A stretch of DNA of 64,000 bases. It comes from Microbacteriaceae bacterium. GTDB taxonomy: Bacteria > Actinomycetota > Actinomycetes > Actinomycetales > Microbacteriaceae. Below are positions 1-64,000 of this stretch, one piece after another. The notes under the pieces were generated by a model that saw nothing but the letters and a program-made list of their open reading frames with translations, made no database searches and was not told where the DNA came from. The stretch lies in contig RDDZ01000129.1 of assembly GCA_003852775.1 (NCBI GenBank), forward strand, positions 2,857 to 66,856, given 5' to 3'. Within the stretch, counting starts at the first letter, position 1. Every line of letters starts with the position of its first letter. Made by a program: the position numbers and the translations under genes.

Positions 1-128
1 AGTTACTCCTTTGTAATGACCTCCGGGCGGCGCTGGCGCGACGCCACATGTGCGACGGAAGCGAGCCTCCAGCGCTGTGCGCGGGCTGCCTGGGTCGCGA
101 GGTCACGCTAGGTGGCTGTCGCAGAGTC

Positions 129-192
129 TGCAAGTATGTTGCACTAGACGCAAACCGGGCATGGAGTGTTCCTGCAGGCGCAACAGTGTTGC
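129..192. promoter_or_regulatory. two short palindromes (TGCAA-N5-TTGCA 129-143; GCAAC-N3-GTTGC 180-192) upstream of the IclR gene; possible operators
   Basis: read directly; 60-125 nt upstream of the start at 254. Confidence 0.25.
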
Positions 193-253
193 AGCCTGCG
201 CACGAGTCTCTCTGCGATTCCCAGCACCCCACCGCCGACGCTAAGGAGCACAC

Positions 254-1027
254 ATGGAAGGGTCTGGCCACCGCACTCTGGCCCGCGGTATCGCCATCCT
301 CGAGACCGTGGCGGAAGCGCCCGACGGCTGCACGATCTCCGAACTCGCTGCGATCACCGGCAACGACAAGAGCACCACCTCGAGGCTCGTGTCCTCGTTG
401 TGCGACTTCGGGTACCTCACCCGCCTGCCCGACCGCCGCGTCGTGCTCACCGGACGCGTGCTGCGCCTTACTCGGGGTTTCCAAGCGCAGTTCGACCTGC
501 AGAAACTCGCCCGCCCCGTGCTCACCGAGTTGCGCGACCGAGTGGGCGAGTCGGTCATCCTGACCATCCGCGAGGGCAACTTCTCTGTCTCGATCGACCA
601 GATCGACCCCGAACAGAACTTCCGCATGGTGCCGCACGTCGGCAATACCGCACCTCTGGATGCCACGGCCGCTGGCCGCGCGATGCTGTTCGCACTTCCC
701 GCTCCCGAACAGGTGCGCATCCTCGCCGCGATCAAAGACGAGCCGGTCGAGCATCCTGAGGTGCGGCTCACGCCTCGCACGCTGCCGATCGAGGCCGACA
801 AGGCGCGGCGTCGGGGCTTCGTGTGGATCCAGCGCTCCGACGACGTCGAGCGCGTGGCGGCCGTCGTGCTCGACACCCTCGGCGCTCCCCTTGCCGCCGT
901 CTCCATCTACGGGCCTCGATACCGGATGCGCGACCGAATCGACGAGCTCGGCCGCGAGTGCAAGCAGGTCGCCGAAGCGGTGGGGATGCTCGCCCGCGGC
1001 CAGCGCGCCCGCGACACCCGCTGGTGA
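254..1027 (+). CDS. IclR-family transcriptional regulator
   Basis: 257-aa ORF with an N-terminal wHTH (LARGIAILETVAE...ISELA) and a C-terminal IclR effector-domain-like region. Confidence 0.9.
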   Translation: MEGSGHRTLARGIAILETVAEAPDGCTISELAAITGNDKSTTSRLVSSLCDFGYLTRLPDRRVVLTGRVLRLTRGFQAQFDLQKLARPVLTELRDRVGESVILTIREGNFSVSIDQIDPEQNFRMVPHVGNTAPLDATAAGRAMLFALPAPEQVRILAAIKDEPVEHPEVRLTPRTLPIEADKARRRGFVWIQRSDDVERVAAVVLDTLGAPLAAVSIYGPRYRMRDRIDELGRECKQVAEAVGMLARGQRARDTRW

Positions 1028-1099
1028 CCGTCCCCGTCGACGCAACTACAACTAGGGTGTGTTGCTGAAGCTGGTGTCGAGCTCGACGACGTGCCGGCC

Positions 1100-1380
1100 G
1101 CGGTAGCGGTGCTGCTGGGCCAGCACGCGATCCGGGCGGCTGCGCGCCCGTCCGCAACGAGCTGCACCTTGGTGGTCAAACCACCCCGCGACCGGCCTAT
1201 TCCATGGTCAGGCGGCTCCGGCACGTCACGCCACGGCGCCCCGGTCCGGAAACGCCACGCGGCCGCCTCCACCATCGTCCGGCGATCCACCGGCGGACGG
1301 CCGCCCGTCTTCCCCGGCGGGAACAACGGGCCGATCACAGCCCACACCCTGTCAGAGATCACATCACACGCGACACGACA
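1100..1380 (-). pseudogene. IS5-family (IS427/IS1031-like) transposase relic with internal deletion
   Basis: the N-terminal signature DRVWAVIGPLFPP..GGRPPVDRRTMVEAAAWRFRTGAPWRDVPE jumps directly to HGIGRSRGGLTTKVQLVADGR; the remainder is missing and no inverted repeats were seen. Confidence 0.6.
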
Positions 1381-1425
1381 ACCAGACTCGCCGCCCCACG
1401 CAGCGAGTCCCTTCAGCAACACGAC

Positions 1426-1887
1426 CTAGGCGGATGCGCCGGGCGAGGTCGCGCGGGCGAGCGACTCGAGCAGCTGCGTCACGCGCTCGATGTCGTCCAC
1501 CGGCCAGGTCTCGACGACGCGCGTGAGCAGGCCCTCGTAGCGGGCGCGGGCCGCCGCGAGGCGCGTCGCGCCCTCTGATGTGACGGTGATGAGCTTGATG
1601 CGGCCGTCCGACTCGTCGGCGACACGGCGCACGAGCCCGAGCTCCTCGAGGTCGGTGACGCTGCGGCTCACCTGCCCCTTGTCGGCGGCGAGCTGCTCGG
1701 CGAGCCCCGAGACCGTCGTCGAGCCGCGACGCTCGATGAGCGAGAGCACCTTGTAGGTGCCGGGCAGCATCCCCGGGCTCACCGTCGCCGCCGCCTGCGC
1801 GTAGACGCGGCGCACCTCGCCGAGGAGCTCGGCGAACGCCCCCTCGAGGCCGCGGATCGCCTCCTGGCGACGGTCGGGGACGGTCAT
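1426..1887 (-). CDS. MarR-family transcriptional regulator
   Basis: 153 aa with a wHTH core (TYKVLSLIERRGSTTVSGLAEQLAADKGQVSRSVTDLEELGLVRR); its start overlaps the stop of the MFS gene. Confidence 0.9.
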   Translation of the reverse strand: MTVPDRRQEAIRGLEGAFAELLGEVRRVYAQAAATVSPGMLPGTYKVLSLIERRGSTTVSGLAEQLAADKGQVSRSVTDLEELGLVRRVADESDGRIKLITVTSEGATRLAAARARYEGLLTRVVETWPVDDIERVTQLLESLARATSPGASA

Positions 1888-3617
1888 CGCGTCCGGCCCT
1901 CCTCGGCGTCGCGCTCGTCGGCGTCCGGGAGCGGGATCGAGCCGGTCGCCGTGATCGACGACATGCCCTCGGGCACCGACACGGTCGCGAGGTCGGCCTC
2001 GGAGGCCTGCAGCCGCTCGGTCGTCGTCATCCGGGTGAGGGGCTTGTTCGGCAGGAACACGATCGCGATGAGGCTGATGACCGCGAACGGCACCGCGATG
2101 AGGAAGGAGTGCGAGATGCCCGTGGCGTAGATGTCCTCAAACACGAGTCGCAGCTCCTCCGGCATCTCGGCCACCTTCGGGAGGGTACCGGACTGCAGCT
2201 GCTCGGCCCACGCGGGGGCGTCGGCGCCGAGGCTCGCGAGCGCGGTGGCGATGTCGTCCTCGCGCTCGGTAACGAGCTCGATGACGCGCGCCGCGAGCGC
2301 GGCGCCCATGACCGCGACGCCGACGGTGCCGCCGAGGCTGCGGAAGAAGGTGACGCCCGAACTGGCGACGCCGATGCGCTCGGGTGCGGTCGTGTTCTGC
2401 ACCACGAGCACGAGGTTCTGCATCGTCATGCCGACGCCCGCACCGAGCGCGGCCATGTAGAGCGAGACGAGCGCGAAGTTCGTGTCGTAGTGGATCGTGG
2501 ACAGGAAGTACGAGCCGGCGGTGAGCAGGATCGCGCCGACGACGAGGTAGATCTTCCACTTGCCGAAGCGCGTCACGAGCGCGCCGACGCCGATCGACGA
2601 CACGAGCAGGCCGCCGATCATCGGGATCGTCATGATGCCCGCCTCGGTCGGGGTGGCTCCGCGCGCGAGCTGCATGTACTGGCTGAGGAAGACGGAGGCG
2701 CCGAACATCGCGAGGCCGGTCGCGATCGAGGCGATGACCGAGAGCGTGAAGGTGAGGTCGCGGAACAGGTTCAGGGGGATGAGCGGCTCCTTCGAGCGCA
2801 GCTCGACGACGATGAACAGCACGGTCGCGACGGCGGCGACCCCGACCATCCACACGGTCGTCCAGCTGGCCCACTCGAACTGCTCGCCCGCGAGCGAGAC
2901 CCACACGAGCAGCAGGCCGACGGCCACCGAGAGCAGCACGATGCCGAGGTAGTCGATCGTGGTCTTGCCCGGGGCGCGCTTGGGCAGGTGCAGGGTCGTC
3001 TGCACGATGACGAGCGCGAGCACCGCGACGGGCACGGCGACGAAGAAGTTCCAGCGCCAGCCCCACACGTCCGCGATGACGCCGCCGAGCAGCGGGCCGC
3101 CGATCGTGGCGACGGCCATGACGGCGCCGAAGAGGCCCATGTACTTGCCGCGCTCACGCGGGCTGATGATGTCGGCCATGATGACCTGGCCGAGCGCCGC
3201 GAGACCGCCCGCTCCGATGCCCTGCACGGCGCGGAAGCCGATGAGCATCTCGGGGTTGGTCGAGAAGCCGGCGGCCGCCGAGGCGACGATGAAGATGAGG
3301 ATCGCGAGCTGGTAGAGCACCTTGCGGTTCATCAGGTCGGCGAGCTTGCCCCAGATGGGCGTCGAGATCGCGGTCGTGAGCAGGGTCGCGGTGATGACCC
3401 AGGTGAAGGCGGTCTGGTCGCCGTCGAGGTCGTGGATGATCGTCGGCAGCGACGTCGACACGACGGTCGACGCGAGCATCGACACGAACATGCCGAGCAG
3501 GAGGCCGGAGAGGGCCTCGAGCACGCGGCGGCGCTGCTTGGGGTCGGACAGGGCCTCGGGCGAGGTGGGGGTGTTGCGGAACATGCGGTCCTTCGGCGGT
3601 CGTTGCGAATGCGTCAC
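1884..3617 (-). CDS. MFS transporter, DHA2 (EmrB/QacA-like, 14-TMS) drug efflux
   Basis: 577 aa, many TM segments, motif GKLADLMNRK; lies upstream of marR in the same operon. Confidence 0.9.
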   Translation of the reverse strand: MTHSQRPPKDRMFRNTPTSPEALSDPKQRRRVLEALSGLLLGMFVSMLASTVVSTSLPTIIHDLDGDQTAFTWVITATLLTTAISTPIWGKLADLMNRKVLYQLAILIFIVASAAAGFSTNPEMLIGFRAVQGIGAGGLAALGQVIMADIISPRERGKYMGLFGAVMAVATIGGPLLGGVIADVWGWRWNFFVAVPVAVLALVIVQTTLHLPKRAPGKTTIDYLGIVLLSVAVGLLLVWVSLAGEQFEWASWTTVWMVGVAAVATVLFIVVELRSKEPLIPLNLFRDLTFTLSVIASIATGLAMFGASVFLSQYMQLARGATPTEAGIMTIPMIGGLLVSSIGVGALVTRFGKWKIYLVVGAILLTAGSYFLSTIHYDTNFALVSLYMAALGAGVGMTMQNLVLVVQNTTAPERIGVASSGVTFFRSLGGTVGVAVMGAALAARVIELVTEREDDIATALASLGADAPAWAEQLQSGTLPKVAEMPEELRLVFEDIYATGISHSFLIAVPFAVISLIAIVFLPNKPLTRMTTTERLQASEADLATVSVPEGMSSITATGSIPLPDADERDAEEGRTR

Positions 3618-3639
3618 GCGACGACACTGGCGCGAGATC

Positions 3640-3701
3640 GTTGACAGAGGTCAACGGTTGAGAGGTGACAACCATACGCCGATGGTTGACGGATGTCAAC
3701 C
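3640..3701. promoter_or_regulatory. array of three related palindromes (GTTGAC-N4-GTCAAC 3640-3655; GGTTG-N8-CAACC 3656-3673; GGTTGAC-N4-GTCAACC 3684-3701); probable MarR operator array
   Basis: read directly in the 96-nt region upstream of the MFS-MarR operon. Confidence 0.5.
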
Positions 3702-3713
3702 ATCCGGGAGGCC

Positions 3714-4325
3714 TCAGCCGATGGCGCTCTCGGTCGCCCGCGCGACGTGCCGCAGGATCGCGGACGCCGCCGCGTCGCCGTCGCCCGAACGGATGGCATC
3801 GAGGATCGCGCGGTGCTCGTCGACCGCCTCGTCGACGCGACCCGGTCGCGTGGCGGAGCGGGAGCGCGCAAGACGCAAGCGGTCGGCGACCGACGCTCCG
3901 ACCGTGATGAGGCGCTCGTTGCCCGTCGCCTCGAGCAGCACGCGATGGAAGTCCGCCTCGCCCCTCGATTCGAGCGCCCCGACCGCGCGCTCGAGCCGCG
4001 CGATCCGCTCGGGGTCGGCGGCCTCCGCCACGATGCGCGCCGCGTGGGACTCGATCGCCTCGCGCACCTGGCCGAGCTCGCGCACGTCCTCCGCGGTCAT
4101 GGCCGCGACGAACGCGCCGCGGCCGGGCACGAGTCGGACGAGGCCCTCGGCGGCCAGCGCCTGGATGCCCTCGCGGATGGGCGAGCGGCTGATGCCGTAC
4201 TGCTCGGCGAGCTTCACCTCGTTGAGACGCTCGCCCTCGCGCAGCTCGCCCGCCAGGATGCGCTGCCGCACGAGGGGCACGAAGTCGTCAGCGAAGCGGC
4301 GCTGGACGAAACGAGGGTCGGTCAC
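3714..4325 (-). CDS. GntR-family (FadR/FCD type) transcriptional regulator
   Basis: GTG start at 4325; wHTH EVKLAEQYGISRSPIREGIQALAAEGLV followed by an FCD-like C-terminal domain. Confidence 0.85.
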   Translation of the reverse strand: MTDPRFVQRRFADDFVPLVRQRILAGELREGERLNEVKLAEQYGISRSPIREGIQALAAEGLVRLVPGRGAFVAAMTAEDVRELGQVREAIESHAARIVAEAADPERIARLERAVGALESRGEADFHRVLLEATGNERLITVGASVADRLRLARSRSATRPGRVDEAVDEHRAILDAIRSGDGDAAASAILRHVARATESAIG

Positions 4326-4336
4326 AAACGCGCAGC

Positions 4337-5295
4337 CTACTCGGAAGCGCCACCCCGACGGCGACGCTCGCCGACGAGCGACCACGCCGTCGATCCCGCC
4401 AGGAACGCAGCCTGCAGCCAGAACACGCCGGCGACCCCGGCGACGACCGCGAGCGCCCCCGCGGCGACGGGGATCGCCGTCTGCGCGACCCGGTTCCCGA
4501 CGAGCCGGATGGCGAGCGCCTCCGAGCGGACCTCGCGCGGCACCGCGAGCGCCACGAGGCTCATCGTGAGCGGCTGGCCGATGCCGATGCCGATGAGGAA
4601 GCCGCCGACCACCATGACCAGCACGAGCGGCACGAGCTTCTGAGTGAGGGCGACGGCGGCCATGGTCGCCGCGCCGCCGATCGTGCTCGCGGCGACGAGG
4701 CTCGACCGGGTCCACCTGCGCGACATCGGTCCGAGCAGGAAGCGCGGCACTGCGGACGCGATGCCGCGCAGGGCGAGCAGCCCGCCCACCGCCGCGGGCG
4801 CGATGCCCGCGTGCTCGCCGATCACCGGCAGGTAGGCGGAGAGGATGTCGACGGAGGTGAGCAGCGAGACGCTCACGGCCATCGACGCGATCACGCCCGG
4901 TCGTCGGAGGATGCCGGCCGGCGAGAGCGCGACCTCGGGCTCGGCCGAGGAGCCGACCATCGCGGTCGCGCGGGAGACGAACACGAGCGCGACGAGCACG
5001 CCCACCGCGGCCGCGATCCAGAACGCCTCCGCCACGACGCCGTCGGCGTGGGTGCGGCGCCCGATCACGAGACCCGCGATGAGCGGTCCGATGGCCTGGC
5101 CGACCGCCATGCCCGCGGTGAGCCAGCCGAAGCCCGCGTCGTAGCGGGCGGTCGAGGAGGCGCGCGAGATCCAGGCCTGCGCCCCGAGCAGCACGACGAG
5201 GTTGCCGAGCCCGAGCACCGCCGAGGCGACGCCGAGCCACACGAGGTCCGGCGAGACGGCGGCGAGGACGCCGGCCGCGACGAGCAGCAGCCCGC
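4337..5295 (-). pseudogene. MFS transporter lacking roughly its first 100 aa (N-terminally truncated)
   Basis: about 8 TM segments remain; upstream of about 5295 the frame becomes non-membrane junk and abuts the truncated PrpF frame. Confidence 0.55.
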
Positions 5296-5296
5296 G

Positions 5297-6219
5297 AGTT
5301 GCGCAGCCGCGCCGATGCAGAGCGCAGCCGTCATCGGCACCGCGCGGTGGACGCGACCCATCGAGAACGCCGTGACGCGCAGCTGCGCCTCGTCGTCGGT
5401 GTGCACGAGCACGATGCGCGGCACGATCGGGGACTCCTCGGCCGTCGCCCGCGCGGAGCTCGCGACACCGACCCGCACGGCGGCCGCGCCGCGCACGGCC
5501 TCGACGCGCTCGAGGAGAGCCGAGTCGGCGTTGAGCTGCTCGGGCGTGCGCGCGTCGTCGGGGGCGAGCCCGACCGCGACGGCCGCGACGAAGACGTACG
5601 GGTGCGTCGCGTCGACGACCGACAGCTCGACGGGGATGCCGTCGACCACGAGCGTGTCGCGCGCCGCGCCCGTCGGCAGGAGCGCGCCGAGCACGCCCCC
5701 GCCCGGCTCGAGATAGCGGGTGACGACCGGCGAGCCCGTGCCGGGCACGCCGGCGACCGCGAGGTCACCCGTCGTGGCGGCGCGGCCTCCGTCGATCCGC
5801 AGCTCGACCTCGACGTCGACGCCGGTGTTCGCGTTGTGCAGCACGAGTCGGCGCTGCGGTCCGCCCGCGGGGACGAGTCCCTCGTCGACCGCGAAGGCGC
5901 CGACCGCCGACGTCAGGTTGCCGCAGTTGCCCGACCACTCGACGACAGCGCGGTCGATGCCGACCTGCCCGAACCAGTAGCGCACGGAGTCCTCGTCGAC
6001 GGGCTCCACGACGACGACCTTGCTCGTGGACGAGAAGGTGCCGCCCAGGCCGTCGATCTGCATCGGGTCGAGGCTCCCCATGAGCCGCAGGATGAGGTCG
6101 TCGCGCTCGGCGCCGGCGGGCGGCAGGTCGCGCGCGTGCAGGAAGAGGCCCTTGCTCGTGCCGCCGCGCATGAGCACGGCCTGCACCGACCGGATCGTCT
6201 CGCCCATGCCCGCGCTCAC
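5297..6219 (-). pseudogene. PrpF-family isomerase (2-methylaconitate isomerase / 4-oxalomesaconate tautomerase family), C-terminally truncated
   Basis: N-terminal signature VLMRGGTSKG; homology ends after ...MTAALCIGAAAQLAG at about aa 307; GTGA overlap with the upstream MBL stop. Confidence 0.6.
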
Positions 6220-7000
6220 GCGACCCGCACCGCGCGGCCCTCGAGCCCCGGCACGGCCGGGAAGCGCTCGAGCACGGCGGAATCATGACCGGCGACGATG
6301 ACGCCCCCTGGGCGAGCTCGTGCATGCGATCGAAGGTGCGGTGCACGTCGACGAGGTCGGTGTGCACCGCGAACGCCCGGTCCTGCTCGACGTTCTCGAA
6401 GTAGTGCGAGGCGTCGGCGGCGAGCACGACCGGCCCGTTCGCCGTCTCGACGCGCGTCACCTGCGTGCCCGGCGTGTGCCCGCCCGTGTGGTGCACCGTG
6501 ATGCCGGGCGCGAGCTCCGTGTCGCCGTCGAGCAGCCGCATCCGTCCCTCCCGCTCGAGCGCGGCGAGACGGTCGATGTCGTCGCGTTCCGCGTGGTGGC
6601 CGAGCTCGCCGCGCTCGGCGTAGGGACCCGTCCAGAAGTCGAACTCCGCGCGCTGGGCCACGAAGGTCGCCGAGGTGAACGGCTCGACGTCGCCAACGTG
6701 GTCGTTGTGGAAGTGCGAGAGGATCACGAGCGGCACCGACGCGGGGTCCGCGCCGAGGCGCGCGAGCGCCTCGCTCGGCGCCTCGACGAGGGTGCGCGGG
6801 CGGCCCTTGTTGCTCTCCGCCGTGAAGCCGACGTCGAGTACGACGTCCTGATCCGGCGAGCGCAGCAGCCACGTGAAAAAGTGCAGCACCATCTGCTCGT
6901 CGGGCGGCACCGCGGCCGCGCCCATGAAGTACCGGCCGCGCGTGCCGGTGACGTTCGTTGCGAAGCTGATGCCGTAGACCTCGTGGACGGCGACCGGCAT
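6216..7000 (-). pseudogene. MBL-fold hydrolase (AHL-lactonase-like) with a frameshift in a homopolymer
   Basis: HFHNDHVGD motif; ATG at 7000 behind GGAGGGGGGAG; the C-terminal GVIVAGHDSAVLERFP continues in another frame after the C5 run at 6304-6308; length 785 nt is not divisible by 3. Confidence 0.65.
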
Positions 7001-7802
7001 GACTACTCCCCCCTCGATGATCCGCACGACGGACGTGTGGTAGTTCGCGCCGTAGCCCGCGGCCGCCGTGCGCTCGAGCAGCTGGTGCGCGAGCGTCGCC
7101 GCCGGCAGGGTCGTGTCAAGGTCGGATGCCGCCTCGAGCGCGTACGACAGGTCCTTCATCATGTAGGTCGTCGGAAAGATCCCCTCGCCGTGCACGTCGG
7201 GCAGCAGCGCCTTGCGCCCGTGGTTCTCGAGCACGAAGCTCGCGGCCGAGCCGTTGCCGAGCGCCTGCCACGCGAGCTCCGGGTCGATGAGCCCGCTGCG
7301 GCGCACGAGCGTGATCGCCTCGGCGAGCGCGACGACCGTCTCGAAGACGACCATGTTGTTGAGGATCTTCATGAGCGCGCCCGCGCCGTTCGGACCGCAG
7401 TGCAGGACGTCGGTGGCCATGGTCCGCAGCAGCGGCTCGACGGCCGCGAAGTGCTCCGGGGGAGCCTCCCGCCGTGATGCTGAGCGTGCCGCCGACCGCG
7501 GCCTGCCGGGTGCGGGCGACGGGGGCGTCGACGAAGCCGAGCCCGAGCTCGGCCGCCGCCTCCCCGGCCCGCGTGGCGAGGGCGACGGGGCTCGTCGACA
7601 GGTCGACGACGATCGTGCCGGGGCGGGCCGCCGCGAAGACGCCGTTGTCGCCGAACAGCACCTTCTCGACCTGCGGCGCGCCCGGGAGCGACCTGAAGAC
7701 GACGTCGCTCGCGGCGGCGAGCTCGGAGACGTTCGATGCCTGCGGGCCGCCCATGACGCCCAGCCCGATGAAGCCGAGCCGCGTCGCGGCCGGGGCGCTC
7801 AC
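7001..7802 (-). pseudogene. 3-hydroxyisobutyrate-dehydrogenase-like NAD-binding dehydrogenase; frameshifted, internally deleted, no own stop
   Basis: GFIGLGVMGGP is followed too soon by ASDVVF (about 30 aa missing); frame switch at the G5 run 7458-7462; reads through the C6 run 7008-7013 into the MBL ATG. Confidence 0.6.
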
Positions 7803-7816
7803 GCTGCCGCCTCCGT

Positions 7817-8625
7817 CTAGAGCTCGGCCGCGCGGCGGGCGGCGTTGGTGCCCGCGATACCGCCGAAGACGGCGCCGCGCATGAGCCCGGCCCCGGCACC
7901 GTAGTTGTGGTAGAAGAATCCGCCCGAGATCTCGCCCGTCGCGTAGAGGCCCGGCATGGGGGTCTCCTCGTTCGAGATGACGCGCGCGTCGGCGTCGATC
8001 TTGATGCCGCCGTAGGTGAAGGTGACACCGCACGTGACGGGGTAGCAGACGAAGGGGCCCTGGCCGATCGTGAGCGACCAGTTCGACTTCGCCGGCTGGC
8101 CTGCCGGCTCGGCGCGGACGCCGTCGAGCGTGAACGGGTCGTTGCGGTCGGCGGCGTCGGCCGGCACGGCGGCGCTGAAGTCGGCGACCGTCTTGACGAA
8201 CGTGCGCACGTCGACGCCGAGCTTGTCGGCGAGCTCCTCGAGGGTGTCGGCGACGACGGGGGTGCCCGTCGAGTAGCGCGGCTCGAGCAGGTGGAGCGTC
8301 TTCTGGTCGAAGATCTGGAACGCGACGGCGCCCGGCTGCGCGAGCACGGCGCGGCCGGTCTTCGCGTAGGTCAGGAAGACGTTGTTCTCGCCCTCGTCGA
8401 CGAAGCGCCTGCCGTCACGGTTGACGAGCAGGGCGTACAGGTACGAGTAGCGGCTCGTCTTGTCCTTGAGCACTGTCGCTGTGCAGCACCGGCTTGATGG
8501 CCTCGAGGCCGTCGTGCGTCGTGCGGAAGATGCCGCCCGTGAAGCGGCTGTTGCCGCCGCGCAGCTCCCTGCTCGCGGCCTCCAGCACGAGCACCGACGC
8601 CCCTGCCTCCTGTGCGGCGGGCCGC
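7817..8625 (-). pseudogene. TcuA / fumarate-reductase-type FAD flavoprotein with two deletions
   Basis: the C-terminal 218 aa are intact (GLYATGEISGGFFYHNYGAG); AAQEAGASVLVLEAASRELRGGNSRFTGG (about 8480-8625, other frame) lacks the GxGxxG and joins directly to KDKTSRYSY. Confidence 0.55.
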
Positions 8626-9435
8626 GGTCGAGGTGTCGACCATGACGTTCTTGACGTAGGTGTAGTCCGCGAGGGCGTCCTCGCCGCGCTCGCGACCGTA
8701 GCCCGACTGCTTGATGCCGCCGAAGGGCGCCTGCGCCGCGCTCGTGCGGTAGGTGTTGACCCGGATGACGCCGGCGTCGAGGGCGGCCGTCATCCGGAAC
8801 GACCGCGAGACGTCGCTCGTCCAGACACCGGCGGCGAGGCCGAACTCGGTGCCGTTCGCGATGCGCACGGCGTCCTCCTCGGTGTCGAACGGGATGACGG
8901 CGAGCACGGGCCCGAACACCTCCTCGTGGGCGATCGCGCTGTCGGGGTCGACGTCGGCGAGCACGGTCGGCTGCACGAAGAGCCCGTCGCCGAGGTCATC
9001 GCCGGATGCGGCCCCGCCGCCCGCGGTCACGCGCTCGCCGCTCTCCTGGGCCGCCGCCATCATCCCGAGGATGCGGTCGTACTGCGGCTGGTTGGCGACC
9101 GGACCCATCTCGGTGCCGGTGCTCTTCGGGTCGCCGAGCCGCACGCGCCCGGCGCGTGCGCTCACCTCCGAGAGCACGCGGTCGTACACGCTGCGCTGCA
9201 CGAGCAGGCGCGAGCCGGCCACGCAGGTCTGGCCAGCCGCGCCGAAGATGCCCGCGACGGCGCCGACGATCGCGCGGTTGAGGTCCGCGTCCTCGAAGAC
9301 GATGTTGGGGCTCTTGCCGCCGAGCTCGAGGCTCACGGGCACGAGGCGGTCGGCCGCGTTCGCGGCGATGCGCTTGCCGGTCGGTCCGCCGCCGGTGGAG
9401 CTGATCTTCGCGACGTCGGGGTGGCGCGTGAGGCA
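8626..9435 (-). pseudogene. aldehyde dehydrogenase, N-terminal third missing and stop codon lost
   Basis: ELGGKSP, catalytic-Cys region GQTCVAGSR and EEVFGPV are present; homology begins at ...HPDVAKISSTGG; the frame runs on into the TcuA relic. Confidence 0.6.
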
Positions 9436-9643
9436 ACTCGAGCAAGACGCCACCAAGCTCATCGCGATCGCCGCGACCGACCCCGGCGTGGATCTCGCGG
9501 TGATTCGCCACAATCAAGGTGCCCGCCGCGCCACCGTGCGCGCGCTGAGTCTTGCTTCCGGTCGCATGGCCCCGCGGCGTCTTCGTGATGGCGGCGAGCC
9601 TGCGATCCCCGGTGATTGAACCCGACGTTGTCGTGCGGACTGG

Positions 9644-10240
9644 TTAGCGTCGTCTCGCGGAACTCATCAGGATATGCGCGGTCGCTCCGATCGCCAGGAA
9701 GCCACCCGCGGTCACCCACGCGGCCAGGCTGTCGTCCGGTGCGAGCGCGAAGCCCCAAATCTCGGCGCCAGGGATCAGTCCTGGGCTGACAATGGCGGGA
9801 AGCAATAGAGCGGCAGCGGGCACAATCCCCGCGAGACGCCGGTCGAAGAACGCTGATGCGATCAGCCCGATGCCCCACATGCCGAGCGTCGCCTTGACGG
9901 GAGCCAGGGCGCCAAGCGTGCCGGTATCGCCGATGAGGACGGATGCAAGCATTGTCGAAGCGACGACCAGGAGCGCGGTGATGAGCCATAGCACCGCTTG
10001 CTCGAGTCGCATGGATCGCGCTGCCTGCCTCTCGAACTCGTGGAAGGCGCTGCTCACCGTATAGAGGAGAATCGCGACGACGACGAACTGCGCCGGCACT
10101 GCCAGAGGCACTGCACTCAGGTATCCGTCGTGTGTGATCTTAAGAGCCGGCGCCGCCCATAGTGGAAGCGTGAGTTCGATGAGGACGACCACGGCCAGGA
10201 TCTGGGGCAGTCGCCGGCTGAGGAGCAGTTGCCAGTTCAC
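9644..10240 (-). CDS. polytopic membrane protein (about 6 TMS), probable ABC-2-type permease partner
   Basis: hydrophobic ORF; GTG at 10240 forms a GTGA overlap with the upstream stop; last gene of the ABC operon. Confidence 0.65.
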   Translation of the reverse strand: MNWQLLLSRRLPQILAVVVLIELTLPLWAAPALKITHDGYLSAVPLAVPAQFVVVAILLYTVSSAFHEFERQAARSMRLEQAVLWLITALLVVASTMLASVLIGDTGTLGALAPVKATLGMWGIGLIASAFFDRRLAGIVPAAALLLPAIVSPGLIPGAEIWGFALAPDDSLAAWVTAGGFLAIGATAHILMSSARRR

Positions 10241-11538
10241 GGCTGGAAGTCGCTCGCGTCCCACTCGCATGACCGGATGTTCGCCGTGTGGGCTTGAACC
10301 CAAGCTCGCGCGGAAGCGTTGTCAAGTGAATACAGGCGATCGAGGGCGTCCACGACGCGCGGGTCGTTGCTCCAGGCGCCCACTCCAAGCGCGGTATCTC
10401 CGGTAAGCCATGCCTGCATGACGACGACACCGCCCAGCCCGAAGTCGCCAGCCGGCCCGTCTTGGCCGGCCTGGGTGCAGTTCATGACGTCGACGAGCGC
10501 ACCTTCGACAGAGAACCTAGCGATCTCTGTCGACTGGGGATTCAGATAAAGGCGCGCGAATCCTTGTGGTGCCCCTTGGTGGTCTGAGTCGAGTTGCTGC
10601 TCAAGCTTGTCGAACGCGAGGTCGCTTTCGGAGAAGAGATCGGCGATTCTGCTCCAGGTGTCGGTGAGTTCATCGGCCACCGGGGCGTAGTGCTCGCGAA
10701 CGCGAATGGTGAGGCCCGTATCCGCATCATTCAGGGTGATGAACGCAAGTTCTGCAGGAGCAGGCTCGCGGCTAGTCCGGCCTTGTTGCCCGATCATCAC
10801 GCCTAGGCCCGAGACGATCACGGCTCCGGCAACGATCATCGTCAGGATGGCCGGTGACCTGTAAGCACGGCGGCGTATGAAGCTGGCGGCCGCGAACACG
10901 ACAGCCGCACCGACCGAGACGAGAGCGGCGCCGCCGAAGAACATCGCGTTGGGAAGGCTCGCGTCGATCGCCACGTACTTGCGGAAGATGTTGATCCACG
11001 TGGCCACGTCGCCCGCGCGCCCAGCGAGAGTCGCGCCGTAGAGGGCAAGCGGGAGCACCGTCGCGACTGGTATCGCTGACCAATGCTGAATCGTCTCCGC
11101 GAGCGCGAAACCGATCGTCGTGAAGCTGAGAACCAGCGCAAGGGAATGCAGAAGCAAGATCGGCTCCGGGACTCCGTACAGCCCAATGAGCATCGACCTG
11201 AGCACGAGGACGAGCGCGATGCAGATCCAGGCCGCGACAACCCACGCGATCCCGCCCAGATAGCGCGGAAGAACGCTCAGCGGCGCCGGGATCGCGGAGG
11301 TCCGTCGTGCGTACTCAACGCGGCGCCGCTCATCCCGTAGTCCTTCCCATGCCCCCGCGCCCGCGAGGAACGGAGTGAGGAAGTAGGCAACGTCGAGCAT
11401 CGACGACTCGATCGAAACCCACGCAGCGATCCTGGGGAAGCTGTTCAGCCAGCCGATTGTCGCGCCCGCCAGAGCGAAGATCGGTGCCCAGTAGCGGAAC
11501 CCCGAGTGCCTCAGCTCAATGAGGAATGGGCGCTTCAT
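10237..11538 (-). CDS. membrane protein with an N-terminal multi-TMS permease-like region and a roughly 170-aa C-terminal soluble (likely extracytoplasmic) domain
   Basis: 433 aa; ATGA overlap with the ATPase stop; the C-terminal domain contains 2 Cys. Confidence 0.7.
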   Translation of the reverse strand: MKRPFLIELRHSGFRYWAPIFALAGATIGWLNSFPRIAAWVSIESSMLDVAYFLTPFLAGAGAWEGLRDERRRVEYARRTSAIPAPLSVLPRYLGGIAWVVAAWICIALVLVLRSMLIGLYGVPEPILLLHSLALVLSFTTIGFALAETIQHWSAIPVATVLPLALYGATLAGRAGDVATWINIFRKYVAIDASLPNAMFFGGAALVSVGAAVVFAAASFIRRRAYRSPAILTMIVAGAVIVSGLGVMIGQQGRTSREPAPAELAFITLNDADTGLTIRVREHYAPVADELTDTWSRIADLFSESDLAFDKLEQQLDSDHQGAPQGFARLYLNPQSTEIARFSVEGALVDVMNCTQAGQDGPAGDFGLGGVVVMQAWLTGDTALGVGAWSNDPRVVDALDRLYSLDNASARAWVQAHTANIRSCEWDASDFQP

Positions 11539-12332
11539 GCACTGGCCTGTCGGGTCTGATTGGCTCGCTGGACGAGCGCAGTGTAGGCGCGTTCCAAGGG
11601 CGTATCGCCAGGCATCTTCGGGTCCTCTTCCGCGAGCATCTCGGGAACACTGCCGGCGAACACCGCTCGTCCGCCCTCCATGACGAGCACATGATCGGCG
11701 ATGGCCTTCACGTCCTCGATCAGGTGGGAGCTGATGACGACACAGCGGTCGGCGGCGAGCCCTCGCAGCGTGTCGCGGAATCGGATGCGCTGCTCGGGAT
11801 CCAGTCCCGCGGTCGGCTCGTCCAAGGCGAGCAGACGAGGTCGGTGGACGACGGCGCTGGCGATCCCCGCACGCCGCAGCATTCCTCCAGAGAGACGTCC
11901 AAGTTTGGTGCGCCGGTGGGCGGTGAGGTCGACGAGTGCCAGCGCGTCCGCGATGAACTCGGGCCGCGCCGTCGTGGGCACTCGTTTGAGCCAGGCCGCG
12001 TACTCGAGGAACTCCTGCACGGTGAAGCCGGGGATGTAGCCGAACTGCTGGGGCAGGAATCCGACCTGGCGCATTAGCTGGAGGCGGTCTCGCTCGGTGG
12101 CAGGGAGGTTCACGCCGAGCACGCTGAGTTGCCCGGCGTGAACCCTCTGCATGGTCACGATCGCGTTGAGGAGCGTCGTCTTTCCTGCGCCGTTGCGTCC
12201 TACGAGAGCGTTGACCCCGTTGTCGAAGCGCAACGTCACGTCGTCGACGGCGGCAGTCGCTGCCCGCCGGTAGCGGATGGTCAACCCATGCGCGACTGCC
12301 CCTGATGCGTGCTCCGATGGCGATCGGCCCAT
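11535..12332 (-). CDS. ABC transporter ATP-binding protein
   Basis: Walker A GRNGAGKTT, signature LSGGMLRR, Walker B LLALDEP; ATG at 12332 behind GAGGAAGGAAG. Confidence 0.9.
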   Translation of the reverse strand: MGRSPSEHASGAVAHGLTIRYRRAATAAVDDVTLRFDNGVNALVGRNGAGKTTLLNAIVTMQRVHAGQLSVLGVNLPATERDRLQLMRQVGFLPQQFGYIPGFTVQEFLEYAAWLKRVPTTARPEFIADALALVDLTAHRRTKLGRLSGGMLRRAGIASAVVHRPRLLALDEPTAGLDPEQRIRFRDTLRGLAADRCVVISSHLIEDVKAIADHVLVMEGGRAVFAGSVPEMLAEEDPKMPGDTPLERAYTALVQRANQTRQASA

Positions 12333-12354
12333 ATGCACTTCCTTCCTCGGACGG

Positions 12355-12753
12355 TCAGCACGTCGCCTTGAGCGTGCCGCTGTTCCCGCTGTTGACCTCG
12401 AAGTTGATGCCGGCCTCGGAGAAGTAGACGTGGTCATTGCCATCGTCGCAGCCGTTCGCGCCGACGTAGTAGTCCTTCTTGTTGCCGGAGTCGCTGCCGC
12501 TGGCGATGATCGGGTGCCACCACCCCTCGCTGCGGTGCACTTCCAGCAGCAGGGTCCGCGTCGCGGTGTTGCTGCAGCTGGCGGAGCCCCATCCGTGGAT
12601 GTAGCTGCCGCTCTTGTAGGGCGTGCCGGAGATGACGGTGCAGTTCCCGTCGGTGGCACTGCCGTCGGCGAAGGCGGCGTAACCGCCGACACCGACCAGC
12701 GCGGTCGACAGAACCGCAGCTCCGGCGGCCGCGAGGATCTTCTTCATACGCAT
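12355..12753 (-). CDS. small secreted 4-Cys protein of unknown family (Sec signal peptide)
   Basis: MRMKKILAAAGAAVLSTALVGVGGYAAFA signal; the mature roughly 100 aa are Gly/Ser/Trp-rich; GGGAG lies 8 nt before the ATG. Confidence 0.7.
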   Translation of the reverse strand: MRMKKILAAAGAAVLSTALVGVGGYAAFADGSATDGNCTVISGTPYKSGSYIHGWGSASCSNTATRTLLLEVHRSEGWWHPIIASGSDSGNKKDYYVGANGCDDGNDHVYFSEAGINFEVNSGNSGTLKATC

Positions 12754-12840
12754 GATGCGACTCCCACACTCATTTGCCATCTCGAGTTCGCCAACTTCGC
12801 CGAACTCGCCCGGGCCGGGATCGACCCGTCTACAGAACTG

Positions 12841-12866
12841 GTTTGGCAGCGGCCCGTTTCCTTACA
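12841..12866 (-). promoter_or_regulatory. island motif copy e: TGTAAGGAAAC-GGGCCGCTGC-CAAAC
   Basis: read directly; 88 nt upstream of the start at 12753 and oriented toward it. Confidence 0.6.
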
Positions 12867-12892
12867 CAATCGGCCCCGGCGAGGGTGCAGTC

Positions 12893-13384
12893 TCAGCTCA
12901 CGCAGGTGAGCTGAGTGATGCCCGCGGGGGCGTAGGCGATCGAGTCGCCGTGGCTCACGCTGGCGAGGACACTGCCGCTGGAGTTCTTCGCCTGCACGTA
13001 TCCACTGCCATGCGCGTTGGCAAGGGAACGCACTGCGCTTAGCACGGAGGTGGAAACGGTAGTGTCGCAGGCGGACAGGCTAAGCTTGCTGCCAGAGAGT
13101 GCATACCCCGAGTAGGCGCAGTGATAGCCGGTGGCGCAGGAGCCGACGGACAGTGGACTGAGCTGGCTCGGATCATCGAGCGTGAGGATCATGGCGCGGT
13201 CGTGCCAGGCGATCTCGTTCGGCGCGGTCTGCGTTCCGCCGGGGAACTCTGCGAGGACCGCGTCGATGCGGGCCTGCAGAGCACTCTCGCCGGGGGTCTC
13301 GGTCGCGCTGGCGGCGATCGGCGTGCTCAACATCAGGGCGAGCCATGTCACGCAGCCACCTCGGCGATAGACAAGCCCTCCCAA
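12893..13384 (-). CDS. secreted protein, paralog of 21932..22432; the C-terminal Cys-containing domain has a C-x2-G-x2-C-aromatic motif reminiscent of peptidase-inhibitor I36/SMPI-like domains
   Basis: about half of positions match the paralog by eye (LQARIDAVLAE[FY]PGG..NEIAW, SC[AT][TA]G[YH][HY]CAY.GY.LSGSKLS); start uncertain (TTG 13384, GTG 13351 or ATG 13333). Confidence 0.65.
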   Translation of the reverse strand: MGGLVYRRGGCVTWLALMLSTPIAASATETPGESALQARIDAVLAEFPGGTQTAPNEIAWHDRAMILTLDDPSQLSPLSVGSCATGYHCAYSGYALSGSKLSLSACDTTVSTSVLSAVRSLANAHGSGYVQAKNSSGSVLASVSHGDSIAYAPAGITQLTCVS

Positions 13385-13752
13385 TAGGTGAGGTGGATTG
13401 CAGGGGCGTCCTGCGCCGGCAATCGCGTCATCGCTAGGCGAAGCTCGACATCCTCGAGGTCCCCATCCCAAGTTGCCACCTCCTGCAACTCCTCCATCAC
13501 CTGCTGTCGCATCCAGGCTTGCTGCGTCGCACGACGTTGATGCTCATTGCCGATGAGATTCCTTGCTGTCCGCAGTAGCCAGCGGATCGTGATCGTGGTG
13601 CCAGACAGATGCTTCTCCAGCGCCCGAGCGAACGCCTCAGCCGTCAGGTCTTCGGCCAGCTCTCGGTTGTCGACTCGCTGGCAGATGTACCGTTCGATCG
13701 TCCGATAGCTGCGTTCGTAGAGGCTCGTGAAGAGCTGAATGTCTGGCTCCAC
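13348..13752 (-). CDS. ECF sigma-70 paralog truncated inside region 4.2 (lacks the -35 recognition helix)
   Basis: aligns with the 20402..20935 sigma through ...LTYWEGLSIAEVAA and then stops; GTG start 45 nt downstream of motif copy d. Confidence 0.6.
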   Translation of the reverse strand: MEPDIQLFTSLYERSYRTIERYICQRVDNRELAEDLTAEAFARALEKHLSGTTITIRWLLRTARNLIGNEHQRRATQQAWMRQQVMEELQEVATWDGDLEDVELRLAMTRLPAQDAPAIHLTYWEGLSIAEVAA

Positions 13753-13796
13753 GTGCCTCCCCTCTCACGCTGGGACAACACCGTCCCGCATATACA

Positions 13797-13822
13797 GTTT
13801 GGCGAGAGCCCGAATCCTTACA
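13797..13822 (-). promoter_or_regulatory. island motif copy d: TGTAAGGATTC-GGGCTCTCGC-CAAAC
   Basis: read directly; precedes the truncated sigma gene. Confidence 0.6.
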
Positions 13823-13910
13823 CGCGGATTGGATTCTTGCTCCGCCTCCCTCAGCGGGTTGTCGGCGACCGTCCGATCAACCTCCGACGGGTGAGCCCTA
13901 CGATCGCACC

Positions 13911-14243
13911 GTGGACGACACTGCGGATCTGAGCGACGAGGTCGCCCGCTCGCTCGCCCGCAAGGCGTTCGCGTACCACATGATGAGCATCGAGCTCGGG
14001 CCGATGTCCGGGGCCAGCATCCGCGACACGCTGCTCATGGTGTGGCAGGACGCGGGCAGTCCGCCCGGCGCCTTCACGCGCGCTGCGCGGGTCGCAGCGA
14101 TCCTGGTCGACCGCATGGCCGAGTCGGACGAGGACGAGGACGATCCGCTGCGCGGGCTCGGCGTCTCCCGTGAGCAGCAGATCGCCATCGCCCAGCAGGG
14201 GGCAGCCTTCCTCACGACGCTCGCGCGCGAACTCGAGGGATAG
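13911..14243 (+). CDS. hypothetical acidic cytoplasmic protein
   Basis: 110-aa ORF with ordinary composition and no signal peptide; the only plus-strand ORF in this part of the island. Confidence 0.45.
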   Translation: MDDTADLSDEVARSLARKAFAYHMMSIELGPMSGASIRDTLLMVWQDAGSPPGAFTRAARVAAILVDRMAESDEDEDDPLRGLGVSREQQIAIAQQGAAFLTTLARELEG

Positions 14244-14290
14244 CCGCACCGGGAGCCGGTGCGCGGCGCCAGCTCAGGTCATCTCGAGCG

Positions 14291-14689
14291 TCAGTCCTCG
14301 AAATGGAAGGGCCCCGGGCATGACCTGATCGGATTGTCCGGCGCCGTGCGAACGTCGAGACGCTCGTCGACCAGCGTCGTCCCGTCGCTCATGGTCACCA
14401 CCACACGAGCGATCGTCGGTGGATTGATCGAGTCTCCGCTTCGGTAGGGCTGCTCCTGCGGGATCCCGAGTCGACCGTCACCGTCGATCGCGACCTCTGC
14501 CGGCGTACAGCCGTCATCGAGGCATGCCGACAAGATCGCGCCATCCGGCAGCGACCCCACGATCTTCACCGCGATCGGATCGGTGTTGATGTAGCCGACG
14601 GTCGTGCATGCGCAGCCGGAGAGCACCACCGGCAGGGCTGGCAGCAACGCGACCGCGACCCCGAGACGGAGTAGTCGCGGTGCCTTCAT
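14291..14689 (-). CDS. lipoprotein of unknown function
   Basis: MKAPRLLRLGVAVALLPALPVVLSGC lipobox; several Cys in the mature part. Confidence 0.65.
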   Translation of the reverse strand: MKAPRLLRLGVAVALLPALPVVLSGCACTTVGYINTDPIAVKIVGSLPDGAILSACLDDGCTPAEVAIDGDGRLGIPQEQPYRSGDSINPPTIARVVVTMSDGTTLVDERLDVRTAPDNPIRSCPGPFHFED

Positions 14690-14762
14690 GGTCAAGATGC
14701 TAAGCCGCGGGGGTTTCGGGCCGTCGCTGTGGCGAGTGGCCTGCGACATCTCCGAGGTCGTA

Positions 14763-15407
14763 TTAGGTCCCGTAGATGCTCTCGGGGGTCTGCGGGCAGT
14801 TCGCGAAGACTCTCTTCATGTCGGCCTCTGCAATGGCGATGTCCTCGAACGGCGACCATCCCGCGTTCGTCTGGATGAACACGGCCACGCTGGGCGGGTC
14901 GGGCTCGACGCTGTATCCCTCCCTCTCAAGACAGCTCACGAGCTCACCTGTCCGGTACTCGTAGAGCCTGGTCAACGCATCGGTCGACAGCGGGGTCATG
15001 TACTTGAGTTGGGTGGGGTACTTCAGCTCGCACGTATAGATCGCCAGATTCAAGGACTGGCGGAGAGTGGGGTCTTCGATCGGCGGGTAGCGGATCCCTT
15101 GTCCGTCGGCCGTTTCCGTGGCATCGAATCCCGCTTCTTGGAGGCATGCGATCTGCGTCGGTGCCCACTCGTTGAGGGTGATGAGCCGGACGAGCTCCAC
15201 CTTGGGGGGATCAACGATCCCGAGTTGGCCCGCGAGAGCAGTCGCAGTCTCATCCAGGTAGGCGCGGGTGGCGGAGTCCACTTCCGTTGCGCTCGAGTCG
15301 CTCGAGTCCGGGGGGTTTAGGGGGTCACGTTGAGGCGTGCACGCAGTGATGGTGAGCGCAACCGTGCTCACCATCACCGCGACTAGTGCCGTTCGAAGAG
15401 CCTTCAC
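14763..15407 (-). CDS. lipoprotein, paralog of 19414..20076
   Basis: VKALRTALVAVMVSTVALTITAC lipobox; GTGA overlap with the upstream small gene; shared blocks IYTC.[LI][KR]YP, PDPPS[VL].VF. Confidence 0.7.
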   Translation of the reverse strand: MKALRTALVAVMVSTVALTITACTPQRDPLNPPDSSDSSATEVDSATRAYLDETATALAGQLGIVDPPKVELVRLITLNEWAPTQIACLQEAGFDATETADGQGIRYPPIEDPTLRQSLNLAIYTCELKYPTQLKYMTPLSTDALTRLYEYRTGELVSCLEREGYSVEPDPPSVAVFIQTNAGWSPFEDIAIAEADMKRVFANCPQTPESIYGT

Positions 15408-15781
15408 GAATGGCAGACCGCGTTCCCGTAGGTGATGTCGCCGCCGATTCCGGTGAGGAACACCCGCCAGTAGTAGACGGTCGAGTAGCTGGTGAGCGAC
15501 CACCTCGTCTGCGAGGTGCTGCCGTTGTTCCAGTGGTCCAGGACGATGTAGTTGGCCTCGTGGTTGATGCCGCCGGTTGACGTCGACTGCACCTGCACGT
15601 GTGGCACCGAGCCGGAACAGACCTTGTTGTAGCCGTCGATCTGCGAAGCAGCCGAGGCCGCGACTGCCGGCACGACGGCCGCCGCCAGACCGACGGCGAG
15701 TGCGGCCGCGATCACCCGTGTCTTGCCCATGCGCTTCGTCGACCCTGGCTTGACAGCCGATCGTGGGCTTCGTCTCAGCAT
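15404..15781 (-). CDS. small secreted protein bracketed by two Cys, unknown family
   Basis: ATG at 15781 behind GAAGGAGGA; signal ...AVVPAVAASAAS; the mature roughly 80 aa have Cys near both ends. Confidence 0.7.
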   Translation of the reverse strand: MLRRSPRSAVKPGSTKRMGKTRVIAAALAVGLAAAVVPAVAASAASQIDGYNKVCSGSVPHVQVQSTSTGGINHEANYIVLDHWNNGSTSQTRWSLTSYSTVYYWRVFLTGIGGDITYGNAVCHS

Positions 15782-15832
15782 GATGTCCTCCTTCATCTTC
15801 GACCTTCATCTTCAACTGCCCTTGACTGTTCT

Positions 15833-15858
15833 GTTTGCCGAGTCGGCGAATCCTTACA
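15833..15858 (-). promoter_or_regulatory. island motif copy a: TGTAAGGATTC-GCCGACTCGG-CAAAC
   Basis: read directly; 52 nt upstream of the start at 15781. Confidence 0.6.
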
Positions 15859-15936
15859 AGATCTCGACCTTGTGAGGAGGGCGCCGCAGCTGATTCCGAT
15901 TGATCCCATGCAGCGATCCGGCGCGGTGCACTGTCT

Positions 15937-17046
15937 CTAGGGCACCCGCAGCTCACGGATCGGATCACGTCGTGCGGCGACAACGGCGGGGATCAAGGCC
16001 GCGACGACGCTCACGGCGATCGCTAGAACCGCGATTGCGGCGGTGAAGGCCAAGCCGGGGAGTGGATCGCCGCTGAACGCCAGCACCATGCTCGCAACGC
16101 CCGAACCGAGTGCAGCGCCGAGGGTCGCGAGTACGAGAGTTTGGGTGAGGAGGATGCTCACGATCAGTCCGCGGGTGGCGCCCAGGGCTCGGCGCCGACC
16201 GAAGTCCTTGCGGCGCAGCGTGACGAGCCCGGTCAGGATCGCCGCGACGAGTAGCCCACTGACGGCGAGGATCAGCAATACCAAACCACGTCCGAAGGCG
16301 CCGAGCTGCCCCTGCACAAGGGCCCGCAGCTGTGCCAGGGCCTCGCTCGTGGTGATCGTGATCTTGGTCGGGTCGTCGACGGCGAGCAAGGACTGTACCG
16401 CTGGGGCAACTGCAGCGACGAGGTCTGGCCGCTCGGCCACGACGACGAGCACGGCGACCGGTTCCGGCTCGACCGGTGCCCGTGGCACGAACAGGGCGGG
16501 CTCGAGAAACCCGAGCCAGTCTGGAATGTCCATTTGCCCGGCGACGGGGTAGTTCGCGCCGCTCTGGTTGGTGACGGAGCCTGCGTGGTCGACGAGACCG
16601 AGCTGCCCGAGCGACAGGGCGGTTCCCCAGGCAGTCGAACCCGGTAGCGCGGACGACTCGGGGATTCCGATCGACGTCAGGTGCGCGCCATAGGCGAAGC
16701 GAGCCGCGACCTTCGTTCCGTCCGGGATCAGCGTGTTGGTCACGTCGAAGGCAGGTCCGAACGCGGCGACCCATTCGATGCCGTCCACGGTGCTCAGCCG
16801 CGTCACGACCGAACTTGTCAGCCCGGCGGCGGGTTCGGCGCGCACGATGGTCGTCCGGGTTCCGGCGGAGTCGATCGAGCCGAGGACAGCCTGCTCCGCG
16901 CCGACGGTGCGGCCGGTGGTCAGCAGGACGGTTGCGCACAGCCCGGCGACCATGATGATGGTCGCGATGGAGGCGATCGGGCTGGACGCCGCGGCAGCTA
17001 GCGCCTCGCGGATGACGCCGCCGAGTCGGCGGAGCCCGGCGCTCAC
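15937..17046 (-). CDS. FtsX/MacB-type ABC permease (4 TMS with a large extracytoplasmic loop)
   Basis: TM1, a roughly 210-aa loop, then 3 C-terminal TMS; GTGA overlap with the ATPase stop. Confidence 0.8.
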   Translation of the reverse strand: MSAGLRRLGGVIREALAAAASSPIASIATIIMVAGLCATVLLTTGRTVGAEQAVLGSIDSAGTRTTIVRAEPAAGLTSSVVTRLSTVDGIEWVAAFGPAFDVTNTLIPDGTKVAARFAYGAHLTSIGIPESSALPGSTAWGTALSLGQLGLVDHAGSVTNQSGANYPVAGQMDIPDWLGFLEPALFVPRAPVEPEPVAVLVVVAERPDLVAAVAPAVQSLLAVDDPTKITITTSEALAQLRALVQGQLGAFGRGLVLLILAVSGLLVAAILTGLVTLRRKDFGRRRALGATRGLIVSILLTQTLVLATLGAALGSGVASMVLAFSGDPLPGLAFTAAIAVLAIAVSVVAALIPAVVAARRDPIRELRVP

Positions 17047-17684
17047 AGGGTGATGCTCCGATCGCAGCGTTCGACCAGGACCGGGTCGTGCGTCACGACG
17101 ATCACCGTCGCACCGCTGTCGGCGTGCTCGTGGAACGCGTCGACGACAACATCCGAGGATGCTGGGTCCAGGTTCCCGGTCGGTTCGTCGGCGAGCAGGA
17201 TCCGGGGTGTGCCCAGCAGTGCCCGGCACAGCGCGATGCGCTGCGCTTGCCCTCCGGATACCTGGCCAGGCTTCGCCTCGGACCGCAGCTGAACGCCGAA
17301 CCGTTCGAGAAGTCCCTCGGCGACCGGCACGGCCTCCGAGCGCGACTCGCCCCGATACAGCGCGGTCTCCAGCACGTTGTCGAGCACCGTGCGCGTGGCG
17401 TCGAGAGCCGCGTCCTGGAACACGAAGCCGAACTGCCGCGCCCGGAGCCTCGCCCGTGCCCGGTCGGGGAGGGATTGCACCGGCTCGCCGTCGAGCAGTA
17501 CCTGCCCCGCCGCAGGTGCGAGCATCAGTCCCAGCAGATACAGAAGGGTCGATTTCCCCCGACCGGAGGGGCCGGTGATCGCCACGACCTCCCCGGCGTT
17601 GAACGAGGCCGACCACTGGTCCAGCAGCGGTACGGTCGACTCGTAGCCGAACGTGAGATCCCGTGCATCGAGGAGTGCTGGCAT
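17043..17684 (-). CDS. ABC transporter ATP-binding protein (MacB/LolD-type)
   Basis: GPSGRGKST, VSGGQAQRIALCRAL, LLADEPTGNLD. Confidence 0.9.
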   Translation of the reverse strand: MPALLDARDLTFGYESTVPLLDQWSASFNAGEVVAITGPSGRGKSTLLYLLGLMLAPAAGQVLLDGEPVQSLPDRARARLRARQFGFVFQDAALDATRTVLDNVLETALYRGESRSEAVPVAEGLLERFGVQLRSEAKPGQVSGGQAQRIALCRALLGTPRILLADEPTGNLDPASSDVVVDAFHEHADSGATVIVVTHDPVLVERCDRSITL

Positions 17685-17688
17685 GGGG

Positions 17689-18780
17689 TCAGCCTCCGCT
17701 TGCCGGCACGCGCACGCGCAGGCCCGCGCTGACTCCCTCGATGACGGACATGCCTCGGGCGCTCGTCACGACGGTGACTCGGTGCTCGGTGCCGTCCTCC
17801 TCGAGCACAACGATCGTGCCGTCGGCGCGGGAGACCAGCGCGGCGCTCGGCACGGTCAGTCCCGTCACCGTCTCGACGGTCACGACTTGTGAGCGAAGCA
17901 GCGATTGCTCGGTGACGGAGATCGTGCCGCACTCGGTTCCGCACACCGGTGCGCCGTCGGCGCCGCCGAGGATCACGTCGATCGTCCCGCCCTGTTGCTG
18001 TGCAACCCGGTCGACGACGAACCCTTCCCAGGCTTGCCCGTCGGGTCCGGTGACCTCGACCCGCGTCCCATCGGGCATCATCCCGGACTGGGACTCGGTT
18101 ACCGGCACCCGGAACGTCGGGGCCGGCGGGAGGCCCAAGATGACGGGGTCGCTAGCGCCGAGTGACGCGCCGCGCACCACCTTGTCCGCATCGAGCGAGA
18201 TCCGCGTCGGCAGCGACGGCACGAATACCACGTCGCCCGCTTGCACCACACCGTCGACATCGACGCCGAGGCTCTCCTGCCACGCCTCGACCGCCGCCTG
18301 CGTCAGCCAACCGAAATCGCCCGAGACATCCCCCCTGTAGAAGCCGAGCTGGGTCAGCATCGCCTGGAGTTGTGCGACATCAGCCCCGGCCGTGTTTCTG
18401 GAGAGGGTTCGAAACGCGGGTACATCTCCCTGCGCGATCACTACGGGACGCAGGTTGACTGCATAGAGCACCGAGCCCACACTGACCTCCTGGCCGGCCG
18501 TGACCGAGACCGAGGTGACGGTGCCGCTCGCAAGGTTCGCAGCAATCGGGATCGGCTTCCACTCGGCCACGGTGTTCAGGTTGATGCTCGATCCGACCTC
18601 ACCGCGAACGACCTCCGCCGTCGTGAACGGCGTCGAATCCAGTACGTCGGGCGGAGGCGCGAAGATCGTGCTGCCCGCCCAGCCGACAGCTGCGCCCGCG
18701 GCCAAGAGAATGACGCCGCCGAGCACGCCACCGACCCACCAGCGGGCGCGAGACTTCGTACGACCTGATGACGAGTTCAT
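17689..18780 (-). CDS. membrane-anchored HlyD/MacA-like adaptor with an inserted peptidoglycan-binding-like repeat
   Basis: N-terminal TM; DVAQLQAMLTQLGFYRGDVSGDFGWLTQAAVEAWQ (PG_binding_1-like); beta-barrel-like C-terminus; ATG at 18780. Confidence 0.75.
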   Translation of the reverse strand: MNSSSGRTKSRARWWVGGVLGGVILLAAGAAVGWAGSTIFAPPPDVLDSTPFTTAEVVRGEVGSSINLNTVAEWKPIPIAANLASGTVTSVSVTAGQEVSVGSVLYAVNLRPVVIAQGDVPAFRTLSRNTAGADVAQLQAMLTQLGFYRGDVSGDFGWLTQAAVEAWQESLGVDVDGVVQAGDVVFVPSLPTRISLDADKVVRGASLGASDPVILGLPPAPTFRVPVTESQSGMMPDGTRVEVTGPDGQAWEGFVVDRVAQQQGGTIDVILGGADGAPVCGTECGTISVTEQSLLRSQVVTVETVTGLTVPSAALVSRADGTIVVLEEDGTEHRVTVVTSARGMSVIEGVSAGLRVRVPASGG

Positions 18781-19065
18781 GCGCCCCCTCTCGGCCGTAC
18801 CGATTCTTCCATCGAACACGGTTCCGCCGAACTCCCGCACAGCTTGGAGCTCGAGAAGCGGCCGCGTGAACGGGTGCAGTGGGTACTACCGAAGCGTCGT
18901 TGGCTCTCAATAAACAAGAGATAGGCCCTCCTAGGACTGCAGCGCGCCGGCGTCGGACGTGCGGGTGCCACAGGCACCACCCCGACCGCGTGCGTCGCGA
19001 TGATGCCTGCCGCTTGGAGTCGCGAATCGCGCGACGCCTTCATCGACTCCAGGTGATGCTCCCCG

Positions 19066-19368
19066 TCAGGTGCAGTAGGGGGTCGGGCCGCTGCTGAAGG
19101 AGTAGATGGTGGCCGCGGTCCAGTTGGCGTCGGTGTAGTTCGAAACGCTGTAGTGGACAGCGGTGTCGGACCAGCTCCAGACCTGCGAGCCAATCCAGTG
19201 CGTCAGATCCGCGCCGGTCGCGGAAGACGTCAGCGAGACCGCAGACGCTCCACCCGGGCAGTGCTTGTGCCCGCTTCCGCTCGCCATGGCGAAGGCCGGC
19301 GCGGCCAGGCCGAGCCCGATTGCCACTCCCAGCGAGGCTCCGATCAGGAGCCGCTTCCTCTTTCTCAT
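19066..19368 (-). CDS. small secreted protein bracketed by two Cys; distant relative of 15404..15781
   Basis: MRKRKRLLIGASLGVAIGLGLAAPAFA signal; mature roughly 73 aa; shared pattern C.G....V.[LV].S[ST].TG...H..W. Confidence 0.7.
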   Translation of the reverse strand: MRKRKRLLIGASLGVAIGLGLAAPAFAMASGSGHKHCPGGASAVSLTSSATGADLTHWIGSQVWSWSDTAVHYSVSNYTDANWTAATIYSFSSGPTPYCT

Positions 19369-19413
19369 GGTTCCACCCTTCCTTTCGTGATTCAGCGGAT
19401 GGGCCGACAGCGC

Positions 19414-20076
19414 CTACTCGTAAAGATCCGTCGGGTACTGCGGGCAGGCGGCGTTGATTTCTTGCCATTGATCGTTGGACTTGACCTGATTCTGAACATC
19501 GCCGTAGATGTTCCACGCGTCCGGGCTTCCGTGCTTTTCGAGGAACACCTCGAGGCTCGGTGGTTCCGGCACCGCGATGCCGAAGGATTCAAGGCATGGC
19601 GTGAGGACCGTCTTCGAGTAGTCGTAGATGCGACGCAGCTGCTCGCCGTTGAGCGGTCCCTGGAACTTCGGGTCGATCGGGTATCGGATCTTGCACGTGT
19701 AGAGCGCGACCGCGTAAGCCTCGCCTTGCTCAGCAGTATCGAAGAAGACGGACCCATCAGGTTGGGCCACGGCATCGAACCCTTCGCCGTTCAGGCATTC
19801 AGCGATAGTCGTCGCCCACTCGGGTGGCGCGACCGTGCGGACTAGGTCCGTTTCGGGACGCACCGCCCCGGGGTATCGAGCAGAGACTTGAGCCCACGCA
19901 GCGTCCGCCACCTCGCTGAGAGAAGAGTCCGAAGTTGAAGGCGCGGGCGGCTCGCTTCCCGGTGCGCTGCACGCCGTCAGGAGGAATGCGGCTGCCACCA
20001 TCGCGTATGCCGCTGCCTGGCCCCGGCGCAAGGCCGAGAGCCCGCCGGGGCGAAGCTGAACACCTTGACTCGCCAT
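19414..20076 (-). CDS. lipoprotein, paralog of 14763..15407
   Basis: ATG at 20076 behind GGAAGG; ...AAAFLLTAC lipobox. Confidence 0.7.
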   Translation of the reverse strand: MASQGVQLRPGGLSALRRGQAAAYAMVAAAFLLTACSAPGSEPPAPSTSDSSLSEVADAAWAQVSARYPGAVRPETDLVRTVAPPEWATTIAECLNGEGFDAVAQPDGSVFFDTAEQGEAYAVALYTCKIRYPIDPKFQGPLNGEQLRRIYDYSKTVLTPCLESFGIAVPEPPSLEVFLEKHGSPDAWNIYGDVQNQVKSNDQWQEINAACPQYPTDLYE

Positions 20077-20191
20077 GATGTACCTTCCGCAGTCGCGTGA
20101 TGTCTTCGCCATCAGATGTTCTCCGGAAACTCCGGCCCCTCCCGGGTGACGTACCCCGCGTTGGTCTAGGACGGGCGCGCCCGGCATCCCT

Positions 20192-20221
20192 TCACAGTCG
20201 ATCGGGGCTTCGTCTCAGCAC
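20192..20221 (-). pseudogene. relic of a small-secreted-protein gene start (GTG-LRRSPDRL-stop)
   Basis: GGAGGACATCGTGCTGAGACGAAGCCC matches GGAGGACATCATGCTGAGACGAAGCCC at 15781; a 1-nt deletion then gives TGA. Confidence 0.6.
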
Positions 20222-20257
20222 GATGTCCTCCTGCATCGGAATACCCTCGAGTGTTCT

Positions 20258-20283
20258 GTTTGCTGAGTCGGCGAATCCTTACA
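20258..20283 (-). promoter_or_regulatory. island motif copy b: TGTAAGGATTC-GCCGACTCAG-CAAAC
   Basis: read directly; faces the lipoprotein operon. Confidence 0.6.
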
Positions 20284-20330
20284 AACTTCGGTCTGTCGAG
20301 CGGCGACGCGCAGCGCGCCCGAAATCTGAA

Positions 20331-20356
20331 TGTAAGGATTCGGCGGCTCGGCAAAC
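20331..20356 (+). promoter_or_regulatory. island motif copy c: TGTAAGGATTC-GGCGGCTCGG-CAAAC
   Basis: read directly; 46 nt upstream of the sigma GTG start; back-to-back with copy b. Confidence 0.6.
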
Positions 20357-20401
20357 TCTTATACGAGAAGCAGACTGTGCCTACAGCCAGGGGGAGGGTT
20401 A

Positions 20402-20935
20402 GTGGAGCCGGATCCCGAGGCTTTCACCAAGCTCTACCTCAGCAACTACCGGACGCTGGTCCGCTACACCTACCTACGTGTCAACGACCGAGCCTTGGCG
20501 GAGGACCTTGCCGAAGATGCGTTCCTGCTCGCCTGGGAGAAAGCACCGAGCCTGGAAGCGGTCACCCCCCGCTGGCTGTTCGCCACCGTGAGGAATCTGA
20601 TCGGCAACGAATACCAACGACGCGATCGAGAGCGCATCAGAGTACAGCAAGCGGGAATGGAGGAAGCCGCGAGCGTGGAGGCGTGGGGATTGCACATCGA
20701 GCACATCGGACTCCGCCTGGCGATGGCCGAGCTGCGCCCGGATGACTCGCTCCTGCTCCAGCTGACCTACTGGCACGGGTTGTCCGCTGCCGAGACCGCT
20801 GAGTTCCTGGACTGCACGGTCGCCGCGGTGTGGGTTCGGCTGACTCGGGCTCGCGCGGCGTTGCGCACGCTCCTGGACGATGCCAACGTCATGCCTTCGC
20901 GTCGACGAGATCGAGGCGGTAAGGCTCATGGATGA
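20402..20935 (+). CDS. ECF (group 4) sigma-70 factor, full length
   Basis: region 2 (DLAEDAFLLAW, RWLFATVRNLIGNEYQRR) and region 4.2 HTH (LSAAETAEFLDCTVAAVWVRLTRAR). Confidence 0.85.
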   Translation: MEPDPEAFTKLYLSNYRTLVRYTYLRVNDRALAEDLAEDAFLLAWEKAPSLEAVTPRWLFATVRNLIGNEYQRRDRERIRVQQAGMEEAASVEAWGLHIEHIGLRLAMAELRPDDSLLLQLTYWHGLSAAETAEFLDCTVAAVWVRLTRARAALRTLLDDANVMPSRRRDRGGKAHG

Positions 20936-21929
20936 CCTGACCCGGCTGCTGCGCGAGAACAATCCCTTCCGGGACGCGCCGTTGCCCGAACGCGCGACGC
21001 GACGGCTTGACGACATCATCTCGGGCCGACGGGAGACTCGCCACGATGTCGCCCTCCCACCGCTTCGAAGCCAACGGACGCCCGCGCTGCTGGCGGGGGC
21101 GGCCTTCGTCGTGACGCTGGTGGTCGTCGCGCTGGTCCTGGTGTCCGTGCGCCCGCAGGTTGCGATGGCTGTGACTCCGAACCTGCTCGAGCTCCGCCCG
21201 ACCGTGACCACCATCGACACCTTGCGCGAGGATCTCGTGACGTCACCCCTGAACCCGCGGCCGACCGCGACTAGCCGTGGCGCCCAGTGGGAAGGCTGGT
21301 TCCTTCAGCTCGACGCCGACCGACCGGCGGCGACCTTCATCCAGCCGCAGCGCGTCCAGATCGCCTGGGGCGAGGATTTCTCGGGCAGCAGCCGCATCGT
21401 CGCCGGGACGCCGATGACCGCCGATGGCTCCGTGATCGAGCCGGTCCCCGCGGGTGCGGCCGCGCCGGGCACCACGCTCTACGAGGAGACCTGGGGACCT
21501 GGCGAGTACCCGGTGCCCTTCCCGGAGGCTCCGCCCGAGGACGCTGCTGGGATGCGCGGCTACCTCGAGGCCTTCCTCGCCTCGCTCGGCGTCACCGAGG
21601 CGGGGTCACGCTCCGCCGGCGAGTATCTGTATGCCCTCAGCTCGCTGATGCAGTTCTGGACTCTCGGCGACGCGGCCCAGCGCACCGCTATCGAAGTGAT
21701 CGTCTCCGCTCCTGGCTTCCAGGTGGCGGGTGAAACGACCGATCGGGCCGGCCGTGCCGGGGTCGTCCTGGACATCGCGCCGACCGAGCTCGAGCCCGGC
21801 TATCGGACGCAGCTCGTCGTCGACATCCGATCCTGGCGACTGCTGGCCGTCGAGCGAATCAGTATCGCCGGCGACCCAGACTTCCACATTGCCCCTGATT
21901 CGGTAACCGACTACACCCTCTGGAGATAG
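20928..21929 (+). CDS. single-pass membrane protein in the anti-sigma position with a roughly 260-aa extracytoplasmic domain
   Basis: 8-nt overlap with the sigma stop; N-terminus MDDLTRLLRENNP...; TM ALLAGAAFVVTLVVVALVLVSV. Confidence 0.7.
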   Translation: MDDLTRLLRENNPFRDAPLPERATRRLDDIISGRRETRHDVALPPLRSQRTPALLAGAAFVVTLVVVALVLVSVRPQVAMAVTPNLLELRPTVTTIDTLREDLVTSPLNPRPTATSRGAQWEGWFLQLDADRPAATFIQPQRVQIAWGEDFSGSSRIVAGTPMTADGSVIEPVPAGAAAPGTTLYEETWGPGEYPVPFPEAPPEDAAGMRGYLEAFLASLGVTEAGSRSAGEYLYALSSLMQFWTLGDAAQRTAIEVIVSAPGFQVAGETTDRAGRAGVVLDIAPTELEPGYRTQLVVDIRSWRLLAVERISIAGDPDFHIAPDSVTDYTLWR

Positions 21930-21931
21930 CA

Positions 21932-22432
21932 ATGCGCAACATCACGACCGGTCGCGGCCGTATGGCTGCCCTCGCCGTCATCGGGGCCATCGCCCTGATC
22001 CTCGGCACGCCGCTCGCCGCATCAGCGGCGGACAAGGACTCCGACGCGCTCCAGGCGCGCATCGACGCTGTGCTCGCCGAGTACCCCGGCGGCGTGCAGA
22101 TCGCCGCCAACGAGATCGCCTGGGACGAAGGTGCCGTGGTGCTCACGCTCGATGCTCCCGGCTCCGCGTTCGGCGTGCTGGACGTCGGCTCGTGCACGGC
22201 TGGCCACTACTGCGCCTACAACGGCTACAGCCTCAGCGGAAGCAAGCTGAGCTTCAGCTCGTGCGCCACCCCGCAGCCCACCGGCATCATCGGCACGGTG
22301 CGGTCGGTCGCCAACGCACGCACTAGCGGCTCCGTCTACGCCCTCAACTCGGGCGGCGGCATCCTGGCGACCATCGGCGCGAACGACTCCCTGCCTATTG
22401 CGCCCGGCGGCATCACTGACCTCTCCTGCTGA
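21932..22432 (+). CDS. secreted protein, paralog of 12893..13384 (I36/SMPI-like Cys motif)
   Basis: signal MAALAVIGAIALILGTPLAASA; starts 2 nt after the anti-sigma stop. Confidence 0.75.
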   Translation: MRNITTGRGRMAALAVIGAIALILGTPLAASAADKDSDALQARIDAVLAEYPGGVQIAANEIAWDEGAVVLTLDAPGSAFGVLDVGSCTAGHYCAYNGYSLSGSKLSFSSCATPQPTGIIGTVRSVANARTSGSVYALNSGGGILATIGANDSLPIAPGGITDLSC

Positions 22433-22455
22433 GGTCGGCAGACCGCCGCCGATAT

Positions 22456-22471
22456 CGGCGGTCGGCGTGAG
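22456..22471 (+). terminator. GC-rich perfect palindrome CCGCCGATATCGGCGG downstream of the sigma operon (no U tract)
   Basis: read directly, 24 nt after the stop codon. Confidence 0.3.
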
Positions 22472-22506
22472 CGCGGTGGAGCGCGGCACGAGGAAGCGGC
22501 GTGTCG

Positions 22507-22532
22507 TGTAAGGAATGGGCGTCCCAACAAAC
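22507..22532 (+). promoter_or_regulatory. island motif copy f: TGTAAGGAATG-GGCGTCCCAA-CAAAC
   Basis: read directly; 66 nt upstream of the ATG at 22598. Confidence 0.55.
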
Positions 22533-22597
22533 CGTCTAGGTAAGCGGAGATACCGCGGCCGCCCCCTGATCGGGACAATCGGCAAGGATGGACGATC

Positions 22598-23236
22598 ATG
22601 GGATCTACGAAGAAGCTCGGGCTGCTGTTCGCAGCAGCCCTCGCGATGGTCTTCATCGCTCCCGCCGCAGCTCAGGCTGCGGCGGCAGACTCGCCACCGC
22701 CGGCGACTGCATCAGACAGCTCTAACGTGAACAGCCTGATCGCGAGCGATCCGAACGCGGAGTTCGTCTCGCTCGAGGTCGCAGAGAAGCAGTACGGGTT
22801 CGACCCCTATGCCGCCGATGCGACGGAGAGCACCGGCCCCGTCGTCACGCCGTTCTACGCATGGTGGGGATGTGACTGGGACGCCGTCACGGACTATCCG
22901 CACGTGAGCTCGGGCCAGGCATCGGTTCACGGGTACTGGGTCTACAACAGCGGCGACTGCCCGGCTACGGCCACTGTAACCGTCAACCTCCAGGCGCTTT
23001 GGTGCAGCGGGATGTGGGGTTGCAGCTGGTACACGCTGGCGACCGACGTCGCGACTGGCGTCTACCCGGGCTCGGGCACGGGTCACTGGGCCACGCCCCA
23101 TTCCCCTTGTGCGACCACGTCCGTCGTCGGCTGGCGGGGCTCGGTTTTTGTCGAGCCGACGGACTTCTGGCACCCCTACGGCTGGACGGACGGCACGCCG
23201 CAGAACCTCTCCTGCTCCCCGCCGGATCCGAGCTGA
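22598..23236 (+). CDS. secreted Trp/Cys-rich protein of unknown family
   Basis: signal MGSTKKLGLLFAAALAMVFIAPAAAQA; the mature part has 8 Cys and many Trp (WWGCDW, LWCSGMWGCSWY). Confidence 0.7.
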   Translation: MGSTKKLGLLFAAALAMVFIAPAAAQAAAADSPPPATASDSSNVNSLIASDPNAEFVSLEVAEKQYGFDPYAADATESTGPVVTPFYAWWGCDWDAVTDYPHVSSGQASVHGYWVYNSGDCPATATVTVNLQALWCSGMWGCSWYTLATDVATGVYPGSGTGHWATPHSPCATTSVVGWRGSVFVEPTDFWHPYGWTDGTPQNLSCSPPDPS

Positions 23237-23715
23237 TGCCTGACGACCTGAGGCGGGGCCGGTTCGTGCCGCTCGGTGACCCCGAGGCGGCGCGACCCGA
23301 CCCCGCCAAGCGTCTGCCCTTCGACCTCTCCAAACTGTCGGTGACGGGTCTGGTCATCGTCTGCGAACTCGCTCCGCCGCCACCGGGCAACGCCCGCCCG
23401 AGCATGAGCATGACGATGACCCAGTACCTGCGGCTATCGGATCATTCGATGATTCGCCTCGACATGGATCGAGGCGTGGATACGTTCAAGTTCGGATACG
23501 CCGACCCGCCTTCCTGGAAACGGACTGCCGCAGAGGTTGTCGCGGAAGTGCTGACGCTGATCCAGGGTGATGAGCCGGATCCAGGATCGTTCCCCTGGCA
23601 CGAGTATGCGGAGGCCGCTAGGTTGCGCGGGATCTCGGTTGACGCTGAGGCACTGCGCGACCTGCCCCACGCGGTGCTGCTGTCCGATGAGCTGGCTGCC
23701 ACATTCGAGTTCTGA
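23236..23715 (+). CDS. hypothetical cytoplasmic protein translationally coupled to the Trp/Cys-rich secreted protein
   Basis: TGATG stop/start overlap; 159 aa; no signal peptide or TM. Confidence 0.5.
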   Translation: MPDDLRRGRFVPLGDPEAARPDPAKRLPFDLSKLSVTGLVIVCELAPPPPGNARPSMSMTMTQYLRLSDHSMIRLDMDRGVDTFKFGYADPPSWKRTAAEVVAEVLTLIQGDEPDPGSFPWHEYAEAARLRGISVDAEALRDLPHAVLLSDELAATFEF

Positions 23716-23809
23716 CCTACGTCCGCAGAGGCGAAGGACGGGCGCGGGAATCGCTGGAGGATCAGCGCATCCGTCACCTCCCCTACTTCCTGTTGACGCG
23801 TCGAACCGT

Positions 23810-24470
23810 CTACCGGGCTTCAGGATTCTTGAACTCGCGGGTTTCGCGAGACATCGCTGAGGTCGTATCAAACAGGACGGTCTCCTCGGGGTGCAGCTGT
23901 GTCTGCAAGAGCATGGAGTGGTCCTTGATCCTCCAGAGCGCCTGCCCGAGCCCGAGCGTGGGGAGCATCGACTGCTCGGTGCTGGTGAGTCCGAGTGCCT
24001 TGGCCGTCGGGCCGAGCTGGTCGGTCTCCTGCCGGAAGATCACCCTGGTCTCGGCGTTGGCGAGCAGAGAGGTGCCGAGCGCGTGCAGGGCGGTGCCGGT
24101 GTCGCCGACGGTGTCGAGGTCGGAGAGCTTGTGGAACAGGAGCATGTTGGCGATGCCGTAGTGCCTCGCGAGGCGCCAGGCGGCGTCCATGCGGCGCAGC
24201 AGGGCGGAGTGGCTCATCACGCACCAGGCTTCGTCGTAGATCACCCACCGCTGCCCGCCGGTGGGGTCCATGAGGGCGGCTTCCATCCACGCGGAAGCGC
24301 ACGTCATCAGGATCGACAGCAGCGCGGCGTTCTCCGACACGCGGGAGAGATCGAGAGTGAGCATCGGCAGCTCGGGGTCGAAGGTCTCGGTGCTGGGCCC
24401 GTCGAAGAGCCCTTGGAGGTCCCCGGCGATCAGGCACCGCAGCGCGTGCCCGACCTGTCGGCCGTCCTCG
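23810..24470 (-). pseudogene. C-terminal fragment of a VirB4/TraE-like conjugative ATPase (ICE relic)
   Basis: VIYDEAW (Walker B-like), ARHYGIANMLLFHKLSDL, ETRVIFRQE; the frame opens directly after the stop of the preceding small gene, so no N-terminal half is present. Confidence 0.55.
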
Positions 24471-24496
24471 GCTAGCTGACGACGACGCGGTCGGGG

Positions 24497-24682
24497 TCAG
24501 CGGCCGAAGAGCCGGGTGAAGAAGTTTCCGCGTTCCGCTTTCGCGGCGGCGATCTCCTCGGGGGTGTGGCGGCCGTTGCACCACTGGTTGGCGGGCACTC
24601 CTCGTCGGACTTGGTTGACGTGCTGGCCGCAGCCGGTCCAGGTGGTCTTCCCGCAGGTCGTGCAGGTCGTCGCCGAGCACAT
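24497..24682 (-). CDS. Cys-rich mini-protein (61 aa), paralog of 24687..24809
   Basis: MCSATTCTTCGKTTWTGCGQHV..GVPANQWC; ATG preceded by GGAGG. Confidence 0.55.
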   Translation of the reverse strand: MCSATTCTTCGKTTWTGCGQHVNQVRRGVPANQWCNGRHTPEEIAAAKAERGNFFTRLFGR

Positions 24683-24686
24683 GCGG

Positions 24687-24809
24687 TTACGCCTCCTGGC
24701 AGTGGCAGCGGTCGGCTGCGGGGACGCCGGCGAGCGCCTCCTCGATGTGCTGGCCGCAGCCGATCCAGGTGGGTCGGCCGCAGTTCTGGCAGGTGATTTG
24801 TTGGCACAT
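24687..24809 (-). CDS. Cys-rich mini-protein (40 aa; below the ORF-track cutoff)
   Basis: hand-translated MCQQITCQNCGRPTWIGCGQHIEEALAGVPAADRCHCQEA; GAGGAG lies 7 nt before the ATG. Confidence 0.5.
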   Translation of the reverse strand: MCQQITCQNCGRPTWIGCGQHIEEALAGVPAADRCHCQEA

Positions 24810-24849
24810 GGACGTGCTCCTCGGTCGTCGTGTCGGGGCGCTTTCGGGG

Positions 24850-25125
24850 TCAGGCGAGCATCAGGAAGAGCTTCTCGAGCTCTTCGGTGGTGATGCCCTC
24901 GTCGGCGAGGGCGGTGTCGGGGTCGGTAAGGCAGTTCTGCATCGCGTTGGACACGATCGCGAAGCCGGCGCGGTCGAGGGCGCTGGAGACGGCGGCGAGC
25001 TGGGTGACGACGTCCCGGCAGGGCTTGTCCTGCTCGACGGCGCCGATGACGGCGTCGAGCTGGCCGCGGGCGCGACGGAGGCGGTGCAGGATGCGGCGCT
25101 GGACATCGGGGTCGGTCGTGCGCAT
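24850..25125 (-). CDS. CsoR-family repressor with a CstR-like (Cys/Cys, no His) sensor signature
   Basis: 91 aa, DUF156 fold pattern; Cys in DKPCRD and MQNCL, with Ala rather than His at C-4. Confidence 0.8.
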   Translation of the reverse strand: MRTTDPDVQRRILHRLRRARGQLDAVIGAVEQDKPCRDVVTQLAAVSSALDRAGFAIVSNAMQNCLTDPDTALADEGITTEELEKLFLMLA

Positions 25126-25149
25126 GGGGTTCCTCTCGGTCGGAAACGG

Positions 25150-25422
25150 TCAGGTGATGTCGATGTGCTGGCGGGCGTCGGTGTAGCCGAGGGTGTTCTG
25201 CTCAACGGTCTCAGCCTGGCGGGTGGGGAGCAGGTCGGTGGGGCACCAGCCGGTGATCGCCCCGATCGCGAGCAGGACCGAGCAGAAACCGGCGGGGATC
25301 GCGCACCAGAGCTGGCCGATCATACTCAGCGCGAACGCGCCAACGATCACCGCGGCGATCGCACGCACGACCCGATCGACGGGCGACGTCGCGCAGGAGC
25401 GACGTGTGCGGGACTCAGGCAT
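25150..25422 (-). CDS. DUF2892/YgaP-like small membrane protein
   Basis: two TM segments and an ITGWCP motif. Confidence 0.7.
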   Translation of the reverse strand: MPESRTRRSCATSPVDRVVRAIAAVIVGAFALSMIGQLWCAIPAGFCSVLLAIGAITGWCPTDLLPTRQAETVEQNTLGYTDARQHIDIT

Positions 25423-27106
25423 CCTGCGTCGCCCCCTCGAAGCGCAGCAGCTCGGCGGCTCGGTCGCCGAGCGCGGCGCGGAGGGTGAGGATGCCGCCGG
25501 AGAGGGATGCGGAGTCGATGCCGGCCTGGGCGAGGACGCGGTGGGCGATGGCGGAGCGGACCCCGGAGGCGCACATCACCCGGACGGGCCTGCCGGCCGC
25601 CGCGGCGCGGACCTCATCGAGGCGCTCACGCAGTTCGGTGTGCGGGACGTTCAGCGCGCCGGGCAGGTGACCGGTGGCGAACTCGGCGCGGCTGCGCGTG
25701 TCGAGCACGAGCGCTCCGGCGAGCACCCGGTCGACATCCTGCGGGTACCAGAGGCTCAGGGTACCGGTGCGGAGGTTCTCGCCGACCATGCCGGCGAGGT
25801 TGACCGGGTCCTTCGCCTGCCCGTAGGGCGGCGAGTAGGCGAGGTCGAGGTCGATGAGGTCCTCGACCGTCATCCCCGCGCGGATCGCGGTGCCGAGCAC
25901 GTCGATGCGTTTGTCGACCCCTTCGGCACCGACCGCCTGCGCGCCGAGCAGCAGCCCGTCGTCCTCGCGGAGGTGGAGGATCAGGTGGAGCTGGGCAGCG
26001 CCGGGGAAGTAGCCGGCGTGCTGGTTCGGGTGCAGGTGGATCGTCCGGTAGCCGATGCCCGCCGCGTCGAGCGCGGCGCGGTTCGCGCCGGTCAGCGCCG
26101 CGGTGAGGGAGCCGACGCGGACGATGGCGGTGCCGACCGGGTGCGGGATCGGCCGTGCTGCCCCGGGTCGGAGGACGTCGTCGGCGACCAGCCGCCCGGC
26201 CCGGTTCGCCGGCCCGGCGAGGGCCAACGGGCGGCGGATGCCGGTGACCGCGTCAGTGCTGACCGTCGCGTCCCCAACGGCCCAGACACCGGGGAGGGAT
26301 GTGCGGCCGTGCTCATCGACGACGATCGCGCCCCGCTCGCACCGTGCTCCGGCCTGCTCGAACACGGCGGTGTCGGGTCTGACCCCCGCCGAGAGGACGA
26401 CGATGTCCGCCGGCAGCAGCGTGCCGTCGCCGAGCCGGACGATGTCGTGCTCGACGCCGCGCTGGACGCCGGCGGCGCCGATGCCGGTTATGATCCCGAC
26501 GCCGAGCGAGCGCAGCTCGTCGGCCACGAGGGCGGCCAGCTCGGCCTCCAGCGGCGGCAGGACATGCCCGGCGAGCTCGACCACGGTCACGTCCAGCCCT
26601 TGGCGGGCGAGGGCCTCGGCGGCCTCGATGCCGATGAATCCGGCGCCGAGGACGATCGCGCGCCGCGCTCCGGTCTCGACCTGCTCGCGCAGCGCGATCG
26701 CGTCCTCGACGGTGCGCAGGGTGCGCACGCGGGGCGAGTCCAGGCCGGGGATCGGCGGACGCGCGGCCTGCGCGCCGGGCGCGAGCACGAGCGCGTCGTA
26801 CCCGATCCGCTCCGTCCCGTCCGGGGTCTCGACGGTCACGACCCGCTCCTCGGCGTCCAGGCCGGTGACCTCGTGGCGGGTCCGCACATCTAGGTTGAGT
26901 GCGGCGCGCAGCGATCGCGGGGTCTGCACGAGCAGCTGCGCGGGGTCGGCGATCTCCCCGCCGACGAAGTACGGCAGCCCGCAGTTCGCATAGGAGACGT
27001 GCTCGCCGCGCTCCAGCACGATGATCTCGGCGGACTCGTCCAGACGCCGGGCGCGGGCCGCGCAGCTCATCCCCCCGGCGACCCCGCCGACGATGACGAT
27101 CCTCAT
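25415..27106 (-). CDS. CoA-disulfide reductase fused to a C-terminal rhodanese domain (CoA-persulfide-reductase-like)
   Basis: VIVGGVAGG, redox Cys in SYANCGLPYF, rhodanese loop VMCASGVRS; ATGA overlap with the thioredoxin stop. Confidence 0.85.
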   Translation of the reverse strand: MRIVIVGGVAGGMSCAARARRLDESAEIIVLERGEHVSYANCGLPYFVGGEIADPAQLLVQTPRSLRAALNLDVRTRHEVTGLDAEERVVTVETPDGTERIGYDALVLAPGAQAARPPIPGLDSPRVRTLRTVEDAIALREQVETGARRAIVLGAGFIGIEAAEALARQGLDVTVVELAGHVLPPLEAELAALVADELRSLGVGIITGIGAAGVQRGVEHDIVRLGDGTLLPADIVVLSAGVRPDTAVFEQAGARCERGAIVVDEHGRTSLPGVWAVGDATVSTDAVTGIRRPLALAGPANRAGRLVADDVLRPGAARPIPHPVGTAIVRVGSLTAALTGANRAALDAAGIGYRTIHLHPNQHAGYFPGAAQLHLILHLREDDGLLLGAQAVGAEGVDKRIDVLGTAIRAGMTVEDLIDLDLAYSPPYGQAKDPVNLAGMVGENLRTGTLSLWYPQDVDRVLAGALVLDTRSRAEFATGHLPGALNVPHTELRERLDEVRAAAAGRPVRVMCASGVRSAIAHRVLAQAGIDSASLSGGILTLRAALGDRAAELLRFEGATQDA

Positions 27107-27486
27107 CGCGACGCCCCCTGCTCGCTCCGCTCCTGGGCGGCGAGCTGGGCGCGGACCTCGTCCATGTCGAGGCCGCGCACGGCGGCGATCACCTGCTCCA
27201 GCTGCGGGGCGGCGAGTGCGCCGGGCTGGGCGAACACCAGCACGCCCTCGCGGAACGCCATGAGGGTCGGGATCGAGGTGATCCGGAACCCCGCGGCGAG
27301 CTCGCGCTGCGCCTCGGTGTCGACCTTCCCGAACACCACATCCGGGTGGGTCTGCGAGGCGGTCTCGAACACCGGCGCGAACGCGCGGCACGGGCCGCAC
27401 CATCCGGCCCAGAAGTCCAGCAGCACGATGTCGTTCCCGGCGACGGTGGACTCGAGGTTGTCGAGGGTGATCTCTCGGGTAGCCAT
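27103..27486 (-). CDS. thioredoxin
   Basis: WCGPC motif; ATG at 27486. Confidence 0.85.
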   Translation of the reverse strand: MATREITLDNLESTVAGNDIVLLDFWAGWCGPCRAFAPVFETASQTHPDVVFGKVDTEAQRELAAGFRITSIPTLMAFREGVLVFAQPGALAAPQLEQVIAAVRGLDMDEVRAQLAAQERSEQGASR

Positions 27487-27495
27487 AGACGCAGT

Positions 27496-27511
27496 ATACC
27501 CCAGGGGGTAT
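27496..27511. promoter_or_regulatory. CsoR/CstR-type operator ATACCCC-AG-GGGGTAT
   Basis: 7-bp perfect inverted arms, 10 nt upstream of the thioredoxin start. Confidence 0.65.
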
Positions 27512-27546
27512 CGTGATGTCACCGCGAGGAGCGGCGCGGCGGACGC

Positions 27547-27909
27547 TCACTCGGTGACGATGCCGATCCCGGTGGTCGTCGATGCATCGCTGAGGGCGCC
27601 GGCGTCGATGACGTGCTCGAACCCCTGGTCGCGCATGATCGAGGCGGCCTGGGCGGAGCGGTTGCCCGACCGGCAGTAGACGACATACTCGCCGTCCACC
27701 GGGAGCTCGGCGATGGCGTCGGCGAATCCTGGGGAGGAGACGTCGATGTTCACCGCGCCGTCGAGGTGCCCTTCGGCGTACTCCGCCGGAGTTCGGACGT
27801 CGATGATGACGGTGTCCTCGCCGACGGTCACGGGGGCAGGGCTGGAGCAGCCGGCCAGGGCGAGGGTCGCGGCGAAGGCGAGTGAGAGCAGGGCGAGGAG
27901 CTTGCGCAT
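27547..27909 (-). CDS. rhodanese-domain lipoprotein (sulfurtransferase)
   Basis: lipobox LALAGC; active-site loop CRSGNRS. Confidence 0.8.
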   Translation of the reverse strand: MRKLLALLSLAFAATLALAGCSSPAPVTVGEDTVIIDVRTPAEYAEGHLDGAVNIDVSSPGFADAIAELPVDGEYVVYCRSGNRSAQAASIMRDQGFEHVIDAGALSDASTTTGIGIVTE

Positions 27910-27933
27910 GATGCGATCCGTTCGGTCGGTCGG

Positions 27934-28158
27934 TCAGCGGTCGAGGGCGGCGCGGAAGTCCTTGCCGCGCAGCGGCTTGCCCGCGAGCGGCGCGATCAGG
28001 CACACGTCGAGCGCGCCGACGAGGACGAACAAGAGCCCGGGTGCGGCGAGCAGCCACCACCAGCCACCGAGGATCGCGCCCAGCGCGATCAGGATGGCAC
28101 CGAGGATGGCGCGGGTCCACCGGCCGCCAGTGGAACTGAGGAAGGCGAGGATGTTCAT
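27934..28158 (-). CDS. small 2-TMS membrane protein (DUF2892-like)
   Basis: 74 aa; ATG at 28158 overlaps the MFS stop. Confidence 0.55.
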   Translation of the reverse strand: MNILAFLSSTGGRWTRAILGAILIALGAILGGWWWLLAAPGLLFVLVGALDVCLIAPLAGKPLRGKDFRAALDR

Positions 28159-29444
28159 GGGGTTCTCCGATTCGTTCGTGCGGTCCAAGTCAGGACCGCG
28201 AGGGTGATGAGGACGATGACAGCGCTGGCAACGCCGAGGCCGAGATAGCCGATCGCGGCGAGGGCGACCCCGGCGAGCAGTCCGCCCACGGCGCCGGCGA
28301 GGCTCATCAGCGTGTCGGAGGCGCCCTGGGCGGCGACGCGCTCGGCGACGGGGGTGGCGGCGACGATCATCGCCGACCCCGCTACCGTCGCGGCCGACCA
28401 GCCCAGGCCGAGCAGGATCAGCCCGATCACCGTCACCAGGTGGGCGTCGCCGCTGAACCCGGCCAGCAGCACCGAGACCAGCAGCGTCACCATCCCGGCT
28501 GCGGCGACGATGCGCCCGCCGAGCCGGTCGGTGAGCACGCCCATCACCGGGGCGAGCGCGTACATGCCGGCGATGTGCAGGCTCACCGTCAGGCCGACGA
28601 TCGTGATCGAGGCGCCGTGACCTGTCAGGTGCACGGGAGTCATCGACATCACTGCGACCATCACCGCGTGTGCGGCGACGATGCCGATCAGCCCTGCCCT
28701 CGACGTCGGGTGCGACCACAGTGCGCGGATCCCCTGCCGTGGCCCTGGCCGCTGAACCGTGAGCGCCGGAGCGGCAGTGAGTTCGGCGCCGGCCAGAGGT
28801 TGCCTTCCGGTGAGGACCAGGTAGGGATCGGGGCGCAGACCGACCCAGACGACCGCCATGCCCAGCAGCATCCCGGCCGCGGAGATCACGAACAGCCCGG
28901 ACAGGGCCGGGATGCCGAGTGCGGCGGCGAGCGACCCGCCGGCGCCGACGAGGTTCGGGCCGGCGACCGCGCCGATCGTGCTCATCCACACCACGAGCGA
29001 CAGGTCGCGGCCCCGATGCTCGGCCTCGCTCAGATCGGTCGCCGCGAACCGGGCCTGCAGGTTCACCGCACTCCCGAAGCCGATCAGCACCCCCGCGGCG
29101 ACCAGCAGCCAGAACGCCCCGGTGACGGCGGCGAGCACGACGCCGGCCGCCCCGGCGGCGCCGACCAGCAGCCCGGCGGACAGCGCGACCCGGCGGCCCC
29201 GGGCCATCGCCGCTCGCATCAGGACAGCTGAGGCGATCGCCGCGCCGAGGGTCATCGTCGTGGTCACCGACCCTGCCCACGCCTCCGATCCCGACAGCTC
29301 GACCGCCAGCAGCGATCCGGTCGACACCACGGCACCCGCGCCGACACCGCTGAGCACCTGCGCCAGCGACAGCAGGAGCAACGTGCGCCGCTGCACCCGA
29401 AGGCAGGGGGTCGCGGTCGTGGACTCCGACATGCGACCAAACAT
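28155..29444 (-). CDS. MFS transporter (12 TMS)
   Basis: 429 aa, hydrophobic throughout. Confidence 0.8.
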   Translation of the reverse strand: MFGRMSESTTATPCLRVQRRTLLLLSLAQVLSGVGAGAVVSTGSLLAVELSGSEAWAGSVTTTMTLGAAIASAVLMRAAMARGRRVALSAGLLVGAAGAAGVVLAAVTGAFWLLVAAGVLIGFGSAVNLQARFAATDLSEAEHRGRDLSLVVWMSTIGAVAGPNLVGAGGSLAAALGIPALSGLFVISAAGMLLGMAVVWVGLRPDPYLVLTGRQPLAGAELTAAPALTVQRPGPRQGIRALWSHPTSRAGLIGIVAAHAVMVAVMSMTPVHLTGHGASITIVGLTVSLHIAGMYALAPVMGVLTDRLGGRIVAAAGMVTLLVSVLLAGFSGDAHLVTVIGLILLGLGWSAATVAGSAMIVAATPVAERVAAQGASDTLMSLAGAVGGLLAGVALAAIGYLGLGVASAVIVLITLAVLTWTARTNRRTP

Positions 29445-29458
29445 ACCCCCTACCGTAT
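29443..29458. promoter_or_regulatory. degenerate CsoR/CstR-like site ATACCCCCTACCGTAT at the MFS start
   Basis: one good half-site (GGGGGTAT on the minus strand) and a weak second half. Confidence 0.3.
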
Positions 29459-29494
29459 ATTGGTACCTGGTCGGGATGCCTGCCGCCTCCTGCC

Positions 29495-30244
29495 GTGAGG
29501 TCTTCGGATGGGTTCACGAGGTTCCCTAGAATGAGGTCGATGAGGCCGCGCGTTACAGCAGTCCGAGACGGCGAGTCCGTCTCCGCGCGGCTGCGCGGGG
29601 CGCGATTGTCGCGGCAGGCGCGTGTGGGCAAGGCGCTGCTCGTCGCGGTGCTCTCGACGTTGATCGCGCTGGTCTCGCATGTGCTTGCCGGAGGCGCGGT
29701 GCCGGAGGCGCCGGGCATCCTCGTGCCGTTGGCGTTCTCGACGTTCGCGTGCCTTCCGCTGTCCGGGCGCGTCCTGTCGCTGCCGCGGCTCGTGCTCTCC
29801 GTGCTGGTCAGCCAGCTGCTCTTCCACTGGCTGTTCGTGCTCGGTGCCTCCGGCCAGGGCGTCCTCCCGATCGAAGACGCGCCCGCCGGCCACGCCGGGC
29901 ATCACCTGCAGACGATCACGATGCTGCATACCGGGACTGAGATGGCGTCCCACATGGACCACTCCGATGGCGATGGCTGGATGTGGGTCGGGCACGGCAT
30001 CGCCGCCGTGGTCACCATCCTGCTGATCCGTCGTGGTGAGGCCGCCCTGGTCGGCCTATGGCAGCTCGCGATGCTGCTGGTGCGCACGCTGTTCCCGCGG
30101 CTGCCTCGTCCGGACGCCATCCGGGTGGTTCTGCCGCGTCTCTCGGGCGGCTTCCTGAGCCGACGCCCGTTCTCGCATCGGCTGCTCGGGGCGTCGATCT
30201 CCCGCAGAGGGCCGCCGCGCTCCGTGCTGCTCGCGCTCTCCTGA
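29495..30244 (+). CDS. membrane protein with a His/Met-rich loop (HAGHHLQTITMLHTGTEMASHMDHSDGDG); start uncertain
   Basis: 4-5 TMS; lies upstream of copC-like genes. Confidence 0.55.
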   Translation: MRSSDGFTRFPRMRSMRPRVTAVRDGESVSARLRGARLSRQARVGKALLVAVLSTLIALVSHVLAGGAVPEAPGILVPLAFSTFACLPLSGRVLSLPRLVLSVLVSQLLFHWLFVLGASGQGVLPIEDAPAGHAGHHLQTITMLHTGTEMASHMDHSDGDGWMWVGHGIAAVVTILLIRRGEAALVGLWQLAMLLVRTLFPRLPRPDAIRVVLPRLSGGFLSRRPFSHRLLGASISRRGPPRSVLLALS

Positions 30245-30410
30245 CGCTCCGGGTCGCACGCGCCCGGGGTGTGCCGCCGTCGTTCGCCCTGGACTCTCCG
30301 GGCGGAGGTCGAGGCTAGGTCGCTCCTGCGCGGCCGGCCGTCGTCGGCGGCGACAACCTGGCTCGCACTCCGGTACGGCGTTGCCGTGTCGGACCAGCAT
30401 TGGATGCACC

Positions 30411-31016
30411 ATGTCACGACCCGTTTCCGGGCGGACACGCATCGTCGCGGCCGCGCTTGCGGTCGCCGCGGTGGCCTGTGGCCTGCTCTGGATCGCGGAG
30501 CCTGCCCAGGCTCACGACCAGCTCATCGAATCGACCCCTGCTGAGGGCGAGGTGCTTCCGGCTCCGCCGGATGAGGTCATGCTGCAGTTCACCGATGAGC
30601 TGATCGAGCTCGGCGGCATCATCGTCGTGACCGATGCCGCCGAGCAGTCGTGGACCGAGGGCGACCTCGTCTACGACGGCAGCAGGGCGATGATCGCGCT
30701 GCGCGACGGCATGCCTGACGGCTGGTACGAGATCCGCTGGCAGGTCGTCTCTCGCGACGGGCATCCGATCAGCGGGATCATCCCGTTCGCGGTCGGCGAC
30801 GCCGGTGAACGGCCTTCACCGGCCGCCACGGCGCCAGGAGCAGCGGCCGAGCAGGACAGCGCGGACACCGGGGAGCCGGGAGCTGCGAGGGCGATACGGA
30901 TCACCCTCGTCGGGCTCGCCGGCGCCGTCATCGCAGGCGGAGGCTATTGGCTCGCCAGCCGTCTCCTCCGCAGACGCGACATCCCCCACGGCCCGGACGA
31001 GTCCGGATCCCCGTGA
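30411..31016 (+). CDS. CopC-domain copper-binding protein with a C-terminal TM anchor
   Basis: the mature N-terminus begins HDQLIESTPAEGE (CopC His-1 motif); ...RWQVVSRDGHPISG. Confidence 0.8.
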   Translation: MSRPVSGRTRIVAAALAVAAVACGLLWIAEPAQAHDQLIESTPAEGEVLPAPPDEVMLQFTDELIELGGIIVVTDAAEQSWTEGDLVYDGSRAMIALRDGMPDGWYEIRWQVVSRDGHPISGIIPFAVGDAGERPSPAATAPGAAAEQDSADTGEPGAARAIRITLVGLAGAVIAGGGYWLASRLLRRRDIPHGPDESGSP

Positions 31017-31056
31017 TCGCACCAACCACTTCTGAACCACCTAAGGAGCTCTTCCG

Positions 31057-31596
31057 ATGAACACGCGTACCACCCACCGCCCGGCGGTCACCCTCACGCT
31101 GGCCGCCACTGCCGTGCTCGCACTCGCCGGATGCGCGACGACCGCGCCCGATCAGAGCGCCGAACCGGCCACCGCCGGCCAGAGCGTCACGATCACCGAC
31201 GCCTGGGTCAAGGCCGCCGACGACGGCATGTCCGCCGCCTTCGGCGACCTGACCAACACCGGCGACGCCGACGTGATCCTCGTCTCGGTCACCAGCCCGG
31301 CCTCGACCTCGATGCAGCTGCACGAGACCGTCGACAACGGCAGCGGCTCGATGGTCATGCAGGAAAGGGATGGCGGCTTCACCATCCCCGCCGGCGGCAC
31401 GCTCACCCTCGAACCGGGCGGCAACCACCTCATGTTGATGGACCTCACCGCTCCGATCCTCGCAGGTGACGAGATCGAGTTCACCCTCACGTTCTCCGAC
31501 GGCTCCGACTACGCCTTCACTGCCCCGGCAAAGGACTACTCCGGCGCCAACGAGACCTACATGGGCGACGACATGAACATGGGCGGGAACGACTGA
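31057..31596 (+). CDS. copper chaperone PCu(A)C (DUF461) lipoprotein
   Basis: lipobox LALAGC; H-x10-12-M...H-x-M pattern (LHETV..SMVMQ...GGNHLMLM). Confidence 0.8.
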   Translation: MNTRTTHRPAVTLTLAATAVLALAGCATTAPDQSAEPATAGQSVTITDAWVKAADDGMSAAFGDLTNTGDADVILVSVTSPASTSMQLHETVDNGSGSMVMQERDGGFTIPAGGTLTLEPGGNHLMLMDLTAPILAGDEIEFTLTFSDGSDYAFTAPAKDYSGANETYMGDDMNMGGND

Positions 31597-32825
31597 TGAC
31601 CCCCGTCCGGGACGCCGGTTCCGGGCGGGGCGTCAACCGGCGACAGCTTCTCATCGGAGGGGCTGTCGCCGGCCTCGGCGCCGCCGCCGCGATCGGCGCA
31701 GACCTCGCCCTCACGGCCCAGGACCGCGCATCCTCGACACCGACCACGGGCACCGAGGCGGTCACCGGAGGCGAGACGATCGCGTTCCACGGCCCCCACC
31801 AGGCCGGTATCGCCGCCGTCCCGCAGGCGCACGCCACCTTCATCGCGCTCGACCTCCGGCCATCCACCAGCCGGGACGGGCTGCGCCGGATGATGCGCAT
31901 CCTCACCGACGACGCCGCGAGACTCACCCAGGGCGAGGCCGCGCTCGCCGATTCCGAGGCCGAGCTCGCAGCCGCTCCCGCACGGCTCACCGTCACGTTC
32001 GGCTTCGGACCCGGCCTCGTCGCCCGAGCCGGCGGCGACGCCCCTGAATGGCTCGCCCCGCTGCCAGCGTTCTCGATCGACCGGCTCGAGGACGCCTGGA
32101 GCGGCGGCGACCTGCTCATCGACATCGCCTCCGACGACCCTCTCACCGTCGCCCACACCGCCCGGATGCTCCTCAAAGACGCACGCCGCTTCGCGACCGT
32201 GCGCTGGCGACAGGACGGCTTCCGCCGCGCCCGCGGAACCGAACAACCCGGCACGACCATGCGGAACCTGTTCGGCCAGGTCGACGGCACCGTCAACCCC
32301 ACCCCTGGCACGCACGACTTCGACGCCGTCGTCTGGGCCACCGATGGATGGGTCGCCGGCGGCACCAGCCTCGTCATCCGCCGCATCCGGATGACCCTCG
32401 ACACCTGGGACGAACTCGACCGCTCCGGACGCGAACAGTCCATCGGCCGCACCCTGTCCAACGGAGCACCGCTCACCGGCACAAAGGAGACCGACGAACC
32501 CGACTTCACCGCCACCGGCACCGCAGGATTCCCCGTCATCCCCGACTTCGCCCACATACGCCGCGCCCGCGGCGACGGCACCGAGAGGATCTACCGCCGC
32601 AGCTACAACTACGACCTCCCACCCACCGGCGACGGCGTCTCGGAGTCAGGATTGATCTTCGCGTCCTACCAATCCGATGTGATCGCCCAGTTTCTCCCCA
32701 TCCAGCGACGCCTGGACGAACTCGACCTCCTCAACCAATGGACCATCCCCATCGGCTCCGCCGTCTTCGCCATCCCACCCGGTTGCGACCGTGACGGGTT
32801 CATCGGCGAAACGCTCCTTGCCTAG
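31596..32825 (+). CDS. Tat-exported DyP-type peroxidase (EfeB/DtpA-like)
   Basis: twin-arginine signal RRQLLIGG; FGQVDGTVNP motif. Confidence 0.85.
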   Translation: MTPVRDAGSGRGVNRRQLLIGGAVAGLGAAAAIGADLALTAQDRASSTPTTGTEAVTGGETIAFHGPHQAGIAAVPQAHATFIALDLRPSTSRDGLRRMMRILTDDAARLTQGEAALADSEAELAAAPARLTVTFGFGPGLVARAGGDAPEWLAPLPAFSIDRLEDAWSGGDLLIDIASDDPLTVAHTARMLLKDARRFATVRWRQDGFRRARGTEQPGTTMRNLFGQVDGTVNPTPGTHDFDAVVWATDGWVAGGTSLVIRRIRMTLDTWDELDRSGREQSIGRTLSNGAPLTGTKETDEPDFTATGTAGFPVIPDFAHIRRARGDGTERIYRRSYNYDLPPTGDGVSESGLIFASYQSDVIAQFLPIQRRLDELDLLNQWTIPIGSAVFAIPPGCDRDGFIGETLLA

Positions 32826-33077
32826 TAGCCCCCGGGAACGTCTACGACCGCAGGACTTCCTGGGCAGGACGCTCTGGTCAACGATCGGCAACATGACCTT
32901 CGGCGACGCCGACCCGATCCTGTGGAGCGACCTGTACCTGCCCATCGCCGCGATGGTGCTGCTCGTCGTCGCCGCAATCGAGGCACGACGCGCCGCCACG
33001 CCACCGGAGGTCGCCACACGCGCGGCGACGTGGTCGACGAGCGCGATCCCGATCAGCACCGGCAGGCGGGCGCCGGC

Positions 33078-33383
33078 CTACCCTGCGCGGCCCTGGCGTC
33101 CGGGTGGGAGCAGCCCTCGGGCGCGGGGCCGGGTGACCCAGCCCTGCGCCGTGGAGAGCGCGACGCCGCTGATCTCGGCCATCGTCGCTGACGGGTTCGG
33201 GTCGCCACGGCGGGTGAGCCGGCCGTGCTGGAGGACGACCAGCTCGTAGAAGTCCGGCGTCCGCTTCGGATCGCCCAGGGGGTCTACGAGCACCTCCTCG
33301 GCGAAGGGCGCCGCCGCAACCAGGTGCGCCGCCTCGCGGCCGCCGAGGACTTCGGTCGCAGCTTCGGTCGCAGCGGGGGTCAC
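33078..33383 (-). CDS. small HTH-like protein typical of actinobacterial integrative-element ends (possible relic)
   Basis: PDFYELVV...NPSATMAEISGVALSTAQGWVTRPRARGLLPP resembles element-encoded HTH proteins; sits 90 nt from the tRNA-Ser 3' end. Confidence 0.4.
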   Translation of the reverse strand: MTPAATEAATEVLGGREAAHLVAAAPFAEEVLVDPLGDPKRTPDFYELVVLQHGRLTRRGDPNPSATMAEISGVALSTAQGWVTRPRARGLLPPGRQGRAG

Positions 33384-33473
33384 CTGGGGTCACCTCGAAG
33401 GGTCCGAGCCTCGGGCCCTGACCGCCGACATCCGACAGTCGATCCGTAGAAACGGCCTCTGACCTGGGCGAAA

Positions 33474-33565
33474 TGGCGGAGACGGAGGGATTTGAACCCT
33501 CGGTCCCCCGGAGGGGACTCCACCTTAGCAGGGTGGTGCACTCGACCGGACTATGCGACGTCTCC
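33474..33565 (-). tRNA. tRNA-Ser (anticodon GCU), CCA encoded
   Basis: hand-folded: acceptor GGAGACG/CGTCTCC, anticodon stem CCACC/GGTGG with loop CTGCTAA, long variable arm, T arm GAGGG-TTCAAAT-CCCTC. Confidence 0.9.
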
Positions 33566-33614
33566 CGGTATTGCCTGCCTATCATACCCATACAGGCATG
33601 GGCGGATGCTCCGC

Positions 33615-34880
33615 TCAGCCGCGGCCGACGGAGCAGGTCTGGTCGGCGGCCGTCTGACCGCGGATGCCGGAGATCACGACCTTCTCGGGCAGCACCGGCG
33701 CATCCGTCGGCGAGGTCGTCGGGTCGGGCGTCACCGAGGGGTCCGGCACGGCCGGGTCGGCGGGTGGCGGCGCGTTCGGGTCGAGCTCGGCGCCGCGCCC
33801 GTCGCCGGCCGAGTCGAGGCCGATCGCCTGATCGGAGCGGATGGCGTCCATCAGCCGGTTGCCGAGGTTCATGTTCGGCTGCACCTTGCCCTCGTACACG
33901 CCCGTGCCGCCGGTCGAGCCGGGGTACTGCACGAAGGTGATGCGGTCGGTGGGGATGCGGCTGAGCGCCTTCGCCATCGCCACCATCGTCGCCGGCTGCG
34001 AGAGCTCCGTCGAGAGGGTCATGTTCTGACGCGCGACGTTGGCGAGGCTCAGCAGCTTGCCGACGTTCGTGAGGGTGTCCTCCGACTTGAGCTTGCGCAG
34101 CAGCGCCGAGAGGAACGCCTGCTGCGAGCTGATGCGCGTGAGGTCGGAGCCGTCGCCGACGCCGTAGCGCGTGCGGAGGAACGCGAGGGCGTCCCAGCCC
34201 GAGAGGTAGTGGGTGCCGGCCTCGAGGTCGATGCCCGACTTCTTGTCGTGGATGGCCTTGGTGAGGCAGATCTGCACGCCGCCGACCGCGGTCGCGAGGT
34301 TCGCGACGCCGTCGAAGCCGATCATGCCCGCGTACTGGATGTCGAGGCCCGTGAAGTTCTCGATTACCGTCACCGCGCACGGCAGGCCGCCGTAGAGCAG
34401 GGCGTTGTTGATCGGGAACGTGCCGACGCCCCAGGTCTTGCCGGTGTCGGGGTTCACGCAGCCGGGGAACCGCACGACCATGTCGCGCGGGATGCTGACG
34501 GCCACGGCGCTCGTCTGGTCGGCCGACACGTGCACGACGATGTTGACGTCGTTGCGCGAGCCCTCGCGGTCGGAGTAGGCGTCGGTGCCGACGACGAGGA
34601 TGTTGAAGCCGCCCTCGTAGGCGCCGATCTCCGGGATGGGCGCGGCGACCGCGCCGTTGATGTCCACGGAGTTGTCGGCCACCTCGCTCGTGAACTGGTA
34701 GAGCGCGAGACCGGCGACGGATGCCGTGGCGACGAAGGTCACGGCGAGCGACGCCCCGATGAACCCGAGCACCGTCTTCCAAGCGCGCGACTGGCGCAGG
34801 CGGCCGTGGCGGGCGATGGCGCGCGGCTGAGGCGCGCGGGCGCGCCGCGAGCGGTCGCGCTTGAGCTCCTCGGCTGACAT
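33615..34880 (-). CDS. LytR-CpsA-Psr (LCP) family cell-envelope phosphotransferase, copy 1
   Basis: N-terminal TM; LVVGTD...R.D...VH, RD core, DGSDL.RI..QQ.F; ATG at 34880 behind GAGGAGAAG. Confidence 0.85.
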   Translation of the reverse strand: MSAEELKRDRSRRARAPQPRAIARHGRLRQSRAWKTVLGFIGASLAVTFVATASVAGLALYQFTSEVADNSVDINGAVAAPIPEIGAYEGGFNILVVGTDAYSDREGSRNDVNIVVHVSADQTSAVAVSIPRDMVVRFPGCVNPDTGKTWGVGTFPINNALLYGGLPCAVTVIENFTGLDIQYAGMIGFDGVANLATAVGGVQICLTKAIHDKKSGIDLEAGTHYLSGWDALAFLRTRYGVGDGSDLTRISSQQAFLSALLRKLKSEDTLTNVGKLLSLANVARQNMTLSTELSQPATMVAMAKALSRIPTDRITFVQYPGSTGGTGVYEGKVQPNMNLGNRLMDAIRSDQAIGLDSAGDGRGAELDPNAPPPADPAVPDPSVTPDPTTSPTDAPVLPEKVVISGIRGQTAADQTCSVGRG

Positions 34881-34923
34881 CGGGCGCACTTCTCCTCGGG
34901 AACGGGTGACGAACGCTGTTGAG

Positions 34924-35008
34924 CGGAGGGCGTGGGATTCGAACCCACGAGACATCACTGCCCACCGGTTTTCAAGACCGGCTCCTTCGGCCGCTCGGAC
35001 AGCCCTCC
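34924..35008 (-). tRNA. tRNA-Ser (anticodon UGA), CCA not encoded
   Basis: hand-folded: acceptor GGAGGGC/GCCCTCC, anticodon stem CCGGT/ACCGG with loop CTTGAAA, long variable arm, T arm GTGGG-TTCGAAT-CCCAC. Confidence 0.9.
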
Positions 35009-35023
35009 TCGGTTGACCGTGTC

Positions 35024-35060
35024 GAGTGTAGGGGAGATGGGGCCGCGCAGCCTGGAAATA
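35024..35060 (-). promoter_or_regulatory. duplicated promoter-like module (minus strand TATTTCCAGGC-N13-CTCCCCTACACTC) upstream of tRNA-Ser(UGA)
   Basis: same 37-nt module as 36348..36384; the TACACT -10-like hexamer lies 16 nt before the tRNA 5' end. Confidence 0.45.
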
Positions 35061-35102
35061 CCCCGAGCAGGGCCCGGGCGCGCCCCTGCAGTGGACGTCG
35101 GG

Positions 35103-36341
35103 TCAGCCGTTGCCGCGCGTGCAGGTCTGGTCGGCCGCGGTCTGCCCCCGCACGCCGGAGATCACGACCTTGTCGGGCAGCACCGGGGCGTCGCTCGGCG
35201 AGGCGCTCGGGTCGACCGGCTGCTGCGGCGCGTTCGGGTCGACCTCGGTGCTCGTGCCGTCGGCCGGCTTCTCGACGCCGATGGGCTGGTCGGCGCGGAT
35301 GGCGTCCATCAGCAGGGTGCCGCGGTTCTTGTCGGGCTGCACCTTGCCCGCGTAGATGCCCGTACCGCCGGTCGTGCCCGGGTACTGCACGAAGGTGATG
35401 CGGTCCATCGGGATGCGGCTGAGTGCCTTGGCCATCGCGACCATCGTGGCCGGCTGCGAGAGCTCGGTCGACAGGGTCATGTTGTCGCGTGCGACGTTCG
35501 CGAGGCTCAGCAGCTTGCCCACGTTGGTGAGCGTCTCCTCCGACTTGAGCTTGCGCAGCAGCGCCGAGAGGAACGCCTGCTGCGACGCGATGCGGCTGAG
35601 GTCGGAGCCGTCGCCGACGCCCTTGCGGGTGCGGAGGAACGCGAGCGCGTCCCAGCCCGAGAGGTAGTGGGTGCCCGCCTCGAGCTGGATGCCGGAGTCC
35701 TTGTCGTGGATGGCGCGCGTGAGGCACACCTGCACGCCGCCCACCGCGGTCGCGAGGTTCGCGACGCCGTCGAAGCCGATCATGCCCGCGTACTGGATGT
35801 CGAGGCCCGTGAAGTTCTCGATGACGTTGACGACGCACGGCAGGCCGCCGTAGTAGAGCGCGTTGTTGATCGGCAGGCCCGTGCCGATGCCCCAGGTCTT
35901 GCCGGTCTTGGGGTTCACGCAGCCGGGGAAGGGCACGACCATGTCGCGCGGGAAGCTCACCGCGACGGCGCTCGTCTGGTCGGCCGACACGTGCACGAGC
36001 ATGTTGACGTCGTTGAGCACGCTGTCGCGGTCGTGGTACTCGTCCGAGCCCACCACGAGGATGTTGAAGCCGCCCTCGTAGGCGCCGATCTCGGGGATGG
36101 GCGCGGCGCTGCCGTCGTTGATGTCGACGGCCTTGTCGCCCACATCCGACGTGAACTGGTAGATCGCGATGCCGGCGACGGCCGTGGTCGCGACGAGCAC
36201 GACCGACATGGCGGCGCCGAGGAAGGCGAGCACGGTGACCCAGGCGCGCGAGCGCGGCAGGCGCCCGTGGCGGGCGATCGACCCGGGCGAGGCGACGCGC
36301 GCGCGCCTCGAGCGATCGCGCTTCAGCTGCTCGTCCGACAT
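35103..36341 (-). CDS. LCP family protein, copy 2
   Basis: about four-fifths identical to copy 1 by eye. Confidence 0.85.
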   Translation of the reverse strand: MSDEQLKRDRSRRARVASPGSIARHGRLPRSRAWVTVLAFLGAAMSVVLVATTAVAGIAIYQFTSDVGDKAVDINDGSAAPIPEIGAYEGGFNILVVGSDEYHDRDSVLNDVNMLVHVSADQTSAVAVSFPRDMVVPFPGCVNPKTGKTWGIGTGLPINNALYYGGLPCVVNVIENFTGLDIQYAGMIGFDGVANLATAVGGVQVCLTRAIHDKDSGIQLEAGTHYLSGWDALAFLRTRKGVGDGSDLSRIASQQAFLSALLRKLKSEETLTNVGKLLSLANVARDNMTLSTELSQPATMVAMAKALSRIPMDRITFVQYPGTTGGTGIYAGKVQPDKNRGTLLMDAIRADQPIGVEKPADGTSTEVDPNAPQQPVDPSASPSDAPVLPDKVVISGVRGQTAADQTCTRGNG

Positions 36342-36347
36342 CGCACT

Positions 36348-36384
36348 GAGTGTAGGGGAGGCCGGGGGCCTAAGCCTGGAAATA
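36348..36384 (-). promoter_or_regulatory. promoter-like module overlapping the HAD gene 3' end; TACACT lies 7 nt before the LCP ATG, suggesting a leaderless transcript
   Basis: read directly; no SD sequence between the module and the ATG. Confidence 0.45.
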
Positions 36385-37194
36385 GCGTGCGAGAGCGGTT
36401 GCGACTCCCTGCTCGTGGTCGGTGCCCGTGACGTCCGTCGAGACGGCGCGCACCTCGTCCGGAGCCTGCCCCATCGCGACGGCGACGCCGCCGCCGGACG
36501 CCGCCCACTCGAACATGTCGATGTCGTTGCGGCCGTCGCCGATCACCATGACGTGCTCGCGCGCGATGCCGAGCTGCTGCCGCACGTACTCCATGCCGGT
36601 GCCCTTGTTGACGCCGTCGGGGGCGATGTCGAGCCACGCCGTCCAGCCGACGTAGTAGCTCACCTTGTGCAGGCCCATCCGCTCGACGACGGCGAGGAAG
36701 TCCTCGACGGCGTGGTCGGGCGAGAGCACGACGACGCGCGTGGCGGGGGCGTCGAGGAGGTCCTCGAACTCCACCTGGAGACGCCCCGCCGCGAGCGCGC
36801 CCTCGGGGAACTGGCCCGTGAAGCGGAAGAGGCCCTCCTCGTCCTCGACGGCGTAGCTCGCCCCCTCGAGGTGCTCGTGGATCGTCGTGAGCACCTGCCG
36901 CGGGTCGAAGGTCTCGACGCGGTCGCGCACCCAGCCGACGGGCGCCTCCTTGTCGCGGCGCATCACGATCGCGCCGTTGGCGCACACCGCGTACGACGGC
37001 GCGATGCCGAGGCGGTCGATGACGGGCATGGTCATCGACACGGAGCGCCCGGTCGACGGCATGACCTCGTGCCCGAGGTCGCGCACGCGGCGGATCTCGG
37101 AGGCGACCCGCGAGTGCAGCCGACCGTCCTCCGTGAGCACGGTCCCGTCGATGTCGAGGCCGATGAGCCAGCGGTCCTCCGGCGCGAGCGTCAC
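36370..37194 (-). CDS. Cof-type HAD-IIB phosphatase
   Basis: DIDGT motif I and GDGRNDIDM motif; GTGA overlap with the serS stop. Confidence 0.85.
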
Positions 37195-38453
37195 TTCACG
37201 GGCTCCAGCACGTCGAGGCCGAGGAACGGTCGCAGCGGCTCCGGCACGACCACCGAGCCGTCGGCCTGCTGGTGCGTCTCGAGCAGCGCGACGATCCAGC
37301 GGGTCGTGGCGAGCGTGCCGTTGAGCGTCGCGACGGGCGAGGTCTTGCCATCCTCGCCGCGGTGGCGGATGTCGAGGCGACGCGCCTGGAAGGTCGTGCA
37401 GTTGCTCGTCGAGGTGAGCTCGCGGTACGTGCCCTGCGTGGGCACCCACGCCTCGACGTCGAACTTGCGCGCGGCGCTCGTGCCGAGGTCGCCCGCGGCG
37501 GTGTCGATCACGCGGTAGGAGAGGCCGAGGCTCTGGAGCATGCCCTCTTGCATCGCGAGCAGCTTCTCGTGCTCGGCCTCGGCATCCGCCGGGTCGATGT
37601 AGCTGAACATCTCGAGCTTCTGGAACTGGTGCACGCGGATGATGCCGCGGGTGTCCTTGCCGCCCGACCCGGCCTCGCGGCGGTAGCACGTCGACCAGCC
37701 GGCGTAGCGGAGCGGGCCGCCCGAGAGGTCGAGGATCTCGTCCTTGTGGTAGCCGGCGAGGGCAACCTCGCTCGTGCCCGTCAGGTAGAGCTCGTCGCGC
37801 TCGAGGTAGTAGATCTCGTCGGCGTGGGCGCCGAGGAAGCCCGTGCCGGCCATGATGTCGGGGCGCACGAGCGTCGGGGTGATGAGGGGCGTGAAGCCGG
37901 CCTCGAGGGCGCGCTGCAGGCCGAGCTGCATGAGCGCGAGCTCGAGGCGCGCGCCGACCCCCTTGAGGAAGTAGAACCGGGCGCCCGACACCTTCGCGCC
38001 GCGCTCCATGTCGATCGCGTCGAGGAGCTCGCCGAGGGCGAGGTGGTCGCGCGGCTCGAAGTCGAACTCGGGGCGGCCGCCGACCTCGCGCAGCGTGACG
38101 AAGTCGTCCTCGCCGCCCGCGGGCACGCCGTCGATGACGATGTTGGGGATCGAGCCGACGACCTCGAGGAAGCGGGCCTCGGCATCCGAGGCGGCCGCCT
38201 GCGCGGCCTTCACCCGGGCCGCGAGGTCCTGGGCCTGCGCGACGAGCGCGGCCTTCTCCTCCTTGGGCGCCTGCGCGACCTGCTTGCCGAACACGTTCTG
38301 CTCGGCGCGCAGCGACTCGAACGCGGCGATGGCCTGGCGGCGGGCCGCGTCGGCCTCGATCGCCTCGTCGACGAGCTCCACGGATGCGCCGCGGCGCTCC
38401 TGAGAGGCACGCACGACATCCGGGTTCTCACGCAGCAGCACGGGGTCGATCAC
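37191..38453 (-). CDS. serS: seryl-tRNA synthetase
   Basis: 420 aa; N-terminal coiled-coil arm and class II core ([31 protein letters not shown]). Confidence 0.95.
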
Positions 38454-38488
38454 GTCTCAAGTCTAGGAGCCTGTCGGCGCGGCCCCTC

Positions 38489-39505
38489 ATGGCCTACCGT
38501 GAGAGCATGACGCCCCCGGACGCCGCGACGCCTCGTCGGGCTGCCGTCATCTACAACCCCATCAAGATCGACGTCGACCGCCTGCGCGACATCGTGGCGG
38601 CCGCCGAGAGCGCCACCGGCTGGGCGAAGAGCCTCTGGATAGAGACGAGCGAAGAGGACCCGGGCGTCGGCCAGGCCCGGCGCGCGCTCGCTGAGGGGGC
38701 ATCCGTGGTCATGGCCGCGGGCGGCGACGGCACCGTGCGGGCCGTGGCCGAGGGGCTGCAGAACTCCGGCGTGCCCCTCGCGCTGCTGCCCTCGGGCACG
38801 GGCAACCTGCTCGCCCGCAACCTCGGACTCGACGTCAACGCCAATCACGTCGACCAGCTCGTCGAGCTCGCGTTCACCGGCGTCGACCAGGCGATCGACG
38901 TCGGCGTCGTCGAGATCGATCGCCCCGACGGCAGCGTCGAGACGCACTCCTTCGTCGTCATGGCGGGCCTCGGGCTCGACGCGAAGATGATCGCCAACAC
39001 GAACCCCGAGCTGAAGAAGAAGGTCGGCTGGCTCGCCTACGTCGACGCCATCGGCCGCTCCCTCGTCGACAAGCACGTGCTGCGCCTGCGCTACCGGCTC
39101 GACGGCGGCGAGGAGCGCTTCACGCGCGTGCACACGATCCTCATCGGCAACTGCGGCGCGCTTCCCGGCAACATCCTGCTGCTGCCCGACGCGGAGATCG
39201 ACGACGGCCTGCTCGACATCGTGACCCTGCGGCCCGAGGGTCTCACCGGGTGGGCGCGCGTGTGGGTCGGCATCGTGTGGGAGAACGGGGTGCTGCGCCG
39301 CAGCACGATCGGCCGCAAGCTGCTCGACATGCGCTCGAAGCCCGTCCGCGCGCTGCGCTACCTGCGCGGCCGTCGCATCGAGGGCCGACTCGACCGACCC
39401 GAGGAGTTCGAGCTCGACGGCGACGAGTGCGGCGTCATCACGGGGTTCCGCGCCCGCGTGGACCCGGCGGCGCTGCTCGTGAGGATGCCGCGCGACACCG
39501 CGTGA
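38489..39505 (+). CDS. diacylglycerol/lipid kinase family protein
   Basis: GGDGT motif and LPSGTGNLLARNL; start is either 38489 or 38507. Confidence 0.85.
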   Translation: MAYRESMTPPDAATPRRAAVIYNPIKIDVDRLRDIVAAAESATGWAKSLWIETSEEDPGVGQARRALAEGASVVMAAGGDGTVRAVAEGLQNSGVPLALLPSGTGNLLARNLGLDVNANHVDQLVELAFTGVDQAIDVGVVEIDRPDGSVETHSFVVMAGLGLDAKMIANTNPELKKKVGWLAYVDAIGRSLVDKHVLRLRYRLDGGEERFTRVHTILIGNCGALPGNILLLPDAEIDDGLLDIVTLRPEGLTGWARVWVGIVWENGVLRRSTIGRKLLDMRSKPVRALRYLRGRRIEGRLDRPEEFELDGDECGVITGFRARVDPAALLVRMPRDTA

Positions 39506-39511
39506 TCACGG

Positions 39512-39608
39512 GGGCTGGTTTCGACACGCCCGCTTCGCGGGCTACTCAACCAGCGAGTGATGCCGCTGGTTGAGTAGCGGCCGGCAGGCCGCGTGTCGAA
39601 ACCAGCCC
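39512..39608. repeat. 97-nt nested palindrome: an 18-bp outer stem enclosing three hairpins (4, 15 and 4 bp); bidirectional terminator or REP-like element
   Basis: GGGCTGGTTTCGACACGC ... GCGTGTCGAAACCAGCCC with inner GCTACTCAACCAGCG/CGCTGGTTGAGTAGC; lies between convergent genes. Confidence 0.7.
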
Positions 39609-39617
39609 GCGCTCGAC

Positions 39618-40565
39618 TCAGTCGACCGGCGCCCCGCTCAGGATGTCCCGCAGCCAGTCGCGCGCGTCGATGAACACCTGGTCGTCGTAACGGCTGTCGT
39701 GCACGACGCGCACCCTGTCGGCGCGCGGGTACGAGCCGAGGAACTGCACGTTGGGGCTGAACCGCTTGAGGCCGAGCAGCGCGTCCGCGACGCGCTCGTC
39801 GAGCACGTGCCCGTCGAGGTCGACGATGAAGCGGTAGCGGCCGAGGGCGTCGCCGATGGGACGCGACTCGAGCAGGCTCAGGTTCACACCGCGCGTCGAG
39901 AACTGCTCGAGCATCTCGACGAGGCCGCCGGGGCGGTCGTTCGGCAGCTCGACGATCACGCTCGTCTTGTCGGCTCCGGTGCGGGGCGGGATGGCGAGCG
40001 AACGCGACACGAGCACGAAGCGCGTGACCGCCTCCGGGTTGTCGGCGATGTCCTCGGCGAGCACCTCGAGCGGCAGGTGCTGGGTGATCCCGGGCGGGGC
40101 GATCGCGGCATCCGCGGCGTCGCTCTCGAGGAGCGCCTGCGGCGCGGCGACGTTGGAGGTCGCGGGGATGTGGCCGTGCGTCGGCAGGGTGGCGTCGAGC
40201 CACAGGTGGCACTGCGCGTACGCGACGGGGTGGGCGTTGATGACCCTGACGTCCTCGAGGCGCGTGCCGGGGCGGCCGACGAGCTGGAAGTTCACGGGCA
40301 CGAGGTACTCGCCGATGATGCGCAGGCCCGGGATGTTGGCGAGCGCGTCCTGGGTGGCCGAGACGCCCCCCTCGACCGAGTTCTCGATCGCGATCATCGC
40401 GGCGACGCTGCGCCCCTCGACGACGTCGTCGAGCGCCTCGCCCACGTTGTTGACCGGCCGCCACTCCTGCCCCTGCGCCTCCGGCACCTGCGTGAGGGCC
40501 GCCCACGTGAAGGTGCCCGCCGGCCCGAGGTAGCTGTACCGCGCGGGGGTCGTCGGCTCGCTCAT
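39618..40565 (-). CDS. pheA: prephenate dehydratase
   Basis: PDT domain followed by an ACT domain containing the ESRP motif. Confidence 0.9.
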   Translation of the reverse strand: MSEPTTPARYSYLGPAGTFTWAALTQVPEAQGQEWRPVNNVGEALDDVVEGRSVAAMIAIENSVEGGVSATQDALANIPGLRIIGEYLVPVNFQLVGRPGTRLEDVRVINAHPVAYAQCHLWLDATLPTHGHIPATSNVAAPQALLESDAADAAIAPPGITQHLPLEVLAEDIADNPEAVTRFVLVSRSLAIPPRTGADKTSVIVELPNDRPGGLVEMLEQFSTRGVNLSLLESRPIGDALGRYRFIVDLDGHVLDERVADALLGLKRFSPNVQFLGSYPRADRVRVVHDSRYDDQVFIDARDWLRDILSGAPVD

Positions 40566-40587
40566 GCCTGCGAGCCTATCGGCGCGC

Positions 40588-41844
40588 TCAGCCGCTCGTC
40601 GCGACGCGCGCACGCGCAGCGGAGCGGCCGTGCACGATCGTGTACCCGACCGCGCCGAGCACGGCGACACCCGCGAGCACCGCGTAGAGGCCCGGGTAGC
40701 CGATCGACCCCGCGAGCGCGCCGTCGACGACGGGCCCCACGCCGATCCCGATGTCGGCCGCCAGGAAGAACGTCGACGTCGCGAGAGCGACGCGCTGCGG
40801 GCCGGCGAGCCCGACCGCGATCGCCTGGACCGTCGGCATCATCGCGCCGAAGCCGAACGCGACGAGCACGGCCGAGACGTACGGGATCCATCCGTCGATC
40901 CCGACGGCGAGGATGCCCGTACCCGCGGCGAGGCAGCCGAAGAGCGGGTAGACGACGGCGTTGTCGCCGAAGCGGTCCTGGAGGCGGCCGACGAAGAGCC
41001 GCGCGACGAACACGACGGCCGCGTACAGCGCGAAGTAGGTGCCGCCGACCGCGACGCCTGTCTCGGCCACGGAGTAGGGGTTCACGAAGCTCAGCACTCC
41101 GGAGAAGGCGACGCCCGCCGCGATCATGAGGGACGCCACCGGGAACGAGCGCCGATCGATGAACGTCCACAGGCCCCAGCTCCGCAGCGCCGCGCGCTCG
41201 GTCTCGTCGAGCTCGCGCTCGGGCAGCCGCAGCGCGAGGGCGGCGGCCAGCCCGAGGACAGCCCATCCGGCCGTCGCGATGAAGAGGGCCGGATACCCGA
41301 GCTCGGACACGAGGATCGTGCCGAGGAACGGCCCCGCGGCGGACCCCATGGTCGTCGAGACTCCGTAGTACCCCACGCCCTCCGCGCGCCGCGCGGCGGG
41401 GATGAGCGAGAACGCGCCGGCGCTCACCGCGTTGCTCGAGGCGCCGAAAGCCACCCCCATGAGGCCCTGGAGCAGCACGACGGCCCACAGCTCGCCGACG
41501 GCGAGCTGTGCGAGAGCGAGCAGGACGCACACGGCGAGGCACACGAGGAGCGTGCGTCTCCTGCCGATGACGTCGAGGAACTTCCCACCGATGAGCCGCG
41601 CGAGGATCGAGCCGACCACGAACGCGCCCGCGACGATCCCCGCGACGAGCTCGTCGTTGCGGAACACCTCGAGGGCGTAGAGCGCCATCGTCGTGACGAG
41701 AAGGTAGAAGATCGCCGCGATGCAGAAGTTCACGCCGATCGCGAGCAGGAAGCGCCCGTTGACGAGGGGATCCCGGCGCGGACCCTCGGGCCCGCGCCGG
41801 GACGACTCAGCCACGGTGGAGAGGAGCGGAGCCCGTCGTGTCAC
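40588..41844 (-). CDS. MFS transporter
   Basis: 418 aa, 12 TMS pattern; the annotated start overlaps the dioxygenase 3' end by 38 nt, so the true start may be internal. Confidence 0.75.
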   Translation of the reverse strand: MTRRAPLLSTVAESSRRGPEGPRRDPLVNGRFLLAIGVNFCIAAIFYLLVTTMALYALEVFRNDELVAGIVAGAFVVGSILARLIGGKFLDVIGRRRTLLVCLAVCVLLALAQLAVGELWAVVLLQGLMGVAFGASSNAVSAGAFSLIPAARRAEGVGYYGVSTTMGSAAGPFLGTILVSELGYPALFIATAGWAVLGLAAALALRLPERELDETERAALRSWGLWTFIDRRSFPVASLMIAAGVAFSGVLSFVNPYSVAETGVAVGGTYFALYAAVVFVARLFVGRLQDRFGDNAVVYPLFGCLAAGTGILAVGIDGWIPYVSAVLVAFGFGAMMPTVQAIAVGLAGPQRVALATSTFFLAADIGIGVGPVVDGALAGSIGYPGLYAVLAGVAVLGAVGYTIVHGRSAARARVATSG

Positions 41845-42814
41845 GGCCGCGGCTGCCCGGGCGCGTGTCGATCGGGTCGCCGTACCAGGTCATGCCCTCG
41901 GGCATGTCCTCCTTCCGCCACTCGACGGCCTCCCAGTCGTTGTCGAAGATCTGGTAGCCGCCCGCGTAGAGCTCGACGCGGTGGTCCGAGCCGGGGTCGT
42001 GCACGTAGAGGTACATGGCCTGGCCGATGCCGTGCTTGCCGGGGCCCACGCCGTACGACACGTCGTGGTCGCGCAGGATGTCGGCCGCCGTGAGGACGTC
42101 CGAGAAGTTCTCGAGGTTGAATGCGACGTGGTGCATCTGCGCCGTCTTCTCCTGCATGTTGGCCACGATCGCGATGTCGTGCATCTGCGACGTGACCGAC
42201 ATCCACGACGCGAGGATCGTCGTCGTGTCGGGGATGTAGGCGAACTCGCGGCGACGGAAACCGAGCGCGTTCGACAGCCACGCCTCGGCCTTGTTGATGT
42301 TGCCGGGGCTCGTCTGCACGTTGAAGTGGTCGATGCGGCGGAGTCCGAGTCCGCGCCGCTTGGAGGAGTTGGTGGGGAGCTTGGACCGCAGCTCCTCGTG
42401 CGGCGTCTGGGTCTTCTCCATGTCGTGGTACAGCTCGATCGGGTGACCGCCCCAGGGCATGAGGAAGCGGATCGCCGTGCCGCGACCGAGCTCGGCACCC
42501 GCCGGGACCTCGAGCACCTCGATCTCCTGCTCGAGCAGTTCGTTGTAGAACAGCTCGACGTCCTGCGGCCGCTGCACACGGAAGCTCAGGGAGTTGACCA
42601 CCGCGTCGGCCTGCTCGCGCAGCACGAGCGAGTGGTGGTGCAGCTCCTGGTAGCCGCGCAGGTAGGCCGTGCCGGGCTCCTCGGCCACGACCTCCATCCC
42701 GAGGATGTCGCGGAAGAACTTCAGCGAGGCCTGCAGATCCTTGGTCCCGAGGTCGATCGAGCCGGTCTTCGCGATGCGAGGGCCCGGGTCGTAGCGGTCA
42801 GCGTGGATGGACAT
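41807..42814 (-). CDS. type I (vicinal-oxygen-chelate) extradiol ring-cleavage dioxygenase
   Basis: 335 aa, two VOC modules, catechol-2,3-dioxygenase-like blocks (HHVAF, GPGKHGIGQ). Confidence 0.8.
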   Translation of the reverse strand: MSIHADRYDPGPRIAKTGSIDLGTKDLQASLKFFRDILGMEVVAEEPGTAYLRGYQELHHHSLVLREQADAVVNSLSFRVQRPQDVELFYNELLEQEIEVLEVPAGAELGRGTAIRFLMPWGGHPIELYHDMEKTQTPHEELRSKLPTNSSKRRGLGLRRIDHFNVQTSPGNINKAEAWLSNALGFRRREFAYIPDTTTILASWMSVTSQMHDIAIVANMQEKTAQMHHVAFNLENFSDVLTAADILRDHDVSYGVGPGKHGIGQAMYLYVHDPGSDHRVELYAGGYQIFDNDWEAVEWRKEDMPEGMTWYGDPIDTRPGSRGRDTTGSAPLHRG

Positions 42815-42842
42815 CGTCGTCTCCTTGTTCCGTGGTTCGTGT

Positions 42843-43862
42843 TCAGTCGTTGCGCGCTGCGATCAGGTCGAGCGCGACGTCGGCGAGCATGTCCTCCTGG
42901 CCGCCGATGAGCTTCCGGCGCCCGACCTCGACGAGCAGGGTGCGCGCGTCGATGCCGTACTCGCCGGCGATCCGCTCCGCGTGCCGCAGGAAGCTCGAGT
43001 AGACGCCCGCGTAGCCGACCGTGAGGGTCTCCCGGTCCACCTGGACGGGCCGGTCCTGCAGCGGGCGGACGAGGTCGTCGGCCGCGTCCTGCAGGGCGAA
43101 CACGTCGGCGGGCACGTCGTAGCCCTCCAGCTGGGCGACGGCGACGAAGGCCTCGATCGGGGTGTTGCCGGCGCCGGCGCCGAGGCCCGCGAGCGAGGCG
43201 TCGACGCGATACGCGCCCTCCTCGACCGCGGCGATCGAGTTCGCGACCGAGAGCGACAGGTTCTGGTGCGCGTGGACGCCGATCTGGGTGCCCTCGTCGA
43301 GCACGTCGCGGTAGGCGCGGATGCGGTCGCGGATGCCGCCCATCGTGAGCCGCCCGGCGGAGTCGGTCACGTAGACGCAGTGCGCGCCGTAGGACTCCAT
43401 GAGCTTCGCCTGCTGGGCGAGCTCGGAGGGTCCGATCAGGTGGGACATCATGAGGAAGCCCGAGACGTCCATCCCCCACTCGCGCGCGGTGGCGATGTGC
43501 TGTGCGGCGACGTCGGCCTCGGTGCAGTGGGTCGCGACGCGCACCGAGCGCACACCGTGGTCGAACGCGGCCCGCAGGTCCTCGATCACGCCGACCCCCG
43601 GCAGGAGGAGCGTCGTGAGCACCGCGTTCTCGATCACCTCGGCGGCCGCGTCGATCCACTCGAGGTCCGAGTGCGATCCCGGGCCGTAGGTGAGGCTGGA
43701 GCCTCCGAGCCCGTCGCCGTGGGTCACCTCGATGGCGTCGATCCCGGCGCGGTCGAGGGCGCGCACGACGTCGCGGACGGTGTCGAGCGAGGCCTGGTGG
43801 CGGAGGGCGTGCATGCCGTCACGGAGGGTGACGTCCTGCACGTAGATGCGGTTGCCGGTCAT
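42843..43862 (-). CDS. mhpE: 4-hydroxy-2-oxovalerate aldolase
   Basis: [10 protein letters not shown]; DmpG-type C-terminal communication domain; ATGA coupling. Confidence 0.9.
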
Positions 43863-44791
43863 GCGCGTGCTCCCTGGGCGAGTTCCTCGGCCACGCGGAG
43901 CGCGGCGGAGGTCATGATGTCGAGGTTTCCGGCGTAGGCCGGCAGGTACATCGCGGCTCCCTCGACCTCGAGGAAGACCGTGGTCTTCGTGTAGGCCTCG
44001 AGTCGCTCGGACGCGGGCACGACCGGGTCGACCTCGGGGCCGACGTCCGCGAACTGCACCGTGTGCTTCAGTCGGTAGCCCGGCACGTAGGCAGCCACGT
44101 CCGCGACCATCTGCGTCACGGAGGCGGCGACCGCCTGGCGCTGTGCCTCGTCGAGCCGCGCGGTGAGCGTCAGAACGGTGTCGCGCATGATCATGGGCGG
44201 GTCGGCGGGGTTGAGGATGATGATCGCCTTGCCGCGCGCGGCACCCCCGACCGTCTCGATCGCGTGCGCCGTCGTCTCGGTGAACTCGTCGATGTTGGCG
44301 CGCGTGCCAGGGCCGGCGGAGCGGGACGCGACGGATGCGACGATCTCGCCGTACACGACGGGCACGACCCGGCTGACGGCGGCGACCATCGGGATCGTGG
44401 CCTGACCGCCGCACGTGACCATGTTGACGTTCTCGGCGTCGAGGTGCTGCCCGAGGTTGACGGGAGGCACGATGAACGGGCCGAGCGCCGCGGGTGTCAG
44501 GTCGACGAGGCGCTTGCCGTACGGCTTGAGCTTCTCGGCGTTCGCGATGTGCGCCCTGGCCGAGGTCGCGTCGAAGACGATGTCGACCTCGTCGAAGTGC
44601 TCCCACGCGATGAGGCCCTCGACGCCGTCGGCCGTGGTGGCGAAGCCGAGACGCGCCGCGCGCGCGAGGCCGTCCGATTCGGGGTCGATGCCGACCATGA
44701 TGCCCATCTCGAGCACCGACGACAGCCTGTGCACCTTGAACATCAGGTCGGTCCCGATGTTGCCCGATCCGATGATCGCGACCTTGCTCAT
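43859..44791 (-). CDS. mhpF: acetaldehyde dehydrogenase (acetylating)
   Basis: [13 protein letters not shown]; catalytic-Cys region [10 protein letters not shown]. Confidence 0.9.
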
Positions 44792-45567
44792 GATTCCCCT
44801 CCTGCGAACGCCGTGACGCGGCCGAGCCCTTCGACCTCCGCCACGATCGACATGCCCGGCCGCAGCGCGACCATGGGCCCGAGCGCGCCCGAGAGCACGA
44901 CCTCCCCCGCACGCAGCGGTCGGCCCTGCTCGGCGGCGACGCGCGCCACCCACACGAGCGCCTCGACGGGGTCGCCGAGGCAGTCCGACCCGCGGCCTGT
45001 CGAGACGACCTCACCATCGATCGCCATGCTCATGACGACGTCGCGCAGGTCGACGCGCCGCGGGTCGACGGTGCCCTCACCCAGCACGTACATGCCGCTC
45101 GAGGCGTTGTCGGCGACGGTGTCGAACAGACCGATGCGCCAGTCCTGGATGCGTGAGTCGACGATCTCGAGTGCAGGCGTCGCGTACTCGACCGCGCGCA
45201 GCACCGACTCGCGGTCGACCTCGTCGACGTCGGTGTCGAGCACGAAGGCGATCTCGGCCTCGACCTTGGGTTGGATGAGGCGGCGCATGTCGATCTGCCC
45301 GCCGTCGTGGATCTCCATGTCGGCGAGCAGGATGCCGAAGTCCGGCTGGTCGACGCCGAGCTGACGGCGGACCGCCTCCGAGGTGAGCCCGACCTTGTGC
45401 CCGACGAGCGGGTTGTCGGCCGTCTCGCGCTCGGACATGTGCAACGCCTGCACCTGGTAGGCCTCCTCGAGACTGTGCAGGCTGGACGCGATGGGCGCGA
45501 TGGGGACGCGGGTCTCGAGCGCCTCGGTGAGGGCGCGGGCCGCGGCCCGGATACGGTCGTCGCTCAT
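44788..45567 (-). CDS. mhpD: 2-keto-4-pentenoate hydratase
   Basis: FAH-fold hydratase blocks ([16 protein letters not shown]). Confidence 0.85.
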
Positions 45568-47294
45568 GCGCGGCTCACCTCCTGCTCGGCGGTCGCCGCG
45601 TCGGTCTCCTGGGTCTCGACCCGCAGGTGGCCTGCGGCGATCGTCGCGTCGAGCATCCGCCCCAGCTCCTGGACGGTGCCCGCCGCGGCGATGAAGCGGT
45701 CGGGGCGCAGGATGAGCGCCGCCGTCGGACGGGTGTCGAACCACTTCTTGATGCGGCCGTCGACGTCACCGAGCACTTGGGCCCCCGGTGCGTCGTCCAC
45801 GAGCTGGGTCGCGGGACGGAGCCAGATGATGGCGGCCCCGAGCCGCTCGAGCTTCGCCCGCTGGGCCTCGTCGAGGTGGGCCAGCGGGTTGCTGCCCCAC
45901 GCGAGGACAGCCCAGCGGTAGCCGATGACGTCGTCGAGGCGGTGCTCAGCGCCGTCGACGGTGCGCACCCGCGGCTGGATGAACTGCGTGCCGACGGGTG
46001 ACGGGACGTCGCGGAAGTGCCGGTACGAGGTGAGCAGCTTCTTGCCCTCGAGGCGCGCCCGCGCCTCGCCCGGCGTCGCGTCGATGGGGTCGACGACGAC
46101 GCCGCGCGTGTACCGCGGCATCGGCTTGTACTTCATCTGCACGAAGTACTGCTTGACCGCGGGGACCGCGCCGAGCAGGCGCGCCGCCACATCGCGCAGC
46201 AGCACGACCGCCCGGTTGGTGGGCCTGACGAAGCGCCCGAAGGCCACCGAGATGCCGATCATCGCCTTGGCGTGGGGCTGACGCTCCACCGTGTAGGTGT
46301 CGAGCAGCGCATCGTCGGCCTCGCCGAGCACGACGGCCGAGAGCTTCCACGCGAGGTTGGTGGAGTCGCGCATCCCGCTGTTCCATCCCTGGCCCTGCCA
46401 TACCGGCATGAGGTGGGCGGCGTCACCCGCGATGAAGCAACGACCGGCGCGGAAGCTGCTCGCGATGCGCGAGTGGTGCGTGTAGACGCGCCGACGGATG
46501 ATCGACGCCTTCGACGGATCGGGCACGTGCGCCGCGAGGAGGCGCGCGATGAACGCGTCGTCCTCGGCGAGCTTCTCGTCCTCCTTGTCGAAGAGCATGA
46601 ACTCGAAGCGGCGCAGCCCGTGCGGAAGCGCGAGCGAGACGTAGGGGCGCTTGGGATCCCCGCCGACCCACACGTTCGGCAGACCGAGCGGATCGTCCTC
46701 CATGTCGATGACGATCCAGCGGGTCGACGGGGACTGCCCGTCGAACGCGACGCCCATGTGCTTGCGGGTGAAGCTCCGGCCGCCGTCCGCGCCGACGAGG
46801 TAGCGGCTGCGGAAGATGACGACCTCGTCGCCCGCGCGGACGTGCAGGTCGACGTGGTCGGCCTGGTCGTCGATGCGCTCGGCCTCGTGTGCGAAGTGCA
46901 CCTGGACGTGCGGGAAGCGTTCGAGTCCCTTGAGGAGCTCGCGGTCGACGGCCGGCTGCACGAAGGCGTTGCGACGCGACCAGCCGAACTCATCGGCAGC
47001 GGGGGCGATCGCCGCGAGGATCCGCCCGCGACCGTTGACGAGGTGCATGACGTGGTTGGGCGTCGTGTGCGGCAGCACGTCCTGGATGAGGCCCATCGTC
47101 TGGATCGAGCGGAGCGACTCGTCGTCGATGCCGACGCCGCGCGGGTAGTTGATGAGCTCGGGAAGCGCCTCGACGAGGTTGACGCTCACGCCGCGCAGTC
47201 CGAGCAGGTTGGCGATGGAGAGACCGGCCGGACCCGCCCCCACGATCGTGACGTCCGCCTCGCGGACGGACCCGCGGGTTGACGAGGAAGTCAT
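45564..47294 (-). CDS. mhpA: 3-(3-hydroxyphenyl)propionate/3-hydroxycinnamate hydroxylase-type FAD monooxygenase
   Basis: VTIVGAGPAGL, GRCFIAGDAAH, roughly 576 aa with a thioredoxin-like C-terminal domain; ATG at 47294 behind GAAAGG. Confidence 0.8.
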   Translation of the reverse strand: MTSSSTRGSVREADVTIVGAGPAGLSIANLLGLRGVSVNLVEALPELINYPRGVGIDDESLRSIQTMGLIQDVLPHTTPNHVMHLVNGRGRILAAIAPAADEFGWSRRNAFVQPAVDRELLKGLERFPHVQVHFAHEAERIDDQADHVDLHVRAGDEVVIFRSRYLVGADGGRSFTRKHMGVAFDGQSPSTRWIVIDMEDDPLGLPNVWVGGDPKRPYVSLALPHGLRRFEFMLFDKEDEKLAEDDAFIARLLAAHVPDPSKASIIRRRVYTHHSRIASSFRAGRCFIAGDAAHLMPVWQGQGWNSGMRDSTNLAWKLSAVVLGEADDALLDTYTVERQPHAKAMIGISVAFGRFVRPTNRAVVLLRDVAARLLGAVPAVKQYFVQMKYKPMPRYTRGVVVDPIDATPGEARARLEGKKLLTSYRHFRDVPSPVGTQFIQPRVRTVDGAEHRLDDVIGYRWAVLAWGSNPLAHLDEAQRAKLERLGAAIIWLRPATQLVDDAPGAQVLGDVDGRIKKWFDTRPTAALILRPDRFIAAAGTVQELGRMLDATIAAGHLRVETQETDAATAEQEVSRA

Positions 47295-47318
47295 CGTTGA
47301 CCTTTCGACGTTCAATTA

Positions 47319-47336
47319 GTGAACACCGTGGTTCAC
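47319..47336. promoter_or_regulatory. palindrome GTGAAC-N6-GTTCAC upstream of mhpA
   Basis: read directly, in an AT-enriched patch 25 nt upstream of the start. Confidence 0.5.
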
Positions 47337-47466
47337 ATGTTGTGAGATGGACGCTAGCGCGGACTGGCCGAGGCGTCAACAGGGACGTTCGGCGGCATCC
47401 GCCGGCATGCCGGGACGGCGCCGTGGGCACGGCGCACCCGGGAGACGGGTCGCGAGCGAAGGCCCG

Positions 47467-48174
47467 TCAGGCGGACTGCTCGACCGACTCGGCGAGCCGG
47501 GCGCAGGCGGCGAGCGCGGGATCGAGTGCGGCGTCGAGCACCTCGGGACGGTTGCTCACCATGTTGATGCAGCAGTCGATCCCCGAGATCTGCAGCGGGA
47601 TCGCGAGACCGTGCAGGTTGGGCTCCACCTCGCCGAAAGTGCGCGCGTAGCCGCGCGCCCGGGCGTCCTTCACGCGGTCGGAGTCGGAGTCGCGCGGCGG
47701 CTCGAGCACCCGGAGCGCGAGACCCGCGGCGCCGCGGTCGATCACGTGCCGGTCACCCACCTGGAAGCCCATGCGGAAACCCTGCCGCGCCGACTCGACG
47801 ACCGTGAGCGCCACCGCGTCGTCGCCCTCGCGGACGAAGAGCGACACGGTCGCGCCGACCTCGTCGGCGAGCGCCGCGAGATGGGGCTTCACCGCGATGC
47901 TCAAGGCGGAGAGGCCTCCCTCGGCGAGGCTCACGAGCCCGACCGCCCCACGGAACCGGCCGTCCGGTCCGCGGGCGATGAGGCGCGCATCCGCGAGCGC
48001 CGCGAGGATGCGGTTGGCGATCGAACGATGCACCCCGAGATACTCGGCGAGCTCCGCGATGCTCGTGCCCGTCGGCGAGAGCGCCACCGCGCGGAGGGCG
48101 CGGAGACCGCGGACGAGCGTCTGTGCTCCGAGTGTCGAGGACGACGTCTGCTGCTGGCCCTGCTCCACGGTCAT
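47467..48174 (-). CDS. IclR-family regulator (MhpR-like by context)
   Basis: wHTH SIAELAEYLGVHRSIANRILAAL plus an IclR effector domain. Confidence 0.85.
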   Translation of the reverse strand: MTVEQGQQQTSSSTLGAQTLVRGLRALRAVALSPTGTSIAELAEYLGVHRSIANRILAALADARLIARGPDGRFRGAVGLVSLAEGGLSALSIAVKPHLAALADEVGATVSLFVREGDDAVALTVVESARQGFRMGFQVGDRHVIDRGAAGLALRVLEPPRDSDSDRVKDARARGYARTFGEVEPNLHGLAIPLQISGIDCCINMVSNRPEVLDAALDPALAACARLAESVEQSA

Positions 48175-48223
48175 CACTCGATGATAGGACCGCGGAAGGG
48201 GCCGAAATGAGGACTTGCCACGA

Positions 48224-49120
48224 TTACTCCTCACCTCCGAGGAAGGCGGTCACGAGGTCGTTGAAGCGCTCCCACTGCTCCCACTGGGGCCAGTGCCCCG
48301 CGTCCTCGATGAGCTCGAACCGGCCCTGCGGGATCTGCTCGGCCATGTGGATGCCGGCTCCCGCGGGCCCGGACGGGTCGTCGCTCGTCCAGACGACGAG
48401 CGTGGGGGCCGAGATGGCCTGCAGCTCCTCGTCGGTGATGAGGTTCCGCCGGCGGATCTCCGGGTCCTGCAGGCACAGGATGTGCCGCATCGACTCGGCG
48501 AACCCCGGCCGCGCGTAGATCCCCTGCCGGATGTCGATGAGCTCCTCTGTCACGGACTCGGGATGCGCCATGAGCCACTCCAGGCGCGAGCGGACGCGGT
48601 CCCGGCTCGGGTCGTCCGCCGCCGCCTGGCTCAGCTCGCGGATGCGCGCCATTACCTCGGGACGCGCCATCGTGCCGCCCGGCGTGTTGAGCACGAGCCG
48701 GATGACGCGGTCGGGGTGCGCGGCCGCGAACTTGACGGCGACCCACCCGCCGAGCGACTCGCCGCTGAGGTGGGCGCGCTGCACCCCGAAGGCGTCCATG
48801 AGCGCCGCGAGGTGCTCCACGTACTCGGGCAGCTCGAGGTCGTGGTCGGTGAGCGTCGTGTAGCCGTGCCCCGGGTAGTCGTAGGCGACGACCCGGAACC
48901 GGGCCGCCAGGGCGGCGACGTTCCGCGTGTAGGCCTCGAGGTGCCCGCCCGTGCCGGGGAGCAGGAAGACGGTCTCCTCCCCCTCGCCCGCGATCAGGCA
49001 GCGGGTGCGCCACCCGCCGGCGTCGACGTACTCGACGCGGTGCGCCAGGGCTCCCAGCTCGCCCCATGCGGTCGGGCGCGGACGCGGCTGGACGTTCAGG
49101 TCTCCGATGACGGCGCTCAC
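48224..49120 (-). CDS. mhpC: meta-cleavage product (C-C bond) hydrolase, alpha/beta fold
   Basis: nucleophile elbow GESLGG; C-terminal HWPQWE; GTGA overlap with the upstream stop. Confidence 0.8.
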   Translation of the reverse strand: MSAVIGDLNVQPRPRPTAWGELGALAHRVEYVDAGGWRTRCLIAGEGEETVFLLPGTGGHLEAYTRNVAALAARFRVVAYDYPGHGYTTLTDHDLELPEYVEHLAALMDAFGVQRAHLSGESLGGWVAVKFAAAHPDRVIRLVLNTPGGTMARPEVMARIRELSQAAADDPSRDRVRSRLEWLMAHPESVTEELIDIRQGIYARPGFAESMRHILCLQDPEIRRRNLITDEELQAISAPTLVVWTSDDPSGPAGAGIHMAEQIPQGRFELIEDAGHWPQWEQWERFNDLVTAFLGGEE

Positions 49121-49836
49121 GATCGCGCCTCCTCTCCCAGATAGATGTCGCGGAAGATCGACCAGTCGGCGACGTCGGCGACGCGCTCGTCGAGCGCGAC
49201 GCGGCCGTGGTCGAGCACCGCGACGCGGTCGGCGATCGCGAGCGAGTTGTCGACGAGCTGCTCCACGAGCACGACGCACAGCCCCTCGTCGCGCAGTCGC
49301 GCCACCTCGCCGAACACCTCCTGCACGATCGCGGGCGCGAGGCCCGCCGACGGCTCGTCGAGCAGCAGCACGCGCGGTTCGAGCATGAGGGCCTGGGCGA
49401 TCGCGAGCATCTGCTGCTGCCCGCCCGACAGGAGCCCCGCCGCGAGGTTCCGCTTCTCGCCGAGGATCGGGAAGCGCGCGTACGCCGCCTCGAGCCCCTG
49501 CGCGATGTAGCCGCGACGCCGCCGGTGGACGTACCCCCCGATGCGGAGGTTCTCCTCCACGGTGCGGGCGCGGAAGACGCGCTTGCCCTCCTGCACGAGC
49601 GCGATGCCGGCGCGGGCGCGGGCGTACGCCGGACCCGTGATGGCCTGCCCGTCGTACTCGACCGTCCCGGTCGAGCCGATGAGCCCCACCACAGCCGACA
49701 GCAGGGTCGTCTTCCCTGCGCCGTTGCGCCCGAGCACCGCCGTGATCTGCCCGGAGGGGCAGTCGAGGCTCAGGTCGCGGATGACCTGGATCTGGCCGTA
49801 CCCGGTCGACAGTCCGCGGATCGAGAGTCCGCTCAT
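49117..49836 (-). CDS. LivF-type ABC ATPase
   Basis: GRNGAGKTT, LSGGQQQMLAIA, LLLDEPSAGLAP. Confidence 0.9.
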   Translation of the reverse strand: MSGLSIRGLSTGYGQIQVIRDLSLDCPSGQITAVLGRNGAGKTTLLSAVVGLIGSTGTVEYDGQAITGPAYARARAGIALVQEGKRVFRARTVEENLRIGGYVHRRRRGYIAQGLEAAYARFPILGEKRNLAAGLLSGGQQQMLAIAQALMLEPRVLLLDEPSAGLAPAIVQEVFGEVARLRDEGLCVVLVEQLVDNSLAIADRVAVLDHGRVALDERVADVADWSIFRDIYLGEEARS

Positions 49837-51635
49837 CGCTCCTCCTCCCGGGCGCCGAGGGCCGTGCCCAGATAGACCTCGGTCACGCGCGGATCGGAGC
49901 GCACGTGATCCGGGTCGCCCTCCGACACGATGCGCCCTGTGTCGAGCACGTAGACGTGGTCGGAGACCGACATGACCATCTCGAAGTTGTGCTCGACGAG
50001 CACGATCGTCGCCCCCGACGCACGCAGCTTGCGGATGAGGGCGGCGAGCTCGGCGACCTCCCCCTCGTCGAGTCCGGAGGCGGGCTCGTCGAGCAGCACG
50101 AGCTTCGCGTCGGCCGCAAGCGCGCGGGCAACCTCCACGAGGCGGCGCGTGCCGAGCGGGAGGGAACTCGCCTCGACGTCGGCGAGATGGGCGATGTCGA
50201 GCAGCGCGAGCAGCTCGAGCGCCTGCGCGCGGTGCCGACGGCGGGTGCGCGCGAAGCCCGGCAGGCGCAGGATCGACGACGCGAGCGTCACGCCGTGCGC
50301 GCTCTGCATGGCGATCGCGATCGTCTCGACGACCGACAGACCTTGCGGGATGATCGGCGTCTGGAAGGTGCGGGCCACGCCGCGGCGCGCGATCCGGTGC
50401 GGCTGGAGCGTCGTGAGATCGTCGCCGCCCAGGCGGATCGTCCCCTCGTCGGGTCGGTAGAAGCCCGAGACGACGTTGAGCAGCGTCGTCTTACCCGAGC
50501 CGTTCGGTCCGATGAGCCCCGTGACCGTGCCCTCGGCGAAGGTCACGCTCACGTCGTTGAGCGCCGTGTTGCCCCCGAACCTCTTGACGAGGCCCTTCAC
50601 CTCGAGGGTCTCGCCGCGAAGGCGCGAGATGAGGTCGTCCGAGGGGACCGCGGCCTGCGCGTCGGGCAGCACCTCGTCGCGGACGAGGTACCGCCGGACG
50701 AGCTTGCGCGCGAGACCGGCGATGCCACCCGAGAAGAACAGCGCGCCGACCAGGAGGATGAGACCGAAGATGATGAGCGAGTACTGCTGCAGGCCCGTGG
50801 CGCGCAGCGGTCCGATCACCATGATCGCCGCGCCGACGACCGCGCCGTAGATGCTCGCGCTCCCGCCGATGATCGTCGCCGCGAGGATGACGATCGCCAT
50901 CGACAGCCCGAACGAGGTCGGCGAGATGTAGCCGTCCTGGTAGGCGAAGAGCGCGCCCGCGACGCCCGCCGGGGCCGCACCGATGAGGTACGCCGTGAGC
51001 TTGAGCCTCGTGACCGAGAAACCGAGCGACCGGGCGAGCACGGGGCTCGTGTGCATCACCCGCAGCGCCTGGCCGTGGGGCGAGACGATGAAGTTGCGGA
51101 TGACGACGAAGAACACGATCGTGACAGCCACCACGAGCGTGTAGTAGCCGGTCGTGCTGAGGCGCGCCCCGAACAGCACGGGGAGCGGGATGCCGGTGAG
51201 GCCCGACGGCCCGCCCGTGTGCTCCGTGAGGAGCGTGACGACGTCGGGCACGAGCAGCACGAGGAAGAACGTGACCATCGCCATCGACCACGAGCCGAGC
51301 CGCAGGCCGGGGATGCCGGTCAGCAGGCCGACGACCGCCGCTGCGACGAGCGCCACGAGCACGGTGATCGAGAGGTCGAAGCCCTGGATCGCGAGGTAGC
51401 CCGCGAGGTAGGCGCCGACCGCGTAGAACGCCGCCTGGCCGAGGGCGAGTTCGCCGCTGTAGCCGAACGTGACGTTGAGGCCGACCACGAGGAGCGCGAG
51501 GAGGCAGATCGAGACGATGATCCGCAGAACCGCGGGCGCCGTGCCGAGGTACGGCAGCGCGAGCACGACGGCCCCGAGCGCGAGCGGGATGATCCAGAGG
51601 GGCGCGGTGAGGTAGCGCCGGAGACTCATGCGCAT
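49833..51635 (-). CDS. fused LivM-type permease and LivG-type ATPase
   Basis: roughly 330-aa permease followed by GPNGSGKTT ... LLDEPASGL in one ORF. Confidence 0.85.
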   Translation of the reverse strand: MRMSLRRYLTAPLWIIPLALGAVVLALPYLGTAPAVLRIIVSICLLALLVVGLNVTFGYSGELALGQAAFYAVGAYLAGYLAIQGFDLSITVLVALVAAAVVGLLTGIPGLRLGSWSMAMVTFFLVLLVPDVVTLLTEHTGGPSGLTGIPLPVLFGARLSTTGYYTLVVAVTIVFFVVIRNFIVSPHGQALRVMHTSPVLARSLGFSVTRLKLTAYLIGAAPAGVAGALFAYQDGYISPTSFGLSMAIVILAATIIGGSASIYGAVVGAAIMVIGPLRATGLQQYSLIIFGLILLVGALFFSGGIAGLARKLVRRYLVRDEVLPDAQAAVPSDDLISRLRGETLEVKGLVKRFGGNTALNDVSVTFAEGTVTGLIGPNGSGKTTLLNVVSGFYRPDEGTIRLGGDDLTTLQPHRIARRGVARTFQTPIIPQGLSVVETIAIAMQSAHGVTLASSILRLPGFARTRRRHRAQALELLALLDIAHLADVEASSLPLGTRRLVEVARALAADAKLVLLDEPASGLDEGEVAELAALIRKLRASGATIVLVEHNFEMVMSVSDHVYVLDTGRIVSEGDPDHVRSDPRVTEVYLGTALGAREEER

Positions 51636-52507
51636 CAGACGACCCTCTCCTGAGCCTTGCCGCGCGAGAACAGACCGTGCGGCAGGACGACGAGCACGAT
51701 GAGCAGCAGCACGAACACCGTGATGTTCTGCCAGTCGCTGCCGAGATAGCGCGCCGCGAACATCTCGAGGATGCCGACGATGCCGGCGGCGAGGAGCGAA
51801 CCGAGCATGCTGCCGAACCCGCCGAGCGCGAGGACGAGGAACGCCTTGACGGCGAGGCCCTCGCCGAGGTGGTAGGTCGCGTAGGTCTTGGTCGCGACGA
51901 GCGGGGCGACGGCCCCGACGAGTGCACCCGCGAGAGCGAACGCGCCGGTCGCGAGTCCGCGCACGTTGACGCCGCGCAGCATGGCCGCGTCGCGGTCCTC
52001 GGAGGTGGCGAGCGCGGTGAGCCCGATCGACGTGCGGGTGCTGAGCAGCCACATCCCGACGCCGACGACGATCGCGACGACGATGAGCGAGAGCTCGCCC
52101 ACCGTGACCCGGCCGCCGAGTACGTCGAGCACGCCGAACTCCTTGAGGTACGGCATGGCGCGGGGCTCCGAGCCCCACAGCACGAGAGCGATGCCGGAGA
52201 GGATCACGCCGATGCCGAGCGTCGTGACGAGCTCGTTGTGCGATCCCTTGCGCGCGAGGGGGCGCACGGCGATGAACTCCTCGACGGCGCCGATGAGCGC
52301 GCCGGCCACGGCGCACACGACGATCGCGACGCCGAGCGGCAGGTCGAAGCGCGAGGCCGCCTCGACGGCGATGAAGGTGCCGACCATGAGGATGTAGGCC
52401 TGCGCGAAGTTGAACACGCGTGTGCCGATGAAGACGATGTTGTACGCGATGGCGACGAGCGCGTACACGGCGCCGATCGAGAGACCGGCCCAGAGGGTTG
52501 TGACCAT
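51635..52507 (-). CDS. LivH-type ABC permease
   Basis: 290 aa, 8 TMS pattern. Confidence 0.85.
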   Translation of the reverse strand: MVTTLWAGLSIGAVYALVAIAYNIVFIGTRVFNFAQAYILMVGTFIAVEAASRFDLPLGVAIVVCAVAGALIGAVEEFIAVRPLARKGSHNELVTTLGIGVILSGIALVLWGSEPRAMPYLKEFGVLDVLGGRVTVGELSLIVVAIVVGVGMWLLSTRTSIGLTALATSEDRDAAMLRGVNVRGLATGAFALAGALVGAVAPLVATKTYATYHLGEGLAVKAFLVLALGGFGSMLGSLLAAGIVGILEMFAARYLGSDWQNITVFVLLLIVLVVLPHGLFSRGKAQERVV

Positions 52508-52580
52508 GTGAGGGCTTCCGGGTCGAGATGGATCGGATGGACCGCCGCCGGCCGCGGGGTGCGGCCGGCGGCGGGATCGG

Positions 52581-53801
52581 TCACTCGATGGACTCGATCG
52601 TTCCCTTCACCACCGGGCCGGGGCGCACGACGATGTAGGCGTCGGTGCCGACGTTCCGGAAGTGGTTCTCCGCCGTGTAGCTGTTGAACTCGGGGAAGGT
52701 GAGGTAGGGCGACTCGCCGGAGAGCGGCTCGAGGTTCTCGAGCGCCTCGGCCACGGCGGCGGCGTCCTTCGAACCGGCCTGCTCGACGGCCTGCTTCACG
52801 ACGTAGAGGCCGTCCCACAGGTGCGTGTAGAGCTGCATGAGCTGGTCGAACGAGCTGCCGCGCTTCTCGAGCTCGCTCGTCAGGTACTCGAACGCGGTCG
52901 TCCCCGTCACCTTGCGCTCCGCCGTGTTGATGGGGAACACGCGCAGGTACAGGTTGTTCCAATCGGCCTCGCTCGAGATGAGGGCGAGGTTGTTGCCGTT
53001 GCCGAGTCCGCCGTCGCCGTAGGTCGGGATGTCCCAGCCGAGCTTCGTGCGGCTCTCGAGCGCGTAGCCGGAGGCGCTTCCGTAGCCCTGGATGATGAGG
53101 GCGTCGGGGTTGCCCGCCTGCAGGCGCTGCAGCTGCGCGGTCATGTCGAGGTCGGTCGGCGCGTACGCCTCCTGCACGAGCTCGAAGCCCTTGCCGGGGA
53201 GCTCGGCGGCGAACGCCTCGGCGATGCTCTGGCCGAGCGCGTCGTTGGCGCCGAGGTACGCGATCTTCGTGTACCCCTCGTCGGCGAAGAGCTCGGCCGC
53301 CGCCTGCGGGTCGAGCGCGACGACGGGGTTGGTGCCGAACGCGTACGGGTACGTGGCGGGGTCGTTGATCGCGTTAGCGTAGGTGGTACCGATCGAGAGG
53401 ATCTCGTTGCGGGTCAGGAGCGGCAGCATGGCGAGGGTGACGGCGCTCGAGACGCCGTGGATGACGAGGTCGGGCGCCTCCTTGTCGATCTGCTCCTGGA
53501 GCAGCGTGACCGCCTTGGTCGGGTCGAGTTGATCGTCCACGATGATGAGCTCGACCTGCTCGCCGGCGATGCCGCCGTTCGCGTTGATCGAGTCGACCGC
53601 GATCTCGAGGCTCTCCTGCTGGGCCTTCGACGACCCGGCGAGAGCTCCCGTGAGCGACAGGCTCGCGTAGACGGTGTAGGTGCCGCCGGACGCTTCGCCA
53701 CCGGTGCCACCGGTGCCGCCGTCGTCCGCCGCGCAGCCGGTCAGCACGAGGGCTGCGGCTGTGGTGAGGGCCACCGCGGGCCCCAGGATCTTCGAAACCA
53801 C
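52581..53801 (-). CDS. Liv-type (type I periplasmic) substrate-binding lipoprotein
   Basis: lipobox LTGCAADD; 406 aa. Confidence 0.85.
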   Translation of the reverse strand: MVSKILGPAVALTTAAALVLTGCAADDGGTGGTGGEASGGTYTVYASLSLTGALAGSSKAQQESLEIAVDSINANGGIAGEQVELIIVDDQLDPTKAVTLLQEQIDKEAPDLVIHGVSSAVTLAMLPLLTRNEILSIGTTYANAINDPATYPYAFGTNPVVALDPQAAAELFADEGYTKIAYLGANDALGQSIAEAFAAELPGKGFELVQEAYAPTDLDMTAQLQRLQAGNPDALIIQGYGSASGYALESRTKLGWDIPTYGDGGLGNGNNLALISSEADWNNLYLRVFPINTAERKVTGTTAFEYLTSELEKRGSSFDQLMQLYTHLWDGLYVVKQAVEQAGSKDAAAVAEALENLEPLSGESPYLTFPEFNSYTAENHFRNVGTDAYIVVRPGPVVKGTIESIE

Positions 53802-53934
53802 GTTGTTCCTTCCGATTGGATTCGCGCTTCGTTGCGCCGGTTCCCCCTTGGTGCGGGGTGCCGATCTCTCACGAACGCGTGAGGCTGCTCGGCCTTGACA
53901 GCATGACCCACGCTCACCACACTCGTCAATATGT

Positions 53935-53948
53935 GAACGTCGATGTTC
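53935..53948. promoter_or_regulatory. palindrome GAAC-N6-GTTC upstream of the flavoprotein gene
   Basis: read directly, 34 nt upstream of the ATG at 53982. Confidence 0.4.
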
Positions 53949-53981
53949 GCAAAATGACCACAGGGCGCAAAGGAGCTTCCG

Positions 53982-55595
53982 ATGTCACACCCCGACCTTC
54001 CCGATTTCGATGAGACGTTCGACGTCGTCATCGTGGGCTCCGGAGCGGGAGGTCTGAGCGCCGCCGCGATCGCGGCCGAAGGGGGCGCCTCCGTCCTCGT
54101 GCTCGAGAAGGCGGCGCGGATCGGCGGGACGACCCGCAAATCCGCGGCCGCACTGTGGATCCCCGGCAACCGCTTCATGCGCGAGGCCGGCATCGACGAC
54201 CGCCCCGAGGACGTCGTCCGCTTCCTCGCGCGCATCGGACGCCCCGCGCTCTACGACCCGAACGCCCCGCGCTTCGGGCTCCCGCAGTGGGAGTACGACA
54301 TGCTCATCACGTTCTGCGAGAACGCCGCGACGGCGCAGGACGAGCTCGAGCGCGTCGGCGCGATGTGGCTCGCCCCGTCACCCTTCGGCATCTCCGACTA
54401 CCAGGGGCACCGCCCCGAGAACCTCAACCCCGTCGGCCGCACGCTCTACGAGGCCGAGACCCTCGGCGCGGCCAACGGGGGCCAGGTGCTCGTCGACCGG
54501 CTCGCCGCGGGCGCCGAGGCGCACGGCGCCGTCATCCGCGTCGAGCACGAGGTCGAGGACGTCGTCCTCGGCGAGGACGGCGCGGTCGTCGGCCTCGAGG
54601 TGCGCACGCCCGGCGGGCAGGTCCGCATCCGGGCACGTGCGGGAGTGATCTTCGCGAGCGGCGGATTCACCCACAACCCCGAGTACCGCGTGCAGTTCCT
54701 CAACGGCCCCTTCATGGGCGGCTGCGCGGCGCCGACCAACACGGGTGACTTCCTCCGCATCGGCATGCAGCTCGGCGTCGAGCTCGGCGACCTCTCGGAG
54801 GCGTGGACGGTCGCGATCAACACGGAGCGTATGGAGCGTGAACCCGACACCTTCATGTCGAGCTTCTACGTGCTCGGCGACGGCATGATCGAGGTCAACC
54901 GCTCGGGGCGCCGCGTCGTGAACGAGAAGGCGCCCTACAACGAGCACGGCCGCGTGATGTCGGACTGGGACCCCGTCGAGCTGCGTTACCCCAACATGCC
55001 GCTCATCGCGATCTGGGACCAGCAGGTCGCCGACCGCTGGGGCATCGACCGCTTCGGCAACCCCGTGCCCGCCCCCGACGCGGACCCCTACTGGGTGGTC
55101 TCGGGCGACAGCCTCGAGGAGCTCGCGGAGGCGATCGACGCCAAGCTCGTCGAGCTGGGGCCGCGCACGGGCAACGCGCGCCTCGACGCGGACTTCGTCG
55201 AGAACCTGCGTGCGACCATCGAGCGGTATGGCGAGCTCGCCGACGCGGGCGTCGACACCGACTTCCGCCGCGGCGACACGCAGTTCGAGCGCTACGTCTC
55301 CAGCCGCTTCGGTGACGGCGACGGCCCCAACCCTCTCATGCGACGTCTGGACACGAGCGGGCGGCTGTACGCCTCCGTGCTCGCGCTCGGCACGCTCGAC
55401 ACCAAGGGCGGACCGCGCACCACGCCGCACCGCGAGGTCCTGCGGCCCGACGGCTCGACCATCCCCGGCCTGTACGCGGTCGGCAACTGCGCCGCCTCGG
55501 CCACCGGCCAGGGCTACCCGGCGGCGGGCGCGACGCTCGGCCCGATCGTGACCGAGGGCTACCTGGCCGCGAAGCGCGTGCTCTCGCGGATCTGA
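53982..55595 (+). CDS. FAD-dependent oxidoreductase (KstD / fumarate-reductase flavoprotein-like)
   Basis: DVVIVGSGAGGLSAA and C-terminal GLYAVGNCA. Confidence 0.8.
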   Translation: MSHPDLPDFDETFDVVIVGSGAGGLSAAAIAAEGGASVLVLEKAARIGGTTRKSAAALWIPGNRFMREAGIDDRPEDVVRFLARIGRPALYDPNAPRFGLPQWEYDMLITFCENAATAQDELERVGAMWLAPSPFGISDYQGHRPENLNPVGRTLYEAETLGAANGGQVLVDRLAAGAEAHGAVIRVEHEVEDVVLGEDGAVVGLEVRTPGGQVRIRARAGVIFASGGFTHNPEYRVQFLNGPFMGGCAAPTNTGDFLRIGMQLGVELGDLSEAWTVAINTERMEREPDTFMSSFYVLGDGMIEVNRSGRRVVNEKAPYNEHGRVMSDWDPVELRYPNMPLIAIWDQQVADRWGIDRFGNPVPAPDADPYWVVSGDSLEELAEAIDAKLVELGPRTGNARLDADFVENLRATIERYGELADAGVDTDFRRGDTQFERYVSSRFGDGDGPNPLMRRLDTSGRLYASVLALGTLDTKGGPRTTPHREVLRPDGSTIPGLYAVGNCAASATGQGYPAAGATLGPIVTEGYLAAKRVLSRI

Positions 55596-55632
55596 CCTCC
55601 CCGGCGCGGGGGCACCGGTGCAGGATGGTCGC

Positions 55633-57252
55633 ATGACCTCGCGCGCCGGTACCCCCGCCCAGCCGTCCGACCTCATCGACGTGCACGAGCTCGTCGACGC
55701 GTACTACCGCCGCACGCCGGACATGACCGATCCCGCGCAGCGGGTGGTCTTCGGCACGAGCGGGCACCGCGGCTCGAGCCTCGACGGCGCCTTCACCGAG
55801 ACGCACATCGCGGCGATCACGCAGGCGATCGTCGAGTACCGCACCGCGCAGGGCATCACGGGGCCTCTCTTCATCGGCGCCGACACCCACGGCCTCTCGG
55901 CACCTGCGCAGACGACGGCGCTGGGCGTGCTCGAGGCGAACGGCGTGCACGCGCTCGTCGACGAGTTCGACGACTTCGTGCCGACGCCCGCGCTCAGCCG
56001 CGCCATCATCCGGCACAACGCCGAGCACGCGGGCGGGCCGCAGGCCGACGGCATCGTCATCACGCCGAGCCACAACCCGCCGCGCGACGGGGGCTTCAAG
56101 TACAACCCGCCCCACGGCGGGCCGGCGGACTCGGATGCGACGGGCTGGATCGCGCAGCGGGCGAACGAGATCATCGAGGGCGGCAACCGCGAGGTGCGCT
56201 TCGCGGAGCCCTCCGCCGTCGACACCTACGACTTCCGCGGCGCGTACGTCGACGACCTCGCGAACGTGCTCGACATGGACGCGATCGCGCGGTCCGGCCT
56301 CAAACTCGGCGCCGACCCGCTCGGCGGCGCGAGCGTGGGCTACTGGGCCCTCATCGCCGAGCGCTACGGCCTCGACCTCGAGGTCGTGAACCCCGACGTC
56401 GACCCGACGTGGTCGTTCATGACGCTCGACTGGGACGAGAAGATCCGCATGGATCCGTCGTCGCCGTCGGCGATGGCCTCGGTCGTGGCGCGCGCCGGCG
56501 ACTACGCGATCCTCACGGGCAACGACGCCGACGCCGACCGGCACGGCATCGTGACGCCCGACGGGGGCCTCATGAATCCCAACCACTACCTCGCCGTCGC
56601 GATCCGGTACCTCTTCACCCACCGCCCCGGCTGGCGGCCGGATGCCGCGATCGGCAAGACGCTCGTGTCGAGCTCCATGATCGACCGCGTCGCGGCTTCC
56701 CTCGGCCGGCGCCTGTGGGAGGTGCCCGTGGGCTTCAAGTGGTTCGTGCCGGGCCTCGTCGACGGGTCGGTCGGCTTCGGCGGCGAGGAGAGCGCCGGCG
56801 CGAGCTTCCTCACGCTCGACGGCGAGGCCTGGACGACCGACAAGGACGGCATCCTGCTGGCCCTGCTCGCGGCCGAGATCCGCGCGGTCACGGGGAAGAG
56901 CCCGAGCGAGCTCTACCGCGAGCTCACCGCCGAGTTCGGCGACCCCGCCTACGCACGCGTCGATGCGGCCGCGACCCCCGAGCAGAAGGCGCGCCTCGGC
57001 AGGCTCTCGGGAGACGACATCACCGCGACAGAGCTCGCCGGCGACCCCATCACGGCGAAGCTCTCCCACGCGCCCGGAAACGGAGCAGCGATCGGGGGCG
57101 TGAAGGTGCAGAGCGAGCACGCGTGGTTCGCGGCGAGGCCGTCGGGCACCGAGAACGTGTACAAGATCTACGCCGAGTCGTTCCGAGGACCGGAGCACCT
57201 GGCTCTCGTGCAGGCCGAGGCGAAGCGCATCGTCGACGCCGCCCTCGCCTGA
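55633..57252 (+). CDS. pgm: phosphoglucomutase (alpha-D-glucose-phosphate specific)
   Basis: active-site TPSHNPP; FGGEESAGA. Confidence 0.9.
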   Translation: MTSRAGTPAQPSDLIDVHELVDAYYRRTPDMTDPAQRVVFGTSGHRGSSLDGAFTETHIAAITQAIVEYRTAQGITGPLFIGADTHGLSAPAQTTALGVLEANGVHALVDEFDDFVPTPALSRAIIRHNAEHAGGPQADGIVITPSHNPPRDGGFKYNPPHGGPADSDATGWIAQRANEIIEGGNREVRFAEPSAVDTYDFRGAYVDDLANVLDMDAIARSGLKLGADPLGGASVGYWALIAERYGLDLEVVNPDVDPTWSFMTLDWDEKIRMDPSSPSAMASVVARAGDYAILTGNDADADRHGIVTPDGGLMNPNHYLAVAIRYLFTHRPGWRPDAAIGKTLVSSSMIDRVAASLGRRLWEVPVGFKWFVPGLVDGSVGFGGEESAGASFLTLDGEAWTTDKDGILLALLAAEIRAVTGKSPSELYRELTAEFGDPAYARVDAAATPEQKARLGRLSGDDITATELAGDPITAKLSHAPGNGAAIGGVKVQSEHAWFAARPSGTENVYKIYAESFRGPEHLALVQAEAKRIVDAALA

Positions 57253-57332
57253 GCCGCGGTCGACCCCGCGGGGACGACGCGCGAGCCCGCGTAGACTCGG
57301 GGTCCGTGACGGATGACGCGCCGACGCGCAGG

Positions 57333-58448
57333 ATGCCGCGGCTCGACGCGATCACCGGCCTGCGGTGGTGGGCGGCGTTCGCCGTCTTCGTCTTCCACAT
57401 CCGCAACCTCGTGACGCTTCCGGGGCCGCTGGAGGAGGCGGCCCAGTTCGGCCACCTGGGGGTCGCGTTCTTCTTCGTGCTCTCGGGCTTCGTGCTCACG
57501 TGGTCATGGCGCCCGGAGGTCGACAAGCGGACGTTCTACTGGCGACGGTTCGCGCGCATCTACCCGCTCCACCTCGTCACGCTCCTGCTGGCCGTGCCCG
57601 TCTTCTACAGCTTCGCGCCCGATCCGGCGCAGACCTGGGTCAAGGCCGTCGACGGGGTCGTCCTCCTGCTGTGCGCCCTGCTCCTGCAGGGGTGGTCGCG
57701 CGAGTCGACCGTGCTCTTCGCCGGCAACCCGGCGTCGTGGACCCTGACCGCCGAGGCCTTCTTCTACGCGACGCACCCCTTCATCAGCAGGGTACTGCGC
57801 CGGTTGACCATGATCGGAGCGCTGCTCGCCGCCGTCGCGGTCGTGGTCGTCGCGTTCGGGACGCGGTGGTACATCACCGTGAACCCCACCGGGGTCGTCG
57901 CGGACCTCCCGTGGCCGATCCTGCGGCTCAACGAGTTCGTGCTGGGCATGTGCCTCGCCTGGGCGTTCCGTCGGGGATGGCTCCCCCGCATCCCGCTCGT
58001 CGTGCCGCTCGGCCTTCTCGCGCTCTGGTTCGGCGGGATCCTCGCGTCCGCCCGCGTGGACGGCCTCGCGACGCTGGCCGCCGCGTTGGGGCAGTACACG
58101 AACGAGGTCGTCACCGTCCTCTGCGCGCTCCTGATCGTCACGGTCGCCTCGCTCGAACTGCGCGGGAGGACCCGGGTCATGCGCGCCCGTCCGATCGTCG
58201 CCCTGGGCGAGTGGTCCTACGCGTTCTACCTCGTCCACGCGACCGTGCTCTACGCCGTTCGGGGCTTCCTCGGAACGCAGGGCGGAGGCTGGAACGGTCT
58301 GCTGTGGTTCACCCTCGTGCTCGCGGTGTCGATCGCGCTCTCGTGGGTGCTCCATGTGTACGTCGAGCGACCTCTCGAGAGCCGGATGCGACGCTGGCAG
58401 GACGACCGTCGGGCCGCCCGTCGGCCGGTCGAGCCGGCTGGCCGCTGA
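57333..58448 (+). CDS. acyltransferase family 3 membrane protein
   Basis: LDAITGLRWWAAFAVFVFH, about 10 TMS; an alternative GTG start lies at 57306. Confidence 0.8.
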   Translation: MPRLDAITGLRWWAAFAVFVFHIRNLVTLPGPLEEAAQFGHLGVAFFFVLSGFVLTWSWRPEVDKRTFYWRRFARIYPLHLVTLLLAVPVFYSFAPDPAQTWVKAVDGVVLLLCALLLQGWSRESTVLFAGNPASWTLTAEAFFYATHPFISRVLRRLTMIGALLAAVAVVVVAFGTRWYITVNPTGVVADLPWPILRLNEFVLGMCLAWAFRRGWLPRIPLVVPLGLLALWFGGILASARVDGLATLAAALGQYTNEVVTVLCALLIVTVASLELRGRTRVMRARPIVALGEWSYAFYLVHATVLYAVRGFLGTQGGGWNGLLWFTLVLAVSIALSWVLHVYVERPLESRMRRWQDDRRAARRPVEPAGR

Positions 58449-58506
58449 GCTCTCGCCGACTCGCCCCTCTTGACGCGCAGGCCGCGCTGTGCCTGAATGC
58501 TTACTA

Positions 58507-58530
58507 ATAACGAACAACGACGTTCGTTAT
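58507..58530. promoter_or_regulatory. 24-nt palindrome ATAACGAAC-N6-GTTCGTTAT (contains GAAC-N6-GTTC)
   Basis: read directly in an AT-rich patch 25 nt upstream of the start at 58555. Confidence 0.55.
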
Positions 58531-58554
58531 GTGAGCGAATCGCGGAGGAATCCA

Positions 58555-59964
58555 ATGGGCGAACCCCAGTGGGATGTCGTCATCGTCGGAAGCGGAGCCG
58601 CAGGCCTGTGCGCTGCGATCGAGGCGCACGACGCGGGAGCCCGAGTGCTCGTGCTCGAATCCCAGGGCGAACCGGGAGGCTCATCCCGGATCTCGGGCGG
58701 CATGATGCTCGCGGCGGGTACCGAGCTGCAGCGCCGTCACGGCATCGAGGACAGTGCGGACGCGTTCTACCACGACTACCTCATGCACACGCAGTGGAAG
58801 GTCCTGCCCGGAGCGGCCCGCCGCATCGCCGACGACTCGGCCCCCTCGATCGCTTGGCTCGAGGGCATGGGGGTCGAGTTCTACGACTTCCTCTCCGACG
58901 CCGGCTACGACGGCGTCCCCCGTACGCACTCGGCCGTCGGCCGCGGCGCGGGGGTGATCGAGCCGCTCCTCGAGCGCACCGCGGAGCGCGGGATCGAGAT
59001 CCGCTGCCGCAGCCGCGTCACCTCCCTCCTCACCGAGGGCGAACGGGTGACCGGCGTCGAGACGGCCGACGAGCGCGTGACCGCACGGCAGGTGATCCTC
59101 GCGACCGGCGGCTTCGGCGCGAACTTCGACCTCGTGCGCGAACTCATCCCCGCGACGCAGAAGGCGGGGGACTGGCTCTGGTACATCGGGGCAGACGGCG
59201 CGCAGGGCGACGCCCTCGGGCTCGTGGAGCCGCTCGGCGTCCCGATCGTGGGCCACGGCCGCGGCGTCGTCATGACGACTCCGGGCTTCACGACCGAGGC
59301 GTTCGAGGGCTATCTCCCGGGCTGGATGATGCTCGTCAACAACCGCGGACTCCGCTTCTGCGACGAGTCGCTCCCCTACGGCCTCATGGACGGCCTCGTG
59401 CGGGAGCAGGGTGACGAGGCCTGGGTCGTGTTCGACGACGCGGCGAAGAACGCCGCGCTGCCCGGGGCGCCCGCCGCCTACCGCCTGCAGATCCCCTCGC
59501 TCCCGGGGCGCCCGAGCCCGAACTGGGACCGCGACATCATCGACGCGCAGGTGGCTGCGGGACGGGTCGCACGCGCCGACACCCTCGACGAGCTCGCGCG
59601 GATCACAAGCCTCCCCGCTGACACCCTCCGCGGCACCGTCGCCCGCTACAACGAGCTCGCCCGAGCCGGCGAGGACGCCGACTTCGGCAAGCGCGCGGAG
59701 TTCCTGCGGACCGTCGAGACGGGGCCCTTCTACGCCGCTCGACTCCGTCTCGCGACCGTGTGCCTCACGTGCGTCGGCCCGGCGGTCGACCGCGACGGTC
59801 GCGTGCTCGGCGCGGGCGGCGTCGTCGACGGCCTCCTCGCCGCCGGCGAGTGCACCGGCGGGACGCTCGGCGACCGGTACGTGGGCACCGGGAACTCGTG
59901 GATCAACTGCGTCGTGTTCGGTCGCGCGGCGGGTCGCACGGCCGCGGCGGCAGCCCTCGCCTGA
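58555..59964 (+). CDS. FAD-dependent oxidoreductase (KstD / fumarate-reductase flavoprotein-like), second copy
   Basis: DVVIVGSGAAGLCAA; ATG behind GGAGGAA. Confidence 0.8.
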   Translation: MGEPQWDVVIVGSGAAGLCAAIEAHDAGARVLVLESQGEPGGSSRISGGMMLAAGTELQRRHGIEDSADAFYHDYLMHTQWKVLPGAARRIADDSAPSIAWLEGMGVEFYDFLSDAGYDGVPRTHSAVGRGAGVIEPLLERTAERGIEIRCRSRVTSLLTEGERVTGVETADERVTARQVILATGGFGANFDLVRELIPATQKAGDWLWYIGADGAQGDALGLVEPLGVPIVGHGRGVVMTTPGFTTEAFEGYLPGWMMLVNNRGLRFCDESLPYGLMDGLVREQGDEAWVVFDDAAKNAALPGAPAAYRLQIPSLPGRPSPNWDRDIIDAQVAAGRVARADTLDELARITSLPADTLRGTVARYNELARAGEDADFGKRAEFLRTVETGPFYAARLRLATVCLTCVGPAVDRDGRVLGAGGVVDGLLAAGECTGGTLGDRYVGTGNSWINCVVFGRAAGRTAAAAALA

Positions 59965-60197
59965 GCCGTCGGCTCCGACACTCGAGGGACGCCCTGGCCG
60001 GCGTCTTGACCGGGCTGTCACGCCTCTGGCGTGGATGGACAGCCCGGTCTGCGCACCCCGGCGTGGGAGCGCTCTCTTGGCGCTCGAACTCCGAGCCAAG
60101 GTGCCTATGACCTGGGGTTTTCCGCGCACTCCGATCGACCGGCGAAATTCCTGTTGACACCGCTCGGAACGCGCCCGTATCGTTGCGTCCGATTTCG

Positions 60198-60236
60198 TGA
60201 GAGCGCTCCCACGCCTTCGCTGTGGGAGCGCTCCCA
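60198..60236. promoter_or_regulatory. two CebR-type LacI-family operator boxes (TGAGAGCGCTCCCA 60198-60211; perfect TGGGAGCGCTCCCA 60223-60236); a weaker third sits at 60064-60077
   Basis: read directly; the 14-bp palindrome equals the published Streptomyces CebR box. Confidence 0.75.
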
Positions 60237-60274
60237 CAGAAGTCGACCCCATCCACGCACACAAAGGAGTGACC

Positions 60275-61591
60275 GTGAACTTCTCACGACGCACCGCCAC
60301 TGTCGCTGCGATCGCCGGTACCGCCTCCCTCGCCCTCGTCCTGTCCGGGTGCGCCACGGACGGCGGCGACGGCGGCAGCGGCGACGAGCAGATCGAGCTG
60401 ACGATCACCACGTTCGGCACCATGGGCCTCGACGGGCTCTACGCGCAGTACGAGGCCGAGCACCCCAACATCAAGATCAAGGCCACGAACATCGACACCG
60501 GTGGCAACGCGCTCACCGACTGGAAGACGAAGCAGGCCTCGGGCGGCCTCCCCGACATCCAGGCCGTCGAGGAGGGCTGGCTCGGCTCGGTCATGGAGGT
60601 GTCCGACACCTTCGTCGACCTGCGCGAGTACGGCGCCGACGACATCAAGGACCGCTGGCTCGACTGGAAGGTCGGTCAAGCGACCGACCCCGACGGCCGC
60701 ATCATCGGCTACGGCACGGACATCGGACCGCAGGGCCTCTGCTACAACGGCAAGCTCTTCGAGGCCGCCGGCCTGCCGAGCGACCGCGAGGCCGTCGCGG
60801 AGCTCTTCGGTGGCGACAACGCCACGTGGGACAAGTTCTTCGAGGTCGGCAAGGAGTACGTCTCCCAGACCGGCAAGGCGTTCTACGACCAGTCCGGCTT
60901 CATCTGGAACTCCTTCGTGAACCAGCAGGAGGAGGGCTACTACACCAAGGACGGCGAGCTGAACGTCGAGGGCAACAAGACCCTCGAGAGCTTCTGGCTC
61001 AAGCTGGCCGACGCCCAGGCCGCGGGTCTCTCCGCCAACCAGGCCCAGTGGGACTGGGGCGGCGGTAAGGCGTTCGTCGACGGCACCTTCGCCGTCTTCG
61101 TCTGCCCGGGCTGGATGCTCGGCGTCGTCAAGGGCAACACCGAGGCCGGCGGCGGCGACGCCAGCACCGGCTGGGACTTCGCCGACGTCTTCCCCGGCGG
61201 CGCGTCCAACTGGGGTGGCTCGTTCCTGACGGTCCCCACCACGTCGAAGCACCCGAAGGAGGCCGCCGAGCTCGCCGAGTGGCTGACCGCCGCCCAGCAG
61301 CAGGTCGCCGCCTTCCAGGCCGCCGGCACGTTCCCGAGCGTCGTCGAGGCGCAGAGCGACCCCGGCGTGACGGGCGCGAACGAGCTGTCGGAGTTCTTCA
61401 ACAACGCCCCGGTCGGCGAGATCCTCGCCTCGCGCGCCGAGGGTGTCGTGGCCCAGTTCAAGGGCCCGGATGACGCGCTCATCCAGGAGCAGGTCGTCGG
61501 ACCGGCCCGCACCGCGCTCGACGCGGGCGACGCCGACGGACCGACCTCGTGGAAGACGCTCATCGAGACGCTCCACCAGCTGGTCGGCTGA
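60275..61591 (+). CDS. sugar ABC transporter substrate-binding lipoprotein (CebE-like)
   Basis: GTG behind AAAGGAG; lipobox LSGCATDGG. Confidence 0.85.
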   Translation: MNFSRRTATVAAIAGTASLALVLSGCATDGGDGGSGDEQIELTITTFGTMGLDGLYAQYEAEHPNIKIKATNIDTGGNALTDWKTKQASGGLPDIQAVEEGWLGSVMEVSDTFVDLREYGADDIKDRWLDWKVGQATDPDGRIIGYGTDIGPQGLCYNGKLFEAAGLPSDREAVAELFGGDNATWDKFFEVGKEYVSQTGKAFYDQSGFIWNSFVNQQEEGYYTKDGELNVEGNKTLESFWLKLADAQAAGLSANQAQWDWGGGKAFVDGTFAVFVCPGWMLGVVKGNTEAGGGDASTGWDFADVFPGGASNWGGSFLTVPTTSKHPKEAAELAEWLTAAQQQVAAFQAAGTFPSVVEAQSDPGVTGANELSEFFNNAPVGEILASRAEGVVAQFKGPDDALIQEQVVGPARTALDAGDADGPTSWKTLIETLHQLVG

Positions 61592-61673
61592 CCCGAAGCA
61601 CCACCCACGCGAGGCCCCTCGGAGCGGCACGCCCCCCCCGGGGGGCCTCGCACCCGGACACGAAGAGACACCG

Positions 61674-62723
61674 ATGACCACGACCTCCCCCGCACCCGCC
61701 GCGGGCACGAGCGCGCTCACCTTCCGGCAGCGCCTCAGCCGCGCCGACGTCAAGTACTCGCCCTACGTCTACGTGGCGCCGTTCTTCATCCTCTTCGGCC
61801 TCGTCGGGCTCTTCCCCCTCCTCTACACGTTCGTCGTCTCGCTCAACGACTGGGACCTGCTCCGCGGGCCCGGCGAGTGGGTCGGCTTCGACAACTACGT
61901 CATCGAGCTCCAGGACCCGTGGTTCTGGAACTCGCTCTTCAACACCTTCAGCATCTTCCTGATCTCGTCGATCCCCCAGCTCGCCGCCGCGACCTTCATC
62001 GCGGCCGTGCTCGACCAGAACCTCCGCGGCAAGACCTTCTGGCGCCTGAGCGTCCTGCTCCCCTACGTCGTGACGCCCGCCGCCGTCGCCCTCATCTTCA
62101 GCCAGATCTTCTCCGAGCAGTACGGCCTCGTGAACAACCTGCTCACAGCCTGGGGTCTCGACCCGGTCATGTGGAAGCACGACACCTGGGCCGGCCACGT
62201 CGCGATCGCGACGATGGTCAACTGGCGCTGGACCGGCTACAACGCGCTCATCCTGCTCGCCGCCATGCAGGCCGTCCCCACCGAGCTCTACGAGTCGGCG
62301 TCGCTCGACGGCGCGGGACGCGTGCGCCGCTTCTTCTCGATCACGCTGCCCAGCATCCGGCCGACCTTCGTGTTCGTGCTCATCACCGCCACGATCGGCG
62401 GCCTGCAGATCTTCACCGAGCCGAAGCTCTTCGACGCCACGCGCGCGACCCCCGGCGGTGCGTACCACCAGTTCGAGACGACGACCCTCTACATCTGGAA
62501 CATGGCGTTCAACCAGGACCGCTTCGGCCGGGCCGCGGCGATCGCCTTCATCCTCCTGGTGATCATCGTGCTCATCGGCCTCATCAACTACTTCCTCTCC
62601 AAGAGCATCGCGACGAACGAGACGAAGATCTCGCGCCGCCGCACCGCGAGACGCCTCGACCGGTACCGCCAGGCCGAGCGCGCCGCCGTCCCCGCCTCCA
62701 TCGAGATCCGTCAGGAGCGCTGA
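61674..62723 (+). CDS. sugar ABC permease (CebF-like, MalF type)
   Basis: 6 TMS and an EAA-like loop (ESASLDGAG). Confidence 0.85.
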
Positions 62724-62726
62724 CCC

Positions 62727-63608
62727 ATGAGCACCGCAACCGCCTCCCCCCGCGCGATCGTCGCCGAGAAGCGCCGGGCGCCGCGCCCCATCCGAGGACG
62801 CAGGCCCGGCTTCCTGACCTACGGACTGCTGACGGCGTGGTTCGTCGGCAGCGCCTACCCGCTCTGGTGGTCGTTCGTCGCCGGCTCGAGCGACACGAGC
62901 GTCCTCACCGTGCCGTACCCGCCGCTCCTCCCGGGCGGCCGGTTCTGGGAGAACGCGCGCGAGGTCTTCACCACGATCGACTTCTGGGGCGCGCTGCTCA
63001 ACAGCGTCATCGTCGCGAGCACGATCACGATCTCCGTGCTGTTCTTCTCGACGCTCGCGGGCTACGCCTTCGCGAAGCTGCGCTTCCGCGGCCGCAACGG
63101 CCTCATGCTGTTCGTCATCCTGACGCTCGCGATCCCCACCCAGCTCGGCATCATCCCGCTCTTCATCCTCATGAAGCAGTTCGGCTGGACGGGGAGCCTC
63201 GGCGCGATCATCGTCCCGACGCTCGTCACCGCCTTCGGCGTGTTCTTCATGCGGCAGTACCTCGTCGACGTCATCCCCGACGAGCTCATCGAGGCCGCCC
63301 GCATGGACGGCGCGACCCAGTTCCGCACCTTCTGGCACGTGGGCGTGCCCGCCGCGCGACCCGCAATGGCGATCCTCGGGCTCTTCACCTTCATGACCGC
63401 GTGGACCGACTACCTCTGGCCTCTCATCGTGGCCGGCTCCAACCCGACCCTGCAGGTCGCGCTCAGCCAGCTGCAATCGGCCAAGTACGTCAACTACACG
63501 ATCGTGCTGTGCGGTGCCGTGCTCGCCACCATCCCGCTGCTCATCCTCTTCTTCTTCGCCGGGCGCCTCCTCGTGTCGGGCATCATGGCCGGGGCGGTGA
63601 AGGGCTGA
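62727..63608 (+). CDS. sugar ABC permease (CebG-like, MalG type)
   Basis: EAARMDGAT loop. Confidence 0.85.
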
Positions 63609-64000
63609 TGGCGCTGGAGCTCCCCGGCGGGTTCCAGTGGCCCACCGGGTTCATCTGGGGCGCCGCGACCGCCGCCGCCCAGGTCGAGGGCGCCGCCCAC
63701 GAGGACGGCAAGCTCGACTCGATCTGGGACCACTTCGCCCGCATCCCCGGCAACGTCGCGCACGGCGACACCCCGGAGGTTGCCGTCGACCACTACCACC
63801 GGATGCCGCAGGACGTGCAGCTCATGACGCGCCTCGGCCTCGACAGCTACCGCTTCTCGGTGAGCTGGGCGCGCGTGAAGCCCGCGGACGGCCCCGTCAA
63901 CCCGAAGGGCCTGGACTTCTACAGCCGCCTCGTCGACGAGCTGCTCGAGAACGGCATCCTGCCGTGGCTCACGCTCTACCACTGGGACCTCCCCCAGGCG
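63608..64000 (+). CDS. GH1 beta-glucosidase, 5' part only (runs off the window)
   Basis: [15 protein letters not shown] and [10 protein letters not shown]; TGATG coupling to the permease gene. Confidence 0.85.

Follow-up and report, generated by a model that had tools for sequence, protein, structure and literature searches.

Lantibiotic self-immunity relies on a LanI lipoprotein and a LanFEG ABC transporter (e.g. NisI/NisFEG), which are encoded beside the secreted antimicrobial and co-regulated with it; LanI binds the antimicrobial and LanFEG expels it. The LolCDE machine, which belongs to the FtsX family, acts on lipoproteins. In Bacillus, expression of YknWXYZ depends on the ECF sigma factor sigma-W. 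This MacB-type transporter comprises an ATPase, an FtsX-family permease and a membrane-fusion-type adaptor and protects against the secreted SDP toxin (PMC4887032), and lactococcin 972 has been found to target lipid II (PMC8538875). Here, we analyze a 64-kb stretch of DNA (the window) from a Microbacteriaceae metagenome-assembled genome (MAG). It contains an island whose core looks like an undescribed bacteriocin/immunity-type system with an ABC pump residing beside variable small-protein/lipoprotein pairs.

Extent, composition and gene content of the island

The GC content of the island is 66.0% as compared to 70.8% in the remainder of the window. In 500-nt windows it amounts to 61-71% inside and 65-77% outside (Mann-Whitney p = 5e-10), the 10th-90th percentiles of 60-nt lines are 58-73% and 63-78%, respectively, and GC3 by gene is 0.82 in the island and 0.92 outside (p = 1e-6). 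A sequence-only reading of the same DNA had put the difference at 52-63% against about 75%. The lower GC and GC3 of the island stand, but the size of the break was overestimated and the former figures are incorrect in view of the values for 60-nt lines and for the whole island. The same reading had treated positions 9644-23715 as a single unit. Mobile-element-shared DNA extends further right, however: positions 13935-24122 are 95-96% identical at the nucleotide level to a segment in contigs from other samples (L005/L012), where it adjoins genes for a TraG/VirD4 coupling protein and a zeta toxin, and the island boundaries therefore need adjusting. Instead of one unit, there is a mosaic of two cassettes (9644-13935 and 13935-24122), the left of which is the second one and has decayed: its sigma gene is truncated and it has no anti-sigma gene.

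The shared DNA stops within a TraC-like gene fragment that has tblastn matches in 114 actinobacterial plasmids (38-68% identity), in features named 'ATP-binding protein' or 'conjugal transfer protein TraC'. Directly at the left boundary resides a 5'-truncated aldehyde dehydrogenase gene (Pfam positions 193-461 of 461), followed by a FAD_binding_2 fragment (Pfam positions 278-414 of 414). The flanks thus agree with what had been proposed, i.e. decayed genes on the left and a conjugation-ATPase relic on the right. Horizontal acquisition of the mosaic, also suggested before, is supported by low GC and GC3, about 10 kb of mobile-element DNA, the TraC-like fragment and the host gene cut short at the left boundary.

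The gene inventory was confirmed by Pfam, NCBIfam, transmembrane segment (TM) and lipobox evidence (Table 1). Secreted Cys-bearing proteins are indeed present, but the five that had been grouped together are not of one kind and fall into three unrelated ones: a 2-Cys family (sec125, sec100), an I36-like pair (I36L, I36R) and the singleton sec132.

Table 1. Features of the island and its right flank, with positions in the 64-kb window.
Feature	Position	Strand	Description	Evidence
abcA, perm1, perm2	9644..12332	-	DrrA/GldA-like ABC ATPase and multi-TM perm1, perm2	PF00005
sec132	12355..12753	-	Sec-signal 4-Cys protein	apart from 2-Cys family
P_sec132	12841..12865	-	promoter motif	exact match
I36L	12893..13351	-	I36R paralog (57% identity)	PF03995
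sigTr	13348..13752	-	truncated paralogous ECF sigma, 134 aa	ends inside region 4
P_sigTr	13797..13821	-	promoter motif	exact match; 44 nt upstream of truncated sigma gene
lipo152	14291..14749	-	unrelated small Cys-rich lipoprotein	lipobox LSGC
lipo203	14763..15374	-	4-Cys lipoprotein family, sec125 partner	32% identical to lipo232
sec125	15404..15781	-	small Sec-exported 2-Cys beta-rich protein	AF2 model
P_sec125	15833..15857	-	promoter motif	exact match; conserved in L005-L008
ftsX	15937..17046	-	FtsX-family permease	PF02687, 38 bits at residues 255-359
abcB	17043..17684	-	MacB/LolD/FtsE-type ABC ATPase	PF00005, 104 bits
pgAd	17689..18780	-	membrane-anchored adaptor with peptidoglycan (PG)-binding domain	PF01471, 49 bits
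sec100	19066..19368	-	small Sec-exported 2-Cys protein, lipo232 partner	family HMM E = 4e-33
lipo232	19414..20112	-	acidic 4-Cys helical-family lipoprotein	lipobox LTAC; pI 4.2
P_lipo232	20258..20282	-	promoter motif, divergent from P_sigma	exact match
P_sigma	20332..20356	+	promoter motif (GTAAGGATTCGGCGGCTCGGCAAAC)	exact match; 46 nt upstream of sigma start codon
ECF sigma	20402..20935	+	ECF sigma factor, 177 aa	Sigma70_r2, Sigma70_r4_2 (Pfam)
anti-sigma	20928..21929	+	membrane anti-sigma candidate, 333 aa	CU044_5270 family
I36R	21932..22432	+	secreted I36-like 4-Cys protein, conserved N-terminal domain	PF03995
WC212	22598..23236	+	Sec-signal, Trp/Cys-rich protein	11 Trp, 6 Cys
orf159	23236..23715	+	cytoplasmic protein	gene call; start overlaps WC212 stop
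TraC-like	23810..24364	-	C-terminal fragment of TraC/VirB4-like conjugation ATPase (relic)	tblastn

In the left cassette, sigTr is 50% identical to the full ECF sigma factor of the island, and its junction with I36L, whose signal peptide is missing its N-terminal portion, marks the loss of the anti-sigma gene. Sec132 is unrelated to the 2-Cys family (hhalign probability 1%) and has no family match in Pfam, NCBIfam, PADLOC or PHROGs. NCBIfam matches of abcA (11535-12332) reach 100-147 bits, each under its cut-off; perm1 and perm2 have multiple TM segments and no Pfam match, and no relatives of perm1 were found in metagenome contigs.

A probable ECF regulon with a shared promoter motif

The sigma factor scores 65.3 bits with TIGR02937 (cut-off 42.9). 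In the anti-sigma candidate, a short cytoplasmic N-terminus precedes a single TM (about residues 49-84) and a large extracytoplasmic domain. The protein matches NCBIfam CU044_5270 with E = 3e-17 and 63 bits, under the cut-off of 100; related genes (25-47% identity) follow the sigma gene in L020, L022 and L024 each time. I36R is the third gene of this cassette and probably acts as an extracytoplasmic signalling modulator. The co-occurrence of sigma, anti-sigma and I36-like genes beyond the island is borne out by comparative genomics, with the same order in Agromyces soli, Microbacterium protaetiae and another MAG. The triad adjoins different ABC exporters in L022 and L023/L024. Of the genes downstream, WC212 is 97% identical in L005 and has no Pfam, NCBIfam, PADLOC, PHROGs or PDB sequence match; orf159 (94% identical in L005) has no match in family searches.

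A 25-nt motif, GTAAGGAWWCG-N8-SCAAAC, occurs in five exact copies in the window (0.00 expected). All of them lie within the island, 44-90 nt upstream of the first gene of an operon and in the orientation of that operon, giving the island the appearance of one autoregulated ECF regulon with five units. Self-regulation, formerly proposed from gene adjacency only, thereby gains a motif before the sigma gene and four other operons, to which binding of the sigma factor may be inferred. Within the 25 nt, -35 and -10 elements are not assignable with normal ECF spacing. Three copies are found at equivalent positions in L005-L008. On an unrelated contig (L023/L024), an identical motif precedes an orthologous sigma gene (54% identity) and a divergent copy with three mismatches lies before the adjoining ABC operon. 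P_lipo232 is followed by a frameshifted remnant (about 20200-20237) that resembles the 5' end of sec125.

A conserved pump beside variable pairs

The adaptor PgAd contains one N-terminal TM and weak Biotin_lipoyl_2 and RND_mfp matches. For the ATPase AbcB, the best NCBIfam models (FtsE, LolD, Lcn972-group ABC, MacB) all score 166-168 bits, under their cut-offs, while in the hydropathy profile of the permease the first TM is separated by a large loop from a C-terminal TM bundle.

In all 11 small proteins of the 2-Cys family examined, a signal peptide is followed by a mature part of about 75 residues that has a Cys close to either end, 62-70 residues apart, with no further Cys in the protein; a single disulfide probably ties these ends. 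The AF2 model of sec125 (mean pLDDT 62, 65-77 in the mature part, i.e. moderate confidence) has seven strands and yields only weak CBM-like and DipZ-C-like fold matches, at E about 0.1. The family lipoproteins have lipoboxes throughout, four invariant Cys and a pI of about 4.2. For lipo232, the family profile retrieves 2765 representatives at E <= 1e-3, no match is found in Pfam or NCBIfam, and the AF2 model (pLDDT 84.9) has no fold match in PDB or BFVD; we propose that the 4-Cys lipoproteins have a fold not previously seen. Lipo152, 93% identical in L005, is without match in family searches, and neither small proteins nor lipoproteins contain an enzymatic domain according to Pfam, NCBIfam and further family searches.

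Our comparison covers a handful of independent loci, mostly metagenomic. Within this set, co-conservation of pump, lipoproteins and small proteins is evident from five independent contexts: the window/L005 type, L017, L002, L010 and the Clavibacter plasmid L026. L017 combines the pump with five lipoproteins and six small proteins, whereas L010 has a pump of 60% identity, one small-then-lipoprotein pair and two further lipoproteins. In L002, the pump is accompanied by at least ten lipoproteins, and a single small gene is left, decayed and lacking a signal peptide. L004 has a lone lipoprotein homolog, with no pump in 10 kb upstream or in the 4 kb of contig downstream. The pump proteins are 81-88% identical among the window, L002 and L017 (81-82% for FtsX in both), while the pairs diverge to 22-53% identity, a contrast that may be considered typical of antagonism loci. 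Lipoprotein paralogs inside one locus share 22-42% identity; still, the lipo232/sec100 pair is kept as a lipo-then-small unit in L017 (51% and 53% identity). Four L002 lipoproteins have orthologs of 64-75% identity in L017 that adjoin small genes; with almost no small genes in L002 itself, this amounts to a pattern of orphan immunity.

Which function is encoded?

With a probability of roughly 0.4, we propose that, under ECF control, the island produces secreted antagonistic proteins, lipoproteins that confer immunity and a pump with a protective role. The membrane anti-sigma factor would keep the sigma factor inactive until an envelope signal frees it to read its own promoter and the four for the remaining operons. 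The output would consist of the MacB-type machine of PG-binding adaptor, ATPase and FtsX permease, the two cognate pairs of small Sec-exported protein and membrane-anchored lipoprotein, the I36-like and Trp/Cys-rich secreted proteins and, from the decayed sister cassette, the second ABC module. The small proteins could then serve as bacteriocin-like antagonists of a cell-envelope target in related bacteria, the lipoproteins as cognate immunity at the outer face of the membrane, and the ABC machine may export or expel the small proteins, adding protection. Several points speak against this reading, among them the lone L004 lipoprotein, the motif without normal ECF spacing, the small number of independent loci and the lack of matches of the small proteins to lactococcin 972 models. 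The predicted sec125 structure resembles generic CBM-like beta-sandwiches (E about 0.1) and not a known bacteriocin, the lipoprotein presumed to give immunity is over twice as large as the presumed toxin, and the small proteins (pI 4.6-9.4) are near neutral, not cationic, and lack clear charge complementarity to the lipoproteins. Furthermore, ECF sigma factors more often govern defence than attack.

A second reading is a purely defensive module without a toxin, which we consider possible though rather unlikely. Envelope defence is a typical output of ECF sigma factors, and a pump working along the lines of sigma-W/YknWXYZ or BceAB-type detoxification would clear foreign envelope-active compounds, with lipoproteins and small proteins as protective binders or decoys. 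YknWXYZ, a MacB-type pump with adaptor, offers a precedent by protecting against SDP toxin (PMC4887032), the triad's different neighboring exporters fit as well, and L002 with almost no small proteins implies that lipoproteins and pump can persist without a toxin. What a defensive role leaves unexplained is the genetic pairing of each lipoprotein type with a small secreted protein that diverges along with it and has a uniform architecture, and the high variability of both families beside a conserved pump. Comparative evidence leans towards an antimicrobial with lipoprotein/ABC self-protection rather than an envelope-stress module, because of the variable cognate pairs and the lipoprotein arrays nearly without small-protein partners.

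It is improbable that a MacB/LolCDE-like machine extracts variable lipoproteins or positions them in the wall, aided by the small beta-rich proteins as partners or chaperones, and that the lipoproteins act as variable surface molecules, e.g. for conjugation/phage exclusion or as mobile-element adhesins. The ATPase matches LolD as well as it does MacB or FtsE, the FtsX-family LolCDE works on lipoproteins, the module is carried on conjugative-element DNA and that of L002 adjoins a type ISP restriction enzyme. However, the permease has a negligible score against LolC/E (18 bits, cut-off 362), small proteins of about 75 residues are far below the size of LolA/LolB-type carriers, PADLOC and PHROGs return nothing specific, and the L017 locus sits among housekeeping genes and not on an element. 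A dead conjugative-element remnant, in which the genes have ceased to work together, is very improbable. The left cassette with its truncated sigma and lost anti-sigma gene, the small-protein gene relic behind P_lipo232, the TraC fragment and the truncated flanking genes would fit such decay, but the right-cassette genes are all intact and encode proteins 93-99% identical to copies from other samples, the five promoter motifs are exact and gene sets are conserved among distant Microbacteriaceae.

Comparison with known systems

I36R and I36L resemble SMPI from Streptomyces (peptidase inhibitor family I36) in having four Cys and barely passing PF03995 (23.4 and 21.8 bits, respectively; cut-off 21.1), and their homologs bear the NCBI name 'peptidase inhibitor family I36 protein'. 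They differ in a conserved additional domain at the N-terminus (about 45 residues) and in their fixed position beside the sigma/anti-sigma pair; an inhibitor role is putative. ECF/CU044_5270-type pairs of Actinomycetota likewise consist of a two-domain ECF sigma followed by a single-pass membrane protein matching NF038083, with a promoter that looks autoregulatory, but the island anti-sigma stays below the family cut-off. In the literature searched, we found no description of a third, I36-like gene and a promoter motif with such pairs.

The lactococcin 972 system, built around a Sec-dependent beta-sandwich bacteriocin, shares with the island an unmodified Sec-exported beta-rich small protein beside an FtsX-type protein and a MacB/LolD-like ATPase. 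The island ATPase reaches 166 bits with the Lcn972-group ABC model (cut-off 255), no better than with FtsE/LolD. The small proteins have no match at E <= 0.01 in the NCBIfam library, of which the lactococcin 972 family model (TIGR01653) should be part. Among the top 50 PDB matches of the small-protein fold search, none is described as lactococcin 972 by entry code and title. Lactococcin 972 lacks Cys and its loci are not known to encode a lipoprotein partner, whereas the island small proteins have an invariant Cys pair and are paired with lipoproteins.

As in YknWXYZ, an ECF sigma factor appears to control a MacB-type ATPase, an FtsX-family permease and an adaptor. In the island, however, the adaptor bears a PG_binding_1 domain, a YknW counterpart is missing, small-protein/lipoprotein pairs flank the pump, and the neighbouring sigma gene is divergently oriented and has an I36-like third gene in its cassette. 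The proposed division of labour, in which the lipoprotein would bind and the pump would expel, is the same as in LanI/LanFEG, although there is no relation in sequence or fold. LanFEG is of the ABC-2 type and not an FtsX/MacB-type pump with PG-binding adaptor, lantibiotics are lanthipeptides and not unmodified Sec-exported proteins of about 75 residues as presumed for the island, and control is by a two-component system instead of an ECF sigma factor. Unlike LanI, lipoproteins of the island type occur in multi-copy variable arrays.

Composition and gene content of the island

The sequence-only reading had described the island as a lower-GC, ECF-wired secretome with two ABC modules, an observation that proved largely right. 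The DNA of the window is that of a high-GC actinobacterium, and the dip within the island is real and modest (66.0% GC vs. 70.8% in the remaining window), but the values originally put forward, 52-63% against 75%, exaggerate it about threefold. Windows of 500 nt range from 61 to 71% GC in the island and from 65 to 77% elsewhere in the window (Mann-Whitney p = 5e-10), and mean gene GC3 is 0.82 in the island and 0.92 in the rest of the window (p = 1e-6).

Gene starts in the island were set from the gene calls on an identical Logan contig. The gene list drawn up by eye agrees with Pfam and NCBIfam. Their direct support covers the ECF sigma factor and its truncated counterpart, a membrane protein that resembles CU044_5270 at a score under the family cut-off, a pair of I36-like proteins and, for transport, two ABC ATPases, the FtsX permease and an adaptor with a PG_binding_1 domain. 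The assignment of signal peptides, lipoboxes and transmembrane segments to island proteins was likewise borne out. The other island proteins have zero matches in Pfam, NCBIfam, PADLOC, PHROGs and PDB sequences. PDB sequence searches with the I36-like protein I36R, the lipoprotein and small-protein profiles, the Trp/Cys-rich secreted protein WC212 and the multi-TM protein perm1 yielded no match below E = 0.2, and perm1 has no relatives among the metagenome contigs searched. A known anti-phage defence system was ruled out, since PADLOC returned a generic ABC-ATPase likeness only and PHROGs no match. EAS51_12550 and EAS51_12485, encoded on a 69-kb contig of a 'Microbacteriaceae bacterium' MAG, match I36R and its paralog I36L, respectively, with 100% identity.

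Features of the island and of the neighbouring DNA (positions in the window)
Feature	Position	Strand	Content
Gene-fragment tract	5765-9513		
Island	9644-23715		
Left part	9644-13935		Second, decayed cassette
Unit 5	motif 12841	-	sec132, ABC ATPase, two permeases
I36L	12893-13351		I36-like secreted protein
Truncated sigma factor	13348-13752		
Unit 4	motif 13797	-	Truncated sigma, I36L
Shared segment	13935-20088		94.7% nt identical to contigs of other samples
Start of sec125	15765-15797		Counterpart of the relic at 20200-20237
Unit 3	motif 15833	-	sec125, lipo203, lipo152
Pump	15937-18780		Adaptor, ATPase, FtsX permease
Relic	20200-20237		Frameshifted start of a lost small-protein gene
Unit 2	motif 20258	-	lipo232, sec100, adaptor, ATPase, FtsX
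Shared segment	20321-24122		96.1% nt identical to contigs of other samples
Unit 1	motif 20332	+	Sigma, anti-sigma, I36R, WC212, orf159
Intact sigma factor	20402-20935		
I36R	21932-22432		I36-like secreted protein
TraC/VirB4-like fragment	23810-24364		C-terminal part of ATPase
Direct repeat	24617-24667 / 24744-24794		51 nt, 80% identical
Redox gene cluster	24850-27933	-	
Short HTH-like ORF	33078-33389		
tRNA-Ser (gct)	33474-33565		
LCP genes	33615-36542		Two paralogs
tRNA-Ser (tga)	34923-35008		

Promoter motif and putative regulon

A repeat search revealed a sequence common to the fronts of several operons, GTAAGGAWWCG-N8-SCAAAC. Exact matches number five across the 64 kb of the window, where shuffles give an expectation of 0.00, and all five fall inside the island. 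Every copy lies 44-90 nt upstream of the first gene of its unit in the same orientation, and copies precede both sigma genes, the intact and the truncated one. The motif recurs at equivalent places on related contigs. In an unrelated MAG (L023/L024), an unaltered copy precedes an orthologous sigma gene (54% identity) by 66 nt, and a copy with three mismatches faces a divergent ABC operon. Microbacterium protaetiae carries a related version, GTCAGGATTC...CGTAGAT, at both sides of a divergent promoter region. Sigma-70-type promoters and intrinsic terminators are not enriched in the island. Motif and placement are direct observations; on this sequence evidence the island appears to form one autoregulated ECF regulon, for which we infer binding and induction. 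An assignment of -35 and -10 elements inside the motif was given up because the spacing differs from the 16-17 nt usual for ECF promoters.

Sigma factor, candidate anti-sigma factor and I36-like protein

The intact sigma factor possesses just sigma-2 and sigma-4 domains (Sigma70_r2, Sigma70_r4_2), reaches 65.3 bits with TIGR02937 (cut-off 42.9) and is a true ECF (group 4) sigma-70 factor. Its paralog lacks the end of region 4 and stays below that cut-off with 37 bits. The start of the candidate anti-sigma gene overlaps the sigma stop codon, and the encoded protein has one transmembrane segment and matches CU044_5270 at E = 3e-17 (63 bits, cut-off 100). With 21.8 and 23.4 bits, the two I36-like proteins pass the PF03995 gathering score of 21.1 marginally. 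Their family comprises 75 clusters, almost throughout from Microbacteriaceae, some of them named 'peptidase inhibitor family I36 protein' by NCBI.

Co-conservation of this triad is directly evident, as an I36-like gene is located immediately 3' of a homologous sigma/anti-sigma pair in three more contexts, i.e. Agromyces soli, Microbacterium protaetiae and another MAG. In two of these three, an operon running divergently from the triad starts with the gene of a small secreted Cys protein and includes an ABC exporter. In M. protaetiae (L022, from CP035494; positions 1029-6178 of L022), the products of the divergent operon are a 147-aa secreted I36/crystallin-like protein, a Cys-containing lipoprotein of 297 aa that has an internal repeat, a paralog of this repeat with 107 aa, an adaptor that includes a PG-binding-like region, and a fused MacB; the operon follows the same theme as the island with different protein families.

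A conserved pump with two paired families

The permease of the pump has the MacB-type layout of a C-terminal FtsX domain (PF02687, residues 255-359) and a large extracytoplasmic domain after TM1, here a loop of about 150-200 residues following residues 15-46. The MacB periplasmic core PF12704, present in the fused MacB of M. protaetiae, was not matched at E <= 0.01. In the adaptor, PG_binding_1 is clear (49 bits), and Biotin_lipoyl_2 (20.5 bits) and RND_mfp (20.7 bits) are weak and under their cut-offs.

Genes for lipoproteins related to lipo232 and lipo203 and for small proteins adjoin each other around adaptor, ATPase and FtsX genes in five independent settings.

Lipoprotein and small-protein genes at the pump loci
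Setting	Pump	Lipoproteins	Small proteins
Island and mobile relatives		2 (+1 fragment in L005)	2 (3 in L005)
L017, chromosomal locus of another Microbacteriaceae MAG		5	6
L002		at least 10	1, decayed, no signal peptide
L010, Actinomycetota MAG	60% identical	3	1 (small-then-lipoprotein pair)
L026, Clavibacter plasmid	51-64% identical	1	1 (by eye), then plasmid signal peptidase I

Co-conservation of pump and pairs is read directly from these loci, and so is the difference between a conserved pump and fast-diverging pairs: the pumps of the window, L002 and L017 are 81-88% identical, and lipoprotein paralogs within one locus share just 22-42%. The lipo232/sec100 pair recurs in L017 with both genes adjacent (51% and 53% identity), and four lipoproteins of L002 have 64-75% identical orthologs in L017, there beside small genes that are absent from L002. 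The array and pump of L002 (1-8700) have as neighbours a transposase of the IS3 family, a 1597-aa restriction-modification enzyme of type ISP and an AAA_13 protein, a neighbourhood that is defence-island-like. On plasmid pCL-A6099 of Clavibacter sp. A6099 (L026, 11994-14456), the pump is followed by a small secreted protein with two Cys, a lipoprotein of the family and lepB, and a thiopeptide-type bacteriocin biosynthesis gene resides a few kb beyond lepB.

A word-index search retrieves just four clusters of the lipoprotein family, and a full profile search 2765 representative clusters at E <= 1e-3 (310 at E <= 1e-30). All named members are hypothetical proteins from Microbacteriaceae. The four Cys are invariant and the mature proteins strongly acidic, with a pI near 4.2. 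AlphaFold gives a confident, all-helical model (pLDDT 84.9, >90 across residues 70-230), and fold searches with it gave no match in PDB (best E = 2.5) or BFVD (best E = 0.39). An alignment of 49 sequences was too divergent to serve as a locus probe. With eight clusters, the family of sec125 and sec100 is rare; each of the 11 small proteins examined carries a signal peptide and precisely two Cys, the first just past the cleavage site and one 1-6 residues before the C-terminus. The model of sec125 has seven strands at moderate confidence and weak CBM-like matches. Neither sec132 (hhalign probability 1%) nor WC212 (11%, with the signal peptide alone aligned) is a remote member. The lipoproteins and the small proteins constitute two undescribed families, genetically paired around a conserved pump. 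A literature search in an incomplete library found no paper describing the combination of pump and lipoproteins and none linking an ECF factor with an I36-like protein; given the incomplete library, this is weak evidence of novelty.

Mosaic structure and mobile DNA

The two shared segments match contigs of several other samples, on which a zeta toxin and a TraG/VirD4 coupling protein come after the common genes, placing the island directly in a context of mobile DNA. One related copy lies inside a 277-kb contig and is therefore integrated. The common DNA stops within the TraC/VirB4-like fragment, which matches 114 actinobacterial plasmids. Among coupling protein, VirB4/TraC ATPase, relaxase and integrase, the window contains only this fragment of 184 aa, so that its copy is what remains of an element rather than a functional one. 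In L005 (488-1579, 363 aa in total), the 102 C-terminal residues of a TraC-like fragment are joined in frame to an unrelated secreted N-terminal part, marking the same rearrangement point as the right border in the window. An identity of the island with a known plasmid was ruled out by PLSDB megablast of 16 kb, which returned only two short aldehyde-dehydrogenase matches.

The left 4.3 kb were found only in the source genome and one identical Logan contig. The sigma factor of this decayed cassette is 50% identical to the intact one and stops inside region 4, its anti-sigma gene is absent, and the I36 paralog (57% identical) lacks the charged start of its signal peptide, together indicating a deletion of roughly 1.2 kb. 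Both promoters of the cassette match the consensus exactly, suggesting that the intact sigma factor probably drives them. Behind the lipo232 promoter, a ribosome-binding site and about 13 codons are near-identical to the sec125 start with a 1-nt deletion; this is the relic of a lost small-protein gene, and at that place L005 (5250-6165) has an intact small gene of 126 codons together with a fragment of a lipoprotein.

At the left junction, a host aldehyde dehydrogenase lacks Pfam positions 1-192. It belongs to the gene-fragment tract, in which FAD_binding_2 is represented by positions 278-414 only and one ORF fuses a 3-hydroxyisobutyrate-dehydrogenase C-domain to a metallo-beta-lactamase fold; these fragments could reflect true decay or MAG assembly frameshifts. 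The direct repeat resides in non-coding DNA, a scar that separates the TraC fragment from a gene for a CsoR/CstR-like metal- or persulfide-sensing repressor (PF02583). The latter belongs to the cluster directly right of the island, which also encodes a thioredoxin, a rhodanese lipoprotein and a fusion of CoA-disulfide reductase with rhodanese and has the appearance of an operon for sulfide/persulfide stress; similar redox and arsenic genes are present on a Microbacterium plasmid that carries a TraC homolog. Further right, two tRNA-Ser genes are situated beside and between two paralogous LytR-Cps2A-Psr (LCP) genes, and the HTH-like ORF adjoins the first of the tRNA genes. Genes for tRNA-Ser are frequent integration sites.

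Proposed function and alternative readings

The earlier view of a horizontally acquired, self-regulated secreted-effector or envelope system is right in outline. We rank first, at a probability of about 0.4, a reading in which secreted antagonists, immunity lipoproteins and a pump would stand under ECF control, because variable cognate pairs, lipoprotein-rich arrays and mobile DNA look like toxin/immunity loci. An envelope cue would make the anti-sigma factor let go of the sigma factor, and the freed sigma factor would switch on all five units. The small proteins would act as secreted antagonists that the neighbouring lipoproteins neutralise at the producer's surface, the PG-anchored MacB-type machine would export or expel them, and the I36-like protein, as we infer, may modulate signalling outside the membrane. 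What was found in terms of toxin and immunity at the sequence level is paired genes, co-divergence and lipoprotein arrays nearly free of small-protein partners, the last of which, exemplified by L002, also fits a module serving defence only. Such a module also agrees with ECF biology but leaves the pairing unexplained, and we regard it as unlikely. A Lol-like handling of lipoproteins, or surface variation, is distinctly improbable, and dead cargo, the worst fit to the data, hardly credible.

Within the antagonism reading, a more specific joint proposal is tentative and somewhat doubtful: the 2-Cys small proteins would be a new class of Sec-dependent, disulfide-closed beta-sandwich bacteriocins of Microbacteriaceae and the 4-Cys lipoproteins their cognate immunity, with partner-poor immunity arrays round a conserved PG-anchored MacB-type pump, the whole spread by conjugative elements and ECF-fired via the defined promoter. 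Microbacteriaceae are a common soil and plant family, with the pathogen genus Clavibacter among its members. Should the pairs be toxin and immunity, they would represent an undescribed protein-based competition system in this family and provide a role for a large lipoprotein family without annotation or known fold. Whatever the function, a single sigma factor with its candidate anti-sigma factor, an I36-like partner that is always present and five perfect copies of the promoter would make up a compact ECF regulon, which could become an orthogonal switch and help to trace the signal to which CU044_5270-type anti-sigma factors respond. It may also illustrate regulon capture: two operons of a cassette whose own sigma factor is truncated retain promoters expected to be recognised by the intact paralog.

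Comparison with known systems

Three systems come closest by analogy, namely immunity by LanI with LanFEG, sigma-W with its target YknWXYZ, and lactococcin 972; the island belongs to none of them. YknWXYZ protects against SDP (PMC4887032), and the bacteriocin lactococcin 972 binds lipid II (PMC8538875). Its small proteins fail the family tests for lactococcin 972: sec100, sec125 and sec132 have no NCBIfam match, and none of the best 50 PDB fold matches of the moderately confident sec125 model is described as lactococcin 972. On these results that identity was dropped and the analogy retained. The pump differs from these systems in combining an FtsX-family permease without a detectable MacB_PCD domain with a PG-binding domain in the adaptor, the lipoproteins have no known relatives, and the candidate anti-sigma factor resembles the CU044_5270 family but stays under its cut-off. 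To the sequence-only reading our analysis adds a defined promoter with its putative regulon, an origin that is mosaic and mobile, and two undescribed families encoded in pairs.

Follow-up and report, generated by a model that had tools for sequence, protein, structure and literature searches.

A probable self-regulating promoter motif of an actinobacterial ECF sigma factor clade, multiplied within a genomic island

Background

Self-regulation is common among ECF sigma factors, and promoter prediction for them normally starts from it; actinobacterial genomes encode 17.7 such sigmas on average (PMC7826278). In Corynebacterium, sigma-D promoters display a -35 element GTAAC(A/G) and a -10 element GAT, and PrsdA (GTAAC-15 nt-CTCGAT) is an experimentally defined actinobacterial ECF promoter (PMC6338062). 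The published model places residues Ala166 and Val169 of SigD against the T of GTAAC (PMC6338062). Promoters of E. coli sigma-E (RpoE, ECF02) combine GGAACTT with a -10 element (T/C)GGTCAAAA, the core of which is TCAAA (PMC1312014).

The locus described here lies in a window of 64 kb from a Microbacteriaceae genome, which is the whole stretch of DNA analysed. An earlier note had reported six copies of a two-box motif in it and had proposed that they form a promoter class of their own, read by an ECF sigma factor encoded in their midst.

Results

The pattern TGTAAGGAWWS-N10-CAAAC occurred exactly six times in the window, all within 9.7 kb (P1 to P6, Table 1), and not once in 100 dinucleotide-preserving shuffles. 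This agrees with the positions and strands of the earlier note. Allowing two mismatches in TGTAAGGA-N13-CAAAC revealed no extra site in the 64 kb. With spacers of 12-15 nt and at most two mismatches, one extra weak match appeared at 129(+), which is at chance level (about 1.07 per shuffle). The motif family was also recovered by a repeat finder to which no pattern was supplied (repeats D1, I2 and I4-I6), and a scan for sigma-70-type promoters gave a site count not above that of the shuffles. As previously noted, the G that opens GTAAGG and the C that opens CAAAC were 20 nt apart in all six sites, i.e. a gap of 15 nt between GTAAG and CAAAC (16 nt when counted from TGTAA), which is at the short end of the ECF promoter range.

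All six sites were intergenic and faced their downstream gene, both in our own gene map and when genes were called independently on this DNA. Between CAAAC and the following start codon lay 36 to 87 nt, which agrees with the 37-88 nt of the earlier note. For P4 the 36-nt gap stood, yet the start in question belongs only to a 9-codon remnant (VLRRSPDRL*) and the first intact gene begins about 145 nt downstream.

Table 1. Motif copies and associated genes in the window (gap: nt between CAAAC and the following start codon)
Feature	Coordinates	Strand	Gap	Description
P1	12841..12866	-	87	Heads secreted 132-aa protein gene (12355-12753); then, same strand, ABC ATPase gene (11535-12332) and 433-aa membrane protein gene (10237-11538)
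P2	13797..13822	-	44	Heads decayed cassette (truncated sigma paralog and I36-like paralog)
Truncated sigma paralog	13348-13752	-		134 aa; behind P2
I36-like paralog	12893-13345	-		Signal peptide cut short
P3	15833..15858	-	51	Heads secreted 125-aa protein gene (15404-15781); then two lipoprotein genes (14763-15407 and 14291-14749)
MacB-type ABC export genes	15937..18780	-		Pfam PG_binding_1, ABC_tran, FtsX
P4	20258..20283	-	36	Divergent promoter (putative), 47 nt from P5; downstream, 9-codon remnant (20221-20192), lipoprotein gene (19414-20112) and secreted 100-aa protein gene (19066-19368)
P5	20331..20356	+	45	TGTAAGGATTC-N10-CAAAC, exact match; upstream of sigma start codon
ECF sigma factor	20402..20935	+		177 aa; regions 2 and 4 only
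CU044_5270-like single-pass membrane protein	20928..21929	+		333 aa; start overlaps sigma gene end by 8 nt
Secreted protein, peptidase inhibitor family I36-like	21932..22432	+		166 aa; third gene of sigma operon
P6	22507..22532	+	65	Heads secreted Cys-rich 212-aa protein gene (22598-23236); then 159-aa cytoplasmic-looking protein gene (23236-23715)

The sigma gene behind P5 was the sole intact one in the window, and its product matched Pfam Sigma70_r2 and Sigma70_r4_2 as well as NCBIfam TIGR02937, the latter above cut-off. The membrane protein encoded next to it displayed a visible transmembrane stretch and matched NCBIfam NF038083 (E = 7e-17, 62 bits, under the curated cut-off of 100). Pfam revealed no known anti-sigma domain in it; it is conserved directly downstream of the sigma in relatives and is probably an anti-sigma factor. 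The third gene product matched Pfam PF03995 (23.4 bits, cut-off 21.1). The trio of sigma, membrane protein and I36-like protein was also encountered in Microbacterium, Mycetocola and Nakamurella loci.

Several arrangements recurred in relatives. The P1 layout, in which a motif copy precedes a small secreted protein gene and then an ABC transporter, was found again in one of them (L190-L192), and divergent motif pairs like P4/P5 occurred in L002, L003, L004, L015, L036 and L190. In L001, P3 was conserved at 4397(-) and P6 with one spacer change. The first two genes behind P3 share a GTGA stop/start overlap. The MacB-type set encodes an ATPase, an FtsX-type permease and an adaptor-like protein that carries a peptidoglycan-binding domain; no motif copy was present ahead of it (18840-19066), and it may be transcribed by read-through from P4.

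Two of the motif copies are followed by decayed genes. The earlier note had counted two ECF sigma paralogs; the one behind P5 is intact, while the one behind P2 ends at residue 134 of the 177-residue alignment, so that region 4 is incomplete at its end and the helix that recognises the -35 box is missing. It displayed 50% identity to the intact sigma over 133 aa, then stops, and reached a higher value, 57%, with a Leucobacter sigma; it is probably non-functional. The I36-like paralog in the same cassette was 57% identical to the intact copy and begins inside its signal peptide. The remnant behind P4 was homologous to the 5' end of the first gene behind P3 (repeat D3), and an intact small secreted-protein gene occupies its place in relatives L001 and L002. 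Since P2 leads to a truncated sigma gene and P4 to a remnant, not every copy need be used. Nor do the six sites represent six independent events, because P3 and P4 share flanks that are about 93% identical down to the first codons, and P2 and P5 precede paralogous genes. Six perfect copies without weaker ones are unusual for a natural regulon, which may partly reflect duplication, as the shared flanks of P3 and P4 lead us to suspect.

The two-box motif was not restricted to the island. About 45 further actinobacterial genomes, from Microbacterium, Leucobacter, Amnibacterium, Sinomonas and Streptomyces, carried it with equal geometry a short distance upstream of related sigma genes, at the same position as P5 (L001-L007, L190 and about 40 further loci). 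Sigma relatives at 85%, 53%, 50%, 48% and 40% identity retained it with unchanged geometry, in forms such as TGTAAGGATTC-N10-CAAAC, TGTCAAGATT..CAAAC, TGTAAGGATC-N11-GAAAC and TG(T/C)AAGGATTC-N10-GAAAC. In Streptomyces, GTAAGGA was present in 29 of 29 loci and the layout GTAAGGA(T/A)-N14-GACAT in 28 of them. A score of at least 12 out of 14 was obtained at about 45 of the 69 loci and was reached by few or no random segments of the same locus. In the 1.26 Mb surrounding these 69 sigma relatives (10 kb on either side of each sigma; the source genome was covered by the 64-kb window), 46 of 50 strong matches lay within 400 nt of a sigma start, a zone making up 4.4% of the bases, and three of the remaining four were clearly further target promoters. 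The boxes were conserved in otherwise diverged DNA: when eight upstream regions were aligned, no columns but TG..A.GAT and AAAC were invariant.

A clear relationship was observed between motif and sigma, since the variants CAAAC/GAAAC, GACAC, GGAAAT and GACAT followed sigma clades. The sigma gene was the only constant neighbour of the motif, usually with a single-pass membrane protein gene next. Sequence comparison strongly supports reading P5 as the sigma factor's own, self-regulating promoter. On this reading, the motif is the promoter through which an actinobacterial ECF sigma clade regulates itself, and in the island it has been multiplied ahead of operons whose products include secreted proteins, lipoproteins and ABC transporters.

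Discussion

It is quite likely that the six sites are promoters at which RNA polymerase works with the ECF sigma encoded in the island itself, as the earlier note had suggested for a self-regulated set. The note's further proposal that the regulon is encoded in cis, examined in the 64-kb window and up to 10 kb from the sigma in relatives, goes further than this evidence. Such a self-regulating circuit is of an ordinary regulatory kind. As to sigma binding, start sites, anti-sigma role and signal, we infer that region 4 would read the upstream box, (T)GTAAGGA(T), and region 2 the downstream box, (C/G)AAAC, at the fixed distance given above; the assignment to -35 and -10 is drawn by analogy. Transcription would start a few bases past CAAAC, the leaders would measure about 30-80 nt, and GGAGG-type ribosome-binding sites are visible downstream of the motif within these proposed leaders. 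P5 would drive the sigma, the putative anti-sigma and the secreted I36-like protein, with positive feedback. An envelope signal would lift the membrane protein's hold, and the freed sigma would fire the other five sites, at the head of operons that encode small secreted proteins containing Cys, lipoproteins and probably two ABC transporters; P2 and P4 would now serve decayed genes.

A genuine ECF-type promoter might also be read by another sigma encoded elsewhere, with the island sigma as a mere cascade target. Only 64 kb of a genome that may well hold many ECF sigmas was inspected, L007 carries two related sigma genes, and a second related sigma could read the same boxes. Yet the motif stayed with this sigma lineage through no fewer than five genera, with variants that followed the clades, in minimal loci such as L190 the sigma is the only regulator beside two motif copies, and self-regulation is the usual situation; we therefore hold this possibility to be improbable. 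The same doubt applies, a shade more strongly, to an operator bound by a repressor or activator. A conserved 26-nt site ahead of co-regulated genes is also what such a regulator would leave, but the motif displayed no internal symmetry (its two boxes are unrelated, neither palindromic nor direct repeats), its spacer is free to vary in sequence but constant in length, and the sites are strictly oriented to the downstream gene at promoter position. Moreover, the sigma gene is always beside the motif, and no conserved transcription-factor gene accompanied it among the loci compared.

The ~93% identical flanks of P3 and P4, the decayed genes behind P2 and P4 and the rearrangement of the region between close strains would all fit functionless remains left by segmental duplication or by a small dispersed repeat. 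This is very improbable, however: outside the P3/P4 pair similarity ends at the box edges, identical boxes precede two sigma paralogs only 50% identical as proteins, the boxes persist across genera, and every copy is intergenic and correctly oriented.

The preferred reading, transcription by the island sigma, can be set against described systems. As with the group-specific, self-regulated promoters predicted in ECF classification 2.0 and the ECF Hub (PMC7826278), a conserved bipartite motif lies upstream of the sigma clade-wide and a conserved, putative membrane regulator is encoded nearby. In full-length alignment, library sigmas of groups ECF14, 27, 36, 38, 39 and 40 displayed at most 31% identity to the island sigma. 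The nearest named or solved sigmas were weak matches, M. tuberculosis SigL (PDB, E = 1.5e-9) and S. venezuelae BldN (ECF121, E = 6.8e-9). Their promoters differ from the island motif. The NCBIfam BldN-family model matched both island copies weakly, and membership in that family was rejected (57.7-58.9 bits, far under the cut-off of 206).

The earlier note had spoken of an undescribed promoter class. The motif is family-wide in the sigma clade, including dozens of Streptomyces genomes, and the class is not new since its parts have precedents; our literature search found no paper pairing GTAAGG with ECF, and this exact consensus may not yet have been published. Sigma-E offers a self-regulated ECF promoter with a -10 box containing CAAA, so that the CAAA(C) downstream box has an ECF precedent, but its upstream box is GGAACTT instead of TGTAAGGAT, its host is proteobacterial and its anti-sigma is of the RseA type. 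The distance between its boxes is several bases longer.

Sigma-D (ECF40) of C. glutamicum and mycobacteria shares the GTAA core and the 15-nt gap. Its promoter likewise fronts a sigma or anti-sigma operon in many genera, and its targets, too, are lipoproteins and envelope proteins. In region 4, the island sigma and C. glutamicum SigD share 45% identity, and Ala142/Val145 of the former align with Ala166/Val169 of the latter; this resemblance and the match in geometry to PrsdA counted for the ECF-promoter reading. In contrast, the motif described here carries G as fifth base and then a conserved GAT (GTAAGGAT), its downstream box reads (C/G)AAAC or GACAT instead of GAT, the partner membrane protein is CU044_5270-like instead of RsdA, and the regulons differ. 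Outside region 4, the island sigma displayed no significant similarity to SigD.

Six sites of a bipartite motif

The pattern TGTAAGGAWWS-N10-CAAAC matched the window six times and displayed no match in 100 dinucleotide-preserving shuffles; this search reproduced all the coordinates and strands reported in an earlier note, which had been made from the sequence alone. The copies all fall within 9.7 kb of the 64 kb. Their upstream box is TGTAAGGA and their downstream box CAAAC, and GTAAGG occurs in the upstream box of the six sites and of nearly all relatives. The intergenic, gene-facing placement described earlier was also recovered, each of the six sites facing the next start codon at 36-87 nt. 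The motif family was found as well by a repeat finder to which the pattern had not been supplied. No further site appeared in the window when 2 mismatches were tolerated, and spacers of 12-15 nt with at most 2 mismatches added a single weak match, at 129(+), which is at chance level.

That near-match (TGCAAGTATGTTGCACTAGACGCAAAC, 129-155 (+), with 2 mismatches and a 14-nt spacer) was dropped as a seventh site on account of its chance level and its overlap with repeated GTTGCA/TGCAAC words, which are operator-like in look. It sits ~100 nt upstream of a gene with an ATG at 254, whose N-terminal sequence looks like that of what we take to be an IclR-type regulator. A different split of the motif, GGAWW-N16 followed by a downstream hexamer, was perfect only at site 6 (GGAAT-N16-CGTCTA); it was rejected as a general -10 arrangement since CGTC is missing at the other five sites, while CAAAC is invariant. 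An Rfam scan of 9-26 kb matched no known RNA family, and sites resembling sigma-70 promoters or terminators were no more numerous than in shuffles.

Gene organization of the island

The gene map was built from sequence reading around the sites, translation of candidate genes, and Pfam and NCBIfam scans. The same map resulted from an independent gene call (public assembly contig of the same DNA).

Motif sites of the island and the genes related to them (window coordinates)
Feature	Position	Strand	Genes or description
Site 1	12841-12866	-	132-aa secreted protein, ABC ATPase, 433-aa membrane protein
Site 2	13797-13822	-	sigma paralog ending at residue 134 (13348-13752); I36-like paralog starting inside signal peptide (12893-13345)
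Site 3	15833-15858	-	125-aa secreted protein (15404-15781), then two lipoproteins
Site 4	20258-20283	-	9-codon remnant (20192-20221), lipoprotein, 100-aa secreted protein; divergent, 47 nt from site 5
MacB-type ABC system			further downstream of the site 4 genes; no motif of its own
Site 5	20331-20356	+	sigma (20402-20935, 177 aa), membrane protein (20928-21929, 333 aa), I36-like protein (21932-22432)
Site 6	22507-22532	+	Cys-rich secreted 212-aa protein; 159-aa protein without signal peptide
Paralogous lipoproteins	14763-15407, 19414-20112		32% identical to each other, conserved Cys pairs

The region from about 10000 to 24100 displayed a G+C content of 64-69%, versus 70-75% in flanking 2-kb bins, and looks like a variable island. 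Neither an integrase nor a flanking tRNA was identified for it; two tRNA-Ser genes (GCT and TGA anticodons, 33474-33565 and 34923-35008 (-)), 1.4 kb apart, lie well outside. Similarity to a 95%-identical strain (locus L001) is interrupted at two positions, 13897 and 24122, and by an indel spanning 20088-20318; segment 10237-13897, carrying sites 1 and 2 and one ABC system, is missing at that position in L001.

The intact sigma gene encodes Pfam domains Sigma70_r2 (residues 11-76) and Sigma70_r4_2 (104-154), and scored 65.3 bits against NCBIfam TIGR02937 (cut-off 42.9). Judged by its small size and by the presence of regions 2 and 4 only, the product is a true ECF (group IV) sigma factor. In the Pfam and NCBIfam scans it matched no named subfamily above cut-off. 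Its closest solved relatives were M. tuberculosis SigL and S. venezuelae BldN (E ~1e-9), and in full-length BLAST alignments with 12 library sigmas (ECF14, 27, 36, 38, 39 and 40) identity did not exceed 31%. A protein search placed it in a small clade centred on Microbacteriaceae. Candidate groups from actinobacteria, among them ECF219, 221 and 222, are given in the ECF classification (PMC7826278). In the Amnibacterium soli locus (L007), a second related sigma gene (501-926), 39% identical to the query, was observed ~9 kb from the first.

The start of the adjoining membrane-protein gene overlaps the end of the sigma gene by 8 nt, and this arrangement is kept in relatives. Its product appeared single-pass, with one hydrophobic segment after a cytoplasmic N-terminus of ~55 aa. 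Pfam gave no match of any kind at E <= 0.01, and thus no anti-sigma domain (e.g. zf-HC2 or RskA-type); its only match, below cut-off, was to NCBIfam family CU044_5270, which has no assigned function. From its position and topology, the protein is likely to be an anti-sigma factor. The third gene of the unit encodes a 166-aa secreted protein, a putative inhibitor, which matched Pfam PF03995 (peptidase inhibitor family I36) marginally, at 23.4 bits (cut-off 21.1) over 47 of 69 profile positions; the I36-like paralog scored 22.4 bits. The trio of sigma, membrane protein and I36-like protein recurs in Microbacterium, Mycetocola and Nakamurella.

Two sigma genes and no others were found in the window, as the earlier note had stated in speaking of two ECF sigma paralogs, but one of them is truncated. 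This paralog is 50% identical to the intact sigma and stops at residue 134; it is without the last helix of region 4 and therefore could not read a -35 box. The site 2 cassette (12893-13752 (-)) also misses the membrane-protein gene usually found between the sigma and I36-like genes and is, by its gene content, an internally deleted version of the sigma / membrane protein / I36-like unit. With 57% identity, a Leucobacter sigma is a closer match to the truncated copy than the intact sigma of the island is, and the promoter boxes before this copy are perfect despite the decay of the cassette.

Conservation of the motif beside related sigma genes

The earlier note had called for a comparison with related genomes. 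A one-genome-per-species scan yielded 69 loci encoding sigma relatives, and the same boxes and geometry were found upstream of the sigma gene in about 45, where the two-box score reached at least 12 of 14; in most such loci, random segments of the locus itself attained this score at a rate of 0-2.5%. Motif-less loci were mostly those of the most distant relatives (at most 36% identity) and probably belong to other ECF groups. Strong matches were also concentrated: of 50 in the 1.26 Mb fetched, 46 lay at most 400 nt from a sigma start, a zone making up 4.4% of the bases, and three of the four remaining ones are evidently further target promoters.

Motif variants followed the sigma clades. Relatives with 85% and 53% protein identity displayed TGTAAGGATTC-N10-CAAAC directly upstream of sigma, and two Leucobacter genomes (~50% identity) TGTCAAGATT..CAAAC and TGTAAGGATC-N11-GAAAC. 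Amnibacterium (40% identity) carried TG(T/C)AAGGATTC-N10-GAAAC, the Microbacterium testaceum group (C/T)GTAAGGT-N13-GACAC, and Sinomonas (T/C)GTCAGGATC..GGAAAT. When eight upstream regions were aligned, the only invariant columns were TG..A.GAT and AAAC, the spacer and flanks being free. Several relatives carry a second, divergent copy facing the neighbouring operon. The 53%-identical relative (L190) provides a minimal locus, with one copy before sigma, membrane protein and I36-like protein, and another before a small secreted I36-like protein and an ABC transporter.

GTAAGGA was present at all 29 Streptomyces loci (within L008-L048 and L063) and GTAAGGA(T/A)-N14-GACAT at 28 of them. In these 28, a conserved GTG(T)GGAGACC that contains the sigma start codon comes 8-10 nt behind GACAT, the whole arrangement lying ~45-75 nt before the match begins. 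Sigma mRNAs of the Streptomyces clade may accordingly be leaderless; a GTG at this distance, as for a leaderless mRNA that starts just past a -10 box, is an indirect hint in favour of the promoter reading. In a metagenome scan for TGTAAGGAT-N12-CAAAC, only L071 encoded a relative of sigma or of its neighbours among the matching stretches listed (at least 120); the rest were attributed to chance, the pattern having 14 bases and the collection being very large.

Promoter interpretation

It is common for an ECF sigma to drive its own gene from a bipartite promoter specific to its group, and promoter prediction for ECF sigmas is by standard practice based on this (PMC7826278). Here, the sigma gene is immediately preceded by a bipartite motif of fixed spacing that is kept across orthologues, as in a self-regulated promoter. 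The motif lacks symmetry, keeps one orientation and a rigid spacing, and travels with one sigma lineage in clade-wise variants; the six sites are therefore read as sigma promoters, and we hold with good confidence that the intact sigma of the island recognizes them. The central proposal of the earlier note, a promoter set read by this sigma, is thereby strongly supported on comparative grounds, with its new promoter class and its two paralogs corrected. In the circuit proposed, site 5 would provide self-regulation of sigma and the membrane protein encoded downstream would likely act as anti-sigma factor, release of sigma switching on the five other units. Designation of the two boxes as -35 and -10 was made by analogy with the sigma-D promoter.

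Since only 64 kb of the genome was inspected, a related sigma encoded elsewhere might read the boxes, but the motif co-varies with the neighbouring sigma and the minimal loci hold no other regulator, which makes this improbable. It is similarly hard to credit that the boxes are the operator of a DNA-binding regulator: they display no symmetry, keep a strict orientation and a promoter-like position, and sigma is the only regulator gene conserved beside them.

Inert duplication relics could be suspected from sites 3 and 4, whose flanks are ~93% identical down to the first codons, and from the rearrangement of the region between close strains. Yet, outside this pair, similarity ends at the box edges, and the boxes are identical beside proteins just 50% identical and persist across genera, so that we give this explanation hardly any weight. 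Promoters read by the island sigma remain the preferred reading.

Secreted-protein cassettes behind the proposed promoter

Promoter, 5'UTR and the first ~16 codons (MLRRSPRSAVK followed by similar residues) are shared by genes whose mature domains are unrelated, both in the window and in L002, a locus of another sigma relative. L002 encodes (805-1214) an intact secreted protein of 116-121 aa with the MLRRSPRSAVK leader, whose mature domain is unrelated to that of the 125-aa secreted protein behind site 3. In the window this front end is present once more, at site 4, where the coding part is reduced to a stub of 9 codons, VLRRSPDRL*. Behind the same divergent promoter, L001 carries a different secreted-protein/lipoprotein pair (8627-9917, 1.3 kb). 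Taken together, these differences look like cassette turnover behind a conserved promoter-plus-leader. In the 5'UTR of the site 3 unit (15790-15825 (-)), a short tandem duplication (GAAGATGAAGGTC GAAGATGAAGGAG), not present in the site 4 copy, supplies additional ATG codons that are in frame with the likely start at 15781 and precede it.

For the 125-aa secreted protein, just three clusters of homologues turned up in 5.8 billion proteins, and they share a conserved Cys close to either end of the mature part; its AlphaFold model, from a 4-sequence alignment, was unusable (mean pLDDT 40, pTM 0.22). The paralogous lipoproteins form a family that also includes L001 8796-9344 and displayed no Pfam match. 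Its members adjoin small secreted proteins in each unit, and may represent a partner or immunity-like arrangement with them.

A broader and rather doubtful proposal is that the consensus promoter defines an uncharacterised actinobacterial ECF group, with sigma, a CU044_5270-like sensor and an I36-like protein as its core, as well as a reusable front end gating a polymorphic effector/immunity-like (bacteriocin-like) array. In this Microbacteriaceae lineage, the promoter and short conserved leader would be the front end behind which small secreted proteins are swapped in, each with a lipoprotein or cytoplasmic partner and ABC exporters. The proposal is put forward because of the common leader on unrelated domains, the pair swap in L001 and the target with three homologue clusters.

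Comparison with known promoters

With the present set, an ECF sigma clade of Microbacteriaceae and Streptomyces that had not been studied gains a well-defined regulon open to testing: promoter, self-regulatory loop, candidate membrane sensor and a handful of target operons lie together in 12 kb. Targets in related genomes can be predicted with the clade consensus, (T)GTAAGGAT-N13/14-(C/G)A(A/C)A(C/T), and sigma and promoter are a candidate orthogonal pair for synthetic biology in high-GC hosts. The understanding of ECF regulation is unchanged, the circuit being the textbook one.

On the strength of CAAAC, the earlier note had spoken of an undescribed promoter class. This was overstated, given the precedent of the sigma-E -10 box, a sigma-D-like upstream box and a clade-wide occurrence that includes many Streptomyces. 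Automated ECF promoter predictions may already cover the motif; our literature search found no paper spelling out GTAAGG in an ECF context, and GTAAGG is absent from the supplements of Rhodius et al. 2013. The -10 box of E. coli sigma-E is (T/C)GGTCAAAA (PMC1312014), and the island motif did not conform to the sigma-E/ECF02 promoter (GGAACTT...TCAAA), having only CAAA of the downstream box in common with it.

Among promoters defined by experiment, the nearest is that of C. glutamicum sigma-D, with a GTAAC(A/G) -35 and a GAT -10, as in the rsdA promoter GTAAC-15 nt-CTCGAT (PMC6338062). The island motif, GTAAG-15 nt-CAAAC, is alike in upstream box and spacing, but against sigma-D/ECF40 it matched neither GTAAC(A/G), sharing the GTAA core alone, nor GAT, its own downstream box being CAAAC. 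At the protein level, the island sigma resembles C. glutamicum and M. tuberculosis SigD in region 4 only, over 33-42 aa (45% identity over 42 aa with the former), and retains the Ala and Val that were modelled against the T of GTAAC in SigD (PMC6338062). A likeness restricted to region 4, by which the -35 box is read, is consistent with promoters that have GTAA in common in the upstream box but differ in the downstream one.

Follow-up and report, generated by a model that had tools for sequence, protein, structure and literature searches.

Results

Gene content of the island

The window (the whole stretch of 64,000 nucleotides that was analyzed) derives from a soil actinobacterium and carries an island encoding small secreted proteins, membrane-anchored partners, and a common pump (Table 1). 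Four of its open reading frames, designated smallA, lipoA, smallB, and lipoB, had been picked out by an earlier sequence-only reading, and all four are present on the minus strand at the positions where that reading had placed them. The same holds for its description of the junctions within the two pairs: the stop of smallA overlaps the GTG start of lipoA in a GTGA (15404-15407), through which lipoA is translationally coupled to smallA, and 45 nt separate the stop of lipoB (19414) from the ATG of smallB (19368). Two alternative starts can be read for smallA, at 15796 or at Met18.

Table 1. Features of the island, by position in the window
Feature	Position	Strand	Remarks
Promoter-like motif and secreted Cys-rich protein, 141 aa	12355..12865	-	Motif 12841-12865; protein 12355-12780
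Decayed second regulatory arm	12893..13821	-	Inverted repeat I1, 81%
lipo152, third lipoprotein, 152 aa	14291..14749	-	Lipobox VLSGC; unrelated to the others; last gene of smallA operon
lipoA, lipoprotein, 214 aa	14763..15407	-	Lipobox TITAC
smallA, 125-aa precursor	15404..15781	-	Sec signal ASA/AS
Promoter-like motif upstream of smallA-lipoA-lipo152	15833..15858	-	
FtsX/MacB-type permease, ~370 aa	15937..17049	-	Start approximate; Pfam FtsX 1.9e-9
ABC transporter ATPase, 213 aa	17043..17684	-	ABC_tran 9.9e-30
Putative MacA/HlyD-like membrane-fusion adaptor, 383 aa	17689..18840	-	PG_binding_1 5.5e-13
smallB, 100-aa precursor	19066..19368	-	Sec signal AFA/MAS
lipoB, lipoprotein, 220 aa	19414..20076	-	Lipobox LLTAC
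Promoter-like motif TGTAAGGATTCG-N9-CAAAC upstream of lipoB	20258..20283	-	
Promoter-like motif upstream of ECF sigma gene	20332..20356	+	Divergent from lipoB promoter
ECF sigma factor, 177 aa	20402..20935	+	Sigma70_r2, Sigma70_r4_2
CU044_5270-family protein, 349 aa, putative anti-sigma	20880..21929	+	E=3.1e-17, under curated cut-off
Secreted peptidase-inhibitor I36-like protein, 166 aa	21932..22432	+	Inhibitor_I36 23.4 bits, cut-off 21.1
Promoter-like motif and secreted Cys-rich protein, 212 aa	22508..23236	+	Motif 22508-22532; protein 22598-23236; no match in family searches

Three elements can still be made out in the decayed arm: a promoter motif at 13797-13821, an ECF sigma gene so truncated that the end of region 4 is missing (13348-13752), and a paralog of the I36-like protein (12893-13471), into whose signal peptide the junction cuts. 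No modification enzymes were found in the island by Pfam and NCBIfam searches. Its GC content is low (about 65% versus 70 to 72%) and its protein family is rare, with 18 matches in 5.8e9 proteins and an occurrence in 2 of 185,579 species genomes. Related loci, numbered with an L below, adjoin a TrwC relaxase (L016), lie in a defence island (L019), or sit beside AfsA/TetR (L020). By its GC content, its rarity, and these neighbours, the island looks like accessory DNA.

Pairs of small protein and lipoprotein in related loci

The small protein and the lipoprotein form a recurrent unit in related Microbacteriaceae contigs, nearly always adjoining one MacAB-like pump. The two genes are adjacent in every examined lineage with a small gene, a pairing kept between lineages at only 38 to 59% identity, and in L002, L013, and L020 small gene, lipoprotein, adaptor, ABC, and FtsX genes form one operon. 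Family-A small proteins adjoin lipoA-type genes in L001, L002, L011 to L015, and L020, and in L016 and L019 smallB relatives have members of the lipoprotein family and the pump as neighbours. Only three smallB relatives occur among 1.84e9 representative proteins, all of them adjoining the same pump type. In Microbacterium helvum the pair stands alone, with no pump within 10 kb, and lipoprotein family members without a pump nearby are seen in L001 and L010.

Partners diverge together: in L016 the lipoB ortholog (51%) adjoins that of smallB, and lipoA has its best match there next to the one small gene that is A-like. L016 is an array in which six small proteins, all different, lie among five paralogous lipoproteins, and two such loci occur in one MAG. 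Other loci consist of lipoprotein genes only, either as arrays (L003, L004, and L009) or as a solitary gene (L010); no small-gene remnants were found in these four, and in one relative the pump is accompanied by about ten paralogous lipoproteins but by no small gene. Downstream of lipoA, lipo152 is retained in L005, L007, and L008. L005, which is 93 to 98% identical to the window at the nucleotide level, carries a third cassette, smallG/lipoG, that is absent from the window.

Comparison with L005 gave dN/dS values of 0.06 to 0.43 for nine genes aligned gap-free, a set that includes smallA, smallB, and lipoB (0.06 to 0.19) and from which lipoA was left out because its alignment is gapped. The genes compared are under purifying selection. 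The small proteins (99% identical to those of L005) are not evolving faster than the lipoproteins (94%).

The two protein families

Paralogy of lipoA and lipoB, proposed from the sequence alone, is borne out by BLASTP (32% identity over 201 aa, E=1e-27), and both proteins contain the blocks YTC.[LI][KR]YP and PDPPS/PEPPS that had been pointed out. The Cys at +1 of the lipobox, which reads ITAC in lipoA and LTAC in lipoB, is invariant in 20 aligned lipoprotein sequences. Cys, Pro, Tyr, and Trp are the invariant residues of the family, and mature lipoB is an acidic protein (pI 4.2) in which four Cys are conserved. No His, Lys, or Ser-type catalytic set is invariant in the broad alignment, whose sole conserved charged position is R80, joined by a near-invariant E86, a pattern that would fit a binder better than an enzyme. 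An AF2 model of lipoA (pLDDT 83.7) is all-alpha with seven helices; a Foldseek search with it against the PDB returned nothing below E=2, and a sequence search of the PDB with the lipoprotein returned nothing below E=0.2.

The small proteins share an architecture of a Sec signal with an AXA site (read from the sequence), a mature chain of some 73 to 80 residues, and exactly two Cys that bracket it near its ends, as originally described (positions 55 and 123 of 125 in the smallA precursor, 37 and 99 of 100 in smallB). The mature part of smallA (about 80 aa) shows the motifs NH, WNNGST, and TGxGGD of its family, and that of smallB (about 73 aa) is beta-rich by composition. Small proteins are rich in S/T/G/N and aromatics, near-neutral (pI 4.6 to 9.2), and not cationic. 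A structure model of smallA is unreliable (pLDDT 51).

The relationship between smallA and smallB is less clear. Their proposed common motif can be followed up to C.G....V.[LV].S[ST].TG, but its H requires a one-residue gap and its trailing W does not fit. BLASTP (E=9e-4) aligned mainly the signal peptides and a short block after the first Cys. A family-A HMM scored smallB at 9.6 bits, which 3 of 2000 shuffles equalled or bettered, another profile scored it at 2.7 bits (425 of 3000 shuffles), and hhalign gave P=0.013. Alignment upheld the homology expected for the lipoproteins. The similarity of the two small proteins lacks statistical robustness (p 0.0015 to 0.14, varying with the profile used), and homology among small-protein families is only weakly supported.

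Neither family matched Pfam, NCBIfam, or the PDB, and no match to toxin, bacteriocin, or immunity families was found in Pfam, NCBIfam, PADLOC, or the PDB. In particular, smallA and smallB did not match PF09683 or TIGR01653 (Pfam, NCBIfam) at E<=0.01, nor did five other L016 small proteins and eight family-A members match Lactococcin_972 in Pfam at E<=1.

Pump, promoter motif, and origin of the pairs

The pump combines a peptidoglycan-binding adaptor, a separate ABC ATPase, and an FtsX-domain permease, of which the last two mark it as MacB type. In the adaptor the PG_binding_1 match is clear, and those to Biotin_lipoyl_2 (4.3e-4) and RND_mfp (1.7e-4) are weak and sub-threshold. The adaptor is syntenic in L002, L004, L013, L016, L019, and L020, and the permease is 97% identical to that of L005 and 52 to 82% identical to those of other related loci.

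The promoter-like motif occurs six times in the window versus zero expected by chance. Behind its copies lie both cassettes, the pump, the ECF sigma/anti-sigma pair, and the other secreted Cys-rich proteins. It precedes the intact as well as the truncated sigma gene, which may be read as a signature of autoregulation. The set has the makings of an ECF regulon, since the sigma factor contains regions 2 and 4 only (r2 and r4_2) and its gene is overlapped at its end by, and presumably co-transcribed with, that of the CU044_5270-family protein, a putative anti-sigma factor by position only. A sigma/anti-sigma pair adjoins small-lipoprotein pairs in L016 as well. The sigma link is restricted to the lineage of the window: the motif is absent from other related loci, and no sigma-factor match was found near L002 and L013.

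The two pairs had been taken for a simple duplicated cassette. This view has to be abandoned: the genes of the two pairs stand in opposite order (small-lipo versus lipo-small) and the lipoproteins have only about a third of their residues in common, so that the pairs are old paralogs. What was duplicated recently is about 110 nt of promoter and first smallA codons: the motif at lipoB sits in a copy of the smallA promoter/leader of that length, in which nine codons of the smallA 5' end survive as a remnant (20205-20237).

Discussion

We tentatively favor the view that these loci encode polymorphic Sec-secreted effectors, cognate lipoprotein immunity proteins, and a pump that assists in self-protection. 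The small protein, Sec-exported, of about 8 kDa, probably beta-rich and locked by one disulfide, would act as a diffusible antagonist, a protein bacteriocin that may bind an envelope target. Its acidic, all-alpha lipoprotein partner would bind it on the external side of the membrane as a specific immunity protein, and the pump, like YknXYZ with SDP, might rid the membrane-wall zone of the effector by clearing or expelling it. In the window strain, one ECF sigma factor could switch on the whole set through the six motif copies. The genomic pattern resembles that of toxin-immunity systems, with adjacent co-inherited cognate genes, polymorphism, and orphan immunity-like genes. Cognate pairs are suggested by conserved pairing, co-divergence, divergent arrays, strain-level turnover of cassettes, and the GTGA coupling, and the lipoprotein-only loci fit since orphan immunity genes are to be expected. 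Further support comes from the accessory look of the island and from other MacB-type pumps that handle Sec-exported disulfide peptides, namely, YknXYZ/SDP, MacAB-TolC/STII, and AS-48EFGH (PMC5985334).

The sequence-only reading had likewise proposed effector/immunity-like pairs with an ABC transporter, and context indeed ties cognate pairs to a transporter. Its analogy with lantibiotic loci fails at the family level, as neither LanI nor Lcn972 was matched and the transporter is of the FtsX/MacB type. The LanFEG immunity transporters of lantibiotic loci such as those of NisI/SpaI are of the ABC-2 type. NisI/SpaI and TipC (for TelC) are similar in being lipid-anchored on the external face of the membrane and encoded beside a secreted product and an ABC transporter, but lack sequence or fold similarity to the all-alpha lipoprotein with its four conserved Cys.

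A closer parallel is SDP/SdpI/YknWXYZ of Bacillus subtilis, in which a Sec-exported toxin with a single disulfide is countered by a MacB-type pump made of a peptidoglycan-binding MacA-like adaptor, an ABC ATPase, and an FtsX-type permease that shields the producer (PMC5985334). There is no sequence relationship, however, and SDP is a 42-aa peptide and SdpI is polytopic, whereas the proteins here are beta-rich, of some 75 to 80 aa, with a soluble-domain lipoprotein as putative immunity factor, in pairs that are multiplied and polymorphic. The SDP system is likewise under ECF-sigma control. The island resembles the loci of lactococcin 972, a Sec-dependent beta-sandwich bacteriocin with immunity through an ABC/large membrane protein, in its Sec signal, its small beta-rich product free of modification, and the neighbouring ABC-type transporter. 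Action by binding rather than by pore formation is plausible. The Cys bracket, the lipoprotein partner, the neutral rather than cationic charge, and the lack of a Lactococcin_972 model match set it apart. Polymorphic toxin-immunity loci (CDI, Rhs, LXG, and T6SS effectors) also show divergent arrays of cognate pairs, immunity-only arrays, cassette turnover between strains, and links to mobile or defence islands; unlike these, the present loci have no dedicated secretion system or conserved delivery domain, and the whole small protein varies and leaves by plain Sec export.

Several observations weigh against an effector role. The small proteins are near-neutral, unlike cationic membrane-active bacteriocins, they evolve no faster than the lipoproteins, and their dN/dS is low. 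Toxin, bacteriocin, or immunity family matches are missing, homology between small-protein families is weak, the smallA model is unreliable, and the M. helvum pair has no pump nearby. ECF-sigma control fits a defensive regulon equally well, as does the protease-inhibitor homolog. Possibly, then, the island is a defensive envelope-stress module in which the sigma factor senses envelope attack and induces the pump, lipoproteins and small proteins neutralise, decoy, or inhibit foreign antimicrobials or lytic enzymes, and no product is a weapon. Such a module would account for the single ECF-type motif in front of all units, the sigma gene included, for the Inhibitor_I36 homolog, and for small proteins that are not cationic. 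Moreover, enzyme inhibition is the classical role of small secreted actinobacterial proteins stabilised by disulfides, and YknWXYZ is part of the sigma-W regulon. Gram-positive MacB-type pumps are mostly resistance devices (PMC5985334). We nevertheless consider this rather unlikely, as it leaves unexplained why each small protein has its own co-diverging lipoprotein, why divergent arrays of many pairs exist, and why small genes are lost with lipoproteins kept, and as the sigma link is confined to one lineage.

The lipoprotein-pump link is the most constant of all, kept even where about ten lipoproteins occur with no small genes. This might imply that the transporter has the lipoproteins as its clients or partners, through Lol-like extraction and release or FtsEX-like mechanotransmission, with the small proteins as ligands or cargo and surface display, cell-wall remodelling, or release of protein complexes as the function. 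LolCDE and FtsEX, both of the MacB family, act on lipoproteins or extracytoplasmic partners (PMC5985334), and the adaptor has a peptidoglycan-binding domain. Yet the loci contain no hydrolase or other FtsEX-type partner, lipoprotein family members also occur away from the pump (L001 and L010), and the sequences are silent on extraction, so that we regard this as distinctly unlikely. Its more specific form, in which a MacB-type transporter of a monoderm extracts or releases lipoprotein-small protein complexes in a Lol-like manner and the arrays are a cargo repertoire rather than immunity, seems less probable still.

Polymorphic, cognate, strain-variable pairs might also be expected of a secreted signal and its lipoprotein receptor, serving kin or strain recognition or quorum-type signalling without toxicity, and both the AfsA/TetR-type signalling genes adjoining the L020 operon and the sigma/anti-sigma pairs of the window and L016 are in keeping with this. 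It is nonetheless improbable, given that the lipoprotein has no cytoplasmic output domain or link to the anti-sigma factor and that the constant association with the pump goes unexplained. Finally, despite the insignificant direct similarity of smallA and smallB, it is hardly credible that the small ORFs are coincidental neighbours functionally unrelated to the lipoproteins, considering the consistent adjacency, the coupling, the co-divergence, and the purifying selection on both small genes.

If the effector/immunity reading is true, these loci would represent a class of antagonistic, Sec-dependent proteins that has so far gone unrecognised in Microbacteriaceae. This class would have an immunity lipoprotein without a known fold relative and would be tied mechanistically to a Gram-positive MacAB-like pump. 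To our knowledge, few natural substrates of such pumps have been identified. The reading is directly testable, given an ECF regulon that is compact, with six promoters, and a carrier in culture, Microbacterium helvum NEAU-LLC, that has a single pair. Even if the function proves to be defensive or structural, two unannotated protein families gain a defined genomic grammar.

Paired lipoproteins and small secreted proteins

By their sequences the two lipobox lipoproteins, lipoA and lipoB, are true paralogs: as the sequence-only reading had proposed, they are related (32% identity over 201 residues; E=1e-27), and the sequence blocks quoted for them are present. The invariant residues of their family are four cysteines and several prolines, tyrosines, and tryptophans, with no invariant residue of catalytic type. 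The confident AF2 model of lipoA (pLDDT, 83.7; above 90 across most of residues 41-214) is all-alpha with seven helices and found no match below E=2 in Foldseek searches of the PDB and BFVD. A phospholipase A2-like fold was considered and dropped: its matches were weak (E>3), and neither His nor Asp is invariant in the family. The mature lipoprotein is acidic (pI 4.2).

The small proteins adjoining them, smallA and smallB, each start with a Sec-type signal peptide that has an AXA site. Each also contains exactly two cysteines, one close to either end of the mature chain, as first described. Their mutual similarity is weak and depends on the profile used. In BLASTP (E=9e-4), it was mostly the signal peptides and a short block past the first cysteine that aligned, and the motif said to be shared holds up to C.G....V.[LV].S[ST].TG but not for the rest of the regular expression. 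Against an HMM of smallA-type proteins (family A), smallB scored 9.6 bits, which 3 of 2,000 shuffles equaled; against a slightly altered version it scored 2.7 bits, equaled by 425 of 3,000. Comparison of families A and B by hhalign gave P=0.013 (probability, 1.5-3%), jackhmmer did not merge them, and leave-one-family-out tests were unstable. Given these results and the partial motif, it is plausible, though short of proof, that smallA and smallB are homologous; the features that they share securely are architecture and context.

Nearly neutral in charge and with a high content of Ser, Thr, Gly, Asn, and aromatic residues, the small proteins have a composition that we infer to be closer to that of binding modules than to that of cationic membrane-active peptides. 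The AF2 model of smallA, built on a four-sequence alignment, is all-beta and unreliable (pLDDT, 51), and its Foldseek matches were discarded as meaningless. Neither the lipoproteins nor the small proteins matched Pfam, NCBIfam, or PADLOC families in a scan of all island proteins or the PDB in profile searches.

Organization of the island

The pairs flank a putative MacAB-like pump made up of a putative adaptor with a peptidoglycan-binding domain, an ABC ATPase, and an FtsX-type permease. The GTGA coupling of smallA to lipoA and the 45-nt spacing of lipoB and smallB were both confirmed. The cassettes did not arise by recent duplication: their gene order is inverted and their divergence deep.

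Features of the island and of the rest of the window
Feature	Position	Strand	Remarks
433-aa ORF	10237-11538	-	no Pfam match
ABC ATPase	11535-12320	-	with the 433-aa ORF, directly downstream of the 141-aa protein
141-aa secreted Cys-rich protein	12355-12780	-	no family match
Regulatory arm, left copy	12893-13821		inverted relative to right copy
Repeat I1, left	13170-13282		81% to right I1
110-aa ORF	13911-14243	+	between smallA operon and truncated sigma gene; weak, sub-threshold Pfam matches (NGO1945_C, E=0.023)
Third lipoprotein	14291-14749	-	unrelated to lipoA/lipoB
lipoA	14763-15407	-	overlaps smallA
smallA	15404-15781	-
Source of copied segment	15740-15875		smallA promoter region
Promoter-like motif	15833-15858	-	before smallA; second minus-strand copy
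FtsX-type permease	about 15937-17049	-
ABC ATPase of pump	17043-17684	-
Putative adaptor (383 aa)	17689-18840	-	PG_binding_1; weak HlyD/RND-adaptor signals
smallB	19066-19368	-	starts after lipoB
lipoB	19414-20076	-
Copied segment	20170-20300		upstream of lipoB
Promoter-like motif	20258-20283	-	first in minus-strand gene order
Regulatory arm, right copy	20332-22432
ECF sigma gene	20402-20935
Repeat I1, right	22046-22158
212-aa secreted Cys-rich protein	22598-23236	+	no family match
radC match (Rfam)	22607-22747	+	28.4 bits; gathering score 40
tRNA-Ser	33474-33565
tRNA-Ser	34923-35008

The window has a high GC content (70-72%). From about 10 to 24 kb (~10000-24000) it is ~65% versus 70-75% to the left and right, consistent with a horizontally acquired island. 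Neither a tRNA nor an integrase marks the edges of the island; two tRNA-Ser are the sole tRNAs in the window. Within the low-GC stretch, the second ABC ATPase and the 433-aa ORF may form another transporter. The sub-threshold radC match, the sole hit of the Rfam scan of the island, falls within the coding sequence for the 212-aa protein and is probably due to chance.

Regulation, rearrangement, and selection

The window has six copies of the motif GTAAGGAWNNG-N9-CAAAC, against none expected by chance, and all of them lie between 12.8 and 22.5 kb. Beyond the window, only its close relatives have the motif. Its copies precede smallA, lipoB, a truncated second sigma gene, the two secreted Cys-rich proteins, and the ECF sigma gene, after which come a CU044_5270-family gene and an Inhibitor_I36 homolog. 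This motif set is the signature of a predicted autoregulated ECF regulon, and the units bearing it would be sigma dependent. The 141-aa and 212-aa proteins, which bear a distant resemblance to each other at an HG[WY]...C...T.T motif, may be further effectors of the regulon.

The regulatory arm is present in two inverted copies, of which the left is decayed: its sigma gene ends short of the end of region 4, and the junction leads directly into the signal peptide of an I36-like paralog, so that the anti-sigma gene is deleted. Upstream of lipoB lies a recent copy of ~110 nt comprising the smallA promoter, ribosome-binding site, and first ~10 codons, which terminates as a 9-codon dead ORF. At this position (2135-3170 of its locus), the relative L005 (93-98% nucleotide identity) carries another promoter and then, before lipoB, a third cassette absent from the window, namely smallG and a short lipoprotein overlapping it. 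This difference suggests recombinational replacement in the window's lineage. All comparable genes, including smallA, smallB, and lipoB, are under purifying selection relative to L005 (dN/dS, 0.06 to 0.43, a set that leaves out lipoA for its gapped alignment).

Related loci

The lipoA type is rare: it has 18 proteins among 5.8e9, nine metagenome loci, and, across 185,579 species genomes, one locus in a Microbacteriaceae MAG and another in Microbacterium helvum NEAU-LLC. Broad alignments of the lipoproteins diverged too much to serve a pattern scan of metagenomes. Exhaustive phmmer found three smallB relatives among 1.84e9 representative proteins, and a word-indexed homolog search found three relatives of smallA and one of smallB.

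In L002, L013, and L020, the order small protein-lipoprotein-adaptor-ABC-FtsX forms a single operon; L013 and L020 are probably one lineage, since their small proteins are near-identical. Directly upstream of the L020 operon are an AfsA butyrolactone-synthase homolog and a TetR regulator (3100-4700). M. helvum (L001) has a small protein and lipoprotein as a pair, with no pump within 10 kb. L003, L004, and L009 have about ten lipoprotein paralogs beside the pump, with no small gene or remnant of one, and L010 has a lone lipoprotein. In L019, next to the pump and within a defence island, a smallB relative (41%) faces a short member of the lipoprotein family; SIR2, CBASS (SMODS/SAVED), RES, and AvrD genes lie at 1-7200 and 11800-16300.

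The richest array, L016, surrounds the pump with six different small Sec-signal, Cys-bracketed proteins and five lipoprotein paralogs, near a TrwC relaxase and an ECF sigma gene that has a 289-aa partner (positions 1-5400). Partners diverge together: the best lipoB match in L016 (51%) adjoins the smallB ortholog (56%), and its nearest lipoA relative adjoins its only A-like small protein. One MAG contains an L005-type and an L016-type locus together. Another type of small lipoprotein, 148-152 aa long and bearing Cys-rich motifs past the lipobox, is seen close to the pairs in L016 (2484-2930) and, as the third lipoprotein, in the window, a likeness noted by eye, with no BLAST link at E<=1e-3.

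Discussion

The best-supported model, which we consider probable, is one in which secreted proteins and lipoproteins form cognate binding pairs with a functional link to a MacAB-like pump. Within it we tentatively favor an effector/immunity function. The small protein would act as an antagonist, exported by Sec and locked by a disulfide. The lipoprotein would confer specific immunity to it on the outer face of the membrane, and the pump would keep the secreted product off the producer's membrane. Precedents are YknXYZ and the toxin SDP, which has a single disulfide; MacAB-TolC and STII, which depends on Sec/Dsb; and AS-48EFGH (PMC5985334).

Effector/immunity fits the comparative pattern best: the arrays are polymorphic, some hold lipoproteins alone, cassettes turn over between near-identical strains, the distribution is patchy, and the neighborhoods are mobile or of the defence-island kind. 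A purely defensive module against envelope stress strikes us as less probable. It seems unlikely that the lipoproteins serve the MacB-type transporter as clients or partners, and a signal/receptor system seems somewhat less likely still. Coincidence is very improbable.

No paper describing this system turned up in the literature search. The effector/immunity reading likens the module to known bacteriocin/immunity/pump loci in its putative mode of working, but none of the tested families includes it. A cultured Microbacterium makes the system readily amenable to testing.
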